Shown piece after piece: positions 1 to 64,000 of a DNA stretch of 64,000 bases. The notes beneath the pieces were generated by a model. The model was not told where the DNA came from, did not search any database, and saw only the letters and a list, made by a program, of their open reading frames with translations. Made by a program: the position numbers and the translations under genes. The stretch is from positions 186,001-250,000 of IMG/VR virus record IMGVR_UViG_3300049001_000044. One strand, given 5' to 3'. Each line of letters begins with the position of its first letter. Position 1 is the first letter of the stretch.

Positions 1-48
1 AATTCCTGTGTTGGTCCGCCATCAGACGAAGGTGTTTGGCAAGAAGCG

Positions 49-474
49 TTAATTGCCTGGCATCAGGGTGATGAGGCCAGAGATTTCACGGTCTTCCTTC
101 ACCACATTCGGTGCTGGCCAGCTCGACTTGGTTTTGGCTTCCTTCGCCGCATGCTTGATGCGGGCTTTTTCCGCCTTCTCGCGGTCCTTCAATGAACCGA
201 AGACTGCACGGAAACGGTAGGAGATTTTCAGCACGTCGTCATCGACGGACTCCAACGTGTAGTAGATGTTCTCGAGGGCGTAAAGGGTGGGGTCTTGCGC
301 CTTGGTTACGCCATGGAATTGTGCGATGATGTTATGGATCTTCTGAAGATCCGGGCCTTTGGCCGACATGACGTTCGCTGCGAGATTTGCGAGATTCGAA
401 ATGCCCAGCTCCATGTCTTCCCACTTGCTGCCGAGTTTAACTTGGAAGGATTGGCGTTCGATAACTGCAGTCAT
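49..474 (-). CDS. hypothetical protein
   Basis: 141-aa ORF with GGAG RBS, directly downstream of an early-type promoter. Confidence 0.7.
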   Translation of the reverse strand: MTAVIERQSFQVKLGSKWEDMELGISNLANLAANVMSAKGPDLQKIHNIIAQFHGVTKAQDPTLYALENIYYTLESVDDDVLKISYRFRAVFGSLKDREKAEKARIKHAAKEAKTKSSWPAPNVVKEDREISGLITLMPGN

Positions 475-510
475 ACTTGCTCCTTAGAGGATGTGTCAAC
501 GTGATGAGTA

Positions 511-540
511 ATTATACGTCATTGTGAGGAGCTGAAAAAC
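511..540 (-). promoter_or_regulatory. early-type promoter GTTTTT-N18-TATAAT
   Basis: Matches a motif repeated at least 11 times upstream of minus-strand genes. Confidence 0.7.
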
Positions 541-574
541 TAGCTGTCTACAATACGACACAGACATATTCTGA

Positions 575-660
575 GACTTACTAGAGGGGCCCAGTGATGA
601 CAAAAGAGCTTCGATGCTATTACTAACATCGAAGCTCTAGAGGTGCTCTGGGAGGTCCTG
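575..660. repeat. dispersed ~85-bp intergenic element, copy 1
   Basis: GACTTACTAGAGG...CAG and GAGGTGCTC boxes 56 bp apart flank a 13-bp hairpin; similar copies at 8601, 18985, 45814, 50437. Confidence 0.75.
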
Positions 661-662
661 AC

Positions 663-1442
663 TTACACGATGATCAGAGACGTTCCGCATTCACTGCAGA
701 ATTTAGCCGTCGCTTTGTTCATGTGATGACAGGTCGTGCATTTTGGTTTTGCTTTGACTGTGATCGGCTGCTCAACCTTGCCATTCTCTGTCTCGCCAAG
801 CAGTTTCAGTACCATGACTTCCTTAACACCATCTCCAGTAAAGCTGGTAGTGTGGAACTTCTGATCACTGACAGATCCTTTTACGGTGATGCCAACATCA
901 TTCTGTGGCATAGGAGCAGAATAGGAAGTAGCAGATGCCGAAGCAGAGCAGGAGAGAGTGGAGTTGCCTCTGGCAATTAGATCACTGCCACCGTAGGAGG
1001 TGTTGGAAAGCCAGGTGGTGGAGACAGCATCAGCAGATTTGCTAATAGCACCCCTAAACATTGCGCTGTCCCAGTTGATCTGCGGAAGCATCTGCTCGTA
1101 TTCGAACTCGATTCGAACCAGGCCGTCTTCTACGAAGATACCCCTTGCTCGTTCGACGTTGTTGGTGCGTTCGATGAACTTGAACTTGTTACCGCTTTCG
1201 AGATTACCGTTGTCGATGAAGCGTTCCAAGTCAATGCTTTGGTTCGCACGAACAACCAGGCCGTCGCCAGTCACTCGTACACCATCAATGTCGATGTGCA
1301 CAATAGCTCTGCGAGAGTTTAGGTTCTTGAGGGAGATTTGGTATTCAGAATTGAATGGGACGTAGACTTTGTCACCATCGAACTCGCGGAGGACGCGATT
1401 GTTTACCTTGATGGCTGCGGCCATTTTGTTGGAGTACATCAA
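663..1442 (-). CDS. conserved phage protein with C-terminal zinc ribbon
   Basis: 259-aa ORF ending CTTC...FCSECG. Confidence 0.75.
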   Translation of the reverse strand: MMYSNKMAAAIKVNNRVLREFDGDKVYVPFNSEYQISLKNLNSRRAIVHIDIDGVRVTGDGLVVRANQSIDLERFIDNGNLESGNKFKFIERTNNVERARGIFVEDGLVRIEFEYEQMLPQINWDSAMFRGAISKSADAVSTTWLSNTSYGGSDLIARGNSTLSCSASASATSYSAPMPQNDVGITVKGSVSDQKFHTTSFTGDGVKEVMVLKLLGETENGKVEQPITVKAKPKCTTCHHMNKATAKFCSECGTSLIIV

Positions 1443-1546
1443 TTTATTTCCTTCTGACGATTCTTAAACCGCTCACAGACTAGGGAGCGCAAAATTAAAG
1501 TCTGTTGACGTCGATACGGATATTTATCTTCGTCAACAGACCTGTG

Positions 1547-1855
1547 TCAGGCGATAGGAGTGAGGGTGCCGAAGTCGTCGATGATCGCCTTTGGATAACT
1601 GATGAACTTCTCGTTCTCAGATGCCCAGTAGCGACCATTGAAGGTGACCTTGCCGTCACGTTCGTGCGTATTATGGAGGGTAGTAGCGAAGCATCGCCAG
1701 AAGGAACCCACTTTCATAACCCACGCGTACGATGATTCACCACTTACGATGATCATGTCGCTGATCATACTGCGAAAGCGATCAGTGCTGCGTAGATGAT
1801 CTTGCAGGCGAAGTGGATAGCTTGATCCGTGTTCAACGTGATTTTGTTCTCGCAC
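1547..1855 (-). CDS. hypothetical protein (true start may be internal)
   Basis: ORF track; overlaps the 3' end of the upstream gene. Confidence 0.5.
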   Translation of the reverse strand: MREQNHVEHGSSYPLRLQDHLRSTDRFRSMISDMIIVSGESSYAWVMKVGSFWRCFATTLHNTHERDGKVTFNGRYWASENEKFISYPKAIIDDFGTLTPIA

Positions 1856-2112
1856 TTCAGGAAGTCAGTGAAGCCATGAGCGATGAGTTCGACCGCTGCG
1901 AAAATCAACCCGATGTTTTGGCTACCAGTTGCGAGAGCGGTGACAATGCCGACGAAGCCTGCATGGATAAAGGAGTGGGCGAAGAGTGCGTGCTTCCAAA
2001 ACACTTTGCCAATGGAGGAGTTTCTGTTCTTTGCCTTCGACAGGAAGTCACCCTGCAGCGGATAGTCCGCTAAGAAGTGGAAGAACAGAAAGATGAAGAG
2101 AAGCCAAATCAT
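1765..2112 (-). CDS. DUF3307-like membrane protein
   Basis: HFLADYPLQ, HSFIH, HGFTD and DQAIH motifs in a hydrophobic protein. Confidence 0.7.
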   Translation of the reverse strand: MIWLLFIFLFFHFLADYPLQGDFLSKAKNRNSSIGKVFWKHALFAHSFIHAGFVGIVTALATGSQNIGLIFAAVELIAHGFTDFLKCENKITLNTDQAIHFACKIIYAALIAFAV

Positions 2113-2300
2113 AGTAAGGAGTGTAAGAGGTTATTGAGTTGGGCAAATGGAGGAACCTTCTCCCACAACAGGTGTTCGAAGGGGTAACCGAGGGTCATAC
2201 CGATCCAGAAGCTCGCACTGAGCAGGGTGTTTCGGCAGTGGTGGTAGCACTTGTGAAGGATGCCATGTTCATCTTGATGGGTATGCTCGTGCTGCATCAC
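2109..2300 (-). CDS. small hypothetical protein
   Basis: ATGA overlaps with both neighbours. Confidence 0.55.
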   Translation of the reverse strand: MMQHEHTHQDEHGILHKCYHHCRNTLLSASFWIGMTLGYPFEHLLWEKVPPFAQLNNLLHSLL

Positions 2301-2626
2301 TTACCCCACTTAGCGTCGATTTCGGCGAGAAGTGCTGCAACGAATGTCTCACACCCAGGAATGAAGGGTTCATCAGCGCATTGATGTTTTTCCTTCTGTT
2401 CAGCGGAGTAAGTGGTGGCGTCGTTCACCTGAATTTCGAACGAGCGCTCAGCAATGTCTGTATAGATGGTGAACGACGAGTAGTATTGACAGCCAGAGTT
2501 CACCGGCCGCCAGCTGGTGTGAATACCAGTAATCGCCATAACGTGATTCAGGTCGATGCGGAGCGTCCTCGTTTCACGAGCACGGGACAGATACGTAGGG
2601 TAAGTGATTTTGTGAATGTTCATCAT
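2297..2626 (-). CDS. hypothetical protein
   Basis: ORF with RBS, downstream of the promoter at 2642-2671. Confidence 0.65.
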   Translation of the reverse strand: MMNIHKITYPTYLSRARETRTLRIDLNHVMAITGIHTSWRPVNSGCQYYSSFTIYTDIAERSFEIQVNDATTYSAEQKEKHQCADEPFIPGCETFVAALLAEIDAKWGK

Positions 2627-2641
2627 GGCTCCTTATAGTAA

Positions 2642-2671
2642 ATTTTACTCTGCTAGGAGCCCTAATGAAAC
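2642..2671 (-). promoter_or_regulatory. early-type promoter GTTTCA-N18-TAAAAT
   Basis: Repeated promoter motif. Confidence 0.55.
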
Positions 2672-3295
2672 TTAAATCACTGCTGCGTTCTTCGCCACTG
2701 TGAGGATGGACTCAGGAGTCGCTTGCACGTTTAGGACGAGTAGCGTGGTGTTGTCAGCGAAGGAGAAGAGTGAGTGCTCTTTACTGGTGTTGATGAAGTG
2801 GGGGATGCCTTCTTCAAGATGAAGAGGTTTACCTTCGTGTAACCACACAACGTGGTTCCTCCTCCAATTGATAGGGACCATGATACGCATTGTCCCCGCA
2901 GGAAGTGCGAAACCATTGTCACGATGAGGAGGGAAGAATCCACCAGCGTCAAGACGAAGGAAGTGTGAGCGGCCCAAAAACCTGCCCCACATATCCAGGA
3001 AGCCGCCCAATCCTAATTCATCAACGATAGGTGTGCGTGTCTTGAAGCTAAACTCACCGAACTTGGTACCATTGAGTAGGTTGTACTCACGAAGAGAATC
3101 AAGGTCAGGGGTGCCAGAGTAATCACCATCCAACGACGTGACCGACAGCCCGTAGCGGTTAATGGGCTTACGTGGATTGTATTGCTTCCAATGAGGAGAG
3201 TTGGCCAGCACCTGCTTGATGTGGTGCATGTCAAAGGGCTGGCTTTTCATCTCGATTACGTCGCCAAAGTTGGCGACTAGGTCAGTGACAGTCAT
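2672..3295 (-). CDS. aspartyl/asparaginyl beta-hydroxylase-like 2OG-Fe(II) oxygenase
   Basis: FPPHRD motif, FINTSKEHS distal His, cupin-like pattern. Confidence 0.65.
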   Translation of the reverse strand: MTVTDLVANFGDVIEMKSQPFDMHHIKQVLANSPHWKQYNPRKPINRYGLSVTSLDGDYSGTPDLDSLREYNLLNGTKFGEFSFKTRTPIVDELGLGGFLDMWGRFLGRSHFLRLDAGGFFPPHRDNGFALPAGTMRIMVPINWRRNHVVWLHEGKPLHLEEGIPHFINTSKEHSLFSFADNTTLLVLNVQATPESILTVAKNAAVI

Positions 3296-3819
3296 TTGAT
3301 AGCGGTCAAGGCGTCCTTTGGATCAACGAGCACCAGGCGGTTCAGCGGAATCCGGCCCTCGGCGGTATCACGGCCGGAAGAGAAGAGCGATGATTCATTT
3401 CCGAAGCTACCGTCAGCAATGACTTTGAAGGTGCGGCCAGAAATGTGGACTTCGACATAGGTCTCTCGCTCGTCAAATATCTTCGCGTCAGATGGCATGA
3501 CATCTCCAATCACTACAACGGCACCACGTTGGAAGTATTGCGACGCGTGACCCGAATCGCTGTAGCAGCATCCGCCTTCCATCATGATGTACGCTTTGCC
3601 CTTCTCCACTCGCTTGCCCATCACAAACGCGTTATTTGCTTTTGCCCAAACGTACAACTTTTTCATAGCAGCTTGAGCTTGCGATTCACGCCATGGGTTA
3701 CTGCGATCGTCCTCTAGACCGCTCATGTGCTCCATGAATGCCTTGAGGTCAGCTTCATTGGAAATTTCTACGTGCTGTGCCGCGGCCTCACGCAGATTCA
3801 ACAGTTCTTTGATTAGCAT
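3292..3819 (-). CDS. hypothetical protein, possible head internal protein
   Basis: 175 aa; N-terminus MLIKELLNLRE resembles a capsid-targeting sequence. Confidence 0.65.
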   Translation of the reverse strand: MLIKELLNLREAAAQHVEISNEADLKAFMEHMSGLEDDRSNPWRESQAQAAMKKLYVWAKANNAFVMGKRVEKGKAYIMMEGGCCYSDSGHASQYFQRGAVVVIGDVMPSDAKIFDERETYVEVHISGRTFKVIADGSFGNESSLFSSGRDTAEGRIPLNRLVLVDPKDALTAIK

Positions 3820-3828
3820 CTTCTTTCC

Positions 3829-4260
3829 CTAGTATGGTAGAACGCAATATGCATTCACGTTATTTACATTCTCTGCCCACTCGCTAGTCAGTTGAAAACC
3901 GACCGACTCATAGGTCTTCCAGCTGTCTTTGCGAGGAAAGGACCAACAAAACTTACTCCCCTCACCCTGTCGGATGGTCGCGAAGAGTAGTTGTTTGGCA
4001 ATGCCTCTGCCTCGGTAGGAGGGGTTAACCCAAAGACCTCTACTACGATAGCTGCCGTCAGCACAAGGGTGACCACTGTTCACACCAACAATCTTTCCAT
4101 CTTGCATGAAAGCAAAGAATGTCGGCGAGACAAGTTGATTCTCTTGGTAGCCACCCAAGTACGTCATGCAGCTAATTGGTTCGATAGGATCCTTTCGATC
4201 AACCCACAGCTGTTCCTCCCAAATAGGGAGGATTTCAGCGTAGGTGATTTGGACTATCAC
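3829..4260 (-). CDS. GNAT acetyltransferase (TAG stop)
   Basis: LWVNPSYRGRGIAKQLL acetyl-CoA motif A. Confidence 0.8.
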   Translation of the reverse strand: MIVQITYAEILPIWEEQLWVDRKDPIEPISCMTYLGGYQENQLVSPTFFAFMQDGKIVGVNSGHPCADGSYRSRGLWVNPSYRGRGIAKQLLFATIRQGEGSKFCWSFPRKDSWKTYESVGFQLTSEWAENVNNVNAYCVLPY

Positions 4261-5654
4261 TTCTTAGCCTTCTTCGACTTCTGCGGTCTTTGCTTCTCTT
4301 CCAGATCATGCATGATCTTTGCAAGATCGGCAGCTGCTTTTGAACGAACAGTTGGGCTAATTGCATTCGCCTTGACCTTCTTCAGTCGGTCGACTTCAGC
4401 TTTCAGCTCGTCAGGAATTTGGACTTCAGTTGAAGCTGCGGGAGCTGCGCCTGCGTTACCAGACAAAATCTTAGCGACTTGGTCTGCGAAGTCATCACCT
4501 TTCGCTTTGATGTCTGCTGCGATCTCATCCGCAGATTTGTTCGCGACGTCTGCTGGCGGGGCAGCATTTGGATCTGCATTTGGATCTGGTTGAGCGTTAG
4601 GGTCAGCATCTTGATCGTCTTGATCGTCTGCCTGACCGCCTGCAAGACGTGTGAAGTTAGCATCAGCGTTCAACAGCTCAACGAGGTCATGATAGTGATG
4701 GTCAGCTTTGACTGGATCGCTGTAGAAGGCGTGGATGATAGCTGGGATCAACTTCTGGTTATCATGGATGCGAGGATCTTTAGTCAGGGCGGTGACTAGT
4801 TTGTTACGTAGCTCTTTCAATCCCTCAGGGGTGGTCGGCCAGCCTGAGCTGTCGCGGGAACCAGATACCCGGAAGAAAATCTTTCTTGCGTCATCTGCAA
4901 CAAGGCTAACAATCTTCATCTCACTAGCGGTGAGAGTGACTTTCTTAGGGGGCTGTTGCGTGCTATTAGCTGCATCGTCATTGTTACCGGGCACTGCGCT
5001 TGCTCCCTTGTCTCGTTCGTCTTGCTCAGCGCGGGCGTTGTTGATGACAGCGCGGACTGGGAATGCGGTGACGAACTTCTTGATGTTGAACTTTTCAAGA
5101 CGTTCCTCTCGATCGTCAAGCGCCCCAACACCTGCCCTTTGGATCGCATTCGCGTTGAGAGTTGCTACGTAGTACTTGTGGGAGATAACCGCTAGAAAAT
5201 CTTCACGAGCCTGTGTTAGGTCGTTTGCAGTACGGAGCTTCTCAGCGATAGAATGTGGGGCATTGAAGAGGACTGCGTATGGGCGCTTAGAGACAAGCGG
5301 TTTGTCCAGCGCTTTCAAGTCGAAGTCATTGCCGATCAGGAAGGCAACTGCATTATCCTGTTCGCCGTGAAGCGCTGGGAAGATGGCTTTAATCTGATCG
5401 TCAGTGAGTGCGTCGACGACTTTCTTTTCGCCGCCATTCGAAAGATACCGATCCTTGAGGTCAGCATCGTTGAGGAACATCACCACTCTGGTTGAGTCGC
5501 TTGGTACGGCAAAGATGCGACCAAGAACCTGCTCAGTGGCAGACTCACCACTTACTGCGTCAGGTTTTGCTTGGTCATCACCTTGCGGCCGCCCACCGCT
5601 CAACGTGTCAGCGTGGTTGTTGATACGGTTGATTAGTTCGAAGAGCTTTGCCAT
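4257..5654 (-). CDS. 465-aa hypothetical late/virion protein
   Basis: Late-type ATAAATA upstream; MAKLFEL N-terminus; DPNA low-complexity repeats. Confidence 0.7.
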   Translation of the reverse strand: MAKLFELINRINNHADTLSGGRPQGDDQAKPDAVSGESATEQVLGRIFAVPSDSTRVVMFLNDADLKDRYLSNGGEKKVVDALTDDQIKAIFPALHGEQDNAVAFLIGNDFDLKALDKPLVSKRPYAVLFNAPHSIAEKLRTANDLTQAREDFLAVISHKYYVATLNANAIQRAGVGALDDREERLEKFNIKKFVTAFPVRAVINNARAEQDERDKGASAVPGNNDDAANSTQQPPKKVTLTASEMKIVSLVADDARKIFFRVSGSRDSSGWPTTPEGLKELRNKLVTALTKDPRIHDNQKLIPAIIHAFYSDPVKADHHYHDLVELLNADANFTRLAGGQADDQDDQDADPNAQPDPNADPNAAPPADVANKSADEIAADIKAKGDDFADQVAKILSGNAGAAPAASTEVQIPDELKAEVDRLKKVKANAISPTVRSKAAADLAKIMHDLEEKQRPQKSKKAKK

Positions 5655-5685
5655 GGAATATAGGATCCAAAATGAATATGAATCC

Positions 5686-5692
5686 TATTTAT
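5686..5692 (-). promoter_or_regulatory. late promoter-like ATAAATA
   Basis: Resembles the T4 late consensus TATAAATA; recurs before structural genes. Confidence 0.5.
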
Positions 5693-5694
5693 CC

Positions 5695-5988
5695 TCAGCG
5701 CCGCTTCTTCTTTCTCTCTGCGGTTTCTTTGCTACCATCATAGAAGCTGGGATCCTTCTTAGCTACCCACTTCACGAAGGACTGGATGTGGTCATTCTCC
5801 AGCAACCTGTCGATCGTGTGGTAGTAGTGTAGGAGTTCCCGCTCAGTGAAGGTAGCGTGGATTTTGCGGTGGCAGATCTTATGCAACTCCACCAGTTCCT
5901 TTCCCTTGAAGGTTTTCGGAACCAGATGGTGAGCATCTACATTAATCTGCCCCAGTGGTCTTTTGCACAGCGGGCACTTTGTGTCCAT
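5695..5988 (-). CDS. HNH endonuclease-like protein
   Basis: CPLC...HHLVP...LHKICHRKIH. Confidence 0.75.
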   Translation of the reverse strand: MDTKCPLCKRPLGQINVDAHHLVPKTFKGKELVELHKICHRKIHATFTERELLHYYHTIDRLLENDHIQSFVKWVAKKDPSFYDGSKETAERKKKRR

Positions 5989-6313
5989 CGATTGCGTCCA
6001 AGATAGAATTTGCGTAGTCGCGAGCAGCACCTTCGTCGTGGAACATGAACTCGCCGTCGAATTTCATATAGCCAGTGAAGAGCACGCGGAGTGCGGCCTT
6101 AACACGGCTGATGGCTTTCTTGAAGACGCTGGAGTTGCTGCGATCCCAGTCGTAGTACTTGAACTCAGCGTAGATGGTGCAGCTGATGATGCCATCATCG
6201 TTCTCCACAACGATAGTACGATCATGCTGTGCGTCCATGCAACCGCAAGTTGCGCGGAACCAAGTGCTGTCGCCGTAAGAACGGATTTGCGAGATGTTGT
6301 TTCCCAGTTTCAT
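5942..6313 (-). CDS. hypothetical protein
   Basis: 123-aa ORF in operon, CGC motif. Confidence 0.65.
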   Translation of the reverse strand: MKLGNNISQIRSYGDSTWFRATCGCMDAQHDRTIVVENDDGIISCTIYAEFKYYDWDRSNSSVFKKAISRVKAALRVLFTGYMKFDGEFMFHDEGAARDYANSILDAIDGHKVPAVQKTTGAD

Positions 6314-6720
6314 TTCAATCCTTTCGCTAATTCTACGAGTTCGTCGATGATTTGTTTGTCGAGTTCTTTTCGGATCTCATGGGCAAACGTGTATGCTAGC
6401 CAGTTCCTACTCCATTCCTTCAGCAGCTTTTTCTGTCTAGCGGCTTTACGGCCAGTCCACATTCGAAGATGGTGGTAGTGGTCCTTCTTCAGAAGGTTTC
6501 CAATGTGCATCGCAAGCACACCTTCTTGGTAGTGGTTGAAGCTGTCAAGCAACATCTGGCTACTGCTTTCACCACCGGGGTTCTTCGGCATTGCCTGCTT
6601 ACCAGCCTCGATGATCGCCTCTTGAACTTCAGGAGGGATGCTCGAGTCTTTCAGAGCTTTTCGGAAGGTGGGCTTGCTAGCATCGATGCCGCCAGTCCTA
6701 CGAAATTCTTCAGTGTTCAT
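6310..6720 (-). CDS. hypothetical protein
   Basis: 136-aa ORF, ATGA overlap. Confidence 0.6.
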   Translation of the reverse strand: MNTEEFRRTGGIDASKPTFRKALKDSSIPPEVQEAIIEAGKQAMPKNPGGESSSQMLLDSFNHYQEGVLAMHIGNLLKKDHYHHLRMWTGRKAARQKKLLKEWSRNWLAYTFAHEIRKELDKQIIDELVELAKGLK

Positions 6721-6887
6721 TGGCCAACTCCACTAGTACCTTGGACGATGATGACGCTGAAGTCGTAGTCGAAGTAGTGGGGAAACCAGTTCGTTCGGAT
6801 ATCTTCCATCGCCGCAAAGATGTCCTTCGCTTTCACTGCGATGGAACTATGGTTCTCATTGTCATTCTTGAATACGAACAGTGTCAT
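6717..6887 (-). CDS. small hypothetical protein (56 aa, MTLFVFKNDNE...)
   Basis: Read manually; ATGA overlaps at both ends; below the ORF-track cutoff. Confidence 0.55.
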   Translation of the reverse strand: MTLFVFKNDNENHSSIAVKAKDIFAAMEDIRTNWFPHYFDYDFSVIIVQGTSGVGQ

Positions 6888-7480
6888 ACTTTCTCCGGGT
6901 TGATCGCTACCAATCTTACGTCTTCTTTACAGGTCTTCACCTTAATGTCCACATAGACCTTCAAGTTGCAAACCATCTCATCTTCTTCATCGAACCAAAC
7001 ATCGCTGATGCGGTCAATGTCATTCATGTCTTGCGCCCAAATAACGTACTTGGGATTTGACATCATCTTCTTCCACAAAGCACGAGACTTTGGATTATGA
7101 GACCACCCACAGATGACGATCTGACCATCATCTAAGATTGCGTCATAGAGTTGTTCAGCAACTCCCATTCGACGGAAGTTTGGGCTCACGTACAAGATCG
7201 ATGTCTCGATCGCAGCCCAATCCTCAAGATAGCTTAGCGCGCAGAAGCCCATGAATGCAGGGCAGAACGATTGAAAATCTTCTGGCGTACTTAGCTCGAT
7301 CGAATAGTCGATCATGAAGTACTCTACTTGGTCACGCTCTTCGTTCTCATACTTGTAGATGAAGACTTGGTCTTTGACGCGAGCAACCACAGTTGCCTCT
7401 TCTTCAATGGCCATCCGATGGAGCCTACACCCATCTTCTTGAAAGGCTCTCTCATCTACAGTATGACGGTAAAAGAACAT
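6884..7480 (-). CDS. GNAT-fold acetyltransferase
   Basis: LYVSPNFRRMGVAEQLY motif A. Confidence 0.7.
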   Translation of the reverse strand: MFFYRHTVDERAFQEDGCRLHRMAIEEEATVVARVKDQVFIYKYENEERDQVEYFMIDYSIELSTPEDFQSFCPAFMGFCALSYLEDWAAIETSILYVSPNFRRMGVAEQLYDAILDDGQIVICGWSHNPKSRALWKKMMSNPKYVIWAQDMNDIDRISDVWFDEEDEMVCNLKVYVDIKVKTCKEDVRLVAINPEKV

Positions 7481-7749
7481 TACTTACCTTCTTGCTCGAG
7501 ACGAAGGATGAACGAAGGAGTAACTCCTGGGCGGCCGAATGGCGAGTGCTTCACCCACAGCTCACATGCTCGTTCAGGATTCTGTTTCCAGAATTCGTAC
7601 ACCATGGCTTCTAGTTGGATCATCGCTTGGTGACCACGGTTTTGTCGCCGTACATCATCGGCGAATTCGTACTTCCAGTCGAAGCCTTTCAGACGCGCAG
7701 TCAGGGTTTCCTCATTAACTTTGGTCTGCAGAATTTCAAACACTTTCAT
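7480..7749 (-). CDS. hypothetical protein
   Basis: 89 aa, starts MKVFEILQ, DWxYEFADD motif. Confidence 0.65.
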   Translation of the reverse strand: MKVFEILQTKVNEETLTARLKGFDWKYEFADDVRRQNRGHQAMIQLEAMVYEFWKQNPERACELWVKHSPFGRPGVTPSFILRLEQEGK

Positions 7750-7767
7750 CGTCGGCTCCTTGAATCC

Positions 7768-8061
7768 TTACTTCGTTTCTACTTTGTACTGCACATCACG
7801 CACCAACTTCCTTGCTGCGTCTTTTGGTCCCAGCCAAATGTTCACCTGCACATCGCCAGTAACCATGTTGTACGACTCGATAGAGTGCGCTAGATTTTCA
7901 GCAATGGACTTTGCCACTTCTTCCAGCACCTCATCGGCGTGTTCCTTCAGTTTCTCCTTGACAAGATCTTTCAAGTGAAGAGCAACTGCATCGCTCACCA
8001 GATTGGTTATGTCTTGGATCTTGCTTACTACCTTCATCCTTTCGTCAATTGGGTCTTGCAC
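7768..8061 (-). CDS. hypothetical protein
   Basis: 97-aa ORF with RBS. Confidence 0.6.
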   Translation of the reverse strand: MQDPIDERMKVVSKIQDITNLVSDAVALHLKDLVKEKLKEHADEVLEEVAKSIAENLAHSIESYNMVTGDVQVNIWLGPKDAARKLVRDVQYKVETK

Positions 8062-8511
8062 TTAGCTTCTCCTTCGGCCTCCACCAGCCATGATGTCTTT
8101 CATCATCTCAGGAGTGACTAACATATCGCCACCCTTGTTGTACGCCGGAGCTGTCATGAACTTTCGTTCTCTTGCCTTCAGCTCGCGTTCCAGCATCTCA
8201 GGGTTATCCTTGTACAACACACGAGGGTCATGCACCTTCGGTGCTTCCTTTGGAGTTGAGTTTGGCACGGACGGCGTTGGCATCAACGATAACTGTTTTG
8301 CCTTTGCCTCCTCTTGCGCAGAGTACGACAAGCTCGTTGGCCCTGTAACCACCACTCTTGATGGTCTCTTCGACGTGCTTGATTGCTTCTTGGACGTCGG
8401 CGTCACTCCGTGCTTTGCTAACCATGCCTCATACTCCTCTTGCTCTTTCTTCCAGCCAACTTTCTTGTTCTGTTTTTTCGCCGACTTGCTTCCAGCGTAA
8501 ATCAGTGCCAT
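8062..8511 (-). CDS. conserved phage hypothetical protein
   Basis: 149 aa, C-terminal APAYNKGG motif, promoter upstream. Confidence 0.7.
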   Translation of the reverse strand: MALIYAGSKSAKKQNKKVGWKKEQEEYEAWLAKHGVTPTSKKQSSTSKRPSRVVVTGPTSLSYSAQEEAKAKQLSLMPTPSVPNSTPKEAPKVHDPRVLYKDNPEMLERELKARERKFMTAPAYNKGGDMLVTPEMMKDIMAGGGRRRS

Positions 8512-8556
8512 CGTAAATCCTCAACTACCTTTCGTTAAGTTGCTGTATGAATTGAT

Positions 8557-8586
8557 ATTGTAGCTTGTAGCAAATCGGTATGAAAC
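8557..8586 (-). promoter_or_regulatory. early-type promoter GTTTCA-N18-TACAAT
   Basis: Repeated promoter motif. Confidence 0.55.
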
Positions 8587-8600
8587 TGGATATGACCTGG

Positions 8601-8685
8601 GACTTACTAGAGGTGCTCAGAGATGCGAGGGCGTTCAAGATATAGTTGCTAACACGTCTGTCGACGAGGTGCTCAGAGCACCTCC
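8601..8685. repeat. dispersed ~85-bp element, copy 2
   Basis: GACTTACTAGAGGTGCTCAGAGATG...GAGGTGCTCAGAGCACCTC. Confidence 0.75.
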
Positions 8686-8877
8686 GGTCCCAAGGCAGAA
8701 AAAAGGGTTCCATTTGGAACCCTTCAGAGAGTTGTTGATCTCTCGTCTTGTGTCGCTCTTTCGATTCGAGCGTTTGTCCTGTCGTTCTTGGTGCCTTCCA
8801 CCGGTCTTGCTACGGAGAATCTCGTTCACCATGGTAGCTCGTGGTTTTGGCACGACCATTTTCTTTGCCATGATCAT
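8635..8877 (-). CDS. small basic hypothetical protein
   Basis: ORF track; 3' end runs through a terminator-like hairpin and the repeat. Confidence 0.45.
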   Translation of the reverse strand: MIMAKKMVVPKPRATMVNEILRSKTGGRHQERQDKRSNRKSDTRREINNSLKGSKWNPFFCLGTGGALSTSSTDVLATIS

Positions 8878-8900
8878 GTCCTTAAGGATAGAGGTTGTAT

Positions 8901-9092
8901 TTATTTCTCTGTCATCGAATACTTGTACGAAGTGTAGTTGATAATTCGCCCAGTATCACAAGTCATTCTTAGATGCCTATCATTTACCTTTTCTAACTTA
9001 CCCCCGCATACTTCTTGCGGGGTGTCTTGATAATGGCGTTCGCCACAGGCAGCAAGTAAGGAAACTAAACTGACGATTACAATGGTCTTCAT
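8901..9092 (-). CDS. small lipoprotein
   Basis: Signal peptide with LAAC lipobox. Confidence 0.6.
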   Translation of the reverse strand: MKTIVIVSLVSLLAACGERHYQDTPQEVCGGKLEKVNDRHLRMTCDTGRIINYTSYKYSMTEK

Positions 9093-9111
9093 TTAAAGCT
9101 TTCAAATCTGG

Positions 9112-9186
9112 TGGTGGTTCCAGCGGGGATCGAACCCGCGACCTTAGGTTTTAGAGACCCGGCTCTGCCAACTGAGCTATGGAACC
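9112..9186 (-). tRNA. tRNA-Sup(CUA) amber suppressor 1
   Basis: Cloverleaf GGTTCCA/TGGAACC, loop CT-CTA-AA, A73, encoded CCA. Confidence 0.85.
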
Positions 9187-9264
9187 TGGTGGCGTGTATC
9201 GGACTCGAACCGATGACCAAGGAGTTTAGAGGTCCCTGCTCTACCAAACCTGAGCTAACACGCC
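9187..9264 (-). tRNA. tRNA-Sup(CUA) amber suppressor 2
   Basis: Cloverleaf GGCGTGT/ACACGCC, loop CT-CTA-AA, A73, encoded CCA. Confidence 0.85.
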
Positions 9265-9287
9265 GTTTTGTTGCTGTGCACAATGAA

Positions 9288-9317
9288 ATTATACTCAACA
9301 CAGCTTGAAGTAAAAAC
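9288..9317 (-). promoter_or_regulatory. early-type promoter GTTTTT-N18-TATAAT driving the suppressor tRNAs
   Basis: Repeated motif; a late-type ATAAATA also lies at 9328-9334. Confidence 0.7.
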
Positions 9318-9326
9318 TAGCAACCT

Positions 9327-9638
9327 TTATTTATCAGCGAAGTGCAGTTCGCTGGGGGATGCGAAGCGTCCTTGATCTGCCCGCCATGGAGTCGCTGTTT
9401 TCTCAGCTTCTCTCCATCCCACAGTCTTTACAATGTAGCAAGCATTACCTGCGTAGTTACTTTGAACATCTGTGATCTCATGGAGTTCAAGCGAGATAGT
9501 TCCTCGGTCCTTCAAGAATTTCTTTCTCAGTCTTGGGTCAGAAGGAATGTTGAACCGAACAGTCCTCCCAATGTTCTTTCGCATCTCTTCATCGTCATCC
9601 CCACCAGCTCTGTCGTCAAAGAATTCCCAAAGTTTCAT
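9327..9638 (-). CDS. hypothetical protein
   Basis: 103 aa, starts MKLWEFFD. Confidence 0.65.
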   Translation of the reverse strand: MKLWEFFDDRAGGDDDEEMRKNIGRTVRFNIPSDPRLRKKFLKDRGTISLELHEITDVQSNYAGNACYIVKTVGWREAEKTATPWRADQGRFASPSELHFADK

Positions 9639-9687
9639 CTCTTCTCCTATGGATTTAGGGAGCTTCGTTTGAAGCTCCCATCTCTAT

Positions 9688-9981
9688 TTACTGACTAGCC
9701 TCGTACTGTTCCTGTGCCTGCGCCTTCATGGAGATACGGCCATCGATCATGTACGTTGCCTGATTACGGAGACCGTCTCGTTCGCTGCGCAGCCTTTCTA
9801 CTTCTTTCCATGCTGGCCAGTAGGTGCCTTCACGGGTGCTAGATTTTGCGAATACTTTCTGTGCATCATTGAATTGCTTCCTTACGTCGCGGATTTTCTG
9901 CGAGAGGTCTTTGTAGTCTGCTTTCCACTGAGCGGCTGCGGCGATGTAGGTTTCACGGGAATTGAAGTTGAAGTAGGTCAT
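9688..9981 (-). CDS. coiled-coil hypothetical protein
   Basis: 97-aa ORF with GGAG RBS. Confidence 0.7.
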   Translation of the reverse strand: MTYFNFNSRETYIAAAAQWKADYKDLSQKIRDVRKQFNDAQKVFAKSSTREGTYWPAWKEVERLRSERDGLRNQATYMIDGRISMKAQAQEQYEASQ

Positions 9982-9996
9982 GTTTTGCTCCTTGGA

Positions 9997-10545
9997 TTAT
10001 TTGAGAAATTTCTTTGCTGCTTGAATGAGTCGCTTGGTTTTGATTTTGTAGCTCTGCGAATCCTTACCACCAAACATAGATGCGTTGGCGTTGATCTCGG
10101 CCCATGCAGTGAAGAAAAGGATGGGTGCGAGTGGGTGCTTGATCAGCTCGAGTAGTTCATCACCACGAGCAGTGTGAAAGTCCATGTCTCGACGAATGAG
10201 GTTGGTAGTGAAGAGGTCGTCGGGAAACAAATGACTGTACTGCTGAGCAGAGATGTTAGCATGATCTGGGAAGTGGCGCTTGCCATCTTCATCAATCGTC
10301 AACGTCAAGTGCTTGCCACAATCGTGATAGACGTGGTATGGTTGAAGCACCGAAGCTGGAGGAAGGCTAAACTTGGAGTAGATTTGTTGAAGCTCAGTTG
10401 GAGCTTCTCCTTTCTCAAGTTCATCGATCAGCTCTTTGTACTTCTCGTGCACAAGTTGGCCGTGTTGGAGCATGTTCAGGTTAGGAGCCTGAAGACAAGC
10501 TTCCATTGCGAGGTGGAGTTCTTCAAGGGAGTTTTCGTACTTCAT
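9997..10545 (-). CDS. HD-domain phosphohydrolase-like protein
   Basis: Start MKYENS; YHDCGK and HANIS motifs; ATGA-coupled to the upstream Pth gene. Confidence 0.65.
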   Translation of the reverse strand: MKYENSLEELHLAMEACLQAPNLNMLQHGQLVHEKYKELIDELEKGEAPTELQQIYSKFSLPPASVLQPYHVYHDCGKHLTLTIDEDGKRHFPDHANISAQQYSHLFPDDLFTTNLIRRDMDFHTARGDELLELIKHPLAPILFFTAWAEINANASMFGGKDSQSYKIKTKRLIQAAKKFLK

Positions 10546-10886
10546 GCTGCGTCTCCTTGCGTAGGCAGCTTCCAAAGCTGCAAGCCTTTCAGGAGATTGC
10601 GATTCTCTTCAGTGAGAATGCAAGCAATCGCAGTCAATCCCCAATCTTTGTACGGTTCGTGGAACTCGGCAGTTGGGATTCCATTCTCATTGAGCGTGGC
10701 GCGAAGCTGTTCCAACTTCTGCTTGTCTCGAATGGTGAGATGGATGTACGACGGATGATGGTCAGCAGGGCGACCAAAAGTGTATGCGTGTTCGACGGCG
10801 GCATGGCCAGCTTGAACAGCTTGTTGCGCGAGTGGGATGTCTCGGCGCGAGATGGTGTACAGGTAGGTTTTGGAAATCTACAACAT
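10542..10886 (-). CDS. Pth2-like peptidyl-tRNA hydrolase with in-frame TAG at codon 3
   Basis: GGAG RBS, then ATG TTG TAG ATT TCC AAA... open for 115 codons to TGA; translation has RRDIPLAQQAVQAGHAA and EPYKDWGLTAIA. Confidence 0.75.
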
Positions 10887-10919
10887 TTTTGTTTTCTCCG
10901 TTAGGTTTTAAAAGTCAGC

Positions 10920-11033
10920 GTTGGTGCGAAAATTCGCATCTAGCAGCGTGAGTGAACGTACAGGTTCCCGGTCCAGTCAAATGGGTTAAATTGGGATGTC
11001 GACGGCGCTAACCCATCAACATTTCGCACCAAC
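10920..11033 (-). other. structured 5' leader closed by a 12-bp stem
   Basis: GTTGGTGCGAAA/TTTCGCACCAAC inverted repeat; inner GATGGGTT/AACCCATT stem. Confidence 0.55.
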
Positions 11034-11050
11034 TATTTACTGACAGGAAT

Positions 11051-11080
11051 ATTTTATCACTTCTGATTCCTAATGAAAAC
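11051..11080 (-). promoter_or_regulatory. early-type promoter GTTTTC-N18-TAAAAT
   Basis: Repeated motif upstream of the Pth leader. Confidence 0.6.
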
Positions 11081-11111
11081 TTTTATTTTCGTCAGTTGTC
11101 AAAAGCCTCAG

Positions 11112-11408
11112 TTAAAAATCAAGTAACATGTTTTGGCGACGCTCCTCAAGAAGATCTAAGAGGACGTCGCCATGGCATTGCTTTGGGTAGCACCAACAAC
11201 CAAGTGTCTTGCCTTCTAACTCATGAAGGTCGGCGAGAAGATGTGGGCTGCTTAGTATGTGTTGTCGATACGCTTCGATCGCTTCCGATCTTGTGCGCTT
11301 TCCTTCTTCTACTGGATGAGGATTGCCCCACTTACTTGGCCTACCAATGTAGACGTCGTATGGAGCTCTCTTGAAGTGAACTAATCTGGGTCTGGGTCTT
11401 CGTCCCAT
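11112..11408 (-). CDS. DUF4326 domain protein
   Basis: YIGRPSKWGNP...GKTLGCWCYPKQCHGDVL. Confidence 0.85.
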   Translation of the reverse strand: MGRRPRPRLVHFKRAPYDVYIGRPSKWGNPHPVEEGKRTRSEAIEAYRQHILSSPHLLADLHELEGKTLGCWCYPKQCHGDVLLDLLEERRQNMLLDF

Positions 11409-11675
11409 TTCTTAGTCCTCTCAATCTCATCCAATAAGTGCTGGAAGATGTCGACGAAACGCCAGTCTATCCGATGCGCAAGTGACAAACCTCTTTCAGA
11501 GATTCGGCGAAGCACTTCTAGTTGATCGTTCCCGGCCATAGTACGCCTTGCTCTTTACCAGTATAGGTGATGTCGTACTTCCTACATGCTGGGCAGAGAG
11601 CGTAATTGCCAAACGCAACCGCGAAGTTCGTGCCCAACCATTTACAATCTCGGCAGAAGTACAAACTTCGGTAGG

Positions 11676-12026
11676 TCACCATGATATGCGAATGTAGCGG
11701 AAATAGGATGGTGGCATGTTCGCGACAGTGTCCTCGTCATCCATACAGCCCAGCATTCTTCTGCTTACTTCCTGTTTCTGTGTGACGAACTCTGTGCGAT
11801 AGCCGAATGACTTCAACCTCTCCAATACTTTCAACATGATGGGAGTTTCTTTCAGGACAGCAGAGTATCCTTCGCCTCGAACCATCAACTCGTCGTTGTA
11901 GATGTCAAATGAGGTCTTGCCTTCTTCAGCTAGCTTGCGGACTTGTGGGTCAATCCACTTGATGAGACGATCAGCGACCATGTCGGAGGTCTTGACCAGC
12001 TCTCTTGCTTCACTGGCCTTAATCAT
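11676..12026 (-). CDS. hypothetical protein
   Basis: Likely start MIKASEARELV within the tracked ORF. Confidence 0.65.
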   Translation of the reverse strand: MIKASEARELVKTSDMVADRLIKWIDPQVRKLAEEGKTSFDIYNDELMVRGEGYSAVLKETPIMLKVLERLKSFGYRTEFVTQKQEVSRRMLGCMDDEDTVANMPPSYFRYIRISW

Positions 12027-12182
12027 TCGAGAACCTCGACTGCAGAACGAGGAGAGGGTCTGGGCTTTTCTTCGGATGGATAATGAAGCCATTGCCGATG
12101 GTGCCCAAAATTTCGTATCGCTCACCCACCGTCAGGTACTCTTTCAGCTTGTTCCATTTGGAGTCAGGCATGCTTTGCAAGA

Positions 12183-12377
12183 TCATAGTACAACCCTTTC
12201 AAAGGTGATGCCGCCAGGGTAGCGGCGTTCGACTTCCACTTGAAGTCGTTTCGGGGTATCTTCAGTTACGTGGTGCACGATGGTGACTTCATCACGAAAT
12301 CGTGCAGGAACCAGACTCTCGTAGTGGCGAGCAAGTTGCTGACTACGAGTTGGTTGACGACCAGGAGTTTTGATCAT
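12183..12377 (-). CDS. small hypothetical protein
   Basis: ORF track. Confidence 0.45.
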   Translation of the reverse strand: MIKTPGRQPTRSQQLARHYESLVPARFRDEVTIVHHVTEDTPKRLQVEVERRYPGGITFERVVL

Positions 12378-12388
12378 GAGGAGGGAAA

Positions 12389-12464
12389 TGGTCCGCCCAG
12401 CTGGATTCGAACCAGCGACCCACGGATTAGAAGTCCGTTGCTCTATCCACTGAGCTATGGGCGG
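12389..12464 (-). tRNA. tRNA-Arg(UCU)
   Basis: Canonical cloverleaf, loop CT-TCT-AA, CCA. Confidence 0.92.
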
Positions 12465-12584
12465 TCTTACTATTTATCAGAAAAGAAAGTGGACGATGGC
12501 CCAGATGATCCCAACTGCGGTAGCACCAATTACGATGCAAATGCCAGCAATCATCAGCAGGAAATTCTCAAAAAGCTTAATCAT

Positions 12585-12932
12585 TTATCGGATCGACTTG
12601 AGGTTTTCGGAAGGATGAGCGAGCAGGAAGTTCGCCATCGAGATGCCCAGCGCCTGTACCGACTTGGCGACTTCGATCGCCTTCAGCGCTTTCACGACGT
12701 TCTGTTTTTGAGCCTTGTGGCTTTCGTAGTTGTTCACCGCATCGGTTGCGATCTGCTTGGCCTTTGCTAGGTCACGCTCCTCGCAAACAGCCTGAATAAC
12801 GTCCATCGTGAAAAAGCCTGCGTCCATCGGTACTACTTGAGCGTTCATCTTTAAATCTCCATTTTCAACACCACTAAATTTGTGGTATGAGTTATTGTAA
12901 AATTTCCTCACAATAACAAAAACTGTATTCAA
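12585..12932 (-). CDS. hypothetical protein
   Basis: 115-aa ORF in operon. Confidence 0.55.
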   Translation of the reverse strand: MNTVFVIVRKFYNNSYHKFSGVENGDLKMNAQVVPMDAGFFTMDVIQAVCEERDLAKAKQIATDAVNNYESHKAQKQNVVKALKAIEVAKSVQALGISMANFLLAHPSENLKSIR

Positions 12933-13420
12933 AGAATAATGAACGACGTTGGCGGAGTACCGGTCAGGATGTGAATTGCTTTTCTCATATCAGGGAATGC
13001 AAGACCGCAGGATGGATCGACGCGAACAAAATTCTGCATCTGCTCCTCGAGCATGTCGCTGCTATCGTCAATGATGACGTAGGCTTCAACCTCATTGTTG
13101 TCGAGCCACTCCTGAATCTCAGTACCTCGGTTTCCGCCAGTCGTGCCAGTGACGCCGATCACTTCGCCTTCCACGCCCATCAGCAGAAGGGCCTGCTTAA
13201 CACCATCAAAGCCCAACACTTTGCGATTAGCAGAGGAGACAACGATCTTCGCGCCTGTCTCTTTGATGATCTTGTTGAGGATTGCGATGGCGACTGGATC
13301 TGCTTTTGATAGGAGATAGTTCAGACGATACTCGCCTGGAAAAATCTCCCTCATAGGAAGAGCAAAGATTGAACGATCGGAGTTCAAGACTCCATCGATG
13401 TCTAGGAAGATTACTTTCAT
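12929..13420 (-). CDS. HAD-family phosphatase (Swiss-Army-Knife RNA-repair HAD-like)
   Basis: MKVIFLDIDGVLN...IVVSS...YVIIDD. Confidence 0.8.
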   Translation of the reverse strand: MKVIFLDIDGVLNSDRSIFALPMREIFPGEYRLNYLLSKADPVAIAILNKIIKETGAKIVVSSANRKVLGFDGVKQALLLMGVEGEVIGVTGTTGGNRGTEIQEWLDNNEVEAYVIIDDSSDMLEEQMQNFVRVDPSCGLAFPDMRKAIHILTGTPPTSFIIL

Positions 13421-13550
13421 ATCAGTCCCATGCACTTGCCACACTTCACGCAGTGTTGGATTTTGCCCATGCCCGAATCTCGCATGCGCCATTCTCCTGC
13501 TTCATGTTGACACCTACGCGTCGTGATGAAGAACCATTTAAGCCAATTCA

Positions 13551-14021
13551 TCACCACCCCTTCGCAGCAACCCAAATGTCCGTCTCCAGTTCCCATGAGT
13601 TCGTAAGCTCAGGGAAGTTCTTGCGAACTTTTGTGTAGACGAGATGATTAGGAATACGACCTGGAGATTCAGGATGATTGACAATCTCCCATCCAAGGTC
13701 GCCAAGCAGAGAGACCACTGCACCAGAACGGCAGATGCCAGCGTGGCAGTTCACCCATACATTCTTCTTCAGCTCCCTTGCCTCCTTGATGAAGGCAGCA
13801 ATCTGCGCTGCTTGATAGGCAGCGATTGCGTTGCCGTTGATCTCGTCGTTGGTGTCGTCGAACTTTTGGAAGAGAACTTTGGCGAAAGGATATGCGAGCT
13901 TAGCATCTTGACCACCCTCATCGGTGATAGAGATAAGCCAGTCATCTTCCGTAACCGGGAATGGGAAGCTGCGAGCACCGACCTTCATGACGGCGGCGCG
14001 TGGGAAGTTTGCAGTTTTCAT
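13551..14021 (-). CDS. dual-specificity/tyrosine phosphatase-like protein
   Basis: VNCHAGICRSGA CX5R motif. Confidence 0.8.
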   Translation of the reverse strand: MKTANFPRAAVMKVGARSFPFPVTEDDWLISITDEGGQDAKLAYPFAKVLFQKFDDTNDEINGNAIAAYQAAQIAAFIKEARELKKNVWVNCHAGICRSGAVVSLLGDLGWEIVNHPESPGRIPNHLVYTKVRKNFPELTNSWELETDIWVAAKGW

Positions 14022-14022
14022 T

Positions 14023-14304
14023 TTATCCTACGAATACATCGCTTGATCCAGTCAGGCGCTTGTGGCCACAGGTGTCAGCGTCTCCTACCCTGTTGACTGG
14101 CTTGTTGTTAACGAAGACCGTGCTACTACCATTTGCCGTCTTCGGCTTGTCTGAGTGCGGCTTACCACCTGGGTGACCACTCACTTCTGAACCATTAACC
14201 GATAGAGGCTGACCATTCACGAAGACGGTCTGTTGCTCTACCTTGATGATGTTTCCTGGTGGTTTGCTGTCGTTTGGATCATTGAGTCGTTGTGCTGCTG
14301 GCAT
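14023..14304 (-). CDS. PAAR-domain spike protein (gp5.4-like)
   Basis: MPAAQRLND...VFVNGQP...GDADTCGH...GSSDVFVG. Confidence 0.85.
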   Translation of the reverse strand: MPAAQRLNDPNDSKPPGNIIKVEQQTVFVNGQPLSVNGSEVSGHPGGKPHSDKPKTANGSSTVFVNNKPVNRVGDADTCGHKRLTGSSDVFVG

Positions 14305-14494
14305 CCTTACTCCTGTAGAAGGTGAACCACTTGTAGTGGCCCAGGGTTTTACCACCTTCATCAGTGACTCGTACGGGATAGCCAACAACCCATAACACGG
14401 TCCAAATGAAGGCCATGAAAAGCATTGAGAGGATCAGTAAGGCACCGCCAATAACGATGCCCACAATCCCTAGCGCGTACTCCAGATATTTCAT
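14279..14494 (-). CDS. small membrane protein
   Basis: Hydrophobic N-terminal half. Confidence 0.55.
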   Translation of the reverse strand: MKYLEYALGIVGIVIGGALLILSMLFMAFIWTVLWVVGYPVRVTDEGGKTLGHYKWFTFYRSKDASSTTTQ

Positions 14495-15351
14495 TTCAAA
14501 CCGTACTGTTTGAGTTCTTTGGTGGAGGCAGTCTTGATGGACTTGACGTAGAAGCCCATCTTCGCGTAGTCGTTCTTCGGCTTCTTACCGAACCATCCAA
14601 GGTAAGGCTTGCCAGTATAGTCGACGCGATGCTTGATCCATGCGTCAAAGCGGATAACATCCTTCGTCTCAACGACATCGGAGTAGGTGCCATCCGCTTG
14701 CAGGCGTTTACGAATGACGGTCTCCGTGCGAGGCATCGGCTCGATTTCACAGATGAACCACGGACCGTCTTCAGTGTGGCGGCGCAGTTCGATAGTCTTG
14801 CTAATGAACTTGCGAAGCGGAGTATCTTTCGGACCACCACGCCATTCTTTGGCTTGCTTGTTCCTACGTTGGCGCCACGAGACATAATGCGGGTTCTTGA
14901 GCAGAATGCCGGTGGTGGGGTGCACGTAGTATTCAGGCCCATCCTCGTCCTTGATAGGACGAGCACCAGTGCGATAGGTGTGGCGGTACATCAGCTCACC
15001 ACCGTCGTCGATGAAGGTCTTCAGCTCAACCATCTGGAACAGGTGCTCGAGGATGTGCTTGTTGATGACGCTCTTCATGTCGAAGACTTCGCACAGCTCC
15101 GAATACACCTTGTTCCAGGGACGATTGACGTTCTTACGAACCAGTCCGTACAGGGGATTGAGGTTCTCGTTCAGATCCTTCTCACGCCAACCCTGCTGGT
15201 AGCGTCGCTTCATTGGCTCTCGTGATGGCATGTTTTCCAGCTCATCGCCGCGCGTGTCGTTGAAGAGCTTGACGTGCCGATCATCGCCAAAGCGCTTGTA
15301 GGAACCATGACGTTCACGCTCGCAGAGCTGTTTGTTCAGATCTTTTCTCAA
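14491..15351 (-). CDS. conserved phage hypothetical protein
   Basis: 286-aa basic ORF with RBS. Confidence 0.75.
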   Translation of the reverse strand: MRKDLNKQLCERERHGSYKRFGDDRHVKLFNDTRGDELENMPSREPMKRRYQQGWREKDLNENLNPLYGLVRKNVNRPWNKVYSELCEVFDMKSVINKHILEHLFQMVELKTFIDDGGELMYRHTYRTGARPIKDEDGPEYYVHPTTGILLKNPHYVSWRQRRNKQAKEWRGGPKDTPLRKFISKTIELRRHTEDGPWFICEIEPMPRTETVIRKRLQADGTYSDVVETKDVIRFDAWIKHRVDYTGKPYLGWFGKKPKNDYAKMGFYVKSIKTASTKELKQYGLK

Positions 15352-15405
15352 ACGCTATCTCCTATGTGGACTGTTATTGTATGAAGAAATGGTGTGCGCG
15401 TAAAC

Positions 15406-15612
15406 TTACTCCCTATCTACGCGACGAATGACTTTGCCATTCAGAGTTCTGAATTCGCCAGGCTTCAAGTAGCGAATGTGTTCAAGTTGATTGAAAGAGA
15501 AACCCTGAGCCTGGAGGTCTGAAAAGCGGAAGGTTTTTGGGTCGTTGTCGATTTGATATTCTCTGGACTCCATCGACTTACGGAGTCCAGAGAGAAGTTC
15601 GAAGAGCTTCAT
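15406..15612 (-). CDS. hypothetical protein
   Basis: Start MKLFELLS; late-type motif upstream. Confidence 0.55.
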   Translation of the reverse strand: MKLFELLSGLRKSMESREYQIDNDPKTFRFSDLQAQGFSFNQLEHIRYLKPGEFRTLNGKVIRRVDRE

Positions 15613-15637
15613 TAGACCTCTCTTTGTTATTGAGAGG

Positions 15638-15868
15638 TTATTTATCCTTCCAGTCGGACAATTTAACAATCACGACCACGAACAGCCCAATTGCCGCCAT
15701 TGTTAGCAGAAGTGGAAGCAGCCCACCGACCACCACGAGGATGGTACCGACGATTGCAGCGACGATGCCAACGCCGTACGCAAGTGCGACGAGCAGGAAG
15801 GTTAGGATAAAGGGAGCAGCCAACACTCCCAAAATCCCGATCAGAATGTAGAAGAGTACTTTGATCAT
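15638..15868 (-). CDS. small membrane protein
   Basis: Highly hydrophobic 76 aa. Confidence 0.6.
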   Translation of the reverse strand: MIKVLFYILIGILGVLAAPFILTFLLVALAYGVGIVAAIVGTILVVVGGLLPLLLTMAAIGLFVVVIVKLSDWKDK

Positions 15869-16731
15869 ATGACGATAGGTTCGATTTCATGGACACCCAA
15901 CTCATTGACTTTCCAGAACTTGTCAGTGAGGGGTTCGGTTACAGTGAGAGCAGCCCAATCATCTGGTTCTCGGCTCTTGCCGTTCGCTACTTCCCTGATG
16001 CTACGATATGCGCCAGTGTCGAGGTTGGTCTGACCCTTAAAGCGGGTTGGGTGGCGCATGATAGTGTGGCCGCTGTAGATGTGGGACAGCTTCGGACCAA
16101 ACATTGTTCCAGCGTCGCTGCCTTCGAAGTACTTGCTGTGACGATCCTTGTCGTACTTCGCACCATACAGAGGCAGGAAGATGTATCGACCCCAGATGAT
16201 CGACTCGCCGTCTGCTGAGGGAGCTCGCGCAACATAGTTGAGAGTCTCCTCATTGTCTAGATCTTCATCACTCAGTTCGACAGGCGAACTCAGCTCTGCA
16301 TGGATGACGTGGAAGAATCCACCGTCTTGCTTTTTAACCGTCAGCATCAGGGGCAGTTCATTTGCCTTCTTCACTGCATCGCGAACGACAGCCGCTTCAT
16401 CGTCAGGGTTGTGAGGGTATGCGTATTGGATACCCCACGAACCACCGTTAGGTGCCCACCACATTCCAGTGGGACCGTTAAAGAAGAAGTCAGCCATCAG
16501 CTGCTCGTGATTACCTCGAACGGCGAAGAACCACGGCTCATAGATTAGCATCAGGCATTCGAGGCTGTTAGGCCCCCGATCCACCAAGTCGCCAACCGAA
16601 AAGATGCGGTCCTTCGTCTTGTCGAAGTTGATGAAGGCCATGAACTGGTACAGACGTTCGATGGCACCATGCAGATCGCCGATGACGAAGTCACGGCCGC
16701 CATTTTCATTCTTACCAATTCGGTGTCTCAT
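15865..16731 (-). CDS. metallophosphoesterase (Ser/Thr protein phosphatase, NinI/PrpA-like)
   Basis: GDLHG, GDLVDRG, RGNHE and GHT motifs. Confidence 0.9.
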   Translation of the reverse strand: MRHRIGKNENGGRDFVIGDLHGAIERLYQFMAFINFDKTKDRIFSVGDLVDRGPNSLECLMLIYEPWFFAVRGNHEQLMADFFFNGPTGMWWAPNGGSWGIQYAYPHNPDDEAAVVRDAVKKANELPLMLTVKKQDGGFFHVIHAELSSPVELSDEDLDNEETLNYVARAPSADGESIIWGRYIFLPLYGAKYDKDRHSKYFEGSDAGTMFGPKLSHIYSGHTIMRHPTRFKGQTNLDTGAYRSIREVANGKSREPDDWAALTVTEPLTDKFWKVNELGVHEIEPIVI

Positions 16732-17010
16732 TTACCAACTCGCGTAGTCTGTTAAATCAATTGTGGCTTCGTAGTCTGGGTGGCCTTTACAGAAGGTCAC
16801 CTTCACTACAGTACCGATGGATGTGGGAGTGAACTCATACGTGAAGCAACCACCGATCGCACCAAGATACGGGTACGTAATACCGTCTTCACACGTTACG
16901 TGCCATCGCTCGACGTCCGTTCCCTTCTGAGCTTCGACAATTTTAGCGTACTGTACCTTGCTGAATTCTGCTAGCTTAGCCAGTTCATCATCTTCTAGCT
17001 CGAACTTCAT
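16732..17010 (-). CDS. hypothetical protein
   Basis: GAIGG...YEFTPTSIG motif. Confidence 0.7.
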   Translation of the reverse strand: MKFELEDDELAKLAEFSKVQYAKIVEAQKGTDVERWHVTCEDGITYPYLGAIGGCFTYEFTPTSIGTVVKVTFCKGHPDYEATIDLTDYASW

Positions 17011-17231
17011 CCAATGTATCCCTTGTCAGTGGCCACTAGCAGCACACCGAACTCCACCACTTCCAGCGGATACTTCTTGTTGCTGTGGTAGTTGAGTGCA
17101 AGGCGTGCATGGCCACGATGAGTCCACAGAGCTGCGTCTTGCACATGGACCAGGCCACGGGAGCCAGACGAAGGTTTCGTCGACAGGAACTTGTCACTCC
17201 CCTTCAGTCGTACTGCGTACTTCTTGATCAT
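17007..17231 (-). CDS. hypothetical protein
   Basis: Likely start MIKKYAV. Confidence 0.55.
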   Translation of the reverse strand: MIKKYAVRLKGSDKFLSTKPSSGSRGLVHVQDAALWTHRGHARLALNYHSNKKYPLEVVEFGVLLVATDKGYIG

Positions 17232-17384
17232 CTTTCTTCTCCTTGTTTTCAGTTGTTTGATTCTTCTTACTGAAGATGCGATCCCAACCATCGCGGAAGG
17301 AATCGCTCGTATTCTTCGTAGCAATAGAATCACCAGTGATGTCGTTTCTACTTGCCATGTTGAAAGGGGCCGAAGCCCCACTCC

Positions 17385-17837
17385 TTAGAACTTGTAGGAG
17401 ATACCAGCGGCGACGGTGTTGCCATCAACTGCCTGGATGCGGTCTTGGCCGCGAACTTGGCGGAAGTCAGCGGTGACGTCCAGTTTGGTGGTCAGCGGCA
17501 GGCGGGCGCCAATGCCATAAACAGCACCAAGGCCTGCTGCACGGTCAGTGCGGGCGAACTGACCACCAGCGAATGCATCAACCGTGACGGCACCGACCTT
17601 GACCAGATCCTTGCGCAGAATCAGAGCCGCAGCTTCTTTCTCGCTGCGGTCATTGAAGGAGCGGGTGTAGTCTGCCTGCGCGGTCAGACCCAGCACGGTG
17701 CCAGTCGAGACACCAACACGGCCAACATTGCGATCGGTGCCAGCGTAGGTGCGGCCACCTTCCACGATGACAGTCGGAGCAGCCATTGCGGTGCTGGTTG
17801 CGGCGATGATCAGAGCGGCGATTGCGAAGTTTTTCAT
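17385..17837 (-). CDS. outer-membrane beta-barrel protein
   Basis: Signal peptide MKNFAIAALIIAATSTAMA, alternating beta strands, C-terminal YKF. Confidence 0.75.
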   Translation of the reverse strand: MKNFAIAALIIAATSTAMAAPTVIVEGGRTYAGTDRNVGRVGVSTGTVLGLTAQADYTRSFNDRSEKEAAALILRKDLVKVGAVTVDAFAGGQFARTDRAAGLGAVYGIGARLPLTTKLDVTADFRQVRGQDRIQAVDGNTVAAGISYKF

Positions 17838-17877
17838 TTTGTGTTTCCTTTTGAGTATGATAAAAGTAAGAGCGGAC

Positions 17878-17907
17878 ATTTTATACGGAACGTCCAAAAC
17901 CGAAAAC
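17878..17907 (-). promoter_or_regulatory. early-type promoter GTTTTC-N18-TAAAAT
   Basis: Repeated motif. Confidence 0.6.
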
Positions 17908-17908
17908 T

Positions 17909-18616
17909 TTACTTGTACTGGGCGTACGTCGTTTCGAGGTAGGTGCGGATAGCATCGCCAGTCAATTGTTCAGTCTGCTGACTTACCCATTCCGCCATGA
18001 AGTGGTTGTCCTCACGAACACCATCCCACTTCTTCTTGTAGTTGCCTTGGCGGTAACCGTTGTCTTGGCGGAACTGATTTAGGATGCTTTTGCCCATGTA
18101 GAGGGCGTGCAGTTGATCGATGTTGAAACCGATCGAATAGCTGAGCAGGAACAGATCGATGAAGACGTGCTCGCTATCGGTGTTGAGCGATGCTTGCAGG
18201 AGTCGGGCAAATTCCAGCGTGTCTTCACCAGATGCGCTAAAGTGATGGTACACTTCAATCGCTTCAATGAGACTAGCCGCAATCCAGTCAGCTGCCATTG
18301 GCAGACTGCCTTTCATGTCGATAATGGCTTGGGACAGCATGAAGTGCATGGCATCGACGATCTCGATGCGGCAGTTCACCATGTCTTGCTCAGCTTTGGA
18401 CCACCAAGGAAGCCAGTACGAGTTGATGAACTCAGCGATCTCTTGCGTTGCTGCTACAGGATAGTGGAACTCACGCGCTGTACCTTTTTCAAACCACTCG
18501 GTCGAGTAGGCTTTGAGGTTCAGTTGCTGCTGGTTCTCCAGCATTTGGAGAACCAGCTCACGTGCGTTTTGTTGGAACTCAGGGGTTTGAATCAGTTCGA
18601 GGGATGGAATAGTCAT
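17909..18616 (-). CDS. dimeric (all-alpha) dUTPase
   Basis: EIVDAMHF, YMGKSILNQFRQDNGY and EDN motifs. Confidence 0.85.
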   Translation of the reverse strand: MTIPSLELIQTPEFQQNARELVLQMLENQQQLNLKAYSTEWFEKGTAREFHYPVAATQEIAEFINSYWLPWWSKAEQDMVNCRIEIVDAMHFMLSQAIIDMKGSLPMAADWIAASLIEAIEVYHHFSASGEDTLEFARLLQASLNTDSEHVFIDLFLLSYSIGFNIDQLHALYMGKSILNQFRQDNGYRQGNYKKKWDGVREDNHFMAEWVSQQTEQLTGDAIRTYLETTYAQYK

Positions 18617-18652
18617 AACGTCCAGAAGATGGACGGCATCCCCTACACGGAT

Positions 18653-18898
18653 TTACTTGGTGTAGATTTTGCCGTCAGGGCAGGAATAGATGACGCGATT
18701 GTCATCTTTCAGGGGTTTGCAGTTCGTGAGATCAGGATGATCCTCCACTCGCTGCGTTGAAACCGGATGGGACGATTCGACTCGCTCGTAACCGTTCTTG
18801 TTGGCGAAATAACCGCTAACGATGGAAGCCAGAATGCCGATGATTGCAACGACGATCATCAGTTCGATCAGGGTAAAGCCACGAGTTTTGTTCATCAT
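18653..18898 (-). CDS. type IV pilin-like protein (prepilin N-terminal cleavage/methylation motif)
   Basis: MNKTRG/FTLIELMIVVAIIGILA. Confidence 0.85.
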   Translation of the reverse strand: MMNKTRGFTLIELMIVVAIIGILASIVSGYFANKNGYERVESSHPVSTQRVEDHPDLTNCKPLKDDNRVIYSCPDGKIYTK

Positions 18899-18936
18899 AA
18901 TCCTCATCAAAAGAAGTTGTGTTGTGCTACAATGAA

Positions 18937-18966
18937 ATTATAGCTTGCGGTGCTTCATACGAAAAC
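18937..18966 (-). promoter_or_regulatory. early-type promoter GTTTTC-N18-TATAAT
   Basis: Repeated motif upstream of the pilin-like gene. Confidence 0.7.
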
Positions 18967-18984
18967 TCAATGTACGTATGCTAG

Positions 18985-19067
18985 GACTTACCAGAGAGGC
19001 CCAGAGATGACAATGATGGAGCGATGTTAGCAATGACATCGCTCCATACGGAGGTCTCAGAGATGCT
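18985..19067. repeat. dispersed ~85-bp element, copy 3
   Basis: GACTTACCAGAGAGGCCCAGAGATG, 12-bp hairpin, GAGGTCTCAGAGATG. Confidence 0.75.
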
Positions 19068-19363
19068 TAGAAGCCTTTGTCGACAAACGAGGAGAGGGGA
19101 GTTGAGGCAGGATAAATTCTGTTGCGGAAGAGGTGGGAGCGGCGCATGTAATCTTCGTAGTGGTACTTCTTGTAGGAGCTGTCATCCCACACAAGCCTGC
19201 GTGATTTGACTTCTACGACTGCACGTCGGCCATTCATGCCGATGAAGCGACCTTGTTTGATCGATACGCTCTTGTAGCGTTCGGCGACTACGATGACAGT
19301 GTCTCCGGGCTGGATGACGTTGCCGAATTCGTTGGTGAAAGAAACATTCGAGATGGTAACCAT
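19067..19363 (-). CDS. hypothetical protein
   Basis: 98-aa ORF with RBS. Confidence 0.65.
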   Translation of the reverse strand: MVTISNVSFTNEFGNVIQPGDTVIVVAERYKSVSIKQGRFIGMNGRRAVVEVKSRRLVWDDSSYKKYHYEDYMRRSHLFRNRIYPASTPLSSFVDKGF

Positions 19364-19454
19364 AAAACTTTTCCTTTGTAAACTATAAACGTTGAAAGTG
19401 CCATCATGTTGGCAAAGTATTTATCTTCGAGCAACATTCAGAAAATAGAAACAA

Positions 19455-19482
19455 CAATGGGCAATCCGAAGATTGCCCATTG
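19455..19482 (-). terminator. intrinsic terminator
   Basis: CAATGGGCAATC/GATTGCCCATTG stem followed by a T-rich tract on the minus strand. Confidence 0.65.
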
Positions 19483-19485
19483 AGG

Positions 19486-19672
19486 GAGGAGTTACCGGAG
19501 TAGCTAAGAAGTTCTTGACATAGCGGTTAGGCCCAACATTCTAACAAGGCAACAGTGAGGTGCGATCGTCGGGACAGTCTAACAAGCCTGGAAGCAAACA
19601 ACTCCAAATAGTTAACCGACGAAACATGCACTTTCCATTAGGAAAAACTTCTATGCAAGCCCGGTAATCCTC
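19486..19672 (-). ncRNA. structured 3' UTR RNA candidate
   Basis: GAGGATTACCGG/CCGGTAACTCCTC closing stem, further alternative pairings, TTGTTAGA twice. Confidence 0.4.
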
Positions 19673-19680
19673 AGACACCG

Positions 19681-20265
19681 TTATACAACGATGTCAAACT
19701 TGTCCAGCAGATCCAGGTCTTCTTGGGACAAATGGATCAGCGTGGTGGTGTTCAGAACGCCGAGTTCTTCGACAATCTTCACGAGGCGTCGTTGTAGCGA
19801 CTTGTTCTCGGTGGTGAGGTTGGCTTCCAACGTGGAAGTAACTGCACCATTCACATCGATGTAGTCGATGGTGCTGTAGCTGGATTGGGTCGGACCATTC
19901 TTCACCATTGCTTCATGGCGAGCTTTTGCGACCTTCACTTCTGCGTCAGAGACAGTGTGGGTGGTAGCTTGCGTCACGATCTTCGCCAGCTCTTTCAGCT
20001 TGGCTTCTTCGTTCATCAGCTTGTTGATGCCCGAAGTTTCGTTTTGGGTTTCGATTGCTTTGCGGATTGCAAAGCGCAGACCGACCAAGTTGACGCTCTG
20101 AACTGCAGCCTTCTCGATCTTGCCCTGCATTGCTTGGACAGTCTCATCGAAGTTCTCGTGCATGGAGACACGGATTTGGTGCTCGTTCAGTTCAGTTGCG
20201 AGCTTCTGTTGCGCAGTCAAAATGCTGCGTTCCAGGCGGCGAGCCTGACGAAGATTGATTTGCAT
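19681..20265 (-). CDS. coiled-coil hypothetical protein
   Basis: 194 aa with biased codon usage and RBS. Confidence 0.75.
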   Translation of the reverse strand: MQINLRQARRLERSILTAQQKLATELNEHQIRVSMHENFDETVQAMQGKIEKAAVQSVNLVGLRFAIRKAIETQNETSGINKLMNEEAKLKELAKIVTQATTHTVSDAEVKVAKARHEAMVKNGPTQSSYSTIDYIDVNGAVTSTLEANLTTENKSLQRRLVKIVEELGVLNTTTLIHLSQEDLDLLDKFDIVV

Positions 20266-20294
20266 GTAGTCCTTTAACAGTTGAACAAGAATTT

Positions 20295-20370
20295 TGGCAG
20301 GGACGGAGGGAATCGAACCCCCAACCTTTGGTTTTGGAGACCACTGCTCTGCCGATTGAGCTACGTCCCT
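20295..20370 (-). tRNA. tRNA-Trp(CCA)
   Basis: Loop CT-CCA-AA, G73, CCA. Confidence 0.92.
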
Positions 20371-20515
20371 AGTGATTAGTGCCGTGTAACTATCGCGGCA
20401 AGGAGACCGATTTCCATCGCAAGTTCAGCGATGGCGAGACAGGAAAAACCGACCATCCCGTCTCCACCGATCATGCGCTCCTTCGCAAAGTACACGAGGA
20501 TTGCTGCGAACAGCA

Positions 20516-20731
20516 TTATGCTGCTGAAGCGACTGCGACTGCGTCTTGACGACGTGGCTTCTTAGCTTTGGAAGCCAGGAATTCACGGTAGGTGTCGAAC
20601 TTCTGGAACCAGGCATTCCGCTTGCCATGGACCGGCTGGGTCTTTGCAGGACCTTTGCCGCCGGCAACGCGCTTAGCGCTCATCTCACGTGCAGCAATCA
20701 TGCGCTTGGCGTTTTTGGTGTTCTTCGACAT
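20516..20731 (-). CDS. small basic protein
   Basis: 71-aa K/R-rich ORF, GGAG RBS, promoter upstream. Confidence 0.65.
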   Translation of the reverse strand: MSKNTKNAKRMIAAREMSAKRVAGGKGPAKTQPVHGKRNAWFQKFDTYREFLASKAKKPRRQDAVAVASAA

Positions 20732-20777
20732 AAAATCTCCTAAAGGGTTTCAAACAAGTGAAAGAGTTGATATGAGA

Positions 20778-20807
20778 ATTATATGCCAGAGGGCATACAA
20801 CTAAAAC
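20778..20807 (-). promoter_or_regulatory. early-type promoter GTTTTA-N18-TATAAT
   Basis: Repeated motif. Confidence 0.65.
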
Positions 20808-20812
20808 TACAT

Positions 20813-21265
20813 TCAGCGGCTGCTGCGCCTTGGGTACTTCGTCATACCATCTTCTCCAAGAACGAAGCGATCGGTTTCGAAGTTCATCTCCCACCAACTA
20901 CAGTTGTAGTGGAAGTGCGCGCTAAATGCTTTGCTAAACCAGTCGTACGACAGGGAGAACTCGTTTAGCGTTTCGAAGACACCATGTTCTTCGTAGGTGG
21001 TGATTGGGATTTCTACACCGTCTTTGGTGTAAGGAGTGATCTTCGGCCTGTCCTCACTCTCACGAAGCGAGAGACTGAATTTGACAGTGCGAAGCGAGAG
21101 ATCATTTGTCACCTTCTCAACAGCCTTCATCTTCTCAATGAGGGCCGGAGGAAAATACAAGATGACATGATCAGGGATTTCCATCTTGAATGCGTCAAGG
21201 ACTTCTTGGCGAAGCTTGTCTGTGTGATCGCCCCAGAGGTCGAACACGTTTACTTTGATTTGCAT
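20813..21265 (-). CDS. hypothetical protein
   Basis: 150-aa ORF. Confidence 0.6.
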   Translation of the reverse strand: MQIKVNVFDLWGDHTDKLRQEVLDAFKMEIPDHVILYFPPALIEKMKAVEKVTNDLSLRTVKFSLSLRESEDRPKITPYTKDGVEIPITTYEEHGVFETLNEFSLSYDWFSKAFSAHFHYNCSWWEMNFETDRFVLGEDGMTKYPRRSSR

Positions 21266-21284
21266 GTAGTAGATAGAGAGAAAG

Positions 21285-21374
21285 TGGCGGAGGATAATGG
21301 AATCGAACCATCACCTGGGGATACCAAGTGGGCGAGCTTTCGAAACTCGTTACTGCCCAGCAGACCTATCCTCC
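21285..21374 (-). tRNA. tRNA-Ser(CGA)
   Basis: Long variable arm, G73, loop TT-CGA-AA, CCA. Confidence 0.8.
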
Positions 21375-21534
21375 ATTTGAATAACAACGCGTCCCCGCTT
21401 TTTGCGTACTTAGCGTTAGGCTTAACGGGAGTAGCCACACTCTCAACATAGCCCGCACGGGTTCTTGCACCTTTGGCAGAGGCGCTCAAGGGACACCAAA
21501 CCAGTCGCGTCACTTAGAGGTTTCGTTGTTAACT

Positions 21535-21624
21535 TGGCGGAGAGCTACGGACTCGAACCGTACCCGACATGAGTCAGGCGATCTGCTTAGCAGGCAGTCC
21601 CACTACCTAAGTGGATAACTCTCC
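21535..21624 (-). tRNA. tRNA-Ser(GCU)
   Basis: Long variable arm, loop CT-GCT-AA, G73, CCA. Confidence 0.85.
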
Positions 21625-21631
21625 AAATTCT

Positions 21632-22201
21632 TTACTTTACTTCCTTATCAACCGGTTCACGATCGATAATCTTGATCTTGTTAAGGTCGAACACAGCGAT
21701 TTCCCAGATGATACCCATATTCTCAGAAGTGTAATCGATGCTTTCGACCGCACCATTCAAACCAAATCGTTTGAATATCTGTTGTGCCTTCCGGTGCCCG
21801 ACGTGGTTAACGACTTCACCGATAAAACCACGACCGTTCTTCAGTGAATTGTGATCGCGCGGCATTGTCTTACGCGTGAAGCCCATGTACTCGGCAATCT
21901 TCTCCATCGTCTCTCTCATCCTGTCGGTTGGGAGCAACATATTGTTGTAGAAGTTGTCTACGTCGATTTCGACGGTGTACATTGTTGCGGTATCTGTGTT
22001 CGCGTGCTTTGCATATTTCTTCGCGAATTGTTTGTTCGTGATGAAGTACATTCCTGGACCAAGGATGCGATAGCCTTCGCCAGTTCCAGAAAACTTCAAA
22101 TCGAAGTCACCATCGAAGGTGTTACCGCAGTGGTATGCGGTAATCTTCTGTCCTTCAATGTTTGGGCGAACATATTCTTCAAATAGCTCTTTGACTTTCA
22201 T
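21632..22201 (-). CDS. ADP-ribosyltransferase-like (ART-PolyVal-type) protein
   Basis: AYHCG...FDLKFSGTGEG...GPGMYF pattern; MKVKELFEE N-terminus. Confidence 0.55.
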   Translation of the reverse strand: MKVKELFEEYVRPNIEGQKITAYHCGNTFDGDFDLKFSGTGEGYRILGPGMYFITNKQFAKKYAKHANTDTATMYTVEIDVDNFYNNMLLPTDRMRETMEKIAEYMGFTRKTMPRDHNSLKNGRGFIGEVVNHVGHRKAQQIFKRFGLNGAVESIDYTSENMGIIWEIAVFDLNKIKIIDREPVDKEVK

Positions 22202-22230
22202 GCTGATCCTTTCTATTAAAGATCAGCTAT

Positions 22231-22809
22231 TTAGAGCCGTTTGAAGCTAACAACCTTCTTCGACTCAAACGTCTGTGACGTGAGCGTCTTGACCATTTTC
22301 TTCTGTTGCTTGATGTTCGGCGGCTGTCCAGTTCCTAACTCATCGTGGGTTAGGATGGCAACCAAGTCGATGATGACTGGGTCTCTGCCCGATCTCTTGT
22401 ACAGAATGCTAATGTCACCAGTGAGGTGAGCGTGAATTAGCCCTGTTTGAACTAGAATACCGCCACTAATGAAGTGCTGGTCCTTTTTACCGAACCTTCC
22501 CATTGGATCGTTCGTCTTGAAGGCGATAAATTCTTGTAGTTTCGAGGTAACGTTTTGGTGTGTTGCGAGGGTTTGATCGAACAGCTTGCATCGGCGAAAC
22601 TGCACAATGTTCGCGCTCTTGATATCAAACTCGTTACCAGCTTTTACTTGGTACTTTGCTTCTCGAAGTTGTTCTAGCAACTCATCACCACTTACTGGTG
22701 ATGAGAACTCGGTTACCAACAGAGCATCAATTAGAACCTTTACATCAAGGCCTTCGTTATTTTGCTCCACATCTTCGATAATGGAGATTTGTTTGAGTAG
22801 GGTGTTCAT
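22231..22809 (-). CDS. protein with C-terminal RelE/YafQ-like fold
   Basis: HAHLTGDISILY...LVAILTHDEL; TATAAATA upstream. Confidence 0.5.
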   Translation of the reverse strand: MNTLLKQISIIEDVEQNNEGLDVKVLIDALLVTEFSSPVSGDELLEQLREAKYQVKAGNEFDIKSANIVQFRRCKLFDQTLATHQNVTSKLQEFIAFKTNDPMGRFGKKDQHFISGGILVQTGLIHAHLTGDISILYKRSGRDPVIIDLVAILTHDELGTGQPPNIKQQKKMVKTLTSQTFESKKVVSFKRL

Positions 22810-22836
22810 AGGATGCCTTTCAAATATGTTGCGACC

Positions 22837-22844
22837 TATTTATA
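22837..22844 (-). promoter_or_regulatory. T4-type late promoter TATAAATA
   Basis: Exact consensus. Confidence 0.6.
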
Positions 22845-22854
22845 CCCAACAATT

Positions 22855-22931
22855 TGGTTGCGGATGGTTGGATTCGAACCAACGACGCACGGGTTATGAG
22901 CCCGCTCTTCTGACCACTGAATTACACCGCA
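22855..22931 (-). tRNA. initiator-type tRNA-fMet(CAU)
   Basis: GGG/CCC in the anticodon stem, loop CT-CAT-AA, CCA. Confidence 0.8.
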
Positions 22932-22937
22932 ATAATC

Positions 22938-23012
22938 TGGTCGGAGTGGTAGGAATCGAACCTACGAGTTCTTGCTCCCAAAGCAAGCGACCTGCCACTG
23001 GACTACACTCCG
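22938..23012 (-). tRNA. tRNA-Pro(UGG)
   Basis: C1-G72, loop TT-TGG-GA, CCA. Confidence 0.88.
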
Positions 23013-23092
23013 ATAAGTAGAGCCCGTAAAGGGGGCTTGTCTCGAGTTCACCAGGGGGGTTGCGACCCTACCCGCACAAATCGTCTATCTAC

Positions 23093-23314
23093 TTAAAACT
23101 TTTTGAAAATGCTATCTAGCCACCACTCTGGAAAGCTGCCATCTTGGTAGAGTTCTTTGATGAACAAAGTACCTAACGCGATGTCTTCTTTCCAACAACT
23201 TACAGTCACGTTTAACCAATGCTTACCGACAAGGTAACCATTCTTTGGGTCAACGTAGGTTCCATACGACTCACTATTGAACATCTGTAAAAGGGCCTCA
23301 TCACTGAAGTCCAA
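23093..23314 (-). CDS. hypothetical protein
   Basis: ORF track (TTG start); the frame is open further upstream without a start codon. Confidence 0.45.
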   Translation of the reverse strand: MDFSDEALLQMFNSESYGTYVDPKNGYLVGKHWLNVTVSCWKEDIALGTLFIKELYQDGSFPEWWLDSIFKKF

Positions 23315-23541
23315 TACATGTTCCCAGTGACGAGCAAAATACTTGTAGAGCTCAGCTTGTCGTCGGAACTTCTTACTTACGCCATTTACTGAATGACGTG
23401 GTTGACCTTTGTTGCGTTTAGCGATGTCATAGCATCCTCCAATGTTGATTGTGAATTTCTTCTGAGGTCGGGCTTTGAACCCGTTACAGCGCTCAACCTA
23501 TGCCGTAGAATTTATATAGCGCTTGGCTTACACTCAAAACT

Positions 23542-23606
23542 TGGTGGTCCCCTTGGCGTATCTTAAAGACCGTCTTTCGACGCTGAACGATAAGGGCTGT
23601 AGGACC
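23542..23606 (-). ncRNA. CCA-ended small RNA candidate, not a cloverleaf
   Basis: GGTCC/GGACC-A-CCA acceptor-like stem, CGTC-GAAA-GACG hairpin, no T or D arm. Confidence 0.35.
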
Positions 23607-23607
23607 G

Positions 23608-23886
23608 TCAATCTACTCTTATGCCGTTCTTCCAGAAGGAACATGCACGACCGGCAAACTCAACTGCTGGACCATCGTCACGGTGTAGCAGACCATTCTT
23701 GTAGTAGGCTTTGTAGCCGTTCACATACTCGATGGCTGGGCCGTCTTCACGATGAAGAACTGCGTCTTGAACAGATTTAGCTTTCTTCGGAAGCTTTGCG
23801 TACTGTTTGTTGCCATTTGCATCGGCGAAAACAACGCGATCACAACCACTGAAGTTTGGCTTACAGATTTCTGTTTTCATATTCAA
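23608..23886 (-). CDS. LHRxDGPA-repeat (MORN-like) protein
   Basis: LHREDGPAIEY and LHRDDGPAVEF repeats. Confidence 0.75.
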   Translation of the reverse strand: MNMKTEICKPNFSGCDRVVFADANGNKQYAKLPKKAKSVQDAVLHREDGPAIEYVNGYKAYYKNGLLHRDDGPAVEFAGRACSFWKNGIRVD

Positions 23887-23895
23887 GTTTTTGTT

Positions 23896-23983
23896 TGGTG
23901 CTGACGGTGAGATTTGAACTCACGTGGGGTTTCCCCTCTGGGTTACAAAGCCAGTGCAATCGGCCGGACTATGCGACGTCAGC
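23896..23983 (-). tRNA. tRNA-Thr(UGU) with a long variable arm
   Basis: GCTGACG acceptor, loop TT-TGT-AA, GGGG-AAA-CCCC variable arm, CCA. Confidence 0.75.
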
Positions 23984-23991
23984 TTAAAATT

Positions 23992-24086
23992 TGGCGGAGA
24001 CGGTGAGACTCGAACTCACACACCCACTCTCGTGAGCCTTCTGCTTTCAAGGCAGCTGCCGCTATGCCGATTCGGCTAACGTCTCC
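23992..24086 (-). tRNA. tRNA-Ser(UGA)
   Basis: Loop CT-TGA-AA, long arm, G73, CCA. Confidence 0.88.
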
Positions 24087-24092
24087 ATGTTC

Positions 24093-24182
24093 TGGCGGAA
24101 GAAGCGAGATTCGAACTCGCGGAGCTTTTTAAGACTCGCCACCTTTCCAAGATGGTGCAATAGGCCACTCTGCCACTCTTCC
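24093..24182 (-). tRNA. tRNA-Ser(GGA)
   Basis: Loop TT-GGA-AA, long arm, G73, CCA. Confidence 0.88.
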
Positions 24183-24192
24183 ACAATTCTAC

Positions 24193-24275
24193 TTAGCTCG
24201 ACGTTCTGGAATCGAACCAGAGTTTTGGCCATCAATCGTCTGCTCCGCGAAAAGCAAACTACCCCGTCGAGCTAA
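24193..24275 (-). ncRNA. tRNA-like RNA with an 11-bp terminal stem and T-arm, no CCA
   Basis: TTAGCTCGACG/CGTCGAGCTAA; TCTGG-TTCGATT-CCAGA. Confidence 0.5.
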
Positions 24276-24282
24276 AAAGAAT

Positions 24283-24372
24283 TGGTACCCACAGTGAGAT
24301 TCGAACTCACAATACGCTTTCGCGGCTCCTCGTTCTGAGCGAGGCGACTCTACCAGATTTGTCCATGCGGGC
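24283..24372 (-). tRNA. tRNA-Leu(CAG)
   Basis: Loop CT-CAG-AA, long arm, CCA. Confidence 0.9.
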
Positions 24373-24374
24373 AT

Positions 24375-24450
24375 TGGTCTCTCGGGATGGATTTGAACCA
24401 CCGACCTTTCCCACTCGAGGTGGGCTGCTCTTACGCCGAGCTACCGAGAG
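24375..24450 (-). tRNA. tRNA-Arg(UCG) with C33
   Basis: Loop CC-TCG-AG, CCA. Confidence 0.7.
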
Positions 24451-24452
24451 TT

Positions 24453-24533
24453 TGGTGGGGAAGGAAGGTTTCGAACTTTCGACCTCTTCGATGTGCGCAC
24501 ATTCAAAGCGCTCTACCACTGAGCTACTCCCCC
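24453..24533 (-). tRNA. tRNA with an enlarged anticodon arm (13-nt loop); identity unclear
   Basis: Normal acceptor, D and T arms and CCA; loop AATGTGCGCACAT. Confidence 0.6.
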
Positions 24534-24552
24534 TACGTTAAGAGCACTTTGT

Positions 24553-24627
24553 CTGGGTGGCTGGATTTGAACCAGCGACCTCCCACTTCCAAGGCGGGCC
24601 GTCTGACCGGGCTGACAATACACCCAG
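24553..24627 (-). tRNA. tRNA-Pro(UGG) without encoded CCA, inside a 21-bp terminal stem
   Basis: Loop CT-TGG-AA; flanks 24539-24552 and 24628-24641 are complementary. Confidence 0.75.
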
Positions 24628-24862
24628 ACAAAGTGCTCTTACGCATACAACTTGATTACTACAGAAGGAGCCCGCGCTCAACCTCCTGTTCATCAAATTG
24701 TTTCGCTGCATTTCAGCAGCTCATCAGTGCGTTTAATTTACCACGAACATAGTGAAGAGAATCGAACTCTCCATCCCTGTCGAAGGGGACATTCCAATCC
24801 TTGCTACTTGTCTCGATCCTTCCAACCACTGTCGAGAACCCATTGGGTAGGGTGGTAAAACT

Positions 24863-24949
24863 TGGTGCGGATAAGAGGACTCGAACCTCCACGGCCTTTC
24901 GGCCACAGCGACCTCAACGCTGCGCGTCTACCAATTCCGCCATATCCGC
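24863..24949 (-). tRNA. tRNA-Leu(GAG)
   Basis: Loop TT-GAG-GT, long arm, CCA. Confidence 0.9.
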
Positions 24950-24960
24950 AGTAGACAGTA

Positions 24961-25025
24961 ACCAACAAAGTAAGTGTTCGAAGGGGTAATCGTTAAAAGG
25001 GATAACCTTCGATCGTCCGGTTGGT
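24961..25025 (-). ncRNA. Y RNA-like element Y1 (minimal)
   Basis: ACCAAC-CG-GACG-ATCGAA-GG-TTATCC...CC-TTCGA-..CTTT-GTTGGT. Confidence 0.65.
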
Positions 25026-25031
25026 ATAACT

Positions 25032-25118
25032 TGGTGCGTACTGTAGGATTCGAACCTACTCAGCCAAAAGGCAACAGGGTTACAGCCTGCCACGACTCTC
25101 CCACTTCGTCGCGTACGC
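25032..25118 (-). tRNA. tRNA-Tyr(GUA)
   Basis: Loop CT-GTA-AC, long arm, CCA. Confidence 0.85.
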
Positions 25119-25125
25119 AATGTTT

Positions 25126-25211
25126 TGGTGCATGCAGTAGGAATCGAACCTACTCACCCAGAGGGAACGGATTTACAGTCCGCTGCGACTCTCCAACTTC
25201 GCCGTGCATGC
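25126..25211 (-). tRNA. tRNA-Tyr(GUA)
   Basis: Loop CT-GTA-AA, long arm, CCA. Confidence 0.88.
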
Positions 25212-25222
25212 TAAGAATTCGA

Positions 25223-25300
25223 TGGTCCGGGTAGAAGGATTCGAACCTTCGACCCCCTGCTCCCAAAGCAGGTGCGCTAACCAGACTGCGCTACACCCGG
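25223..25300 (-). tRNA. tRNA-Pro(UGG)
   Basis: Canonical, CCA. Confidence 0.92.
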
Positions 25301-25304
25301 ATAT

Positions 25305-25373
25305 TGACAACAAAAGATAAGGTGACGGAGAGGTTTTCGCAAAATGAAGGTAACCATCACCGGTCGGTTGTCA
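25305..25373 (-). ncRNA. Y RNA-like element Y2 (minimal)
   Basis: TGACAAC-CG-ACC-GGTGAT-GG-TTACC...CC-GTCACC-TTATCTTTT-GTTGTCA. Confidence 0.7.
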
Positions 25374-25410
25374 GACTTTCTAGATGGCTTCTAAGGCCAT
25401 CTGAAACAGA

Positions 25411-25543
25411 AATTTGTAAGAGCAACAAAAAGTGCCGTCGGGCATTGTCCACCTTAACCATAGGACATGTAGGAATCGAACCCACTCGGTTTTTATTTCC
25501 ATTAAAAAGATAACCAACTAGCTAGCGGTTACTCTTACAAATT
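25411..25543 (-). ncRNA. Y RNA-like element Y3 with T-arm and D-like hairpin
   Basis: 16-bp terminal stem, CG bulge, GG-TTATC, GTGGG-TTCGATT-CCTAC. Confidence 0.7.
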
Positions 25544-25572
25544 GCTGCTTCGTTGCTACTGAAGAGAAGTAA

Positions 25573-25601
25573 ATTATACAACGCTTTGTACTACTGAAAA
25601 A
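25573..25601 (-). promoter_or_regulatory. early-type promoter GTTTTC-N17-TATAAT
   Basis: Repeated motif. Confidence 0.6.
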
Positions 25602-25616
25602 CTGTAAGTTCGTTTT

Positions 25617-25745
25617 TGGTTGAGAATGTCTGGATTCGAACCAGATCCACGCCGATATGAGAGGATAACCAATCACAAGCCGGTTACGTAAGCAACAAAA
25701 ATTAGCGATCGATGTTTACGTGTGCTGCCATTACACCACATCTCA
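25617..25745 (-). ncRNA. Y4: CCA-ended tRNA body with a Y-like module replacing the anticodon loop
   Basis: Acceptor, D and T arms, CCA; insert GATCGC-TAATTTTT-GTTGC-TTAC-GTAAC-CG-GCTT-GTGATT-GG-TTATCC. Confidence 0.7.
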
Positions 25746-25805
25746 ATTGAACTTGCTGTGCTGCAAGAGATGATATTTTAACTTGAACTCTTGCAACTAA
25801 AAACT

Positions 25806-25944
25806 TGGTGGAGTTGGGTAGGATTCGAACCTACCTAAGCCAGAGGCGTCGCCTTTACATGGATAACCAATTACGAGGCGGTTGCATAACAACAAAAAGT
25901 TGTAATCGGGGATTTCGATGGGTTTTCCAATTCCCTACAACTCC
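25806..25944 (-). ncRNA. Y5: CCA-ended Tyr-like tRNA body with a Y-like module replacing the anticodon loop
   Basis: GGAGTTG/CAACTCC-A-CCA; insert CC-GATTAC-AACTTTTT-GTTGT-TAT-GCAAC-CG-CCTC-GTAATT-GG-TTATCC. Confidence 0.7.
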
Positions 25945-26072
25945 ATTCGCGTGAACATCTAGTAGTCCACTACCGATCAAAATCGTTACTGATGCCTGCC
26001 ACCATCGAGGGCGTCATTTCAGGCGAGCTCGCTATTAGCACGAGCTGGGCATTCTGTGCTGCAAGAGATGAT

Positions 26073-26102
26073 ATTTTATACCAACTGCTTGCAAATAAAA
26101 AC
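26073..26102 (-). promoter_or_regulatory. early-type promoter GTTTTT-N18-TAAAAT
   Basis: Near-duplicate of 25757-25804 (shared CTGTGCTGCAAGAGATGATATTTT). Confidence 0.6.
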
Positions 26103-26103
26103 T

Positions 26104-26180
26104 TGGTACCCACGGTGAGATTCGAACTCACATATCACAAGGATTAAGCTTGTTGCCGTTGCCAATTAGGCTACGTGGGC
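26104..26180 (-). tRNA. tRNA-Leu(UAA), short variable loop
   Basis: Loop CT-TAA-TC, A73, CCA. Confidence 0.8.
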
Positions 26181-26692
26181 AATGTTCTTCCACGCTTGAA
26201 TCCTTGGAACTGTTCGAATTGATCTGGTCTAATCAGCTTGTTGATTTTGCCGTCAGTTATCCAGAACTTGCCAAACTGCGGATTCTTGTCACCCAATCTT
26301 TTACCGACTTGGGCTTCGGAAACTTTCTTACGTTGCTCTTCAGTAAAGACATAGCCATGAACTGAATTTCTGATCTTGCTCTTGACCTCTTCGCTGTGGC
26401 TCTTGCCTTTGAAGTGTGGTCCACCTTCTCCTCCAACGCCAAGGTTGTAGGTATCAGATCGTTGAACAAAATCTTCAGTCACTAGCTCTTTCTCTTTGAG
26501 ATTCATTTCGTCCTCTGTGTCGAAGATGAAGAGAATCTCTTTCACGAAAGAGTCTTTACCGTATTTCTTGATCGCTGCATTCAGTGCTTTACCAGATCCA
26601 AAATACGAATCGTCAAGGTCAAGCGTCTGATGCTTACCAATGTAGAACTTACCGTTCGTAGTGTTGGTAATTTTGTAGATTGTGTAGAACAT
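26171..26692 (-). CDS. Seg-like GIY-YIG homing endonuclease with NUMOD3 motif
   Basis: TIYKITNTTNGKFYIGKH...YFGSG...E...YN; FKGKSHSEEVKSKI; start at 26692, TAG stop. Confidence 0.85.
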   Translation of the reverse strand: MFYTIYKITNTTNGKFYIGKHQTLDLDDSYFGSGKALNAAIKKYGKDSFVKEILFIFDTEDEMNLKEKELVTEDFVQRSDTYNLGVGGEGGPHFKGKSHSEEVKSKIRNSVHGYVFTEEQRKKVSEAQVGKRLGDKNPQFGKFWITDGKINKLIRPDQFEQFQGFKRGRTLPT

Positions 26693-26704
26693 AAAAGCAC
26701 TCAG

Positions 26705-26778
26705 TAGCGGGTAATGGATTCGAACCAATGATTTCCGGCTTATGAGACCGACGAGATAGACCACTTCTCTAACCCGCA
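26705..26778 (-). tRNA. tRNA(CAU), Met or Ile2 class, no encoded CCA
   Basis: Loop CT-CAT-AA, 1:72 mismatch. Confidence 0.75.
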
Positions 26779-26794
26779 ACTGAATACTCTCAAA

Positions 26795-26878
26795 TGGTAC
26801 CTCGGGTGGGATTCGAACCCACAAGGGTCTTGCTTCTAAGGCAAGTAGCTGTACCAGATTTACATTAACCACCGAGGC
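26795..26878 (-). tRNA. tRNA-Leu(UAG), short variable region
   Basis: Loop CT-TAG-AA, A73, CCA. Confidence 0.78.
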
Positions 26879-26880
26879 AT

Positions 26881-26959
26881 TGGTACCCAAGGACGGATTC
26901 GAACCGACAGATCACCGAGGTTTGAGCTCAGTAGCTTTACCAATTTGCGTAACTTGGGC
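26881..26959 (-). tRNA. tRNA-Leu(CAA), short variable region
   Basis: Loop CT-CAA-AC, A73, CCA. Confidence 0.8.
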
Positions 26960-26963
26960 AATG

Positions 26964-27084
26964 AATGAAACGAAAGTGAAAGTCGGTAAACCTCTTTCGA
27001 GGGTGTCGGACTTCGATGTCCGCTCTAGCGAGCCGAATAAGATCGGCAGCATTAACCCGATAACCAACAATCTACGGTTTCATT
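26964..27084 (-). ncRNA. Y RNA-like element Y6 with three internal hairpins
   Basis: AATGAAAC-CG...GTT-GG-TTATC...CC-GAC-TTTCACTTTC-GTTTCATT. Confidence 0.6.
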
Positions 27085-27241
27085 ATCACTATTAAGTCCA
27101 ATCCTATTAAGTGATCAATATAGGATTAAGAGAGATTTGGGAGATGCTCCTCTCTCAGTTGCCGATTTCCATTCCCACCGTCAAAGACGTTCAGCGTGAT
27201 GTTTCCATCTAGATAAACCCTCTTTCGAAGATGCATTTAGA

Positions 27242-27314
27242 TGGAGCGGGTGAAGGGATTCGAACCCTCTCCGACAGCTTGGAAGGCTGTGTCCTCTCCC
27301 AGGAGAACACCCGC
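27242..27314 (-). tRNA. tRNA-Gly(UCC)
   Basis: Loop CT-TCC-AA, U73, CCA. Confidence 0.85.
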
Positions 27315-27316
27315 GG

Positions 27317-27387
27317 TGGTGGACCGTAAGGGACTCGAACCCTTCCTACCGCAGTGCAAGTGCAGTGTCTACCCCTGTAGACAGCCC
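27317..27387 (-). tRNA. tRNA-Ala(UGC), compact D arm
   Basis: G3-U70, loop CT-TGC-AC, CCA. Confidence 0.75.
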
Positions 27388-27390
27388 ATA

Positions 27391-27514
27391 AACAAACAAA
27401 AGTAATTGAAGGAGTTGCTCTCGTCCAACTTCATGAGAGCTACTAGATTTCTCTAGTAATGGATTCGAACCATGTCATTCTTAAGCAAGGATAACCTTCA
27501 ATAAACGGTTTGTT
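27391..27514 (-). ncRNA. YrlA-like element Y7 (T-AS-D permuted tRNA domain)
   Basis: Y stem, then ATGG-TTCGAAT-CCAT, TACTAGA-GAAA-TCTAGTA and GCTCTC/GAGAGC hairpins. Confidence 0.75.
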
Positions 27515-27529
27515 GGTGAAACATAAACT

Positions 27530-27605
27530 TGGTGGAGGATATCGGTTTCGAACCGATCACCTCATGCTTGCAAAGCACGCGCTCTCCCAAATGAGCTAAT
27601 CCCCC
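27530..27605 (-). tRNA. tRNA-Ala(UGC)
   Basis: G3-U70, loop TT-TGC-AA, CCA. Confidence 0.9.
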
Positions 27606-27666
27606 ATACGTATAAGACGACATATCCGACTCTGAAGACCGGCTGTGGGACCTTATACTTGAAAAT

Positions 27667-27742
27667 TGGAGCGGGTAAGGGGACTCGAACCCCTGACATC
27701 TTCCTTGGCAAGGAAGTGCTCTACCAACTGAGCTACACCCGC
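27667..27742 (-). tRNA. tRNA-Gly(GCC)
   Basis: Loop TT-GCC-AA, U73, CCA. Confidence 0.92.
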
Positions 27743-27746
27743 ATAA

Positions 27747-27891
27747 GCAACAAAGGAGCGATAACGAAGATACCCTTTCGGGTGGACCGGCGCGTCTACC
27801 ATTCCGCCATCACCAAATTTCTTCGGTGAGAGGGACTCGAACCCTCACGTCTTGCGACACCTGTTTGAGATAATCATTATCTATCGGTTGC
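27747..27891 (-). ncRNA. YrlA-like element Y8 (permuted tRNA-Leu-like domain)
   Basis: Y stem with GA/TC covariation; Leu-type variable arm, T-arm, loop-capped acceptor stem, D arm TGGCGGAATGGTAGACGCG. Confidence 0.75.
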
Positions 27892-28140
27892 AAAGTTTAT
27901 TGCTGATAATTTGAAGTAGTTTCCCGTTAGTAGTCTTAGGTCCGCTTAGGACTGCTTTTCCGCTTCCACACTTCTAGTAAGTATTGTGGAGATACGGTAA
28001 TTGCACTTAGACTCCCCGTTTAACTAGAGATCACTCAGAGTACTCTACCGGGTCTACATCAAACCATCAAGTAGCAACCCTGGCTGCCGCCAACTCCATA
28101 CTGGTATAAGAGAGTCAGACTTTTCAAGGAAGCTACTTGA

Positions 28141-28215
28141 TGGTGGTCCCTGTAGGGATTGAACCTACGACCTTATCCGTGTAAGGGATCTGCTCTACCG
28201 CTGAGCTAAGGGACC
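28141..28215 (-). tRNA. tRNA-Val(UAC)
   Basis: Loop CT-TAC-AC, CCA. Confidence 0.92.
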
Positions 28216-28387
28216 AAAAAGAATTCCAAATTGTAGAAGAACAATTTGGTAGAGAAGTCATTATAACTCTTTACCAACTTATCGAAAACTCGTTGTGGTC
28301 TTCGATGAAGAAAAGTGTTCGACTGGATAACGAACTTCACCCCAGCTCCCCAACACTTTCTACTGCTGTGCAATTTGGTATAAGAGA

Positions 28388-28417
28388 ATTATATCAAATT
28401 GCCTTACTGCTAAAAAC
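28388..28417 (-). promoter_or_regulatory. early-type promoter GTTTTT-N18-TATAAT at the head of the tRNA cluster
   Basis: Repeated motif. Confidence 0.7.
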
Positions 28418-28422
28418 TAAAA

Positions 28423-28448
28423 AGGGACTCGGCTTTCGCGGAGTCCCT
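28423..28448 (-). terminator. intrinsic terminator
   Basis: AGGGACTC/GAGTCCCT stem followed by a T tract on the minus strand. Confidence 0.55.
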
Positions 28449-28643
28449 AGAGAAATTCTTTACTTCAGAACTTAACTAGGACTCTTTACTCCAGGGGCCG
28501 ACAGCACGCTACCCGCCGCAGGAACTGCAGGGAGATAGTATGATGTGGACAGAAGTAATGAAGCCATGTTCTCCTCGACTAAGTCGATAAAAGTTTAACT
28601 GATGTAGGTATATATAGGTTTGCCGAGAATCGACGCAACCTGA

Positions 28644-29201
28644 TTACCAAGCGTTGTCGCTAGTAGGCGTGTCATCGCTGACACGTTCAATAGTGATTAG
28701 TTGGTCTTCTTCACCAAGTTCAATCTTGTCGCCAACTACCATGGCTTTGATTTGAGCACGCTCTGCCCTATCAAAGCCACCATCGCCACTGAACCAGCGG
28801 AACGGCACAATGAGAGTCTGTCCCTTGCGAACACCGAACTTCATGTTTGGCCATTGAAGTTTGTACATTTGCTCACCATGGTCCTCTGTCACTTTTGCAC
28901 CAGCTTCGAACTTGTCAGCGATCTCATCAGCGAAGTGCTCAAGACCCACTGGCTTCAGAACACGCATAAGGTCTTCGCGTGAGTAGTCTTCGTCGAACTT
29001 CACAGCTCGCTTGATTTCCCACATGTAGACATCAGGGATGTTCATCGACTGCGCGATCTTCAGGATGTCGTTCTTTTCCATCTTGACCGGGTTCTCAAGC
29101 AGCTTGCGCAGTGTACCCTTCAGATGTTGGTGGATATCGAGCGACGCTTCATCAAGATGACCATTGATGAAGTTATTGATTAGAGATTTGATATGAGACA
29201 T
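28644..29201 (-). CDS. putative head internal protein with gp67-like N-terminus
   Basis: MSHIKSLINNFING...LDIH; N-terminus paralogous to 29212 and 37165. Confidence 0.65.
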   Translation of the reverse strand: MSHIKSLINNFINGHLDEASLDIHQHLKGTLRKLLENPVKMEKNDILKIAQSMNIPDVYMWEIKRAVKFDEDYSREDLMRVLKPVGLEHFADEIADKFEAGAKVTEDHGEQMYKLQWPNMKFGVRKGQTLIVPFRWFSGDGGFDRAERAQIKAMVVGDKIELGEEDQLITIERVSDDTPTSDNAW

Positions 29202-29211
29202 TCATCTCTCC

Positions 29212-29673
29212 TTAGATGACAGCGTGGCCGACTTTACCCCACACGTGCGATGCTGCATCCTCTACACTCTTCGCGTCGCCGCCATTGAAGGTCAGCTTGA
29301 AGCGCTCGGTAGTTGGGCGAGTACGGGCGTCACCTGGATATGCTTCGACAGAAACGTGAGTGATAGTTGCGGTGCCAGTGTCGTCAAGACCTTCACCAGA
29401 AACGACCATGCGGTAGTGATCACCATCATCGCCAATCACGTATGCTTCGGCGTGACCTTCATCGACGTCTTGCACTTCTGCTTCAAAGCCTGCTACCTTG
29501 GTGATTGCTTCGAAGAAAGCTTCACCGTTGTTGCCTTCGAATTCTTCTTTGACGGTCTGTGGTCCCTTCAGGGCTACTTGCAGAGCGCCTTTCATGTGGG
29601 TGTGCAGATCCAAACCTGCTTCATCAGTGCGTCCATTGATGAAGTTGTTGATTAGGGATTTGATGTGGCTCAT
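29212..29673 (-). CDS. putative head internal protein with gp67-like N-terminus
   Basis: MSHIKSLINNFING...LDLH; late-type motif at 29700-29706. Confidence 0.65.
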   Translation of the reverse strand: MSHIKSLINNFINGRTDEAGLDLHTHMKGALQVALKGPQTVKEEFEGNNGEAFFEAITKVAGFEAEVQDVDEGHAEAYVIGDDGDHYRMVVSGEGLDDTGTATITHVSVEAYPGDARTRPTTERFKLTFNGGDAKSVEDAASHVWGKVGHAVI

Positions 29674-29705
29674 AGGAGTCTCCTTATTTGTTAACAGCCT
29701 ATTTA

Positions 29706-29912
29706 TTAGCCGTTCAGATGATCATTCAGCGTCTCAATCATCGCCTCTACTTCGATGCGTCTGATCATGAGATTCTGAACGGCTTGAGAAGTTGGTTGCG
29801 CGCCGTAGGTACGGTTGAAGTACATGTCTTTCGACAGACGGCCCAGGGTCATGTTGATTAGCTTGAGCTCGTCTTGGAGTTTGTCGAGATGTTCGTGAGA
29901 GAATACGTTCAT
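29706..29912 (-). CDS. small hypothetical protein
   Basis: Likely start MNVFSHEH. Confidence 0.5.
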   Translation of the reverse strand: MNVFSHEHLDKLQDELKLINMTLGRLSKDMYFNRTYGAQPTSQAVQNLMIRRIEVEAMIETLNDHLNG

Positions 29913-29913
29913 G

Positions 29914-30537
29914 CTAAAACTGGGGATGGAACCAGTCGGGCGGATCGGTTTTCGTCCACTTAGCGAAGCGAGCTTTGTCACGATTGTAGAGATAGCGGTA
30001 CGCAGCGACATGGTCAGATTGTTTGTAGGCGTTGGGCATCGCGAGCGGAGGATCCGTCCACGGTGTTCCCCTCGGGAGATTCTTAGGAAGTTGCTCAAGG
30101 AGAGGGAGGAGCTTTTCAACGCCATGAATCTTCTCATAGCGCTTCGTGTACTCCCTCAGCATAGCGCGCAACAGTTGGAAATGCCACTCGTACTGCAACT
30201 CACCTTGCATCGACCATGTGCAACAGGGATGATTGAGATGGGTGGCAGCGTAGAGTGTGAACCCACGTGGGTGAGTATAGTGAGGACGAAGACGAGGGCC
30301 TCTCTCATTATCGAGAATCCATCCCATCTTGATGTCCTCATCTGGTAGCACCCACATTTTCTTCTTTCGATCCCTATCTTGTTCGTCCCAAAACTCATAG
30401 AGTAGGTACTCGCCATCAAGGAAGCGATGGGCGCATGAAAGAAGCTGCGCGGATTCGGTAGGCATCTTGACGATGTGTTTGTCAATCATTGCCCTTGCAG
30501 CTTCTTCTGGATCTCTGTCGAGAAAAAAGATGTTCAT
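29914..30537 (-). CDS. pyrimidine-dimer DNA glycosylase / endonuclease V family protein
   Basis: MNIFFLD...DKHIVKM..ESAQLLS...THLNHPC..W...EY..RY.K.H; TAG stop. Confidence 0.8.
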   Translation of the reverse strand: MNIFFLDRDPEEAARAMIDKHIVKMPTESAQLLSCAHRFLDGEYLLYEFWDEQDRDRKKKMWVLPDEDIKMGWILDNERGPRLRPHYTHPRGFTLYAATHLNHPCCTWSMQGELQYEWHFQLLRAMLREYTKRYEKIHGVEKLLPLLEQLPKNLPRGTPWTDPPLAMPNAYKQSDHVAAYRYLYNRDKARFAKWTKTDPPDWFHPQF

Positions 30538-30626
30538 CAGGAAACTCTCATCGCAACACAATCGATTTATTGTACATTGACTTGAGTCAAAAGTAAACAT
30601 TGAAAGGACCTCGGGTCCTTTCATTT

Positions 30627-30917
30627 TCAGCAATAGTCCCAGACTTGGCGAGGTCGTTGGAACTGAATTTCGTAGTCAGGATCTTTCAGCCATTTGATGA
30701 CTTCCAAGTCGTACTTACGTCGCTTGGTGCGGTTAGCAGGCTCCATCGGCTCGCAGTAGAAGTACTGAAAGCTCAAGTGCCTTGTCATCATATCCGAGTG
30801 GAAGCGCCACTTAGGAATGGTGTAATCCTTATGTGGCGTGGTGATGAAGTCCTTGTACGAGTAGTGACGCTTGCCTTGTTGGCGCTGATTCTTGGTGCGA
30901 CGGATGGTACGAGACAT
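30627..30917 (-). CDS. basic hypothetical protein
   Basis: MSRTIRR start with GGAG RBS. Confidence 0.65.
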   Translation of the reverse strand: MSRTIRRTKNQRQQGKRHYSYKDFITTPHKDYTIPKWRFHSDMMTRHLSFQYFYCEPMEPANRTKRRKYDLEVIKWLKDPDYEIQFQRPRQVWDYC

Positions 30918-30977
30918 GATGTGCTCCTTTTGGTGGGTAACACAATCGCGTCTGCTTTTCCTTGTAGTGGTAGGTAC

Positions 30978-31745
30978 TCATCGAGCCCTTAGTTCGTTGT
31001 TTAGTAGGATGGTTTGTTCGAGCAAAGTAAGTTCACCCTTCGCATCCTCAGCCAGTGCCTTCGTATCCTTTGGGAAGCAAGTCCCTGCAAAGCCCAAGCC
31101 ATGTTCGCCTGGTGCACGAAGGTGACTCTTACCGACTCTTCCTTCAAGCGCAAGGACATCCGCGACGTTGTCCCATTCCACCCCAATACTCTCAGCGAAG
31201 ATGGACATTTGGTGCATGAACAGAACTTTCGTTGCTAGGAACGTATTGACGGTGTATTTGAAAAGACTGGCTTCTTTGGGCGTGACATGACGAATCAACT
31301 GAGGAATGATCTCAATGCTCGTACATTCCATTATAAATTGTTGCACGTCGGCAAAAATCTCTTTGTCCTTCGCGCCTACAACGATGAGCGAAGGCTGGCG
31401 CATGTCTTGCTTGGCGTGTCTCTCACGCAATAGCTCAGGCCAAATGACAGTCGATGGACGCACTTCCATTATCTTATCGATAGTGGAAGGAGGAATGGTA
31501 CTCTTCACTATCACAACGCAGTTATAGCTCACAAGACGCTCTATGTAGTGCATGACGATGCTGTCATCACACCCTTCGACAGTGGTAGGAGTAGGCACGC
31601 AGATGAAGATAGTGGTAGGGTTCATGCTCATCAGGGTGTCAAAATCAATACCCCTTTCGCAGGCAAAATCTACTACTTGGAAGTTATCCTGTAAGACAGA
31701 CCCTAAGGCCTGCCCTACAAAACCATAACCGATAATTCCGATCAT
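30978..31745 (-). CDS. UDP-glucose/GDP-mannose dehydrogenase family (N-terminal and central domains only)
   Basis: GIIGYGFVG, ICVPTP, IKSTIPP, PE.LRE, K...N...A and GFAGTCFPKD motifs. Confidence 0.85.
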   Translation of the reverse strand: MIGIIGYGFVGQALGSVLQDNFQVVDFACERGIDFDTLMSMNPTTIFICVPTPTTVEGCDDSIVMHYIERLVSYNCVVIVKSTIPPSTIDKIMEVRPSTVIWPELLRERHAKQDMRQPSLIVVGAKDKEIFADVQQFIMECTSIEIIPQLIRHVTPKEASLFKYTVNTFLATKVLFMHQMSIFAESIGVEWDNVADVLALEGRVGKSHLRAPGEHGLGFAGTCFPKDTKALAEDAKGELTLLEQTILLNNELRAR

Positions 31746-33610
31746 TCCTTCCACGCCAGCTTCATGCGATCAGATGCCTTCCTTGCAGCGGCTTTCTTAG
31801 CTGCACTCCAATCACGGCGCTTTGCCCAGGTGTCGACCTTGTCACGCTCAATGTGGATGTGTTCAATCGCTACAGCAGCCAAAACGCGAGCACGAGTTGC
31901 GTAAGATGGCAGACTAGCACGCAGCTTGATGGTGCGGAAGTCATCACGCAGTTTCCAAGTAAGCTTCGTGAGCTCTTCACGCGCTTCATCGAACAGCTCG
32001 CGATCACCGTTATTTGCGGTGGTGTTGAGCACCTTGATAAACCCCACGTACTCATCGAGCAGTCCATTCACGTTCTTGTACGTGTTGATTACGCGTTCGG
32101 CGTTCTTCAGAACCTGCTCACGATCCTTAGTGTTAGGCGATGGATTTTCTTCGACGAACTTTTTGTGGATTTTGAAGTTCGCTTCCACGCCTGCGATGAA
32201 CTCCTTAGCTGCCTTCTTTTCAGCGGCAGTGCGTGGCTTCGTGTCATCAACGTGAAGTGCCTGACCAGCAGTTGGGAAGTTCATGTTTGGCTGAGTTGCT
32301 GCTCTGCCATACACGCTACATGCGGTCCCATCAGTGAGGGTGAATTCGGTATTGGACTTCTTTGCAGTGTCCTTTTCCTTCTTCGCTGTAATCTTTTCAG
32401 CTTCCTTACCACCAGCGTCGATGAAGTTCTCGTTGTCCTTCCATCTCTTTCTCCACTTCAGCAGAGACACCGGGACTTCGATAATCTCTGGCTCAGCACC
32501 AGTAGAGACGTCAACCTTGATCAGGTTTTCCTCCCAGCTAGGGCCTTTCCTATCGGCCTTGCTGACGATGTAGCCATACTCATCATCAGCGTGCCTGGTA
32601 TTTGGGTTCTCACCCCTACCAACACGAACCCAATCGCCGATGTAGAGGCGACTGTTAGGATAGTGCGTCTTGATGCAACCAGTTCCCACCTTTAGGCCTG
32701 AGGCCTTCTTGATGTACTCTGCGGTGCGGTTGATTGGGGTGGACTTGTCTCTTACTACGACGTTTTCGGCGACTGGCTCTTCTGCCGGCTCTTCATCGAA
32801 GCCAATTACCTGCAGAACAGTGGCGCTGTCAACTTCTGCATTCTTGCACAGGCGCTTGATATCCTTACGCTTCAGCATTTGATCACCGTCAGTTTCTTCC
32901 AGCTCTTCCACCACCTTATCTACATCTTCCTGCGTGATCTTTGGCTCTTCCTTCTTCGCCTCATCCTTCAGCTTCTTGACGAACTTCTTGACTTTGATTT
33001 CATCAGGCGCCTTGTCGGCGTAGTAGGACTCACGCACTTGGCGCATTGGCTTCATCATCATCTTGATCTTAGCCAGCTTAGCATCGTAACGGGTACCCCA
33101 GTCAGTGAGACCCTTGATGAAAGCGGCAATGCGCTTGACGATGTCTTTCACGCCTTCGTCGATGTTGGTAGTCACAGTCAGGGATGGAGCTCGGCCCTTA
33201 ACTTCCGACTCGAACTTTTTCTGCAGCTCTGCAATCTTCCCAGCCAGCTCAGGCATGATCTTGATGAGCTCTTCGACCACCTTGTCATTGTCAGTCTTCG
33301 TACCCGCTTTGCCATGCTTCGACATCGACAGGGACATCGACACAGTCTCGATAACACGGGTGTAGATGATGTCTTCAGCGTCGAAGTAGTTTTGGATTGC
33401 TTCCTTAGCTTTGGCATTGAGCTTGTCGCGCTGCGTCTGCAGCTTCTTCAGCTCGACGTCAATCTTCTTGTACTCTCTTGCCATCTTTGTGAAGGCGGCA
33501 GACTCGCTGCCTTCTAGACGAACTGTGACGCGCTCAACTTGGCCCTTGATCTCGAGAAGATCGTAGGTCTTCTTTTTGTCGCGTGCTTCAAATAGATCTA
33601 AAATCAGCAT
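31742..33610 (-). CDS. 622-aa hypothetical, possible head internal protein
   Basis: Long ORF starting MLILDLFE. Confidence 0.75.
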   Translation of the reverse strand: MLILDLFEARDKKKTYDLLEIKGQVERVTVRLEGSESAAFTKMAREYKKIDVELKKLQTQRDKLNAKAKEAIQNYFDAEDIIYTRVIETVSMSLSMSKHGKAGTKTDNDKVVEELIKIMPELAGKIAELQKKFESEVKGRAPSLTVTTNIDEGVKDIVKRIAAFIKGLTDWGTRYDAKLAKIKMMMKPMRQVRESYYADKAPDEIKVKKFVKKLKDEAKKEEPKITQEDVDKVVEELEETDGDQMLKRKDIKRLCKNAEVDSATVLQVIGFDEEPAEEPVAENVVVRDKSTPINRTAEYIKKASGLKVGTGCIKTHYPNSRLYIGDWVRVGRGENPNTRHADDEYGYIVSKADRKGPSWEENLIKVDVSTGAEPEIIEVPVSLLKWRKRWKDNENFIDAGGKEAEKITAKKEKDTAKKSNTEFTLTDGTACSVYGRAATQPNMNFPTAGQALHVDDTKPRTAAEKKAAKEFIAGVEANFKIHKKFVEENPSPNTKDREQVLKNAERVINTYKNVNGLLDEYVGFIKVLNTTANNGDRELFDEAREELTKLTWKLRDDFRTIKLRASLPSYATRARVLAAVAIEHIHIERDKVDTWAKRRDWSAAKKAAARKASDRMKLAWKE

Positions 33611-33613
33611 GTG

Positions 33614-33859
33614 TTAGCCTTTGTATTTTACGACACCATCTTCAGCGCGGAAGATAATGGTTTTCTGTTTGTAGTTGGTGAGTGCGTTGCTGCCAACGTA
33701 GACCAGCTCATTCTTCGAGCCGCCCGGTGGATTGCGCTTCTCAAATCCCAGCTTCTTCATCTTCGCAGTTGCCTCGCGAGTCTTCATGCCGATAATGTCT
33801 TCCAGCTCAGATGACAGACTCTCAGTCACTGTGTTTTCAAATAGATCCTGAAGTAACAT
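33614..33859 (-). CDS. small hypothetical protein
   Basis: Starts MLLQDLFE. Confidence 0.65.
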   Translation of the reverse strand: MLLQDLFENTVTESLSSELEDIIGMKTREATAKMKKLGFEKRNPPGGSKNELVYVGSNALTNYKQKTIIFRAEDGVVKYKG

Positions 33860-34671
33860 TAGTCATTCTCCGCGATCATGATCAGCTTTTTGCCGCCAAC
33901 ATCCAGTGAGTAGATTTTGTTTGGACGCTTCCACGTCTTGGTCCACTTCTTAAGCTTCTCGACGTCAATGTTAGTCTTCTTTGCAATTCTTTCAGCAAAG
34001 TGTACCAAGTCTTCCTTCTCATAGTGAGATGGGTCCTGCACAAAGTCAATAACCTTTTCCACCTGAGAATGTTCACATGCGACTAGCAGTGTCTCGCTGC
34101 GTTCGCCCGAGCTGCCGTCGTAAGAGCTGATCTCAACAACTTTATCATGCTGCTTCAGGAATTTTAGGACCTTTGATGGCATGCCAGTATGCCAACCATT
34201 CTCAAGTTCTTCTTTGTCATCGGTGTCGATGGCATTGTGGTAGTCGTTAATCACGTGTGCGACGTATGCGCCACCAATACTTTCGGTCTTATCAAACAAA
34301 AGAGTGGGTGCCGACGATGGGATCAAGTATACGCCATCACCAAGAGTGTCAATGTCGTTTGTGAATTTTTCAAGAGCTTTTGGTTTCTTTGGTGCTGCTG
34401 CTTCATTCACGCCACGCTTCAGCTCTGGGTATTTGAACACGACTTTGTCTTCACCCTTGATTCCCATGTCCTTTATGAGGAAGTTGATGACGTCATCACG
34501 TGAACCAGTAACGGTCAAGTTCACAAGACCAGCGTTGGTACCTTTTGCTGTGGTGAATTTCAGACGAGCGTTCTTCTTCTCGTAGAAAGGAAGATATTCT
34601 TCCTGTGCGGATTTGATGGTGATGGTCACCTGTGGATTTGCAAGTGCCTGCAATTCTTGGAGTAGTTTCAT
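33859..34671 (-). CDS. hypothetical protein
   Basis: 270 aa, starts MKLLQEL. Confidence 0.7.
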   Translation of the reverse strand: MKLLQELQALANPQVTITIKSAQEEYLPFYEKKNARLKFTTAKGTNAGLVNLTVTGSRDDVINFLIKDMGIKGEDKVVFKYPELKRGVNEAAAPKKPKALEKFTNDIDTLGDGVYLIPSSAPTLLFDKTESIGGAYVAHVINDYHNAIDTDDKEELENGWHTGMPSKVLKFLKQHDKVVEISSYDGSSGERSETLLVACEHSQVEKVIDFVQDPSHYEKEDLVHFAERIAKKTNIDVEKLKKWTKTWKRPNKIYSLDVGGKKLIMIAEND

Positions 34672-34728
34672 GTTGGGCTCCTGATAATGGATGTGGTATT
34701 TACTTGACCTTGGTTCTGAGCAAAAAGA

Positions 34729-34748
34729 AAGGGAGCCTAGGCTCCCTT
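34729..34748 (-). terminator. terminator after the major capsid gene
   Basis: AAGGGAGCC/GGCTCCCTT stem followed by a T tract. Confidence 0.7.
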
Positions 34749-34822
34749 AATTTTGATTTTACTTTTTGTAGTTCTAACGTCAGCCTTGTTCAACAAGGAG
34801 AGGACCGAAGTCCTCTACCTCA

Positions 34823-36040
34823 TTATACGAACGACAGGTTAGCGACGTTGATACGACCGTAGTAGTCAGCCGAGTTACCCAGGGACGTCGAGGTCTGGGT
34901 GAAGGTTGCCTTACCGTAACGAGTCATCAGCGACACGTGTGGGTTGAAGGTGTTAGGGTCAACAACGACACCCGAAGACATCAGAGGGATGTATGGGCAG
35001 TAGAAGTAACCAGCGTCCAGTTCACCATTGCCGCCCTTGAAGCCGAGCAGGATTGGCTCAGTACCGGTTTCGTGGTAGATGTAGGTGTAAACCTTGATCG
35101 AACCATTCAGGGTACCAACCAGCTTGGTGTTGTTAGGACCTTCGAAGGAACCGGAAACAGCAGGTGCGAAGACCGACTTGGTTGCCGACTGGAGGATTGC
35201 TACGACCATTGGCGAAACAACGATCCAGTTTGCTTGTGCACGACGGGTCTTACGTGCGATTTCCATTGCGACCTTGTTGATCAGCACGCCGAGAACTGCG
35301 TGACGATCGCCGACGTAGTGAGGAACACCGGTGAAGGTACCTGCCATGTCGAACGATTCAACGGTACCAGCCAGAGCGATCAGGTCGTTGATGATTTCGT
35401 TGTCGATTTCGCCAACGATTGCTGCGGACAGCGAAGAAGTCAGTTCAGCTTCCATGTCCAGACCATGCGATGCCTTCAGGTCTTGCATGGATTCTGGCGT
35501 CCAGCGAGCTTGCAGCTTACGCGAGCCAGCGGTGACGGTCTGCTTCAGCAGTTCCAGGGTCATGGTACGACCACCGTATGCTTCGAAGTCGCCAGTTGCT
35601 GCTGCGACACCGGTCGAGGTTGCTGGGGATGGGCCGCCTGCTGGAGCTGCTGCGTCCGAGGTGGAGTAGAAGCGACGCATCTTCGAGTGGGTGTGTGCCC
35701 AGATCTCGTCGCCCGCGGTGATGTCGGTAGCTGGGTTACCAGTATTGACCGACTCAGCGAACAGGAAGCGCTGCGAGTAAACCAGACCAACTGGACCGCT
35801 CATTGGCTGAACGCCGACGAGTTCGGTAGCGATGGTCGAAGGGATGATGCGGCGAATCATTGGGATTGCGATCTTCTGGAAGTTCGCGATCGCGCCTGCG
35901 CCTTGGGTGCCGGCTTCAGCGGTTTCCTTCAGATATGCCATCTGGTTTTCCAGGACTGGCGCCAGGACTGCTTTCTTCTGGCTAGAGAGACCTTCAAGAA
36001 GGGTCTCTTTAGTTGCTGTCCAATTTTCAAAAAGTTCCAT
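34823..36040 (-). CDS. gp23: major capsid protein
   Basis: VGVQPMSGPVGL, A.SRKLQARWT.E, YCPYIPL and TRYG T4-gp23 motifs. Confidence 0.95.
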   Translation of the reverse strand: MELFENWTATKETLLEGLSSQKKAVLAPVLENQMAYLKETAEAGTQGAGAIANFQKIAIPMIRRIIPSTIATELVGVQPMSGPVGLVYSQRFLFAESVNTGNPATDITAGDEIWAHTHSKMRRFYSTSDAAAPAGGPSPATSTGVAAATGDFEAYGGRTMTLELLKQTVTAGSRKLQARWTPESMQDLKASHGLDMEAELTSSLSAAIVGEIDNEIINDLIALAGTVESFDMAGTFTGVPHYVGDRHAVLGVLINKVAMEIARKTRRAQANWIVVSPMVVAILQSATKSVFAPAVSGSFEGPNNTKLVGTLNGSIKVYTYIYHETGTEPILLGFKGGNGELDAGYFYCPYIPLMSSGVVVDPNTFNPHVSLMTRYGKATFTQTSTSLGNSADYYGRINVANLSFV

Positions 36041-36061
36041 GTGAGTATACTCCTTCTTGGA

Positions 36062-36934
36062 TTAGTTTAGGCCGGCGAGTTTACGCAGTTGCGCGAACTG
36101 ATCGGTGGTCGACTTGGCTGGAGCAGCAGGTGCACGCTCTTCACCGGTTTTTACAACACTAGCACCCTCGGTCAGAGGAGTTGCTGCAGCAGCCGGCTTG
36201 GTGTCTTCTTTCAGAACACGGCCGATGAATTGGTTGTAGGCTTCTTCCAGACGATCGGTTTCGATGTTCTGGAGTACGAATGCCATTTGCTCACGCTTCT
36301 TACCAGACAGCGGGGCAAGAATCTTTTCGAGTTTCGATTCACGCACAATCTTGGCATTTGCGGACTCAAGAGTCGCGATTGCTTTGTTGGCGTCATCGAG
36401 TTTAGCAACAGCGGCTTGGAGCTTCGATTGGATCGAGTCTTCATCGATGTGCGACTTGGTAAATTCGGTAGCGAATGCTTCGAAGATCTTGCGACCAAAC
36501 TCATTCTGCTTGACGATGTCAAGGTCTTCTTTGAGTTCAGTAAATTCCTCATTCAGACGGAGCTCGAAGAACGAGTCGATCTTATCGATGAGAGAGTCAA
36601 GTTCTTCTGCTAGCTGGTCAGCCATCGAGTGCTTTTCCTCGACGATCTTTTCAGCATATTCTGCTTCGAGATCACGGAAACGTTCGATGTCAGCTTTCAG
36701 TTCGGCTACTTCTTCTTCCAACTTCGCAGCAACGAATTGCTCGACGTTCTCAACCAAAGCATCACGTTCGGTGGCCCACTGTTCTGCAAGCTCGCTTCTC
36801 ACTGTCATGGAAACTTCTTCACGTACTGCAGTTTTGTACTGCGATACGGCTTCGGTCCACTGAGAGGAGATTTCGTTCTTAGCGTCTTCGCTAAGAAGTT
36901 CAGAGCTTAGCAGTTTCTGGAGGATTTCATCCAT
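36062..36934 (-). CDS. gp22: prohead core scaffold protein
   Basis: Acidic coiled coil upstream of gp23; FGRKIFEAF motif; C-terminus LRKLAGLN. Confidence 0.85.
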   Translation of the reverse strand: MDEILQKLLSSELLSEDAKNEISSQWTEAVSQYKTAVREEVSMTVRSELAEQWATERDALVENVEQFVAAKLEEEVAELKADIERFRDLEAEYAEKIVEEKHSMADQLAEELDSLIDKIDSFFELRLNEEFTELKEDLDIVKQNEFGRKIFEAFATEFTKSHIDEDSIQSKLQAAVAKLDDANKAIATLESANAKIVRESKLEKILAPLSGKKREQMAFVLQNIETDRLEEAYNQFIGRVLKEDTKPAAAATPLTEGASVVKTGEERAPAAPAKSTTDQFAQLRKLAGLN

Positions 36935-37038
36935 TGCAAGTTCTCCTTTTGAATATTTGGGGAGTAAGATATTCGTTATATCCTACGGCTATGAACTTTG
37001 ACGCGGTAAATAGAAACGTCTATTTGGTATAGCGATCC

Positions 37039-37045
37039 TATTTAT
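37039..37045 (-). promoter_or_regulatory. late promoter-like ATAAATA before gp22-gp23
   Basis: Position and consensus. Confidence 0.6.
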
Positions 37046-37164
37046 GGGGTGGCGCAAAATTCCATTGAAAACCGCTAAAAAATCTGTTGCGGTTCGCTGC
37101 TAAACTGTCACATTCAGCAGCGGTTGCGTAATCTTACTTATAGGTTCTTCGTGAACCTGTTAGA

Positions 37165-37611
37165 TTATTCGCCTGCTTTTACAAGCTTATTGTACTTCGC
37201 CTTCGTTACACCAATGTCATTGAAGAACTTTTTGTTCTCTTCCCAACCACCAGCGCTGTCGAAATCAAACTTGTCTTCAAGCTTAGCAACAAGAGAATCG
37301 CCGGCATTACCACCGCCAACCATCAGACTGCGAACAGCCCGAGCGGAAGTTCTGATACCTTTGCCTGCGAGTTCGCTAACGATCTCGTCGATGATTACCT
37401 TGACGTCGTCTTCTAGGCTTTCACCCAGTATGTCGTCATCCGATTCAGTGTTTTCATTTGTTTGGGGTGTTGCTACAGGTGCTACTTGTGCCAGCCCAGA
37501 CACCTCACGCATTTTCACGGTGAGGTAGTTGTGCAGATCAAGTGCAGCATGGTCAGTGTTGTCGTTGATGACATTGTTGAGCATGCTCTTCAGTGCTTCT
37601 CGCTTATCCAT
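37165..37611 (-). CDS. gp67-like prohead core protein
   Basis: In the head module; N-terminal helix LKSMLNNVIND...LDLHNYL followed by an acidic linker. Confidence 0.55.
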   Translation of the reverse strand: MDKREALKSMLNNVINDNTDHAALDLHNYLTVKMREVSGLAQVAPVATPQTNENTESDDDILGESLEDDVKVIIDEIVSELAGKGIRTSARAVRSLMVGGGNAGDSLVAKLEDKFDFDSAGGWEENKKFFNDIGVTKAKYNKLVKAGE

Positions 37612-37668
37612 ATAAGTTCTCCTTTAAGTGCACGACTGAGTCGTGCACGTATTTAGCAGGTGCTGTCA

Positions 37669-37914
37669 TCAGGCGTCGAACGAATCGACCTTCCCTTTGA
37701 GTGCTTTGACAGCTTTTTCGTAGTCCTTCGTCGTCTTGAAATTGAAGTAGAACATGTCCATGAAATACTCCATGTCGACTGCCACACCAGCCTTTGCGAT
37801 GGTGATGCAGGCAGTCTTCACCTTCTCTTCATCTTGCAAGCCAAACGAAGGAGCAGAGCCGGTGTCTTCCTTGCAGTAGTTCGCAAGAGCTAGAATTCTG
37901 TCTTTCGTTAGCAT
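37669..37914 (-). CDS. hypothetical protein
   Basis: Likely start MLTKDRIL. Confidence 0.55.
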   Translation of the reverse strand: MLTKDRILALANYCKEDTGSAPSFGLQDEEKVKTACITIAKAGVAVDMEYFMDMFYFNFKTTKDYEKAVKALKGKVDSFDA

Positions 37915-37924
37915 AGTGATCCTC

Positions 37925-38551
37925 TTATTTGACGTTGCCAGCTTCGTAGCCATTACCCTCAAACGACTTCAGGGTCTGCTGTACAGCGCCGACGGTGTTG
38001 TACGGTTTGTTTGGCAGGTGGATTTGAACGTAGTCGTCGCTCTGCGAAGTCTCAAGCGGTGCACCATCCACGCTGTGCGTTTTCTCCAGCGCTGCTTTGA
38101 TCGCGTTGACTTTCTGAGTGTAGGCCTTGTGGACTGACACGACGCTTGCGATGTTTTGCGCGTCTTCCTTCAAGTCATCGCCTTTGGCTGCGCCATCAGC
38201 AACGCCTGCGTCATACACCTTCTTCAGGAAGTCTTCCATTGCAGTGAGGTCATCAGACTCACCACCGTCTGGGTCACCAATGCCGAACTTCTTGCAAACA
38301 CTTTGAGCGATCTTAGTGATGATCTCTGGGAGATCATCCTTGTCATCCTTCTCTTTGTCCTTGCCTTTACCTTCAGCATCACCGCCATCTTCACCTTTTT
38401 CGATATCGAGGTCAGCGTCGTCCTTCTTGGCGTCGTCTTTTTCTTCCTTGTCCTTCTTCGCTGGCTTAGCGTTAGTAGGAGCGTCGACGACTTCCTTCCA
38501 TTCCTTAAGCAGTGGAAGACCCGCCAGCTTTCTGAGTTTATTTTGATCCAT
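37925..38551 (-). CDS. putative head internal/core protein with N-terminal LRKLAGL
   Basis: MDQNKLRKLAGLPLLKE; K/D-rich. Confidence 0.7.
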   Translation of the reverse strand: MDQNKLRKLAGLPLLKEWKEVVDAPTNAKPAKKDKEEKDDAKKDDADLDIEKGEDGGDAEGKGKDKEKDDKDDLPEIITKIAQSVCKKFGIGDPDGGESDDLTAMEDFLKKVYDAGVADGAAKGDDLKEDAQNIASVVSVHKAYTQKVNAIKAALEKTHSVDGAPLETSQSDDYVQIHLPNKPYNTVGAVQQTLKSFEGNGYEAGNVK

Positions 38552-38553
38552 GA

Positions 38554-39168
38554 TTATTTCGCGGTGAGTTTTTCGATGAACTTCTTGATCTCAGCGGTGA
38601 GGTACTTCTGAGCCTTTTGGTCTTCAATGACAGCTTCTGCCAGGGTACGGATCTTGGCGTGTTCCACCGATTCACGTACGACGTCTGGGTAGCAGCCTGG
38701 GCCGCTAGGCTGAGCAACGATGTCAACGGTAACGAAGTTGAAGTCTTCAACGACACCTTCATTCGTGACGTTACCAGTACCACGCGACGACACACCAAGC
38801 TTCACGCCGCCGGCGATCAGGTTCTGCACGATGAGGCCCGATGGAGTGTTGAGAATCTTGCACTTACCGATAGCATTGTTGCCATCCATGTAAGCTTCAG
38901 TGATGATGTGGGAAACGTTCTTCAGGTCGATCGACAGATTGTCTGGGTGATTGAGTTCGCCCATGACGTAAGAACCTTCTTTGCACTTCTCATTGATGAA
39001 GTTGACAGCGCGGGAAATTTCGCTGTGCGGGTAGACGCGCTGATTCAGGTTCTTCTGTTCAGCTGCCATCATGCGGCCAGCCAGATAGATGTTCTTGTCA
39101 GTGTCGCGGGATTCTACCAGAGCGGCCTGCGCCGGTGTGAAACGCTCGATGAGGAGCTGCTGTTTCAT
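38554..39168 (-). CDS. gp21: prohead protease
   Basis: GELNHP, LGVSSRGTG and VDIVAQPS motifs. Confidence 0.93.
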   Translation of the reverse strand: MKQQLLIERFTPAQAALVESRDTDKNIYLAGRMMAAEQKNLNQRVYPHSEISRAVNFINEKCKEGSYVMGELNHPDNLSIDLKNVSHIITEAYMDGNNAIGKCKILNTPSGLIVQNLIAGGVKLGVSSRGTGNVTNEGVVEDFNFVTVDIVAQPSGPGCYPDVVRESVEHAKIRTLAEAVIEDQKAQKYLTAEIKKFIEKLTAK

Positions 39169-39213
39169 GTTTATCTCCTTTAAGTTATCAGGATAGCCTG
39201 AGTCTAGACCCGT

Positions 39214-39220
39214 TATTTAT
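39214..39220 (-). promoter_or_regulatory. late promoter-like ATAAATA before gp21
   Basis: Position and consensus. Confidence 0.55.
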
Positions 39221-39266
39221 GGGGTTAGAAAGTGCGCCACCATAATAGCAGCGCACTCAAACTACA

Positions 39267-40934
39267 TTAGGCCGCAGTACTGGCAGTTGCAGTGCCGGTA
39301 TCTGTGGTGTCGTCAGTAGCGGTGTCATCAGTTGTTTCATCACCTGCTTCAGCTGCAGCGCCGAAGGTTTCACTGTTGTCCATGCCACCTCCCATGTCTC
39401 CACCCATTCCCATACCACCATCGTCCATCGCCGCATCGCCGTCCACTTCAACTTTCTCACGGTTACCGTAAACAGCTGGGTCATACATCTGCTGCAGCTC
39501 ACCAACCTCTGGGCGGTTTTCGATGCTACGCTCTTGCTTCAGCATTGCTTCGTTCATCTGGATTTCGTCTTCAGTCAGACCAAGGTAACGCTTCAAGATG
39601 AATCGCTTCGACAGATACTCAGTGTCTTCAATCGACTTGAACGAATTGATGAGGTCAGTGTCAAGTGCTGCTTGACGGTACAGCGCGAAGTTCTGTGGCT
39701 CTGGCAGGGACAGACGGAAAATCTCACTATCCAAGTTGATGCCTACGACCTGTAGGTACGTTTTGAATTCACGATCGAACACTTCTTCCAACGACGTTTG
39801 CAGACGCATGATGAAGTTAGCGAAGCGGAGTTCTTCAATGTACGCAATACCTACCTTGCCATCGCTGAACTGCGCGCCTTGAGCATCTTGACCAGCCATG
39901 TAGGAAGTAGGAACGCGAAGAGCACGGAACAGACGCTTGAGGAAGTAATCGAGTTCAGGGATATCCCAAGTTTGACCGCCTGGCAAGGTCTCAACGCGTG
40001 AGCCTCGACCCGCTGCGGTGACTGGGAAGAACATGTCTTCCTGAATAGATTCAGGATTGTACTGCGAGTCAGTGTTCTGACCGCTGTTTTGCGAAGGAAT
40101 ACGTTTCTGACGAATGTCGTTCTTGATCGATTCGATGTATTGCTTCACTCGCTGCGGTGGCATATTACCAACGTCGATGTAGAAGACACGACGCTCTGGT
40201 GCACGCACGATACGGTAAATGATCGCAGCGCTTTCCAACATTTGCAGCTTCTGCCAGTCAAGGTAGGCTGGTTGAAGGATCGAACGGCCGAACGGCGCGG
40301 TGTCATCCATCTCATCCGACAGGGTGAAGTGCAGCATTGCTGCGGCTGGAACAATCTCCACGCTCTCAGTCTGTCCTTGGCCTTCAATTTGCGCTGGACG
40401 AATGTGGTAAGCGATCTTCTCACCAGTGAAAGGATCGATCTCGATACCAACCACACGAGTCGCATTCACATACTCCCATGGCTTTGTATCGGAGGTCTTG
40501 CGGAAGAAGCAGTCACCGTACTTACACATCGAACGGGCGATGTTGTACACCTTCTTGTTCAAACCATGGAAGTTACTCCAGTGGCGAAGTGCTGCACGGA
40601 GGGTAGTAGCGGTGGTGTCGCTGATGTTTTGGTTTTCTTCTGTCTGATAATCGATGATGAAGGGCAGATTCGTTCGCTTGTCGGCGTTCGAGATTTCTTC
40701 AGCAATGGTGTCAAGCGCACGTGATACGTCGCCTGCATCCATGTTGTCATATTGCTTGTACTTCTGAAGGCGCGATGCCGCGCCTTTCATCACGTTCGTG
40801 AACCACGAAACGGTTGCAAACGATGCAAAGCCTGGGGACTGACCCTGGTCATCCTGCCTAACGGGCGCCTGATTGTAAGACGCCTTACGTGTAGCAGGAG
40901 TGACGATGCGCCAGTAATTGGTCCATGCGGCCAT
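39267..40934 (-). CDS. gp20: portal protein
   Basis: IYRIVRAPERRVFYIDVGNMP, FFP...GRGSRVETLPGG. Confidence 0.95.
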   Translation of the reverse strand: MAAWTNYWRIVTPATRKASYNQAPVRQDDQGQSPGFASFATVSWFTNVMKGAASRLQKYKQYDNMDAGDVSRALDTIAEEISNADKRTNLPFIIDYQTEENQNISDTTATTLRAALRHWSNFHGLNKKVYNIARSMCKYGDCFFRKTSDTKPWEYVNATRVVGIEIDPFTGEKIAYHIRPAQIEGQGQTESVEIVPAAAMLHFTLSDEMDDTAPFGRSILQPAYLDWQKLQMLESAAIIYRIVRAPERRVFYIDVGNMPPQRVKQYIESIKNDIRQKRIPSQNSGQNTDSQYNPESIQEDMFFPVTAAGRGSRVETLPGGQTWDIPELDYFLKRLFRALRVPTSYMAGQDAQGAQFSDGKVGIAYIEELRFANFIMRLQTSLEEVFDREFKTYLQVVGINLDSEIFRLSLPEPQNFALYRQAALDTDLINSFKSIEDTEYLSKRFILKRYLGLTEDEIQMNEAMLKQERSIENRPEVGELQQMYDPAVYGNREKVEVDGDAAMDDGGMGMGGDMGGGMDNSETFGAAAEAGDETTDDTATDDTTDTGTATASTAA

Positions 40935-40943
40935 TCATCTCTC

Positions 40944-43900
40944 CTATGTGTTTGTGCGTCCAGTTGTGAACTGGAACGCTGTTGGGATTTGGTTCATGTT
41001 GTTTGGCGGTGGTGCTGCTGTCGCCGAGGTATTCGCAGAAGGTTTCTGATCGACCAACGACTGAAGGAAAGCAACTGCCTGTGCCATGTTGGTTGCGATG
41101 CTTTGAAGCTGTGCAAGAGCTGCTTCATCCTTGACATCGAGAAGGTTCTCTCCATCCTGCGTGAGGGTATTTATACCTTTGGTCAGCGCGTCGGTAGCTG
41201 AATCCACCGTCTGAATTTGCTGAGTTGGAGGCGCAATCGGCTGCACTGAAGTGTTCAGTGGGGTTGCCATCGTAGAAGCAAATGGCGAGATCGAATCCAG
41301 CAGAGGAGTCGAAGTCGAAGCATCTGTTGCTGTCTTGATAGTCGTCGAGAGATCGCCCATCGTCGTCGCAAGAGGATTCAGTGAAGAGGTCGAAGTCATG
41401 GTTGTTGCCAAGGACTTCAACGCATCGCTTTGCTTGCCGGTTGCCTTCGCTTGGATTACACCTGCCTCTACGAAGACAGCCTTGATCGCGTCTGCGATTG
41501 CCGTTGCCAGCGTAGGAGTAGCTTGATTAATTCCATCGACGATAGGATTCGCCGGCTTGTCATCAGAGGTTGGCTTCGCAACAGTAGACTTGTCATCCTT
41601 CTGGGGATTGATCATCTGTCCAACGGCCTGGCCGAGCTGCGCAGGTGTCATGTCCTTCTTAGGAGATGCTTGCTGCGCATCTGGCTTTGATTGCGCTGGC
41701 GTAGGAGTTGGGGCAGGCGTAGAAGCTTGCTGCGCATCTGGCTTCTTGTCGCTAACAACTGCGTCAGCGATTGCTTCACCACCAGTCTTGCCTAGCCAGC
41801 TGCCAAGTGCACCGCCAACAGCACCACCAATAAGAGCGCCAACGCCAGGAATTGGGATCAATACCTGACCGATTGCTGCACCTGCGAGACTAGCCGCCAC
41901 ACCACCAGCCGCACCGGTAACTGCGCCAGTCTTCTTCACAGTGGCTTGCTTATCAGTAATCTCGCCCTTCTTACGCTGTTCTTCTGCATCGTCGATGTCG
42001 CCCCACGCTTGATACGCTGCGATGATACCAGCCAGTGGGCCAGCTGCCTTACCCAAAATACCAGCTCCACCCTTGATGAGGCTACCAGCCGCTGATGAAG
42101 CTCCACGAAGCGCACCAGGTGCCGCCTCAGCAACACCAGTTGCTGCACCTCGCACGGCGCCCACCGCAGTTCTACCAGCGTTCATCACGCTTCCAGCTGC
42201 ACCTTCAACTGCGCCGGCGACACGAGGTGCAGCACCACGTACGGCTCCCCATGTACTGCTTGCCGCACCACGAACAGCATTAGCCGCAGTGCTAGCACCA
42301 GTACGCGCAGCGTTGAGTCCGCCAGATCCAATGTTCTTCAGCGCCGACAACAGTCCGCCTGGACCACCCATCAGCAACGATGTGCGAGAAAGCTGGAATG
42401 CGAATGCGACAAGTGCAGCGGTGGAACCGACGATTGCACCAAGGAATGCGTTGTTGATAACACTAGAGACTTGGTTGATCGCCTGACCCAGCACAGCAAC
42501 GGACTCGTTACCTTTCGCTGCTTCGCTCGCCTTCTTCTGCTCGTCAGGATTTACCTGTGCTCCAGCTTCCTTCGCCATCTGGATCTGTTCACCAGATCGC
42601 TGAATTTGCTGCGTTTGGCCGCTAGGCTGAAGATCTTGGCGAAGCTCGTTGTAGATGTCGCCCATTGCGCCATTACCGCTAGCACCATATCCTTCATTCG
42701 TTCTCTTTTCAAACTCCTGGCCAATTTGGCCAGTCAGTTCGGTAAATCTTGCCTGCTCGTCCTTGCTTCTTCTACCCTTAGATGCGAGCCTGTAGACTTC
42801 CATCGCTTGGTCTGATCCCATGCCAGCGAGCATTGCCTGCTGCATAAGCTTGGCTGCATCACCAGTACGTTCAGCGAGACGACCTCTTTGCTGTTCCTGC
42901 TGAGCCTTTACCAGCTCTTGTGCTTGCTGAATTTCCAGACCTTGCGCAACGTACTTAGTACGCAGTTGCACGAGCTCTTGCGCGTACATGTTCCTACGCT
43001 GCGTGTCCATACCCAGCATGATGCCAAAGGCGCCATCGGATTGGAACAGAGTCTTGTTAAGCGCTGCAAATTCCTGCGCAGAAATCTTGACCATTCCAGA
43101 TACTTTCTGGAATTGATCCATCATGGTGTCAGCGTACTTGTTCAGCTCGCCTGGATCCCTGATGTTGATACCTGCAGAGATTGCCGATTCGACAGTTGGG
43201 CCGATAGTTTCGGCCGCCTGCTTCATCGTGTAACCATACTTCTGGAACGTCTTCTGCATCATGCCCATGGCGGCCTGGAACTTCTCAGGGCCATAGATCG
43301 CAAGCATCCGCTTGTTCTCATCCATCAACGCAACGGTCTCCTTGAAGGAGAGACCCAACGCTACAGATGCTTTGTTTACTTGCAGATAGCTGGCAGGGAT
43401 TTGGGCGATGTTGAAGTCAGAAATCTCTTCCCACATCTCCTTGATCTTACGAGCTGCGAACTTGAACGCCGCGGTCGAAGAGAGGAAGTCTGTCACCATC
43501 TTCTTGATGCTGTCCATCGCAGAGAACTGACCAGCTGCGTTGTTCATTGAGCCAATGAACCTACCTAGGGCAGTTTGGAACAGCTGAGTGTTGCGATCGA
43601 TGTTATGCGCAGTGTTACCGAACGTCGATTCAAGGTTTGCGATTTCCTGAGCAAGACCTTCCCAGTCAATGTTCTCGAGGTTACCACGCATCTGGCCATT
43701 TGCGTCAAGGACGTTATGGGCTTCGTTCTGTGGATGGAACAAACCGCGCTCTTGCAACATAGCTGCCATTCTAGCGACCGCATCACGGTTGATAGATGCA
43801 CCATCTTGACCCATCGCAGCTCTAGTTGCTTCTTCAGGAGATAGGTGATCACCCGGTGAGACGTTGAACTGACGTGCGTTGAAAAGGTCACCAAACGATT

Positions 43901-44636
43901 TGAATCCTGTCTGTGACAGCACTTCCTTCATCGACGATTCAACTTCACCAATCGTAGAGCGAAGACGCTTGAAGTCCTCAACACCTAGGTCAGTGCGAAG
44001 GTTACCCGTTGCCTTATCGAATACTTTCAGCTTGTCTTTAGTCGCTTTCGACAAATTCTGTAGACCACCGACAGCCTTACCCAACTCGTCAAAGTACGCA
44101 GCTCTTTCGAACTCTTTGAAGTTGTTGATGAGGGTGAGATGCTCAGCATGGAGTAGCGACTGAGCTTTGGTGTTCTTAGCCAATTCATCAGTGAACCTGC
44201 CCATGCCGGCAACGATCAAGGTTGCTTGGTTGTTCAGCGCTGCCGCGGACGTGCCGAATTTATCGATACGTTCGGTCATGTGATGCATAGAATCAGCACC
44301 TTCAGACCATGAAGTGCGGAGCGCTGCTAGATCCTCGTTGGCGTCAGCGACCTCATTCGATAGGTCGCCAGATACCCGCAAAAATCGCTTAGCCGCTTGG
44401 TCATATCCTTTCGCTGCGCGCTTTGCGCTTTTGAACGCTATAGTTCCTCTGCGCAGCGAGATATCATCATCGTCATCAAATAACGATGAGGCAGGTGTTT
44501 GTCTTGGTCGTCCGCTCGGAGTAGTCCTGTGGCCGAACGATTGCTGGCCACCCATCTGACCCAATGAACGGGTAAGCGAGGCAATATTTTGGTTGAGTTC
44601 TCTCAACGCGCGGAGGCTATCTTCTTCAATTCCCAT
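40944..44636 (-). CDS. tape-measure-like tail protein
   Basis: ~1230-aa helical, Ala/Gly-rich; likely start MGIEEDS; divergent from gp26; TAG stop. Confidence 0.7.
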   Translation of the reverse strand: MGIEEDSLRALRELNQNIASLTRSLGQMGGQQSFGHRTTPSGRPRQTPASSLFDDDDDISLRRGTIAFKSAKRAAKGYDQAAKRFLRVSGDLSNEVADANEDLAALRTSWSEGADSMHHMTERIDKFGTSAAALNNQATLIVAGMGRFTDELAKNTKAQSLLHAEHLTLINNFKEFERAAYFDELGKAVGGLQNLSKATKDKLKVFDKATGNLRTDLGVEDFKRLRSTIGEVESSMKEVLSQTGFKSFGDLFNARQFNVSPGDHLSPEEATRAAMGQDGASINRDAVARMAAMLQERGLFHPQNEAHNVLDANGQMRGNLENIDWEGLAQEIANLESTFGNTAHNIDRNTQLFQTALGRFIGSMNNAAGQFSAMDSIKKMVTDFLSSTAAFKFAARKIKEMWEEISDFNIAQIPASYLQVNKASVALGLSFKETVALMDENKRMLAIYGPEKFQAAMGMMQKTFQKYGYTMKQAAETIGPTVESAISAGINIRDPGELNKYADTMMDQFQKVSGMVKISAQEFAALNKTLFQSDGAFGIMLGMDTQRRNMYAQELVQLRTKYVAQGLEIQQAQELVKAQQEQQRGRLAERTGDAAKLMQQAMLAGMGSDQAMEVYRLASKGRRSKDEQARFTELTGQIGQEFEKRTNEGYGASGNGAMGDIYNELRQDLQPSGQTQQIQRSGEQIQMAKEAGAQVNPDEQKKASEAAKGNESVAVLGQAINQVSSVINNAFLGAIVGSTAALVAFAFQLSRTSLLMGGPGGLLSALKNIGSGGLNAARTGASTAANAVRGAASSTWGAVRGAAPRVAGAVEGAAGSVMNAGRTAVGAVRGAATGVAEAAPGALRGASSAAGSLIKGGAGILGKAAGPLAGIIAAYQAWGDIDDAEEQRKKGEITDKQATVKKTGAVTGAAGGVAASLAGAAIGQVLIPIPGVGALIGGAVGGALGSWLGKTGGEAIADAVVSDKKPDAQQASTPAPTPTPAQSKPDAQQASPKKDMTPAQLGQAVGQMINPQKDDKSTVAKPTSDDKPANPIVDGINQATPTLATAIADAIKAVFVEAGVIQAKATGKQSDALKSLATTMTSTSSLNPLATTMGDLSTTIKTATDASTSTPLLDSISPFASTMATPLNTSVQPIAPPTQQIQTVDSATDALTKGINTLTQDGENLLDVKDEAALAQLQSIATNMAQAVAFLQSLVDQKPSANTSATAAPPPNNMNQIPTAFQFTTGRTNT

Positions 44637-44667
44637 GGGAGGTGTTTCCTGAGTGACTGACGTACGG

Positions 44668-44692
44668 ATAAATAGATCTAGCAAGTATTTAT
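44668..44692. promoter_or_regulatory. divergent late promoter pair (ATAAATA on + at 44668, on - at 44692)
   Basis: Lies between the tape-measure-like and gp26-like genes. Confidence 0.55.
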
Positions 44693-44730
44693 GGTTGCAC
44701 CAGATTATAGAAAACACACATAGGAATCCC

Positions 44731-45519
44731 ATGTCAGAACAGAACAACCCACTACTGTCCAAAGTTAAACTCCCAGGACGAATCTTCCAACTCCCTTCGC
44801 TAGGCCTCTTCTACAAGAACGGTGAGCTGAGTGACAACGTTTCGAACGGTGAAGTCCACGTTCGACCTATGTCTGCACTCGCAGAAATCCACATGAAGAA
44901 CCCTGACCAGCTGTTCTCAGGTCAAGCGGTTGCAACGGTCTTTAGAGAGTGTGTCGAAGGCGTAGAGAAACCAACTGAACTGCTGGCCAAAGACGTCGAT
45001 GCGATCATGATGTTCCTCCGCACTGTTACGTATGGTCCTGGCTATGAGTTCGCTGCAAAGCACTACTGCGAGAATTCCAAAGATCACACCTACATCGCTG
45101 ACGTGGATCAGTTCATTGCATCAACCGTTGCGATCGATCCTACCGTCGTAGACAAGCTCTACACCGTCGAGGTACCAAATGGCCAAGTCGTCAAGATGCA
45201 GCCATCCCGTTATGCAGACGTTGTCGCTCTACTGAAAGCAAACCAAGGCAAGGACGAGATCACTGTTGAGGATGCGAAAGCTAACCTCATGATGATGCTG
45301 AACTCGGTCGTTACCGAAGTCGATGGCATCACCGACAAGAAGATGATCGATGAATGGCTGCGTCAGATCCCAACCACCTACGTCTCGCTCATCGCAAGCA
45401 AGATCGAAGGCATCAACAACTGGGGTCCTACGATGAGATGGAAAGGGAAGTGCCGTGATTGCAATGGCGACTTCGAAGTTGAACTGCCAATCAACCCAGT
45501 GTCTTTTTTCACCGAATGA
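44731..45519 (+). CDS. gp26: baseplate hub subunit (gp26-like)
   Basis: LPSLGLFY...VRPMSA..E...D.DAI...LR..TYG...C..C...PINP..FF. Confidence 0.8.
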   Translation: MSEQNNPLLSKVKLPGRIFQLPSLGLFYKNGELSDNVSNGEVHVRPMSALAEIHMKNPDQLFSGQAVATVFRECVEGVEKPTELLAKDVDAIMMFLRTVTYGPGYEFAAKHYCENSKDHTYIADVDQFIASTVAIDPTVVDKLYTVEVPNGQVVKMQPSRYADVVALLKANQGKDEITVEDAKANLMMMLNSVVTEVDGITDKKMIDEWLRQIPTTYVSLIASKIEGINNWGPTMRWKGKCRDCNGDFEVELPINPVSFFTE

Positions 45520-45740
45520 TTAGTGCTGGCGACATGAGAGCGGTTCAAGGTCTCATCCACCGTCTAGGTGTAGAGATCAAATCGCTCATCAAGTCGTCGC
45601 TGGAAATTTCCTACTTCAGCCGAGGAGCATGGCAGTACGAGACAGTCCTTGCGATGTCTGCTGGTGAAAGGGAGATGGCCGTAGAGTTCATCAACGAACG
45701 TCTAAAGGCCGCAGGAAAAATGCAGCATCCAGTCTTCTGA
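45516..45740 (+). CDS. baseplate hub assembly chaperone-like protein
   Basis: Small ORF after gp26; Y..VL.MS..ERE motif. Confidence 0.55.
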   Translation: MISAGDMRAVQGLIHRLGVEIKSLIKSSLEISYFSRGAWQYETVLAMSAGEREMAVEFINERLKAAGKMQHPVF

Positions 45741-45782
45741 TCTGTCCTGGAATTCAGACACTTGCAAGGGACACGCAAAAGA

Positions 45783-45805
45783 AAAGGGAGCCATTGGCTC
45801 CCTTT
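45783..45805. terminator. bidirectional terminator
   Basis: AAAGGGAGCC/GGCTCCCTTT between convergent genes. Confidence 0.75.
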
Positions 45806-45813
45806 GTTGTTTT

Positions 45814-45899
45814 GAGCTTACCAGAGGTGCTCAGAGATGTTCAGACGACTTTGACACTAGCAACTACATCTCATTGTTAGGAGGTCTCTCAGCACCTCT
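45814..45899. repeat. dispersed ~85-bp element, copy 4
   Basis: GAGCTTACCAGAGGTGCTCAGAGATG...GAGGTCTCTCAGCACCTCT. Confidence 0.7.
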
Positions 45900-46234
45900 T
45901 ATTCGTCGACAACTTCACCGCTCAGACCATCACGGTCATGATACACCGCACCATGCTCGAAGTGGTAGATGCTTTCGGCATTCTTCCCATCGTTCAGGAC
46001 GATCTCACCACGGCTGCCACCCACGATCGAGAGAATTTCCCCGGTGAATTCAATGATCTCCTGGAAGTCGGAGTTATCCTCAACCCAGTGGTATGCGTCA
46101 TGAGGGGTATTGAACACCTTGTAATCAACGCCATCACCGCCTGAGCACGCCAGATAGCGCTTGTTATTCGGGGATTCGGTGAGTGTGGTCTGGGTCTGCA
46201 TACCCGCGAGTTTGCGAAGCTTATTTTGATCCAT
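45899..46234 (-). CDS. putative head internal protein with N-terminal LRKLAG
   Basis: MDQNKLRKLAGM...LTE. Confidence 0.7.
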   Translation of the reverse strand: MDQNKLRKLAGMQTQTTLTESPNNKRYLACSGGDGVDYKVFNTPHDAYHWVEDNSDFQEIIEFTGEILSIVGGSRGEIVLNDGKNAESIYHFEHGAVYHDRDGLSGEVVDE

Positions 46235-46304
46235 ATGATTTCTCCTGGAGGATAGAGATAAAATCAGTATTTACTATAATTCTAATTTTATCACACATTC
46301 GAAT

Positions 46305-46631
46305 TTAGATTTTGAAAGTTACCCAAGAGGAATCCTTGATGTAAACCTTTGCATCCCACATGTATTCACCGGCTTTTTCACCGTGGCCAATGTAGGTCGC
46401 AAACTCAGATTCCCTGACAAAGTCCCTCATCACACCGGAGAAACCCGCGAATGCAGTCCTTGTCACCCAACCAAGTCCATTCTCTACAGTGATGTGGTGA
46501 ACACCTTCAGAATCTTTCCAGTGTTCGATCTCGCCATGGTGAGGGAAGGCTTCCTTGATTGCTTTCTTGATTTGGGAGAGAAGCTTTTTGACTTGCTTCT
46601 CTTCACGTTCAGCTTGATTGACCAGTGCCAT
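46305..46631 (-). CDS. hypothetical protein
   Basis: GGAGG RBS, 108 aa. Confidence 0.7.
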   Translation of the reverse strand: MALVNQAEREEKQVKKLLSQIKKAIKEAFPHHGEIEHWKDSEGVHHITVENGLGWVTRTAFAGFSGVMRDFVRESEFATYIGHGEKAGEYMWDAKVYIKDSSWVTFKI

Positions 46632-46665
46632 GCTACCTCCATGTTATCAACATGGAAGCATTATA

Positions 46666-47202
46666 TCACAGTTGCGTTACGAAGATCGTGTTTTCAGAAG
46701 TGAATGGATTTTGATGAATGTCTACCCCACGATTACGAAGGAACAAATTCAGTTCCTGCAAGGCGATGTCACGCGTCATGTCCTTATCGCGGCTGCAGGT
46801 AAATTCATACCATTCATCTTCCTCGCTCACGTCGTATGGTGAGTTGTCGATCATGAAGACTGCTCGCTCCACTCCACCCTTCTTGTACTGGATAAAAGCT
46901 GCCCCATCGGTGTTGAAGATACCGCCACATCGACCATCGCCGAAAATCGTGAAGGTCTCATCCTCATTCTCGAGCGACAGCACCTGGTTGATCCCACCAT
47001 TAGCAATCTCCAGCACTACGATGTTACGAATCTTGTTGAATGTAAACGTGGTCACTTCTTCCAGATCGTACGCTTGGACCACATCCTGCCAATTTTGGTA
47101 CTCACCACCGTCCAGGTACATTGCGCGGAACGAGTTGTATCCTACCGCTTCCGCCAGCCCAACTTCATCTGCTCGGCACAGCCAATTACCAACCTTGATC
47201 AC
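46666..47202 (-). CDS. hypothetical protein
   Basis: 178-aa ORF in operon. Confidence 0.65.
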   Translation of the reverse strand: MIKVGNWLCRADEVGLAEAVGYNSFRAMYLDGGEYQNWQDVVQAYDLEEVTTFTFNKIRNIVVLEIANGGINQVLSLENEDETFTIFGDGRCGGIFNTDGAAFIQYKKGGVERAVFMIDNSPYDVSEEDEWYEFTCSRDKDMTRDIALQELNLFLRNRGVDIHQNPFTSENTIFVTQL

Positions 47203-47699
47203 TTGAGAATCCTTTCAATGAAGTCCTTACGATCGTACTTCCTTACTTCGCAGTTCTCAACACGATAGCCACGTGGGTCCAGCACGTCCATCAAAACACC
47301 GTGGCAGAAGATAATGAGGTCGAACTCATGAGCATCGACGACTCGCTTAACACGATCAACGACGAACTCCCTACTCTCCGTGTTGACGTAATCTTCTGGG
47401 TCATGCTCAGACGGTTGGTGCCAGCACTCATTCACTCGCGAATCAACGACGATGGGGTACCCCATGCCGAACGTTGCGATCTCAGCAGTGAGTTGAGTGC
47501 GCTTATGCTTGGAGGCGATGATGGTGGTGTGAGTACCAAATCGATCCTCATTCATAATAGAGGGCAGGGTCTTGTGCAGAGCTAGCGCCTGGTCGACGCC
47601 TTTTGGCGTCAGAATGTTTGCGTGGTCAGGGACGTCAAAGTACCTGGAGTCGGCGTTTGCCAGACACTCACCGTGTCGAATCAAGATAATGCTGCTCAT
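47199..47699 (-). CDS. histidine phosphatase (PGM-like)
   Basis: LIRHGE, LT..G..QA, R..TA and HG motifs. Confidence 0.85.
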   Translation of the reverse strand: MSSIILIRHGECLANADSRYFDVPDHANILTPKGVDQALALHKTLPSIMNEDRFGTHTTIIASKHKRTQLTAEIATFGMGYPIVVDSRVNECWHQPSEHDPEDYVNTESREFVVDRVKRVVDAHEFDLIIFCHGVLMDVLDPRGYRVENCEVRKYDRKDFIERILK

Positions 47700-48985
47700 A
47701 CTACTTCCTCTTCAGTTGGAGTCTCGGCTGAGACTCGAATGTTTGTCTTCTCTTTTACCAACTCCACAAGCTCTCGCTCTGATAGGTTGGTGATCACACC
47801 GTCTAGTCCATCGTGAAGCATCAGACCAGTTTGACCAATCGCTTCCCAGATCTTGTACCTTGCTTCCTTCTCCCACTGGAAGTAGAGTTGGAAGATTTGC
47901 TTCTGCGCAAGACGCGTTGGCTTGCTGTTCAAGAGCATGATGCACAGCTCGCGCTTAGCACTCCTAAATTGCTTCGCGATGGATTGAAGGCGTTTACCGC
48001 TCTTCATCATCTGTGTAGGAGAAACTTCAGGCGCAGCTTGACGCACGATCATGACTGCTTCTGGTAATCGTCCATCACCAACCATCAGCTTAGGAGATGC
48101 ATTTGAACCATTCGCCAATGCCATGATCAACTTCTTGACAGTGGAGATGTTCTCGTTTGTTGGTGGCCGATGCAAAATCTCTAAGCACAGCTCTTCCCTG
48201 AACTTCTGTTTGTCGTATGCTGCACGGAGTAGGTCTGGGTACTTCAAACGAAGTTGCTCCATTTTGCCTTCATGCTTCTTCTCTAAATGGTCAAGAAGGA
48301 ATTGGCAGAATGCATTCTCGATGTCGATGGTTGCCCCAAACATCTCAGTCCTCAGCCATCCAGGCCATGTCTCGATGGCACGAATGGGCCAGACAGAAGT
48401 GTCGCGAGCCTGAAGTTTACCGGCAGGGCGATAGTAGAAAGTGACGGGACCTTCTTGCTGCATTAGCCAATCGATGGCTGGCATCAGCTCTTCCCTCTCT
48501 TCTTCCTTGATGCGAACACGTATCAGTGGGAGGTTGTTCTTCCTAACGCTCACGGTGGTCTGCACTAGGGTCTTGTTCGTAGGAGGAAGACCTGGATTGA
48601 AGGTAATTCTGGATGCGATCTCTTCGATCGCCTCTACGTATTTCAGTGGTAGTCGTTTAGGAGTAACGAGGGTGGGAGACTTGTTCATCCCATCCTTCAA
48701 GTTGAAACCTAGGCGAGTGATGGTGAAGAACTTCTCGATGATGATCTTGGCGTCCCTCACTTCGTTCGTGAGAGCTGTCATGATCAACTCCTCGCTTATC
48801 ATGCCAGGAGTCTTCAATTGTTTCTTCACCAGCTTGTACCATGCGAAGGCGACAGAGACGATCATCTTCTGTCGCTTCTTGCGGTTAGTCCACCACATCC
48901 CTTGAAGGTCAAAGAAGTGACCAACGAAGAGAGGATTGTCGCGTCGAATTTCTACGTCAGATTCGACGGTGTGGAAGAAGAGCAT
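47696..48985 (-). CDS. hypothetical protein with family-A polymerase palm-like motifs
   Basis: IDIENA, KKLIMALANG, FQWE and LHDG motifs. Confidence 0.5.
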   Translation of the reverse strand: MLFFHTVESDVEIRRDNPLFVGHFFDLQGMWWTNRKKRQKMIVSVAFAWYKLVKKQLKTPGMISEELIMTALTNEVRDAKIIIEKFFTITRLGFNLKDGMNKSPTLVTPKRLPLKYVEAIEEIASRITFNPGLPPTNKTLVQTTVSVRKNNLPLIRVRIKEEEREELMPAIDWLMQQEGPVTFYYRPAGKLQARDTSVWPIRAIETWPGWLRTEMFGATIDIENAFCQFLLDHLEKKHEGKMEQLRLKYPDLLRAAYDKQKFREELCLEILHRPPTNENISTVKKLIMALANGSNASPKLMVGDGRLPEAVMIVRQAAPEVSPTQMMKSGKRLQSIAKQFRSAKRELCIMLLNSKPTRLAQKQIFQLYFQWEKEARYKIWEAIGQTGLMLHDGLDGVITNLSERELVELVKEKTNIRVSAETPTEEEVV

Positions 48986-48986
48986 C

Positions 48987-49427
48987 TTAACGCCTTAATG
49001 CATGAGTGTAGTTGATGAATGCGCCATAAATGGCAGTGTGGTAGAACGCCATCGCGTTACTCGATTTGTCAGGGTTGAAAACCAAGCAAGTACGAATCAA
49101 GATGTTCGTTGCGTGCACGAACATATTATCACGCTCATCATCACTAAGAAACGCGAATCTGTTCTGCTTTCGCTCGTACACATGGCGGGTGAACTCTGCA
49201 ATCAGATCACAGAGGCGTTCATTTGGCGAACCAACTTCTTTGCTCTTTGCGATCTCTTGCAAGAAAGATTCATTCCAGGACTGTAGGGGAGTGAGGATAC
49301 CACCAGTGATAGGAATTTCAGGAATCTTTGGACCTGCTGAGATACGCCGTTCTACTGGCGTATCTTCTCTGCACGTACACATATCGTAGCGTTCATGGCA
49401 CTTAGAGCAGCTGTAGTGGTCACCCAT
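48987..49427 (-). CDS. short gp55-like sigma region-2 paralog with Cys-rich N-terminus
   Basis: FNPDKSSNAMAFYHTAIYGAF aligns with gp55 FNPEKSANPFSFYTTAIHNSF. Confidence 0.6.
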   Translation of the reverse strand: MGDHYSCSKCHERYDMCTCREDTPVERRISAGPKIPEIPITGGILTPLQSWNESFLQEIAKSKEVGSPNERLCDLIAEFTRHVYERKQNRFAFLSDDERDNMFVHATNILIRTCLVFNPDKSSNAMAFYHTAIYGAFINYTHALRR

Positions 49428-49988
49428 TCATTGTACCTCTTTGTAGCGTTTACGAAAACCCTCAATCAGCTCATCAAGCGAGTCAAATGTGGGGATGTTG
49501 TTGCGCTGACACACGACGTCCACGTTACCCTTTCGCCAGAAGCCGTCAGGGCAGCAAACAAGCAGCTTGCCAGACTTGGCGAACAGACCTAGCTCCATGA
49601 GGGAGATAGGCGAGAGAGTTTTTGTATCGAAGTAAACAACAGCAATCGTTGCGGCCTCCAGCATGTCCAACTCCCAATTCACTTGCTCGACGAAGTGCGG
49701 ATTATCCAAGCTTTGTTCCCAGCTGGAGTCCCAACTATCGCGACGAGGATTCATAACGATCAAATCCAAGTCACTCACTTCGTCTTCGAATTTGGTTTGC
49801 CAATCCACCGCCTTGGCCATCTCAATGCTTCCTGCTAAGAAAACACTCGTCTTGTAGGGAAGCATTTCGTCTGGCCTGACAGGTGGCTTGAAGACGTTCA
49901 GCCCGCGCAGGAGACTTGCAACTTGGGACGGTTTCATATTCATCTTCATCACCTTACTTGGTATGGGAGGAGGCGTGCCTCCTCCCAA
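49428..49988 (-). CDS. nucleoside 2-deoxyribosyltransferase-like protein
   Basis: VFLAGSI..WQ...NPRR...QVNWE...SPISLMELG. Confidence 0.85.
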   Translation of the reverse strand: MGGGTPPPIPSKVMKMNMKPSQVASLLRGLNVFKPPVRPDEMLPYKTSVFLAGSIEMAKAVDWQTKFEDEVSDLDLIVMNPRRDSWDSSWEQSLDNPHFVEQVNWELDMLEAATIAVVYFDTKTLSPISLMELGLFAKSGKLLVCCPDGFWRKGNVDVVCQRNNIPTFDSLDELIEGFRKRYKEVQ

Positions 49989-50115
49989 TGGTTAGCTTCT
50001 ATCAGCCAAAGATGTAGTAGAGCACAGCCAAGACAAGTACTGCAGGAACGATAATGAGCGTCATCACCATACCCACTGCGAATTGGGCTGCACTAACAGG
50101 AGTGTGGCGTGCCAT

Positions 50116-50418
50116 TTAACTCGCGCGGTGCGAGTGGGCTTGCTTCTTCATCTGTTGGTAGATGGCACGGCCACATGCCGGGTCCAGTGCAACGGTGCCA
50201 CCAAAGACGGTGCCAGCAGGAGCAGTGGTGAGGGTGTTGACCAGCTTGGTGACATTGACGTCCTTGCCTTCTGCATCCTTGGTCTTGCCAACGACGACTT
50301 CACGTTGATCAAGGCGAACGTTGGTGTTGTGAACCAGCCAACCTTGACCAGCGATTGCACCTTGATCCATCAGGTGCTTGACCAGTTGACGAGTGCGTTT
50401 GGCTTTCTTTTCGTTCAT
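50116..50418 (-). CDS. hypothetical protein
   Basis: MNEKKAKR..., C.RAIYQ.MKK. Confidence 0.7.
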   Translation of the reverse strand: MNEKKAKRTRQLVKHLMDQGAIAGQGWLVHNTNVRLDQREVVVGKTKDAEGKDVNVTKLVNTLTTAPAGTVFGGTVALDPACGRAIYQQMKKQAHSHRAS

Positions 50419-50436
50419 GTTATGTCCTATGTATTA

Positions 50437-50524
50437 TGAGAGGTGTTTAGAGAGGCCCAGAGATGTTCGGGACTCTTACGTGATAGCTTACTTAGCGAGC
50501 ATGTTGGAGGTCTCAGAACCTTCC
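50437..50524. repeat. dispersed ~85-bp element, copy 5
   Basis: TAGAGAGGCCCAGAGATG...GGAGGTCTCAGA. Confidence 0.6.
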
Positions 50525-51154
50525 TGCATAAGTTGGGTTCAGATCGCTGTCAACGTGATCGATCAGGTAGCCGTGCGGAGATTTGTAGAGCAGGACTTCC
50601 CAGTTGTTGATACTGGCTGTGCCTAACTTTCCAAGTTTCGGTCTTACAATTATAAAATGTACGTCATCAGACGATAACTGCAAATTTTCAACAAAGAAGC
50701 AGGCGTCACTACCAAATACGCTGATCGCATGAAGAGTTTTTCGAGGAACTTTGCTTTTTGAGGGAGGTACTGCGTTGAGCGGAGCTTTGGTGATTTCAAA
50801 GGTGCCTGAGCTGAACTGCGCCGAGTGGTGCGTAGTTTGATGGGGTTGGATTAGCGCTCTACTTCCTTTTGTCTTTTCAGCAAACGAAATCATTTCGTTC
50901 ATGAAGTTATTATGGACAACTGAGTGCATGCAACTCCTCGGCTTACCCATCACTGATTTGACCATGTCCTTATCTGGTGGGATGAACGGGAAATCAGAGG
51001 AGTTTTGCCGTGAGATGTAAGGTGAGAGGAATCTTGCTCCTCTTTCATACATCTCGTAGTACGAAGCAACGATTCGAAGAAGATCGTTGTAGCTGTTGGT
51101 AGAGCGGAGAATGTCCGCTCTACCATTATAACGTGGTGCTTGTCGTTCTGTCAT
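50513..51154 (-). CDS. hypothetical protein
   Basis: 213-aa ORF. Confidence 0.65.
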   Translation of the reverse strand: MTERQAPRYNGRADILRSTNSYNDLLRIVASYYEMYERGARFLSPYISRQNSSDFPFIPPDKDMVKSVMGKPRSCMHSVVHNNFMNEMISFAEKTKGSRALIQPHQTTHHSAQFSSGTFEITKAPLNAVPPSKSKVPRKTLHAISVFGSDACFFVENLQLSSDDVHFIIVRPKLGKLGTASINNWEVLLYKSPHGYLIDHVDSDLNPTYAGRF

Positions 51155-51675
51155 GATGCCCAGAACGCAGGGTGTTCTAGCAGATCATCAAGTAGGAAGA
51201 CTTGCAGGTGACGATTCTGTACGAGTTCGAATTTCGGCTGGACTGGGAGTACATCGTCGGTCTTTTCGATAATGACAAAGATCGCCGTCCTATTCCACTT
51301 GAAGACGAGCATTGGGATTTTGTTGATCTTGACTGCGTCAGTGACAGACTCTTCAAACCATCCATACACGTTTGCCGTGCCAGAGACCAGTGAGGTGAAG
51401 TTGTCAGGCGTCTTGTAGAACTTTGCTTCAACGGAATACTTGAACGTCAGTCCAGTATCCTTCTCGTTGACGGGCACCACGTCGCCGACGAAGAGCTTCA
51501 ATGCATCTTCGCCAAACATCGCGCCGATAGTTTGGAAATTTTTACCGCCTACGCGAGCACCTGAGCCCTGAGTGCGGATGAAGTTGAGAGGGGTGAGAGC
51601 GGCGGAGAGCTTCTTTGCGAGCTGACCTTCAAATCCGGAGCCCTTGGCTTTGCCGCCACCTGGTTTCATTGCCAT
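51151..51675 (-). CDS. Holliday junction resolvase (PD-(D/E)xK)
   Basis: KGSGFE...GSGA...GDVVP...SVEAKFY. Confidence 0.8.
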   Translation of the reverse strand: MAMKPGGGKAKGSGFEGQLAKKLSAALTPLNFIRTQGSGARVGGKNFQTIGAMFGEDALKLFVGDVVPVNEKDTGLTFKYSVEAKFYKTPDNFTSLVSGTANVYGWFEESVTDAVKINKIPMLVFKWNRTAIFVIIEKTDDVLPVQPKFELVQNRHLQVFLLDDLLEHPAFWAS

Positions 51676-51730
51676 GTGAGAATCCTATAGAATAGTGGAA
51701 AGTACTATTTACAGGACCCTCACCCTGATC

Positions 51731-52837
51731 TTACACGATCCTAGTGTAGTAGTTACTCATGTCTTCTTTGGAGATAAATGACTTACCGTAGCGAGTCATT
51801 AAAGTGATCTGTGGTTCGAACGTATTAGGATCGATCACTACACCTGAAGACATTAATGGGACGTATGGGTTGAACACCAGTCCAGCATCAACCTCGTCAT
51901 TGAACATTCCGCCGCCCTTGTATCCAATCACTGCCTTACCATCTAGCGCCAGCGGGGTTAAGAAGACGCTCATGTTATTAAGCACGCCAACCTTCTTGAA
52001 ACTCCAATCATTGCCTCCGCCCTGCACTGAAACAAAGTTTGACTTTGGATCCATCTGCAGTTCAAGCAGGGAGTCGACGTTGACAATAACGAAGCGAGCA
52101 GCACCACGGCGAGTGTTTCTTGCCATATCATTTGATGCCCTGTTGATGGTTAGGGCAAGGGTGGCGCCATCTTCCTGTTTCACTTCCTTAGCAACATCGC
52201 ACATGTCGGTGAAGAATTCATTATCGATCTCCGCTGCGATTTGCTTCGCGAGAATAGAGTGGAACTCGTTGACGGCGTCAATATGGATTGCTGCCAGATC
52301 CTGCACTGCCTCAGTGGTAAATCGAGCTTGTAGACGACGCGTACCAGCGGTTGCTGTTTGCTTCACGATCTGTAGTACCATGCGCTTGCCTTCAACATCG
52401 ACATGATCCACAGCTGTGAAACGAAGGAAGTAAGACAGGCCAACTGGACCTTCCATCGGTTGAATACCGACGAAGTTGCCAACTGCGCTCATCACGAAGA
52501 TGTCTCTAATCAGTGAGAGATAGTCTACGCGAGACATTTTGCCCATCACGTTTCCATCCATTCGCGAATATCCATCTGCGTTCTTCAACAACTGCAGAAT
52601 GATTTCTTGCTTGTGGGCGGGGACAGTAGCGAGGAGGGTCTTGTAAAGTGCAGCGGTTTTCTGTTCTTCGGTCTTACCGAAGATGTGCTTCACGCCTTGA
52701 GCAATTTGGGTAAGACCAACCTTTGGGACGTGGAGCTTACCACCAGGCTTAGCCGACTCAGCAAGGGCCTTCGTAATAGGGCTAAACAAAGTGCCAAAAC
52801 CCATCCTTATTTGGATGAGACCTTCTTTAAGATTCAT
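51731..52837 (-). CDS. second gp23/gp24-family capsid protein
   Basis: VGIQPMEGPVGL, AGTRRLQARFT and PYVPLMSSGVVIDPNTF shared with gp23. Confidence 0.8.
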   Translation of the reverse strand: MNLKEGLIQIRMGFGTLFSPITKALAESAKPGGKLHVPKVGLTQIAQGVKHIFGKTEEQKTAALYKTLLATVPAHKQEIILQLLKNADGYSRMDGNVMGKMSRVDYLSLIRDIFVMSAVGNFVGIQPMEGPVGLSYFLRFTAVDHVDVEGKRMVLQIVKQTATAGTRRLQARFTTEAVQDLAAIHIDAVNEFHSILAKQIAAEIDNEFFTDMCDVAKEVKQEDGATLALTINRASNDMARNTRRGAARFVIVNVDSLLELQMDPKSNFVSVQGGGNDWSFKKVGVLNNMSVFLTPLALDGKAVIGYKGGGMFNDEVDAGLVFNPYVPLMSSGVVIDPNTFEPQITLMTRYGKSFISKEDMSNYYTRIV

Positions 52838-53020
52838 TTACCAATCTCCTGCGATGTAGTGGAGCATGGATTTGTACGCCACCACGGTTGACTTACAATC
52901 AGGGCACATTCCTGAAAACCTTGGCCATAACTTCCTAACCTCCGAAGAGGAAAGCCCTTTTGAGGCTTCCTCGTCGAATGCAGGCATGACCTTCTCGTGC
53001 TTGCATGTTGCTGGGTTCAT
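52838..53020 (-). CDS. small Cys-containing hypothetical protein
   Basis: CKH...CPDC; coupled to gp46. Confidence 0.6.
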   Translation of the reverse strand: MNPATCKHEKVMPAFDEEASKGLSSSEVRKLWPRFSGMCPDCKSTVVAYKSMLHYIAGDW

Positions 53021-54768
53021 TACTCTGGATCTACGATTTGTGAGAAGCCGTTTTCTTTCCTGACGACAATGTTGCGATCGAACCTACCGACTGCTTCAGG
53101 GCGATGCGAGATAATCCACATACCCAGTCCATCATCACGTGTCTTCTGCTTCAACAATCTGAACACGTTCTCAACGCCACTGCTATCCAAGCTTGCGTCA
53201 ATCTCGTCGATGAAGAGCAGATTAACCTTGGCGTGCAGGTGGTGAAGGACATCACGGAAAGCCAGTGAGAGGGAAAGATTGACTCGTTTCTTCTCACCGC
53301 TAGAAAGGTTACCAAAGTCCAATTCCCTACCGTACTCGCTCACTGTACACGACATGTCATCATCGAACTTCACAATGTGGGGCAGACCCAGATCCTTCGT
53401 GTAGTGAATGAGGCGAGCGTTGAGGAATGGAACAGTCTTGTTGATGATGCGACGACGAATGAAGGAGTTTTTGTCCGTCAACAGCTTCAACAGGAACTGT
53501 TGGTGGTCCAACTCTTTCTTCAGATGGTTCAGCTCATCGTACTGAACCTCTTGCACTGCTTGTTGCTTGAGCGCATCCAACGCTTCAACGTGTGGATTGT
53601 CAGCCGCAAGTAGTTCGTCGATCTTGCCCTGTGCCGTAGCCGCGGCTTGAGTTGCACGAAGTGCTTCCTCAACAGAGCTGAATCGCATGTCTTGCTTCAG
53701 CTCAGCCATCGCAACTTGGACGAGATGGATCTCTTCCTGCAACGTGCCGAGTTCCACATCGAGTTCGTTCTCACGCTCTGTCTTGACGGTCAGGAGCTCA
53801 CACTTTTCCTGTAGTTTGGCTTGAGCATCCTCAAACGACTGTTGGCAGTATGGGCACTTAGCGTCAGCGAGGTGGGTGATCTCTCCTTTCAGCGCTTCAA
53901 CTTCTTTCGCAGCAAGCGTGATGTCTTTCTTCAACAGCGCAAGCTTCTTGCTGAGGGTGGCTTCTTCTGCTTTGTGTTCTGCGTACTTAGCATGAAGCTC
54001 CTTCTCCCTATCGATGTCAAAGCCTTCCAGCTCTTTTGCGGAGTCTAGTTGTTCGAGCAGCTTTGCGGCTTGCTTTTCACGGTCGGACTCCCATCGATTG
54101 ACACGATCTTCGGCATCCTTCAGCTGCTTTTGGTACAGCTTGACTGCACCTTCCTGCTGCTTGATGATCGCCTCTTGAACGTTGATGTCGCCTTCAGTCT
54201 GCTTGATCTTTTCCTTCAACAGAATGGCCTTCTCAGTGAGGAGGGTAATGTTGAACAGCTCTTCGATCTGGCTGCGCTGTTGCGAAACCGGCAGTTGAAG
54301 AAAGGGCTGAGTGTTACCAGAGAAGATGATGATCTTGGTGAACAGCTCGTAAGACATGCCAATAATCTCTTCAACGAACTTGTCATTGCCCGAGACCGAG
54401 TCAAGCGTCACATCTTCCCCATTACAGAGGATGTTGATGTTGAAGTTCTCACCGCGGCAGCGGTAGATTTCGTACTCGTCTTCACCCTTCTCCAAGAACA
54501 ATCTAACTTCCATCAGAGTATTCTTGGAGTTGTTCGACGCATTGATGAGCTTTTGCAGACTAATGTTGTCAAACGGCTTGTTGTAGAGCGCGTAGCAGAT
54601 TGCGTTGATGATGGTTGTTTTACCAGCACCGTTGTTACTTGACGCATCCACGTTCTCACCAGTGATGAGAGTGCTACCGTAATGGTCCAAGTCGATCTCG
54701 GTCATGTTGTTGCCGAACGACATGAAGTTACGGATGTGGATGCCCTTTAGACGAAGTGGAATACTCAT
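53020..54768 (-). CDS. gp46: recombination endonuclease ATPase subunit (Rad50/SbcC-like)
   Basis: NGAGKT Walker A, CPYC zinc hook, LSSGE signature, FIDE Walker B. Confidence 0.95.
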   Translation of the reverse strand: MSIPLRLKGIHIRNFMSFGNNMTEIDLDHYGSTLITGENVDASSNNGAGKTTIINAICYALYNKPFDNISLQKLINASNNSKNTLMEVRLFLEKGEDEYEIYRCRGENFNINILCNGEDVTLDSVSGNDKFVEEIIGMSYELFTKIIIFSGNTQPFLQLPVSQQRSQIEELFNITLLTEKAILLKEKIKQTEGDINVQEAIIKQQEGAVKLYQKQLKDAEDRVNRWESDREKQAAKLLEQLDSAKELEGFDIDREKELHAKYAEHKAEEATLSKKLALLKKDITLAAKEVEALKGEITHLADAKCPYCQQSFEDAQAKLQEKCELLTVKTERENELDVELGTLQEEIHLVQVAMAELKQDMRFSSVEEALRATQAAATAQGKIDELLAADNPHVEALDALKQQAVQEVQYDELNHLKKELDHQQFLLKLLTDKNSFIRRRIINKTVPFLNARLIHYTKDLGLPHIVKFDDDMSCTVSEYGRELDFGNLSSGEKKRVNLSLSLAFRDVLHHLHAKVNLLFIDEIDASLDSSGVENVFRLLKQKTRDDGLGMWIISHRPEAVGRFDRNIVVRKENGFSQIVDPE

Positions 54769-55811
54769 AGTGTGCTGTAGATTTCGACCAATTTGGTCGC
54801 GTCAATGGTTGAAGTTCCGGAAACACCGGTCTGCAGCATCGTAATCACAGCATCATTGAGTGAGGACAGATCGAAGTTATCGATCTCACCTTCTTCACCC
54901 GCGATTGCGTCTTTCCTCTCACTGATGTTTTCTTCCAGCGAGAACTCACGCAGCCCCATGGTCTTGACCATCTCTTCACGAAGTGCTTGCGCATCCGAGT
55001 AGGCGATGTCAATGTCTATTAGGCATCGAACCCTGCACTTTGGTGGGAAATCCATGCTGCCATCAAGAACGGAAGACAGACGGATCTTGCGGTACTTTGG
55101 ACAGTCTTCCCAATTGATGAACTCCACTTTATCGGTGGAAGTATCCAAGAAGCACAGGCCGCGATCGTCATCGCCTTGATCGCCGTAATCCATCGGGAAG
55201 GTGTTGCCGATGTACACGACGTTGTCGTTGGCTTGACGCTTGTGGAAGTGACCCGAGAAGATGTGGGTTGGTCCAGCAAATTGCGTGTGGTCTGGTCCAT
55301 GATCCATACGGCGATCGGTACCAGTCACAACGAAGTTACGGAACTCGAAGTGTCCCATCCAGTACGGCAGATGGTTGTACTTTGCAAGGGTTGGATATTC
55401 GTTCTTGAACAAATATGGGCAGATGAGGAACTGATCGCCAACGACGGTCGGCTCGTTCACAAGCACGATGTTCTCAAACTCTTCAAACACCTTCGTGCTG
55501 AAGACCTTCCTGCTTTCACGATGGTAAAGGTCGTGATTGCCAATGATGATGTAGACAGGGATGCCCAACGAGTTGAGTGCTTCTACTGCATCACGCGCAA
55601 AGTTGAGAGTGAGGATATTGACTGCGTTTCGATTCTCAAACCAATCGCCAAGGAACATGATGTGCGTGACGCCACCTTCCTTCTTGACTTGCTCGCAGAA
55701 CCACAGCACAAAATCCAAACAATCTTGGTTGTGCATGATCGAGTTGTTCTTCTTACCAAAGTGGATGTCGGTGAACATCGCTACCTTGGATTTCTTAGGT
55801 AGCGAACTCAC
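54765..55811 (-). CDS. gp47: recombination endonuclease nuclease subunit (Mre11-like)
   Basis: TDIHFG, GDWF, GNHD and SGHFH motifs. Confidence 0.95.
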   Translation of the reverse strand: MSSLPKKSKVAMFTDIHFGKKNNSIMHNQDCLDFVLWFCEQVKKEGGVTHIMFLGDWFENRNAVNILTLNFARDAVEALNSLGIPVYIIIGNHDLYHRESRKVFSTKVFEEFENIVLVNEPTVVGDQFLICPYLFKNEYPTLAKYNHLPYWMGHFEFRNFVVTGTDRRMDHGPDHTQFAGPTHIFSGHFHKRQANDNVVYIGNTFPMDYGDQGDDDRGLCFLDTSTDKVEFINWEDCPKYRKIRLSSVLDGSMDFPPKCRVRCLIDIDIAYSDAQALREEMVKTMGLREFSLEENISERKDAIAGEEGEIDNFDLSSLNDAVITMLQTGVSGTSTIDATKLVEIYSTL

Positions 55812-56660
55812 TTATACCATCTCCACTTCTTCAACTTCGACCACGGCGACAGGTGCTTCCACCTTCACTTCGACGACCTTCTTCTTGCGAGTAGCTTTTG
55901 GTGTGGTCTCATCCTTGACCTTCTTCACTCGAGGCTTCTTTTGAACTGCTGCAGGAACGCTCATAGTATCAGTTGAGTTCATGAATGTGATGTTGCCTTC
56001 CTCGTCTTGAGTAAAGTCAACGCCAGGGACCAACACCTTGACTGCGCTTGGTTGACGACCCAGATAACGGTGCTTGATGACCTTCTCTTTCGGTGCTTCA
56101 TCAACTGCTGCGCCATCCAACTCCACAGCCCTAAGTGCTGCGAATTGCTCATCGTCCTCATCCAGCGTCAGGGTGGCTGGACGATAACTAGAAGCATCGG
56201 AGTCCACAACCTCGTGGTTCTCTTCGCCTCCGTAGTTATACGATGGGTTTGCACCACTCTCGATCAGCAGCCTGTCTCGAACCTTACGGTGCTTCTTCTC
56301 GTCCGCCATGTACTGAAGGAACGAGTTGTGGATAGCAGTCGTGTAGAACGAGAACGGGTTTGCTGACTTTTCAGGGTTGAACTTCAGTGCGTTATTGCAC
56401 AGGTTAGCAATTGCCGCGGCGACCATGTCTTCACGGAACGAATAACCTACGAAGTTGCCCTTGCGGGAGTAGCGTTCAGCAATCATCCAGATCATGCCAA
56501 TAAGCTTGTCTGTGACTTTGCCGAGCTCTTTGGCTTCCAAAACTGCAGGAAGTAGTTGAGCGTTGGTGACGTAGTGTCCACGCGTTGACGTGGACTTTTC
56601 TCTCTTTAGGTATTTCAAAACAATTTCTCCTCGGACGGTGCGCTTTGGAGATACATTCAT
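55812..56660 (-). CDS. gp55: late-transcription sigma factor
   Basis: HYVTNAQL...YSFREDM...FNPEKSANPFSFYT; upstream of gp47 as in T4-like phages. Confidence 0.9.
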   Translation of the reverse strand: MNVSPKRTVRGEIVLKYLKREKSTSTRGHYVTNAQLLPAVLEAKELGKVTDKLIGMIWMIAERYSRKGNFVGYSFREDMVAAAIANLCNNALKFNPEKSANPFSFYTTAIHNSFLQYMADEKKHRKVRDRLLIESGANPSYNYGGEENHEVVDSDASSYRPATLTLDEDDEQFAALRAVELDGAAVDEAPKEKVIKHRYLGRQPSAVKVLVPGVDFTQDEEGNITFMNSTDTMSVPAAVQKKPRVKKVKDETTPKATRKKKVVEVKVEAPVAVVEVEEVEMV

Positions 56661-56724
56661 TATATCAACGGGTGCAGTCAGCGAAAACTGCACGTAGTCG
56701 TCCGGGCGTGAAAAGACCCAGGTA

Positions 56725-56731
56725 ATAAATA
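56725..56731 (+). promoter_or_regulatory. late promoter-like ATAAATA
   Basis: Heads the plus-strand baseplate operon. Confidence 0.55.
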
Positions 56732-56755
56732 CTCCATCATTGAACAGGAACTTCC

Positions 56756-57472
56756 ATGGAATTCAAAAAGCTACTTGAGGATGCACCAGCGCCTCGCACA
56801 AAGCGTGTCGCGGTCGTCATTGGTCGATTCAATCCGCCGACGAAAGGGCACTACGCTGTGATCAACAAGGTGAAGAAGTTCATTAAGGACAATCCTAAGC
56901 TGAGTCTTGAGGCGGTGCCAGTCGTTGTTGTGATTGGCGGTGGAAAATCCGATCTAGACAAAGCAAAGAATCCACTCTCGGTTGACGAGAGAATTCTATT
57001 TATGAAAGCCTCAGGCAATGCGAACGCATGCAACTTCATGCACGCTAAGAACGCATTCGAAGCTCTCACCAATTGCCGCAACGCAGGTTTAGAGCCAATC
57101 GCAATTGCGGCAGGTAGCGATCGCATTGACGACTACGTTCGTATTCTCAATCACTACTTCAAGAACAGCGACGACACCCCAATCAAGCACTACAAGGTTC
57201 ATCTCGATCGTGATGATGACGCAGTAGAGGCGGATCCAGAAGAGAAGCAAGCAAGCATGGATAACATTCTCAGCAGTATGCAGAATGGTGATCATGTGGA
57301 CACTGACCTGGTAAGCGGCTCTCTTGCTCGTCGTGCCGTAGAATTGGGATATGAGAAGGAGTTTGCTGAGATTGTAGGTTTGCCAGACAAGCCTGAGCTA
57401 GCGAAGAAGCTCTTTGACAAGATCAAGAAAGCTCTTCCACCATCAACGAAGGAAGACGATGCCAACGTTTAA
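56756..57472 (+). CDS. cytidyltransferase-like nucleotidyltransferase
   Basis: GRFNPPTKGH (HxGH-like), AGSDR. Confidence 0.8.
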   Translation: MEFKKLLEDAPAPRTKRVAVVIGRFNPPTKGHYAVINKVKKFIKDNPKLSLEAVPVVVVIGGGKSDLDKAKNPLSVDERILFMKASGNANACNFMHAKNAFEALTNCRNAGLEPIAIAAGSDRIDDYVRILNHYFKNSDDTPIKHYKVHLDRDDDAVEADPEEKQASMDNILSSMQNGDHVDTDLVSGSLARRAVELGYEKEFAEIVGLPDKPELAKKLFDKIKKALPPSTKEDDANV

Positions 57473-58400
57473 CATCGGCGACAAGTTCGCACCAAAGGTC
57501 AAAGGGTCGGTCGACAACTATCTGAACCCAACTGCAGCAAACATTGACAACAACCAACCCACTGACTTCTCAACTGCAGGTCCTATGAAGTTGCAGAGCG
57601 AGGCGCAGCAGAAACTACGCTCAACAGGTCAGGCTCACAACTTCGCAGCTCCTTATGTGGGTGGTCAAAATCCAGTCGCTGATCAACAGCTTGCAAACAA
57701 CCAGCAAGCTAGACAGGCTTCTGCTGCTGAGATGCCGCAACTCCCGTCAATGGATACTAACGAATTGAAGGTGACCATCAAGCAAGACCCAGAGGTTGGT
57801 GATGGTCCTAATGAGATCGTCTTCAAGGTCATGCCAAGGATTAGTGAGCAGGGTGGAGCTGAGTATGAGGCGATTACGCCCACGCACCACCCAGGTTCTA
57901 TTCAGAAGTTTAGAAACTCTGCGCCTAGAACTTGGAACGTCTCTGGTCGATTGATGTCTCGCACTGTTGCTGAGGCGAGTGAAAACTTGAAACTCCTGAA
58001 TATGATCAGGTCATGGCGCATGCCATTCTACGGTGAGGGAACTAACCAAGACAGTTCGACGCAAGGTAAGTTAGGCGCACCGCCGCCAATCCTCACCCTC
58101 ACTGGATACGGCCCTTCCATGATTGGCCCTGTCAAGTGCGTGCTGACCTCCTACAACTGGGACTTCGGCAACGACATGGACTACATGCCAACCGATACAG
58201 GAGCGATGATTCCTGTGCTGTTAGACATTAGCTTGGCGATGACAGAAAGTTGGTCGCCTGCAGAGTTCAGTGGCTTTGATTTGGTGAAGTACAAACAAGG
58301 AGACTTGAGTGCTGATGGTGCGTTTAAGCGGCTCACTCTTGCTACCCCGACAACTGCTGCACAGACGAACGTCTCAACTGACGAGCCTACAAGAAAATGA
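57459..58400 (+). CDS. baseplate/tail-tube initiator-like protein
   Basis: GAPPPILTLTGYG...VLTSYNWDF...YMP; likely start MPTFNIG. Confidence 0.6.
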   Translation: MPTFNIGDKFAPKVKGSVDNYLNPTAANIDNNQPTDFSTAGPMKLQSEAQQKLRSTGQAHNFAAPYVGGQNPVADQQLANNQQARQASAAEMPQLPSMDTNELKVTIKQDPEVGDGPNEIVFKVMPRISEQGGAEYEAITPTHHPGSIQKFRNSAPRTWNVSGRLMSRTVAEASENLKLLNMIRSWRMPFYGEGTNQDSSTQGKLGAPPPILTLTGYGPSMIGPVKCVLTSYNWDFGNDMDYMPTDTGAMIPVLLDISLAMTESWSPAEFSGFDLVKYKQGDLSADGAFKRLTLATPTTAAQTNVSTDEPTRK

Positions 58401-58771
58401 AAAACAAGAACAGTCTACTCCTCAACACTTCGCGCTATGTGCAGGGCGGAGTGAGTGAGACACAGAACGTCCGCATCGAATGGTGGGAACGTTCTGTCTT
58501 TGCGAAGGATCCATCCGATCGTGTGTATGTTGTCGAGCCAATTTACGAAGGCAGGCTCGACAACATCTCTAACGCTTTCTACGGCGATCCTCGTTATTGG
58601 TGGGTGCTTGCGCAGTTCAACAACATCCTTGACCCTGCATCTGAGGTCGTAGCAGGTCGAGCTCTGTTGATCCCAACAAAAGATCGTCTATCGCTCATGC
58701 TAACAGGCAGACAAGGCGGAGTTGCTAGTACTAGAACTGAAGTTCCTTCGATTCCACCAGTCATCATCTAA
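58397..58771 (+). CDS. baseplate wedge protein (gp53-like, LysM-like)
   Basis: RLDNISNAFYGDPRYWWVLAQFNNILDP. Confidence 0.8.
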   Translation: MKNKNSLLLNTSRYVQGGVSETQNVRIEWWERSVFAKDPSDRVYVVEPIYEGRLDNISNAFYGDPRYWWVLAQFNNILDPASEVVAGRALLIPTKDRLSLMLTGRQGGVASTRTEVPSIPPVII

Positions 58772-58774
58772 CAA

Positions 58775-60898
58775 ATGCAACAGAATAACTATCCAAATCC
58801 TCTCGACAATTTTAGGTCGCACGCATACCACTTTACCTTGACGGTCGCGAACACTACTGAAGCGCATCGCAAGATGATTGAGATGGCGGGCAACGGAGGC
58901 AGCTCGTATATCCAAGCCGTCAACAACGCAATGTTGGGCGGCGCAGTGGATGTCGGCGGCGATAGCGCCTACCTCATCCTTGACACCAGGCGCTTCTCCC
59001 AGTTCTCAGTCACTGACTTCACCATGCACCATCGCTATGGAACGGGTAACGTTGCTAACCCAACAACCCCTATCTCAGCGGCGAAGATGCGCGTCGTGGA
59101 CAGCACAGGTCTTAGCTTCATGAACTTCCTCATGGATATCATGAGGACTAAAATCCAATCGACCCGTGCTAGCGCGTTCTTCCTTCTTACTATCACATTC
59201 CACGGTCACACCGACGATAGCCCAGAGCCGCACACTGAGACGGTCGCAACGTGTTTCATTCCGATGATCTTGACCTCTCTGCATTTTGAGTTCACCAATA
59301 CAGGGACTATCTTCGACATCGAGTTCTGGGAAGTTGAAGGCAATCCAGGCGGAGCTGTTCCTCAGCTCGTAGACTTGGGTGACATTCAAGCTGTTAGTAC
59401 GGAGAAGACGTCGAACACGCTAGGTGGTATCTTGCAATCGTTGGAAGATCGTCTCAACATCCGCTCACTCCAATTCTACCAGAAGTACACGAACGAAGCG
59501 TACGAAAGAGCCACCGCCGAGGACAAGAAAAACTTCGACAAGGCGGGTAAGCTGGTTCAGTACATGATCACCGTCCCTGATGAGTGGAAGAACTTCCGCA
59601 TCAACAGTGCTGGTAAGAGCGCGAACGTCGAGCAGGTGTTCCTTGCGAAGGCGTCAAAGACTCCAGACAAAGATCCAAAGCAGGTGGAGCAAGAGAAGAC
59701 CGTTGCCGCACCTGCGCCGTCCGGTGATCGTGCTAGCTATTACTCCTTCTCTCAAACCACTGACGTTCCAATGGCGATCAAGATAATGCTGGAATCTTGC
59801 AAGGAATATCTGGATCTGGCAAGCGAAGAGAAGAAGCAGAAGGGTCAAGCAACCGTTCATCGCACCATCGTAAGCATCACTAGCGACGCGAACACGTACA
59901 TGATCCACTTTGACATCTACCCTTACTTCGTTCCAAAGGTTGATGAAAAGAAGAACACTGTTGCGACGGGCGATGGTAAGACTCAAAAGCGGTTGACGAA
60001 CGGTGACATCAAGAACCTCATCAAGTACGACTATCTGTTCAGCGGCAGGAACGAACACGTGCTTGATCTAAAGGTGGACTTTGCTCCCACCGCGGCTGTT
60101 GCGCTTGACATGGATTTGAGCATTGGTCAGACGCGACTCGCTGAGAACGCATCGACTGGCCAGAAGCAGAAGGAAGTGAAAGAGAACGGACAAAGCAAGA
60201 CGGTCAATGACAACCCGCTCATTCGCAAGTCTGAGCCAATCTTCCCACCACTGAAGACGAAAGATCAACAGACGAACTTTGGCCACATGTCGACTGAAGA
60301 GTACAAGAAGGAAGAAGCTCAGGACATGATCAAGGCGAAGCAGCAACACACCAACACTATGGCTTTGCTTCACTTCGTTGCTTCGCTTCAAGCTCAGCTG
60401 ACGGTTCGTGGCAACCCAAACATCATTCGCAAGTACGCGGATAGGAACCTTCGTGGCGGCATCGCTCGCCACCCTGCAACTATCAGTTCGCCTGACACGC
60501 TTCGCTCACTTCGTTCTGGCGGGTCAGCTGAGAGCACGTACAACGGCTCGATCAAGTCGAGGATGGTCAGTGAGAAGGCCCTTTACTACACGTCGTTTGT
60601 GAAGCCGCGTATCGAAGAAGACAAGGCAAAGCAGAATGGTACGGACCCGTTGCTTCATGGCGACGACATCGCGACCACCCCGTTGTATTGCATGGTCAAC
60701 ATCTACGCGCCGAACACGGACTTCCTGGGCAATCAAACTGATGGCGGCATGTTCACCAATAAATTCTTCTACGACGGCGTCTACATGGTGTTGCAGATTG
60801 AGACTCAATTCTCAGGCGGAACATTCAGGCACGTCATGAACTTGATGCCATACGACTTGGATGGCTCCTTCAGCAAATCAACAGAAGCAATCAAATGA
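58775..60898 (+). CDS. baseplate hub-like structural protein
   Basis: 707 aa between gp53-like and gp5-like genes; YPNPLD N-terminus. Confidence 0.6.
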   Translation: MQQNNYPNPLDNFRSHAYHFTLTVANTTEAHRKMIEMAGNGGSSYIQAVNNAMLGGAVDVGGDSAYLILDTRRFSQFSVTDFTMHHRYGTGNVANPTTPISAAKMRVVDSTGLSFMNFLMDIMRTKIQSTRASAFFLLTITFHGHTDDSPEPHTETVATCFIPMILTSLHFEFTNTGTIFDIEFWEVEGNPGGAVPQLVDLGDIQAVSTEKTSNTLGGILQSLEDRLNIRSLQFYQKYTNEAYERATAEDKKNFDKAGKLVQYMITVPDEWKNFRINSAGKSANVEQVFLAKASKTPDKDPKQVEQEKTVAAPAPSGDRASYYSFSQTTDVPMAIKIMLESCKEYLDLASEEKKQKGQATVHRTIVSITSDANTYMIHFDIYPYFVPKVDEKKNTVATGDGKTQKRLTNGDIKNLIKYDYLFSGRNEHVLDLKVDFAPTAAVALDMDLSIGQTRLAENASTGQKQKEVKENGQSKTVNDNPLIRKSEPIFPPLKTKDQQTNFGHMSTEEYKKEEAQDMIKAKQQHTNTMALLHFVASLQAQLTVRGNPNIIRKYADRNLRGGIARHPATISSPDTLRSLRSGGSAESTYNGSIKSRMVSEKALYYTSFVKPRIEEDKAKQNGTDPLLHGDDIATTPLYCMVNIYAPNTDFLGNQTDGGMFTNKFFYDGVYMVLQIETQFSGGTFRHVMNLMPYDLDGSFSKSTEAIK

Positions 60899-62160
60899 AC
60901 GCAATCGACACCTTCGCAAACTTCATCCCCTTCATTCATGAAGGACAGGTAGTAAAGACCGACGACCCTGACCAAATGGGAAGGGTGAAGGTGTGGGTGC
61001 CTGCAGTTGACGGTGAGAACTTTGAGATCGACGCACTGCCTTGGGCAGACTACGCTCCTTCATTCTTCGGTTTCACCGTCGATTATCCAGGCGGCAATGG
61101 TGGACCAAACAACTCTCACACCGCTTACGGCATGTGGGCTGTGCCAAAGATCGGTGCATCCGTCTACATCTTCTGCGTGGGCGGTGATCCCACTCGTCGT
61201 GCGTACTTTGCATCCTCAATCCGTCTACATCGCAACCGCTCTCTCCCTGCTGGTAGGAACACGGATCCGAATGGTAAGGTTGGTCCATGGGGTGATGCTG
61301 GCGACGGCCAGGGCAACTTGAATCCTATCGAGCCAGCCTACTCTAATCTTCGTGACCAGTTCCAAAACAAACTAACGGAGTCAGAGGCAATCACTAGAGG
61401 TTTGTACGAGAGACAGATCGCCCAGGCGAAGCAGGATAAGGACGGTGCAGAGGGCTACACTAAGACGCCTATCTCAGGTGAGTCGTATTTGGATCCCCAA
61501 ACCTATTGCTGGGTAACTCCTGGTCGCCATGCGATCATTTTTCAAGACGACCCTGCTCATGCTAGGGCAAGGATCAAAACAGCTGAGGGACACCAGGTTA
61601 TCTTAGACGATGCGAATGAACGTATCTACATCTCTACAGCGAAAGGCAAGAGCTGGATTGAGATGGACTTGGACGGCCATATCCAAATCTTTGGCGCTGA
61701 TTCTTTCTCTGTTCGTTCGGGCGCTGACATCAACCTCTACGCTGACAAGAACATCAACATGGAAGCTGGACAGAGCATCAACATGAAGGCTGACAAAGGT
61801 GACTTGAAGGTGGCAGTGGGTGGATCGATCCACTTGAATGCTGTCAAGGACGGCTTCTTCACCGTCTGCGGTGGACTTCACCAAGCATCTGACGGAGCGC
61901 TTCGCTTGACAACAAAAGAGAGCATGGACTTGCGTGCTAAGAGCGACATGACGGTCACTGGCGGCAGAGCGATGGATTTGAATGGTGGCAGTGGTATGAA
62001 GCTTAGCGCAAGCAGAGTGGACGTCAATGGTCCTGCTGCGAAAATGGCAGTGGAAGCAGACTGTGCTGCGACGGCAGAGAGCCCAACGATTGTTCCAGGT
62101 CATGAGCCATGGAAGAGGCCTGAAACGAAAGGCAAGCGTAACAAAAACTGGAAGGCATGA
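60895..62160 (+). CDS. gp5: baseplate central spike (gp5/VgrG-like), no lysozyme domain evident
   Basis: DPDQMGRVKVW OB-fold, PKIGA, TAEGH and beta-helix repeats. Confidence 0.85.
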   Translation: MNAIDTFANFIPFIHEGQVVKTDDPDQMGRVKVWVPAVDGENFEIDALPWADYAPSFFGFTVDYPGGNGGPNNSHTAYGMWAVPKIGASVYIFCVGGDPTRRAYFASSIRLHRNRSLPAGRNTDPNGKVGPWGDAGDGQGNLNPIEPAYSNLRDQFQNKLTESEAITRGLYERQIAQAKQDKDGAEGYTKTPISGESYLDPQTYCWVTPGRHAIIFQDDPAHARARIKTAEGHQVILDDANERIYISTAKGKSWIEMDLDGHIQIFGADSFSVRSGADINLYADKNINMEAGQSINMKADKGDLKVAVGGSIHLNAVKDGFFTVCGGLHQASDGALRLTTKESMDLRAKSDMTVTGGRAMDLNGGSGMKLSASRVDVNGPAAKMAVEADCAATAESPTIVPGHEPWKRPETKGKRNKNWKA

Positions 62161-62186
62161 AAAATGGGAGCTAAAGCTCCCATTTT
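62161..62186. terminator. bidirectional terminator
   Basis: AAAATGGGAGC/GCTCCCATTTT. Confidence 0.75.
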
Positions 62187-62187
62187 C

Positions 62188-62568
62188 TTAATGTGATGGA
62201 ATGTCCGCGAAAGGAACCATCTTCTTCAACGACTCTCGATCTTCGCTTTCAAGATGTCCACCGCTTTCCTTAAGTCGCTCGATCATCCAAAAAAATCTAA
62301 CAACCTGACGGATAGTTTCGGGATCAAACTTGTCCTCAACAGCATGAGCTAGGCTGCCATCATTGAACCATCCCGATTTACCGTCTGGGCCCTTCACATC
62401 TTCGTCATCGTCATCTTGATGAACCCACTCAATACCGCCTCTGCGCATTGCGCCTGCTGCGATCAGAGCGGAAACAATATCAGGAATCTGGTCTACACTT
62501 TCCGTGACAATGACGGATTCTTGTAGCGGCAGTCCGGCCAGCTTACGAAGCTTGTTGAGATCTTTCAT
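62188..62568 (-). CDS. putative head internal protein with N-terminal LRKLAGL
   Basis: MKDLNKLRKLAGLPLQES. Confidence 0.7.
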   Translation of the reverse strand: MKDLNKLRKLAGLPLQESVIVTESVDQIPDIVSALIAAGAMRRGGIEWVHQDDDDEDVKGPDGKSGWFNDGSLAHAVEDKFDPETIRQVVRFFWMIERLKESGGHLESEDRESLKKMVPFADIPSH

Positions 62569-62643
62569 TCTTTTTCTCCTAGTTATGTTGCGGTCGACCG
62601 CGTGATTCGCTATTTACATGATTCTGTAACTTCAGGATGTTGG

Positions 62644-62650
62644 ATAAATA
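62644..62650 (+). promoter_or_regulatory. late promoter-like ATAAATA
   Basis: Before gp25-gp6. Confidence 0.55.
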
Positions 62651-62671
62651 GCTCCACAGCAAGGAGACTAC

Positions 62672-63040
62672 ATGGCCACCATCTACAAAGGCTTTTCAAC
62701 TAAGGACTGGCGAAAGCGTCGTACCTTCTCGATGACCAACCTGGAGATCGTGAAGCGCGACCTGCTCAATCATATCTACACTATCAAAGGTGAACGCGTA
62801 ATGATGCCTAACTTCGGCACACGCATTCCTCTTCTAGCATTCGAACCAAACGATGAGAAGACTAGGAAGGTTGTTGAGGATGATTTGACGGCAGTGTTCA
62901 CCTACGACCCACGCGTCAAGCTGCTCGGTTTGAACGTGCTAAGTCTACCTGACAACAACGCGATCATTGCTGTGGCAGATTTGCTGTACGTTGAGCTTGA
63001 CGTTAGAGACGAGCTCCACATTGAAGTGGCGACCCAATAA
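62672..63040 (+). CDS. gp25: baseplate wedge subunit
   Basis: GERVMMPNFGT...YDPRV. Confidence 0.9.
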   Translation: MATIYKGFSTKDWRKRRTFSMTNLEIVKRDLLNHIYTIKGERVMMPNFGTRIPLLAFEPNDEKTRKVVEDDLTAVFTYDPRVKLLGLNVLSLPDNNAIIAVADLLYVELDVRDELHIEVATQ

Positions 63041-63056
63041 CCTTACGAGACGCTAA

Positions 63057-64000
63057 ATGACAATCAGAAATACCTACGCAGCGGAAGCTTGGGACAAGAT
63101 CTACAACGCTTTCCAGCAAATCAACTTCACGGCGTACGACTACGACACCGTTAAGGAATCCCTTCTTCAGTACCTGAAGATCTACCACTCAGAACACTTC
63201 AACGACTTCATCGAGTCAGGTGAACTGGTGGCGAACATCGAAGCGTTCGCGTACGTGGCTGAACAGCTAGCCTACCGTATCGACGTTATGAGTCATGAGA
63301 ACTTCATGTCCACTGCGCAGAGGAAGCAATCCATCCTGCGCCTGGCAAGACTCATCTCGTATCGAGCTTCTAGAAATATCCCAGCTCGTGGCCTGGTAAA
63401 GCTGACCTCTGTCCGTACATCTGAGCAAATCTTTGACTCGCTCGGCAACGATCTGTCGAACGTCACTGTAACTTGGAACGATCCAAACAACTCCAACTGG
63501 AAGGAGCAGTTCTTCCTAGTGATGAACAAGTCTCTCACGACTAAGTTTGGTCAGCCACAGAAGTCGTTCCAGATTGGTGACGTCACGATGCAGTTGTACA
63601 CCTTCAACAACAACGCATCTTCCTTCAAGAATGGTGTCTACACCTTCTCCGTTGGTGGCACGAACGAAACTCTCCCAGCAGAAATTACTCCCGCTGACAT
63701 CGATGAGACTGGCCCTTTCGAACGCTCTCCTGACCTCAACGCCCAGATGAGTTTGATTTATGCTGTGGACGGTCGTGGCGATGGTTCTGATTACACTGGC
63801 TTCCTGATGTTCATGAAGCAAGGCACGCTGCTGCGCACTGACTACACCATCCTTGAGCCTACTGAAAATCGTCGCATCGAGTTGGACGCCATCAACATCA
63901 ACGACACGGACGTGTGGGTTTACCGCGTTGATGACGAAGGTCGCATCATTGAGAACTGGTCGATGGTTGAGACGCTCAACGAACAGAATTTGGTCTTCAA
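63057..64000 (+). CDS. gp6: baseplate wedge protein (runs off the window end)
   Basis: Read manually: MTIRNTY...FTAYDYDTVKESL..YL...FNDFIESGE...ENFMSTAQRKQSILRLA. Confidence 0.88.
   Translation, partial: MTIRNTYAAEAWDKIYNAFQQINFTAYDYDTVKESLLQYLKIYHSEHFNDFIESGELVANIEAFAYVAEQLAYRIDVMSHENFMSTAQRKQSILRLARLISYRASRNIPARGLVKLTSVRTSEQIFDSLGNDLSNVTVTWNDPNNSNWKEQFFLVMNKSLTTKFGQPQKSFQIGDVTMQLYTFNNNASSFKNGVYTFSVGGTNETLPAEITPADIDETGPFERSPDLNAQMSLIYAVDGRGDGSDYTGFLMFMKQGTLLRTDYTILEPTENRRIELDAININDTDVWVYRVDDEGRIIENWSMVETLNEQNLVF

What the first reader, a model, noticed from the sequence alone, without database searches (positions are those of the whole stretch)
36062..62568. The scaffold's C-terminal LRKLAGL motif is reused as the N-terminus of three scattered proteins
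Seen: gp22 ends QLRKLAGLN. ORFs 37925-38551, 45899-46234 and 62188-62568 start MDQNKLRKLAGL, MDQNKLRKLAGM and MKDLNKLRKLAGL. Each is followed within about 10 aa by an LxE site (LKE, LTE, LQE) and an unrelated body. Established: T4 gp21 cleaves after (I/L)-x-E, and scaffold C-termini commonly bind coat protein. Inference: a portable capsid-targeting tag that mimics the scaffold to load cargo, distinct from the T4 CTS.
Basis: partly seen in the sequence, partly recalled or inferred. Interest (0 to 1): 0.6.

Follow-up and report, generated by a model that had tools for sequence, protein, structure and literature searches.

The report
Scaffold-tail peptide reused as capsid address tag
A giant phage puts the same short peptide at the tail end of its head-scaffolding protein and at the front of three unrelated small proteins, each just before a protease cut site. 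The same design recurs across a whole group of giant phages, so the peptide most likely acts as a removable address label that loads proteins into the forming head.

Summary
In the complete 343-kb phage genome, [LIVM][RK]KLAG occurs four times in six frames (0.07-0.27 expected). All four are terminal: the scaffold C-terminus and the N-termini of ORFs 37925-38551, 45899-46234 and 62188-62568.

- **Selection:** the four copies differ at synonymous sites, so the peptide is under selection, not the DNA.
- **Setting:** the phage is a jumbo myovirus with a T4-type head module (portal, S77 protease, scaffold, gp23-like capsid protein). Its nearest relatives are RsoM2USA and XacN1.
- **Scaffold conservation:** the motif [LI][RK][RK]LAG[LI] ends 75 of 75 aligned scaffolds. 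Diverged forms end the scaffolds of PA5oct, Phosso and Rak2/121Q-like phages.
- **Tags elsewhere:** relatives carry the motif at N-termini of other, mostly unrelated proteins. In 13 of 14 cases a [LIVM]xE site follows within 2-9 residues (P about 1e-9). Internal copies also occur.
- **Virion evidence:** motif-bearing proteins of PA5oct and the 121Q/CBB group are annotated as virion proteins; the PA5oct entries cite mass spectrometry.

The best reading is a cleavable prohead-targeting peptide that copies the scaffold's helix-and-hook anchor. It works like the T4 capsid targeting sequence but is unrelated in sequence. The receptor (capsid protein or scaffold core) and packaging of these three proteins remain untested. 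I found no prior description.

The parts
36062..36934 (-). Head scaffolding protein (290 aa), a coiled coil
   Evidence: phrog_10922 E=1.3e-23. It lies directly upstream of the capsid gene, as in all relatives. The AF2 model shows long helices, a disordered linker at 244-275, a short helix at 277-286 and then a 4-residue hook.
36068..36088 (-). Scaffold C-terminal anchor motif LRKLAGL (residues 283-289), followed by N and the stop codon
   Evidence: The motif is conserved within 0-3 residues of the C-terminus in 75 of 75 aligned scaffolds, and the Gly is invariant.
37925..38551 (-). Tagged ORF208, in the slot between protease and scaffold. It has a charged low-complexity linker plus a C-terminal domain and is a likely prohead core or internal protein.
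   Evidence: A 143-aa orthologue with the same tag lies in L136. A short body segment is shared with tagged ORFs in L137 and L138. No Pfam or PHROG hit.
38501..38551 (-). Tag module of ORF208: residues 1-17, motif at 6-12, LKE at 15-17
45899..46234 (-). Tagged ORF111, whose body has no detectable relatives
   Evidence: An AGGAG ribosome-binding site and a GTAAATA late-promoter-like element lie upstream.
46175..46234 (-). Tag module of ORF111: residues 1-20, motif at 6-12 (LRKLAGM), LTE at 18-20
62188..62568 (-). Tagged ORF126, whose body has no detectable relatives; it lies beside the baseplate genes
   Evidence: The word search of 5.8 billion proteins returned only the protein itself. AGGAG and GTAAATA elements lie upstream.
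62518..62568 (-). Tag module of ORF126: residues 1-17, motif at 7-13, LQE at 15-17
38554..39168 (-). Prohead maturation protease, T4 gp21 family (S77); the presumed enzyme that removes the tags
   Evidence: PF03420 E=6.9e-24 and phrog_207 E=4e-56. Its stop codon lies 3 nt before the ORF208 start codon.
34823..36040 (-). Major capsid protein, gp23-like; a candidate receptor of the motif through its conserved, net-acidic N-terminal propeptide
   Evidence: PF07068 E=1e-92. Binding is not shown (one search gave no verdict).
39267..40934 (-). Portal protein, T4 gp20-like; part of the head module and an alternative receptor
   Evidence: PF07230 E=2.7e-88.
37165..37611 (-). ORF148, a small conserved protein between the tagged ORF and the scaffold. 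It holds a weak internal copy of the motif (KMREVSGL, near 37492-37512).
   Evidence: The same internal element is conserved in L138 and L139.

Best explanation
The motif (consensus hydrophobic-x-x-[LI]-[RK]-[RK]-L-A-G-[LIVM]) is a short amphipathic helix with a hook. It sits on a flexible tether at the end of the scaffolding protein and anchors the scaffold to an invariant partner inside the prohead. That partner is most likely the inner face or N-terminal propeptide of the gp23-like capsid protein.

The phage writes the same peptide at the very N-terminus of other late proteins. These proteins then occupy the same receptor and are built into the prohead together with the scaffold. The S77 (gp21-type) protease then cuts at the [LIVM]-x-E site 2-9 residues after the tag. 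It probably also cuts at a [LIVMF]-x-E site, often read L-T/S-E, a median of 20 residues (range 0-31) before the scaffold's anchor. Cleavage frees the cargo bodies inside the head while the scaffold fragments leave. The freed small proteins stay with the DNA and are probably ejected into the host, as T4 internal proteins are.

**Shown here:** the motif, its terminal placement, its selection at the peptide level, its conservation in scaffolds and tags across a jumbo-phage supergroup, its coupling to cleavage-type sites, and virion annotation of motif-bearing proteins in relatives.

**Inferred:** the binding partner, cleavage at these sites, packaging and ejection of the three proteins of this phage, and their function.
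For: - **Counts:** four copies in the genome against 0.07-0.27 expected, all terminal.
- **Peptide-level selection:** synonymous codon divergence between copies.
- **Scaffold tail:** the motif lies within 3 residues of the C-terminus in 75 of 75 aligned scaffolds of metagenomic relatives. The Gly is invariant, and positions +1 and +2 are basic in 73 and 74 of the 75. Diverged forms end the scaffolds of RsoM2USA, XacN1, RAS14, Xoo-sp13, PA5oct, Phosso, Vibrio 2.275.O, SP27 and 7t3.
- **N-terminal tags in relatives:** RsoM2USA_380 and _68, RAS14 nt 209376, XacN1 ORF218, Xoo-sp13 nt 125498, PA5oct gp281, and L136-L140.
- **Cleavage coupling:** 13 of 14 tags are followed by [LIVM]xE within 2-9 residues, P about 8e-10.
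- **Co-variation:** tags co-vary with their own scaffold tail, p=0.003.
- **Virion annotation:** PA5oct gp281 (N-terminal plus internal copy) and gp249 are ESI-MS/MS structural proteins, while the PA5oct scaffold carries no ESI-MS/MS note. The multi-copy motif protein phrog_15988 is annotated as a virion or structural protein in 121Q, CBB, BF, K64-1 and RaK2.
- **Structure model:** the AF2 scaffold model has a disordered tether at 244-275, then a helix at 277-286 and a 4-residue hook. This matches the helix-and-hook by which the 80alpha scaffold binds its capsid protein (PMC5644958).
- **Late expression:** late-promoter-like TAAATA elements and AGGAG sites precede ORF111 and ORF126, and a gp55-like late sigma factor is encoded at 55812-56693.
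- **Precedent:** the T4 CTS is an N-terminal propeptide of 10 residues, is sufficient for packaging, and is removed by gp21 (PMC9026906).
Against: - There is no direct evidence that ORF208, ORF111 or ORF126 are expressed, packaged or cleaved.
- The receptor is unknown. The one complex prediction (capsid protein plus scaffold tail) gave no verdict.
- In T4 the CTS is thought to bind the core, not the shell.
- More distant relatives (L141-L216) show no tagged ORF within 7 kb of the capsid gene. In those phages the tags are either elsewhere in the genome or less used.
- One of the 14 tags (L140) lacks a nearby [LIVM]xE.
- The PSSM also hits at least one conserved non-structural protein whose motif is not conserved (PA5oct nt 143974). 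The motif alone is therefore not fully specific.
- 'Structural protein' labels in some records may have been copied by homology rather than measured.
Confidence: 0.72

Rival explanations
1. The peptide targets the scaffold core rather than the capsid shell. It is a small helix that associates with scaffold protein, either homotypically with other copies of itself or with another part of the coiled coil. Tagged proteins would then co-polymerise with the core, as proposed for the T4 CTS. Under this reading the scaffold tail drives scaffold-scaffold contacts rather than scaffold-shell contacts.
For: T4 CTS propeptides are described as having affinity for the core (PMC9026906). The same peptide on both partners is what a homotypic contact would look like. 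Multi-copy motif proteins with acidic linkers (phrog_15988, PA5oct gp281) look like core-building proteins. The complex prediction with the capsid protein gave no support, though that result is not evidence against shell binding.
Against: In the phages with structural or genetic data that the 80alpha paper reviews (80alpha, P22), the C-terminal end of the scaffold contacts the capsid protein (PMC5644958). The invariantly basic motif faces a net-acidic, conserved capsid propeptide.
Confidence: 0.2
2. The motif is a docking site for the prohead protease (an exosite or degron). It marks proteins for cleavage, or recruits the protease to the scaffold, rather than loading cargo.
For: The motif is tightly coupled to a cleavage-type site 2-9 residues away in 13 of 14 tags. 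The ORF208 gene is translationally coupled to the protease gene.
Against: In scaffolds the motif is at the extreme C-terminus, and the nearest upstream site is a median of 20 residues away. That spacing and orientation differ from the tags. Small proteins with no detectable relatives would gain nothing from being cleaved unless they are in the prohead, because the T4-type protease is active only there (established knowledge of gp21). This reading also still places the tagged proteins in the prohead.
Confidence: 0.06
3. The shared peptide has no function of its own. It is a by-product of recombination, gene conversion or a repeated DNA element (promoter or leader cassette) copied to several genes.
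For: Three of the four copies sit at gene starts, where mobile promoter or leader cassettes could land. Tags resemble their own genome's scaffold tail, as gene conversion would also produce.
Against: The copies differ at synonymous sites in 4-7 of 7 codons, and the flanking DNA does not align. The peptide is conserved across phages whose capsid proteins are only 45-65% identical. The coupling to cleavage sites is non-random.
Confidence: 0.02

Closest known systems
T4 capsid targeting sequence (CTS) of the internal proteins IPI, IPII and IPIII (Mullaney and Black 1996; reviewed in PMC9026906)
   Same: Both are N-terminal propeptides of about 10-20 residues on otherwise unrelated small proteins. 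Both end in a gp21-type (L/I)-x-E cleavage site. Both belong to a T4-type head module with an S77 protease, a gp22-like scaffold and a gp23-like capsid protein. In both, the cargo bodies evolve fast.
   Different: The sequences are unrelated. Here the tag is the same peptide as the scaffold's own C-terminal tail, whereas the T4 gp22 tail has no such motif. The motif here also occurs internally, in tandem, and possibly at C-termini. Nothing here has been tested experimentally.
80alpha scaffold and SaPI1 CpmB 'helix-and-hook' C-termini (PMC5644958)
   Same: Both are a short amphipathic helix plus a hook of a few residues at the scaffold C-terminus. In 80alpha this element binds the capsid protein N-arm, and a second, unrelated protein carries the same peptide and uses the same site. 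The AF2 model here shows a 10-residue helix plus a 4-residue hook on a disordered tether.
   Different: The 80alpha motif is RIIK, not LAG. The copy sits on a satellite's competing scaffold, not on cargo, and at the C-terminus of both proteins. It is not coupled to a cleavage site.
Herpesvirus protease/scaffold (UL26/UL26.5) and lambda C/Nu3 nested genes (from my own knowledge, not checked here)
   Same: A non-scaffold protein (the protease) enters the procapsid because it carries the scaffold's own capsid-binding C-terminal tail. The tail is later cut off.
   Different: In those systems the shared tail comes from in-frame nested genes. Here it is an independently encoded motif, and it sits at the N-terminus of the cargo.
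Encapsulin cargo-loading peptides (PMC8346489, PMC11866011; consensus recalled from memory)
   Same: Both are short, portable, Gly-containing peptides that are enough to load unrelated cargo into an HK97-fold shell by binding its inner face.
   Different: Encapsulin peptides are not cleaved, there is no scaffold or protease, and the shell family differs.

Membership tests
T4-type capsid targeting sequence (functional class) | Short peptide at the extreme N-terminus of proteins with unrelated bodies | tested here: met
   The motif starts at residue 6-7 in the three ORFs and at residue 6-9 in 10 of the 11 relatives' tags (residue 17 in L138_3591). With the first 25 residues removed, the bodies gave no BLASTP match to one another at E 0.01 or better.
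T4-type capsid targeting sequence (functional class) | Followed by a prohead-protease site of the (L/I)-x-E type | tested here: met
   13 of 14 tags have [LIVM]xE within 2-9 residues, against a background of 0.166 (P about 8e-10). Actual cleavage has not been tested.
T4-type capsid targeting sequence (functional class) | Genome encodes the T4-type core machinery (gp21-family protease, scaffold, gp23-family capsid protein, gp20 portal) | tested here: met
   PF03420, phrog_10922, PF07068 and PF07230.
T4-type capsid targeting sequence (functional class) | Sequence similarity to the T4 IPIII/IPII/IPI propeptide | not tested
   The ipI-III genes were not fetched, so no alignment was made. From memory the two peptides look unrelated. 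In the 30-kb T4 stretch read (record 102000-132000, which holds genes 20-24) the motif regex found nothing, and the gp22 tail lacks the motif. This is why I file it as a new variant rather than a member of the CTS sequence family.
T4-type capsid targeting sequence (functional class) | Peptide is sufficient to package a foreign protein and is removed in the head | not testable with these tools
   This needs a tag-GFP packaging assay and N-terminal mass spectrometry.
Scaffold C-terminal capsid-binding 'helix-and-hook' (80alpha / P22 type) | Conserved short helix plus hook at the extreme C-terminus of the scaffold, on a flexible tether | tested here: met
   75 of 75 scaffolds have the motif within 3 residues of the end. 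The AF2 model has a disordered stretch at 244-275, a helix at 277-286 and a hook at 287-290.
Scaffold C-terminal capsid-binding 'helix-and-hook' (80alpha / P22 type) | Direct contact with the major capsid protein | tested here: inconclusive
   The complex prediction gave no verdict. Only charge complementarity with the conserved capsid propeptide is seen.
Virion-internal (packaged) proteins | Detected in purified virions | tested here: inconclusive
   This is not known for this phage. Motif-bearing proteins of PA5oct (gp281, gp249) carry ESI-MS/MS notes, and phrog_15988 members are annotated as structural in 121Q, CBB, BF, K64-1 and RaK2. The RsoM2USA and XacN1 papers do not list their tagged ORFs.

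The most novel reading that the evidence does not exclude
A whole supergroup of jumbo myoviruses (XacN1/RsoM2USA-like, PA5oct-like, Rak2/121Q-like and hundreds of uncultured relatives) shares one cargo-loading peptide that can be read from sequence, and that peptide is a copy of the scaffold's own anchor. If so, the set of proteins packaged into the head and ejected with the DNA could be predicted from genome sequence alone. That set would include fast-evolving candidate anti-defence proteins with no known relatives. Foreign proteins could also be loaded into these very large capsids by adding about 17 residues. The motif's appearance at N-terminal and internal positions, and possibly at C-termini, would make it a true linear motif, in contrast to the position-bound propeptide known from T4.
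Probability: 0.5. Interest if true: 0.8.

Novelty: new variant of a known kind. Interest (0 to 1): 0.7.

Why it matters
How giant phages choose which proteins to load into their heads is largely unknown outside T4 and the phiKZ group. The proteins ejected with the DNA are prime candidates for early host takeover and anti-defence functions.

A conserved, recognisable tag would make that question testable from sequence. One could list the tagged genes in each genome and check them by virion mass spectrometry. The tag would also point to the scaffold-receptor contact that controls assembly of very large capsids.

There is a practical side as well. It would offer a simple handle for loading foreign proteins into jumbo-phage capsids, as the T4 CTS and P22 scaffold fusions already do for smaller heads.

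Tried and rejected
- **Complex prediction:** capsid protein (75-row alignment A3) with the last 45 residues of the scaffold (A4) gave no verdict, score 0.01. This is neither support nor evidence against binding.
- **Near-identical DNA search:** megablast of the head module against the phage collection found nothing.
- **Cargo bodies:** tblastn of the three bodies against the phage collection gave no significant hit. Viral-contig scans found one orthologue of ORF208 (L136) and none for ORF111 or ORF126. The word search of 5.8 billion proteins with ORF126 returned only the protein itself. ESM Atlas look-ups of ORF111 and ORF208 gave scores below 0.9, TM below 0.5 and no family.
- **Family scans:** Pfam and PHROGs gave nothing for the three cargo ORFs. 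PHROGs gave nothing for seven of the ten motif-bearing proteins of relatives that I scanned, one weak hit for PA5oct gp281 (phrog_17311, unknown function), and phrog_15988 for the other two.
- **Exact RKLAG pattern in RsoM2USA:** no hit. The motif there has diverged (LKHLAG, LKELGG), which led me to the looser regex and the leave-one-genome-out PSSM scans.
- **PSSM false positives, dropped:** PA5oct nt 143974 belongs to a conserved non-structural family whose motif is absent in this phage's homologue. The hits in this genome at nt 116792 and 36957 score low and have no supporting context.
- **DNA repeat or leader cassette:** rejected because of synonymous divergence.
- **Literature:** no paper contains the motif strings. 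The XacN1, RsoM2USA, PA5oct and phAPEC6 papers do not mention a scaffold-tail motif or tags. The PA5oct supplementary tables are not held.
- I rebuilt the seeds from genome coordinates instead.
Full report
**1. What the window is**

The window is bases 186001-250000 of a single 343,229-bp contig with GC 50.5%. The - strand between 34.8 and 41 kb carries a T4-type head module:
- portal at 39267-40934 (PF07230, E=3e-88);
- S77 prohead protease at 38554-39168 (PF03420, E=7e-24);
- a 208-aa ORF at 37925-38551 and a 148-aa ORF at 37165-37611;
- a 290-aa coiled-coil protein at 36062-36934 (phrog_10922, E=1e-23);
- a gp23-like major capsid protein at 34823-36040 (PF07068, E=1e-92).

By capsid protein, the nearest cultured relatives are Ralstonia phage RsoM2USA (64%), Xanthomonas phages XacN1 and Xoo-sp13, and Stenotrophomonas phages RAS14 and CM1. 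PA5oct, Phosso and the Rak2/121Q-like jumbo phages follow at about 44-45%. The window also holds a tape-measure or tail-lysin gene, a gp24-like capsid paralogue, gp46/47-like nuclease genes, a gp55-like late sigma factor and baseplate genes. This is a jumbo myovirus of the XacN1/RsoM2USA lineage.

**2.

The scaffold ends ...QLRKLAGLN*. The three ORFs begin MDQNKLRKLAGL..., MDQNKLRKLAGM... and MKDLNKLRKLAGL..., exactly at the coordinates given. LKE, LTE and LQE end 5, 8 and 4 residues after the motif.

In all six frames of the whole genome, [LIVM][RK]KLAG occurs four times, and these are those four terminal sites. Simulations give 0.27 per genome, and shuffled ORFs give 0.065.

The DNA under the shared heptapeptide differs at 5-8 of 21 bases between copies. 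All the differing codons are synonymous, apart from the Leu-to-Met change at the last position of ORF111. The flanks do not align. The peptide is therefore what is conserved, not a DNA repeat.

ORF111 and ORF126 each have an AGGAG site and a GTAAATA element about 45-50 nt upstream. TAAATA occurs 23 times on the - strand and 4 times on the + strand of the window, which fits T4-type late promoters read by the encoded gp55-like factor. The ORF208 start codon lies 3 nt after the protease stop codon.

**3. The scaffold tail is a deeply conserved element**

I fetched 80 capsid-gene loci from IMG/VR with a capsid-protein alignment and read the ORF just upstream of each capsid gene.
- Of the 79 loci with such an upstream ORF, 78 end in the motif. 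The one exception, L164, looks frameshifted.
- In the 75-row alignment, all 75 scaffolds have the motif within 0-3 residues of the C-terminus. The core reads [LI]-[RK]-[KR]-L-A-G-[LI], and the Gly is invariant.
- Cultured phages show the same element in more diverged forms:
  - RsoM2USA: ...RLKELGGVN
  - XacN1: ...MMKLAGIKG
  - RAS14: ...LRKLAGIDF
  - Xoo-sp13: ...LQRLAGINH
  - PA5oct: ...LRRLAGIK
  - Phosso: ...LRRLAGIEK
  - Vibrio 2.275.O: ...LTKIAGIRK
  - SP27: ...LDVLSGINKK
  - 7t3: ...LERNAGIHKK

An AlphaFold2 model built from the alignment shows long helices and a low-confidence linker at residues 244-275. A short helix follows at 277-286, and then four non-helical residues, AGLN. This is the 'helix-and-hook on a tether' layout. 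In phage 80alpha that layout is the part of the scaffold seen bound to the capsid protein N-arm (PMC5644958).

A [LIVMF]xE site lies a median of 20 residues upstream of the motif. It often reads L-T/S-E followed by S. The anchor could therefore be cut away from the scaffold body at maturation.

**4. The tag is used across the group**

I assembled seven relatives' genomes from fetched pieces and scanned them in two ways. The first was a loose regex. The second was a position matrix built each time without the genome being scanned.

N-terminal tags:
- RsoM2USA_380: MDITRLKHLAGVPLLE. It sits in the same slot after the protease as ORF208.
- RsoM2USA_68: MDFSRRLKFLAGLCE.
- RAS14 nt 209376: MNHPNLDAMRRLAGLPVLNE.
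- XacN1 ORF218: MNSIERLTKLSGIHTLTE.
- Xoo-sp13 nt 125498: MNFTQRLQELSGIPITE.
- PA5oct gp281: MFNINDILRLAGVQAVKE. It has a second, internal copy, ...LDEISKLAGISNVEE.

Tagged ORFs also lie in the head modules of the closest metagenomic relatives L136-L140, and two of those carry a second internal copy.

Internal or multiple copies flanked by acidic linkers occur in three more places: PA5oct gp249; a 468-aa family of XacN1, Xoo-sp13 and RAS14; and the phrog_15988 protein of Rak2/121Q-like and Vibrio phages.

Of 14 N-terminal tags, 13 are followed within 2-9 residues by [LIVM]xE. Such a site occurs in 16.6% of random 13-residue windows, giving a binomial P of about 8e-10.

Tags match their own genome's scaffold tail at 5.05 of 10 positions, against 4.33 for other genomes' tails. 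Reassigning scaffolds among the 10 genomes gives p=0.003. The sample is small, and the instances were picked with a regex, so this is supporting evidence only.

The cargo bodies are mostly unrelated. ORF208 shares only a stretch of about 47 residues with the tagged ORFs of L137 and L138. ORF111, ORF126 and RsoM2USA_68 match nothing.

**5. Where the tagged proteins end up**

No data exist for this phage. Annotation of relatives gives the following picture:
- In PA5oct (NC_071039), gp281 and gp249 are 'structural protein, ESI-MS/MS'. The scaffold gp330 carries no such note, although its neighbours do.
- The multi-copy phrog_15988 protein is annotated as a virion or structural protein in 121Q, CBB, BF, K64-1, RaK2 and others.
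- In phAPEC6 the scaffold was seen at only 4.9% coverage, against 74.9% for the capsid protein (PMC7247149). That is what a degraded scaffold would give.
- The RsoM2USA study identified only ten bands, none of them a tagged ORF. I could not find XacN1 ORF218 in a virion protein list.

**6. Mechanism**

The best reading is that the peptide is the scaffold's anchor to an invariant prohead component, and that cargo proteins carry a copy of it as a removable address label. The gp21-family protease would cut after the nearby [LIVM]xE, as T4 gp21 does after the CTS (PMC9026906). The freed bodies would stay in the head.

The receptor is not identified. The capsid protein is favoured for two reasons. 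First, that is what scaffold tails bind in the phages with structural or genetic data that the 80alpha paper reviews (80alpha and P22). Second, the tail is net basic (mean charge +1.9 over the last 9 residues), while the conserved capsid propeptide is net acidic (mean -1.1).

The single complex prediction available gave no verdict. The scaffold core itself remains a serious alternative receptor, as proposed for the T4 CTS. A pure protease-docking role and a functionless repeat are much less likely (see the rival explanations).

**7. Comparison with what is known, and novelty**

Functionally this is a capsid targeting sequence of the T4 kind, in a phage with the T4 head machinery. It is not a member of the T4 CTS sequence family as far as I can tell. 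T4 gp22 ends ...AKVASRF, without the motif. I did not fetch the T4 internal-protein genes, so the judgement that the peptides are unrelated rests on my memory of the IPIII propeptide.

The idea that a second protein copies the scaffold's capsid-binding tail has precedents: SaPI1 CpmB versus the 80alpha scaffold, and, from general knowledge, the herpesvirus and lambda protease/scaffold pairs. Encapsulin cargo-loading peptides are a further analogue.

The new point is that one linear motif serves both as the scaffold's C-terminal anchor and as an N-terminal or internal cleavable cargo tag, and is conserved over a large jumbo-phage supergroup. I found no paper that contains the motif or describes this. 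The library lacks many subscription journals, so absence from it is not proof of novelty. I rate it a new variant of a known kind.

**8. Limits**

All functional statements rest on sequence comparison and on other authors' annotations. The three proteins of this phage have not been shown to be made, packaged or cut. The scans of relatives used patterns derived from the motif itself, although the PSSM left out the scanned genome each time. At least one PSSM hit is a false positive. The reads tools were not used, and no alternative genetic code was invoked.

Noticed in passing
L217:1024-1449 (T4 gene 68) and L217:2118-2927 (T4 gene 22): The T4 prohead core protein gp68 ends ...KALKRRKALGLS*. This is a basic stretch plus A-L-G-L near the C-terminus, reminiscent of the jumbo-phage scaffold tail (...LRKLAGLN*). 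T4 gp22 has no such tail. The gp68 tail might be the T4 counterpart of this anchor.
   Followed up: no
L002:8912-9547 (XacN1 ORF272), L003:8442-9161 (RAS14), L004:8533-9174 (Xoo-sp13): The 'chitinase'/endolysin gene located shortly downstream of the capsid gene ends ...AKKLLGI* in XacN1, ...IKKILGI* in RAS14 and ...AKTILNIK* in Xoo-sp13. The XacN1 paper reports this enzyme as packed in virions. It may be a C-terminal version of the tag on an enzyme.
   Followed up: partly
L005:3703-3924 (PA5oct gp333), L096:2555-2782, L098:2664-2906, L099:2631-2867: A protein of 73-80 aa encoded right after the portal gene in PA5oct and Rak2-like phages holds LN(K/N)LRK(Y/M)RE(F/L)K. That is the first half of this phage's tag (LNKLRK) without the LAG part. 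The protein is an ESI-MS/MS structural protein in PA5oct. This phage has no such gene between portal and protease.
   Followed up: no
L113:12806-13786 (SP27), L129:16652-17887 (Vibrio phage 2.275.O): phrog_15988 'virion structural protein' of Rak2/121Q-like phages carries two or three copies of the motif, separated by very acidic linkers. It may be a scaffold-like core protein built from repeated anchors.
   Followed up: partly
window 55812-56693 (-) and window-wide: The window encodes a gp55-like late sigma factor. The hexamer TAAATA occurs 23 times on the - strand and 4 times on the + strand, and it precedes the protease, ORF148, ORF111 and ORF126. This fits T4-type late promoters.
   Followed up: partly
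window 51731-52837 (-): A second gp23-family protein (phrog_138, E=2e-47) lies here. It is probably the gp24-like vertex protein.
   Followed up: no
window 37165-37611 (-), near 37492-37512: ORF148, between the tagged ORF and the scaffold, holds a weak internal copy of the motif (KMREVSGL). The copy is conserved in the homologues in L138 and L139, so this small core-region protein may use the same contact.
   Followed up: partly
L164:2232-3332: This is the only scaffold of the 79 upstream ORFs that lacks the motif at its end (...KLNVWQV). It looks like a frameshift in the metagenomic contig.
   Followed up: no
L136:3323-3580 versus window 37165-37611: In the closest relative (capsid protein 96% identical), the slot between the tagged ORF and the scaffold holds a different 85-aa ORF in place of ORF148. 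Its ORF208 orthologue is also 65 residues shorter. This part of the head module turns over quickly.
   Followed up: no
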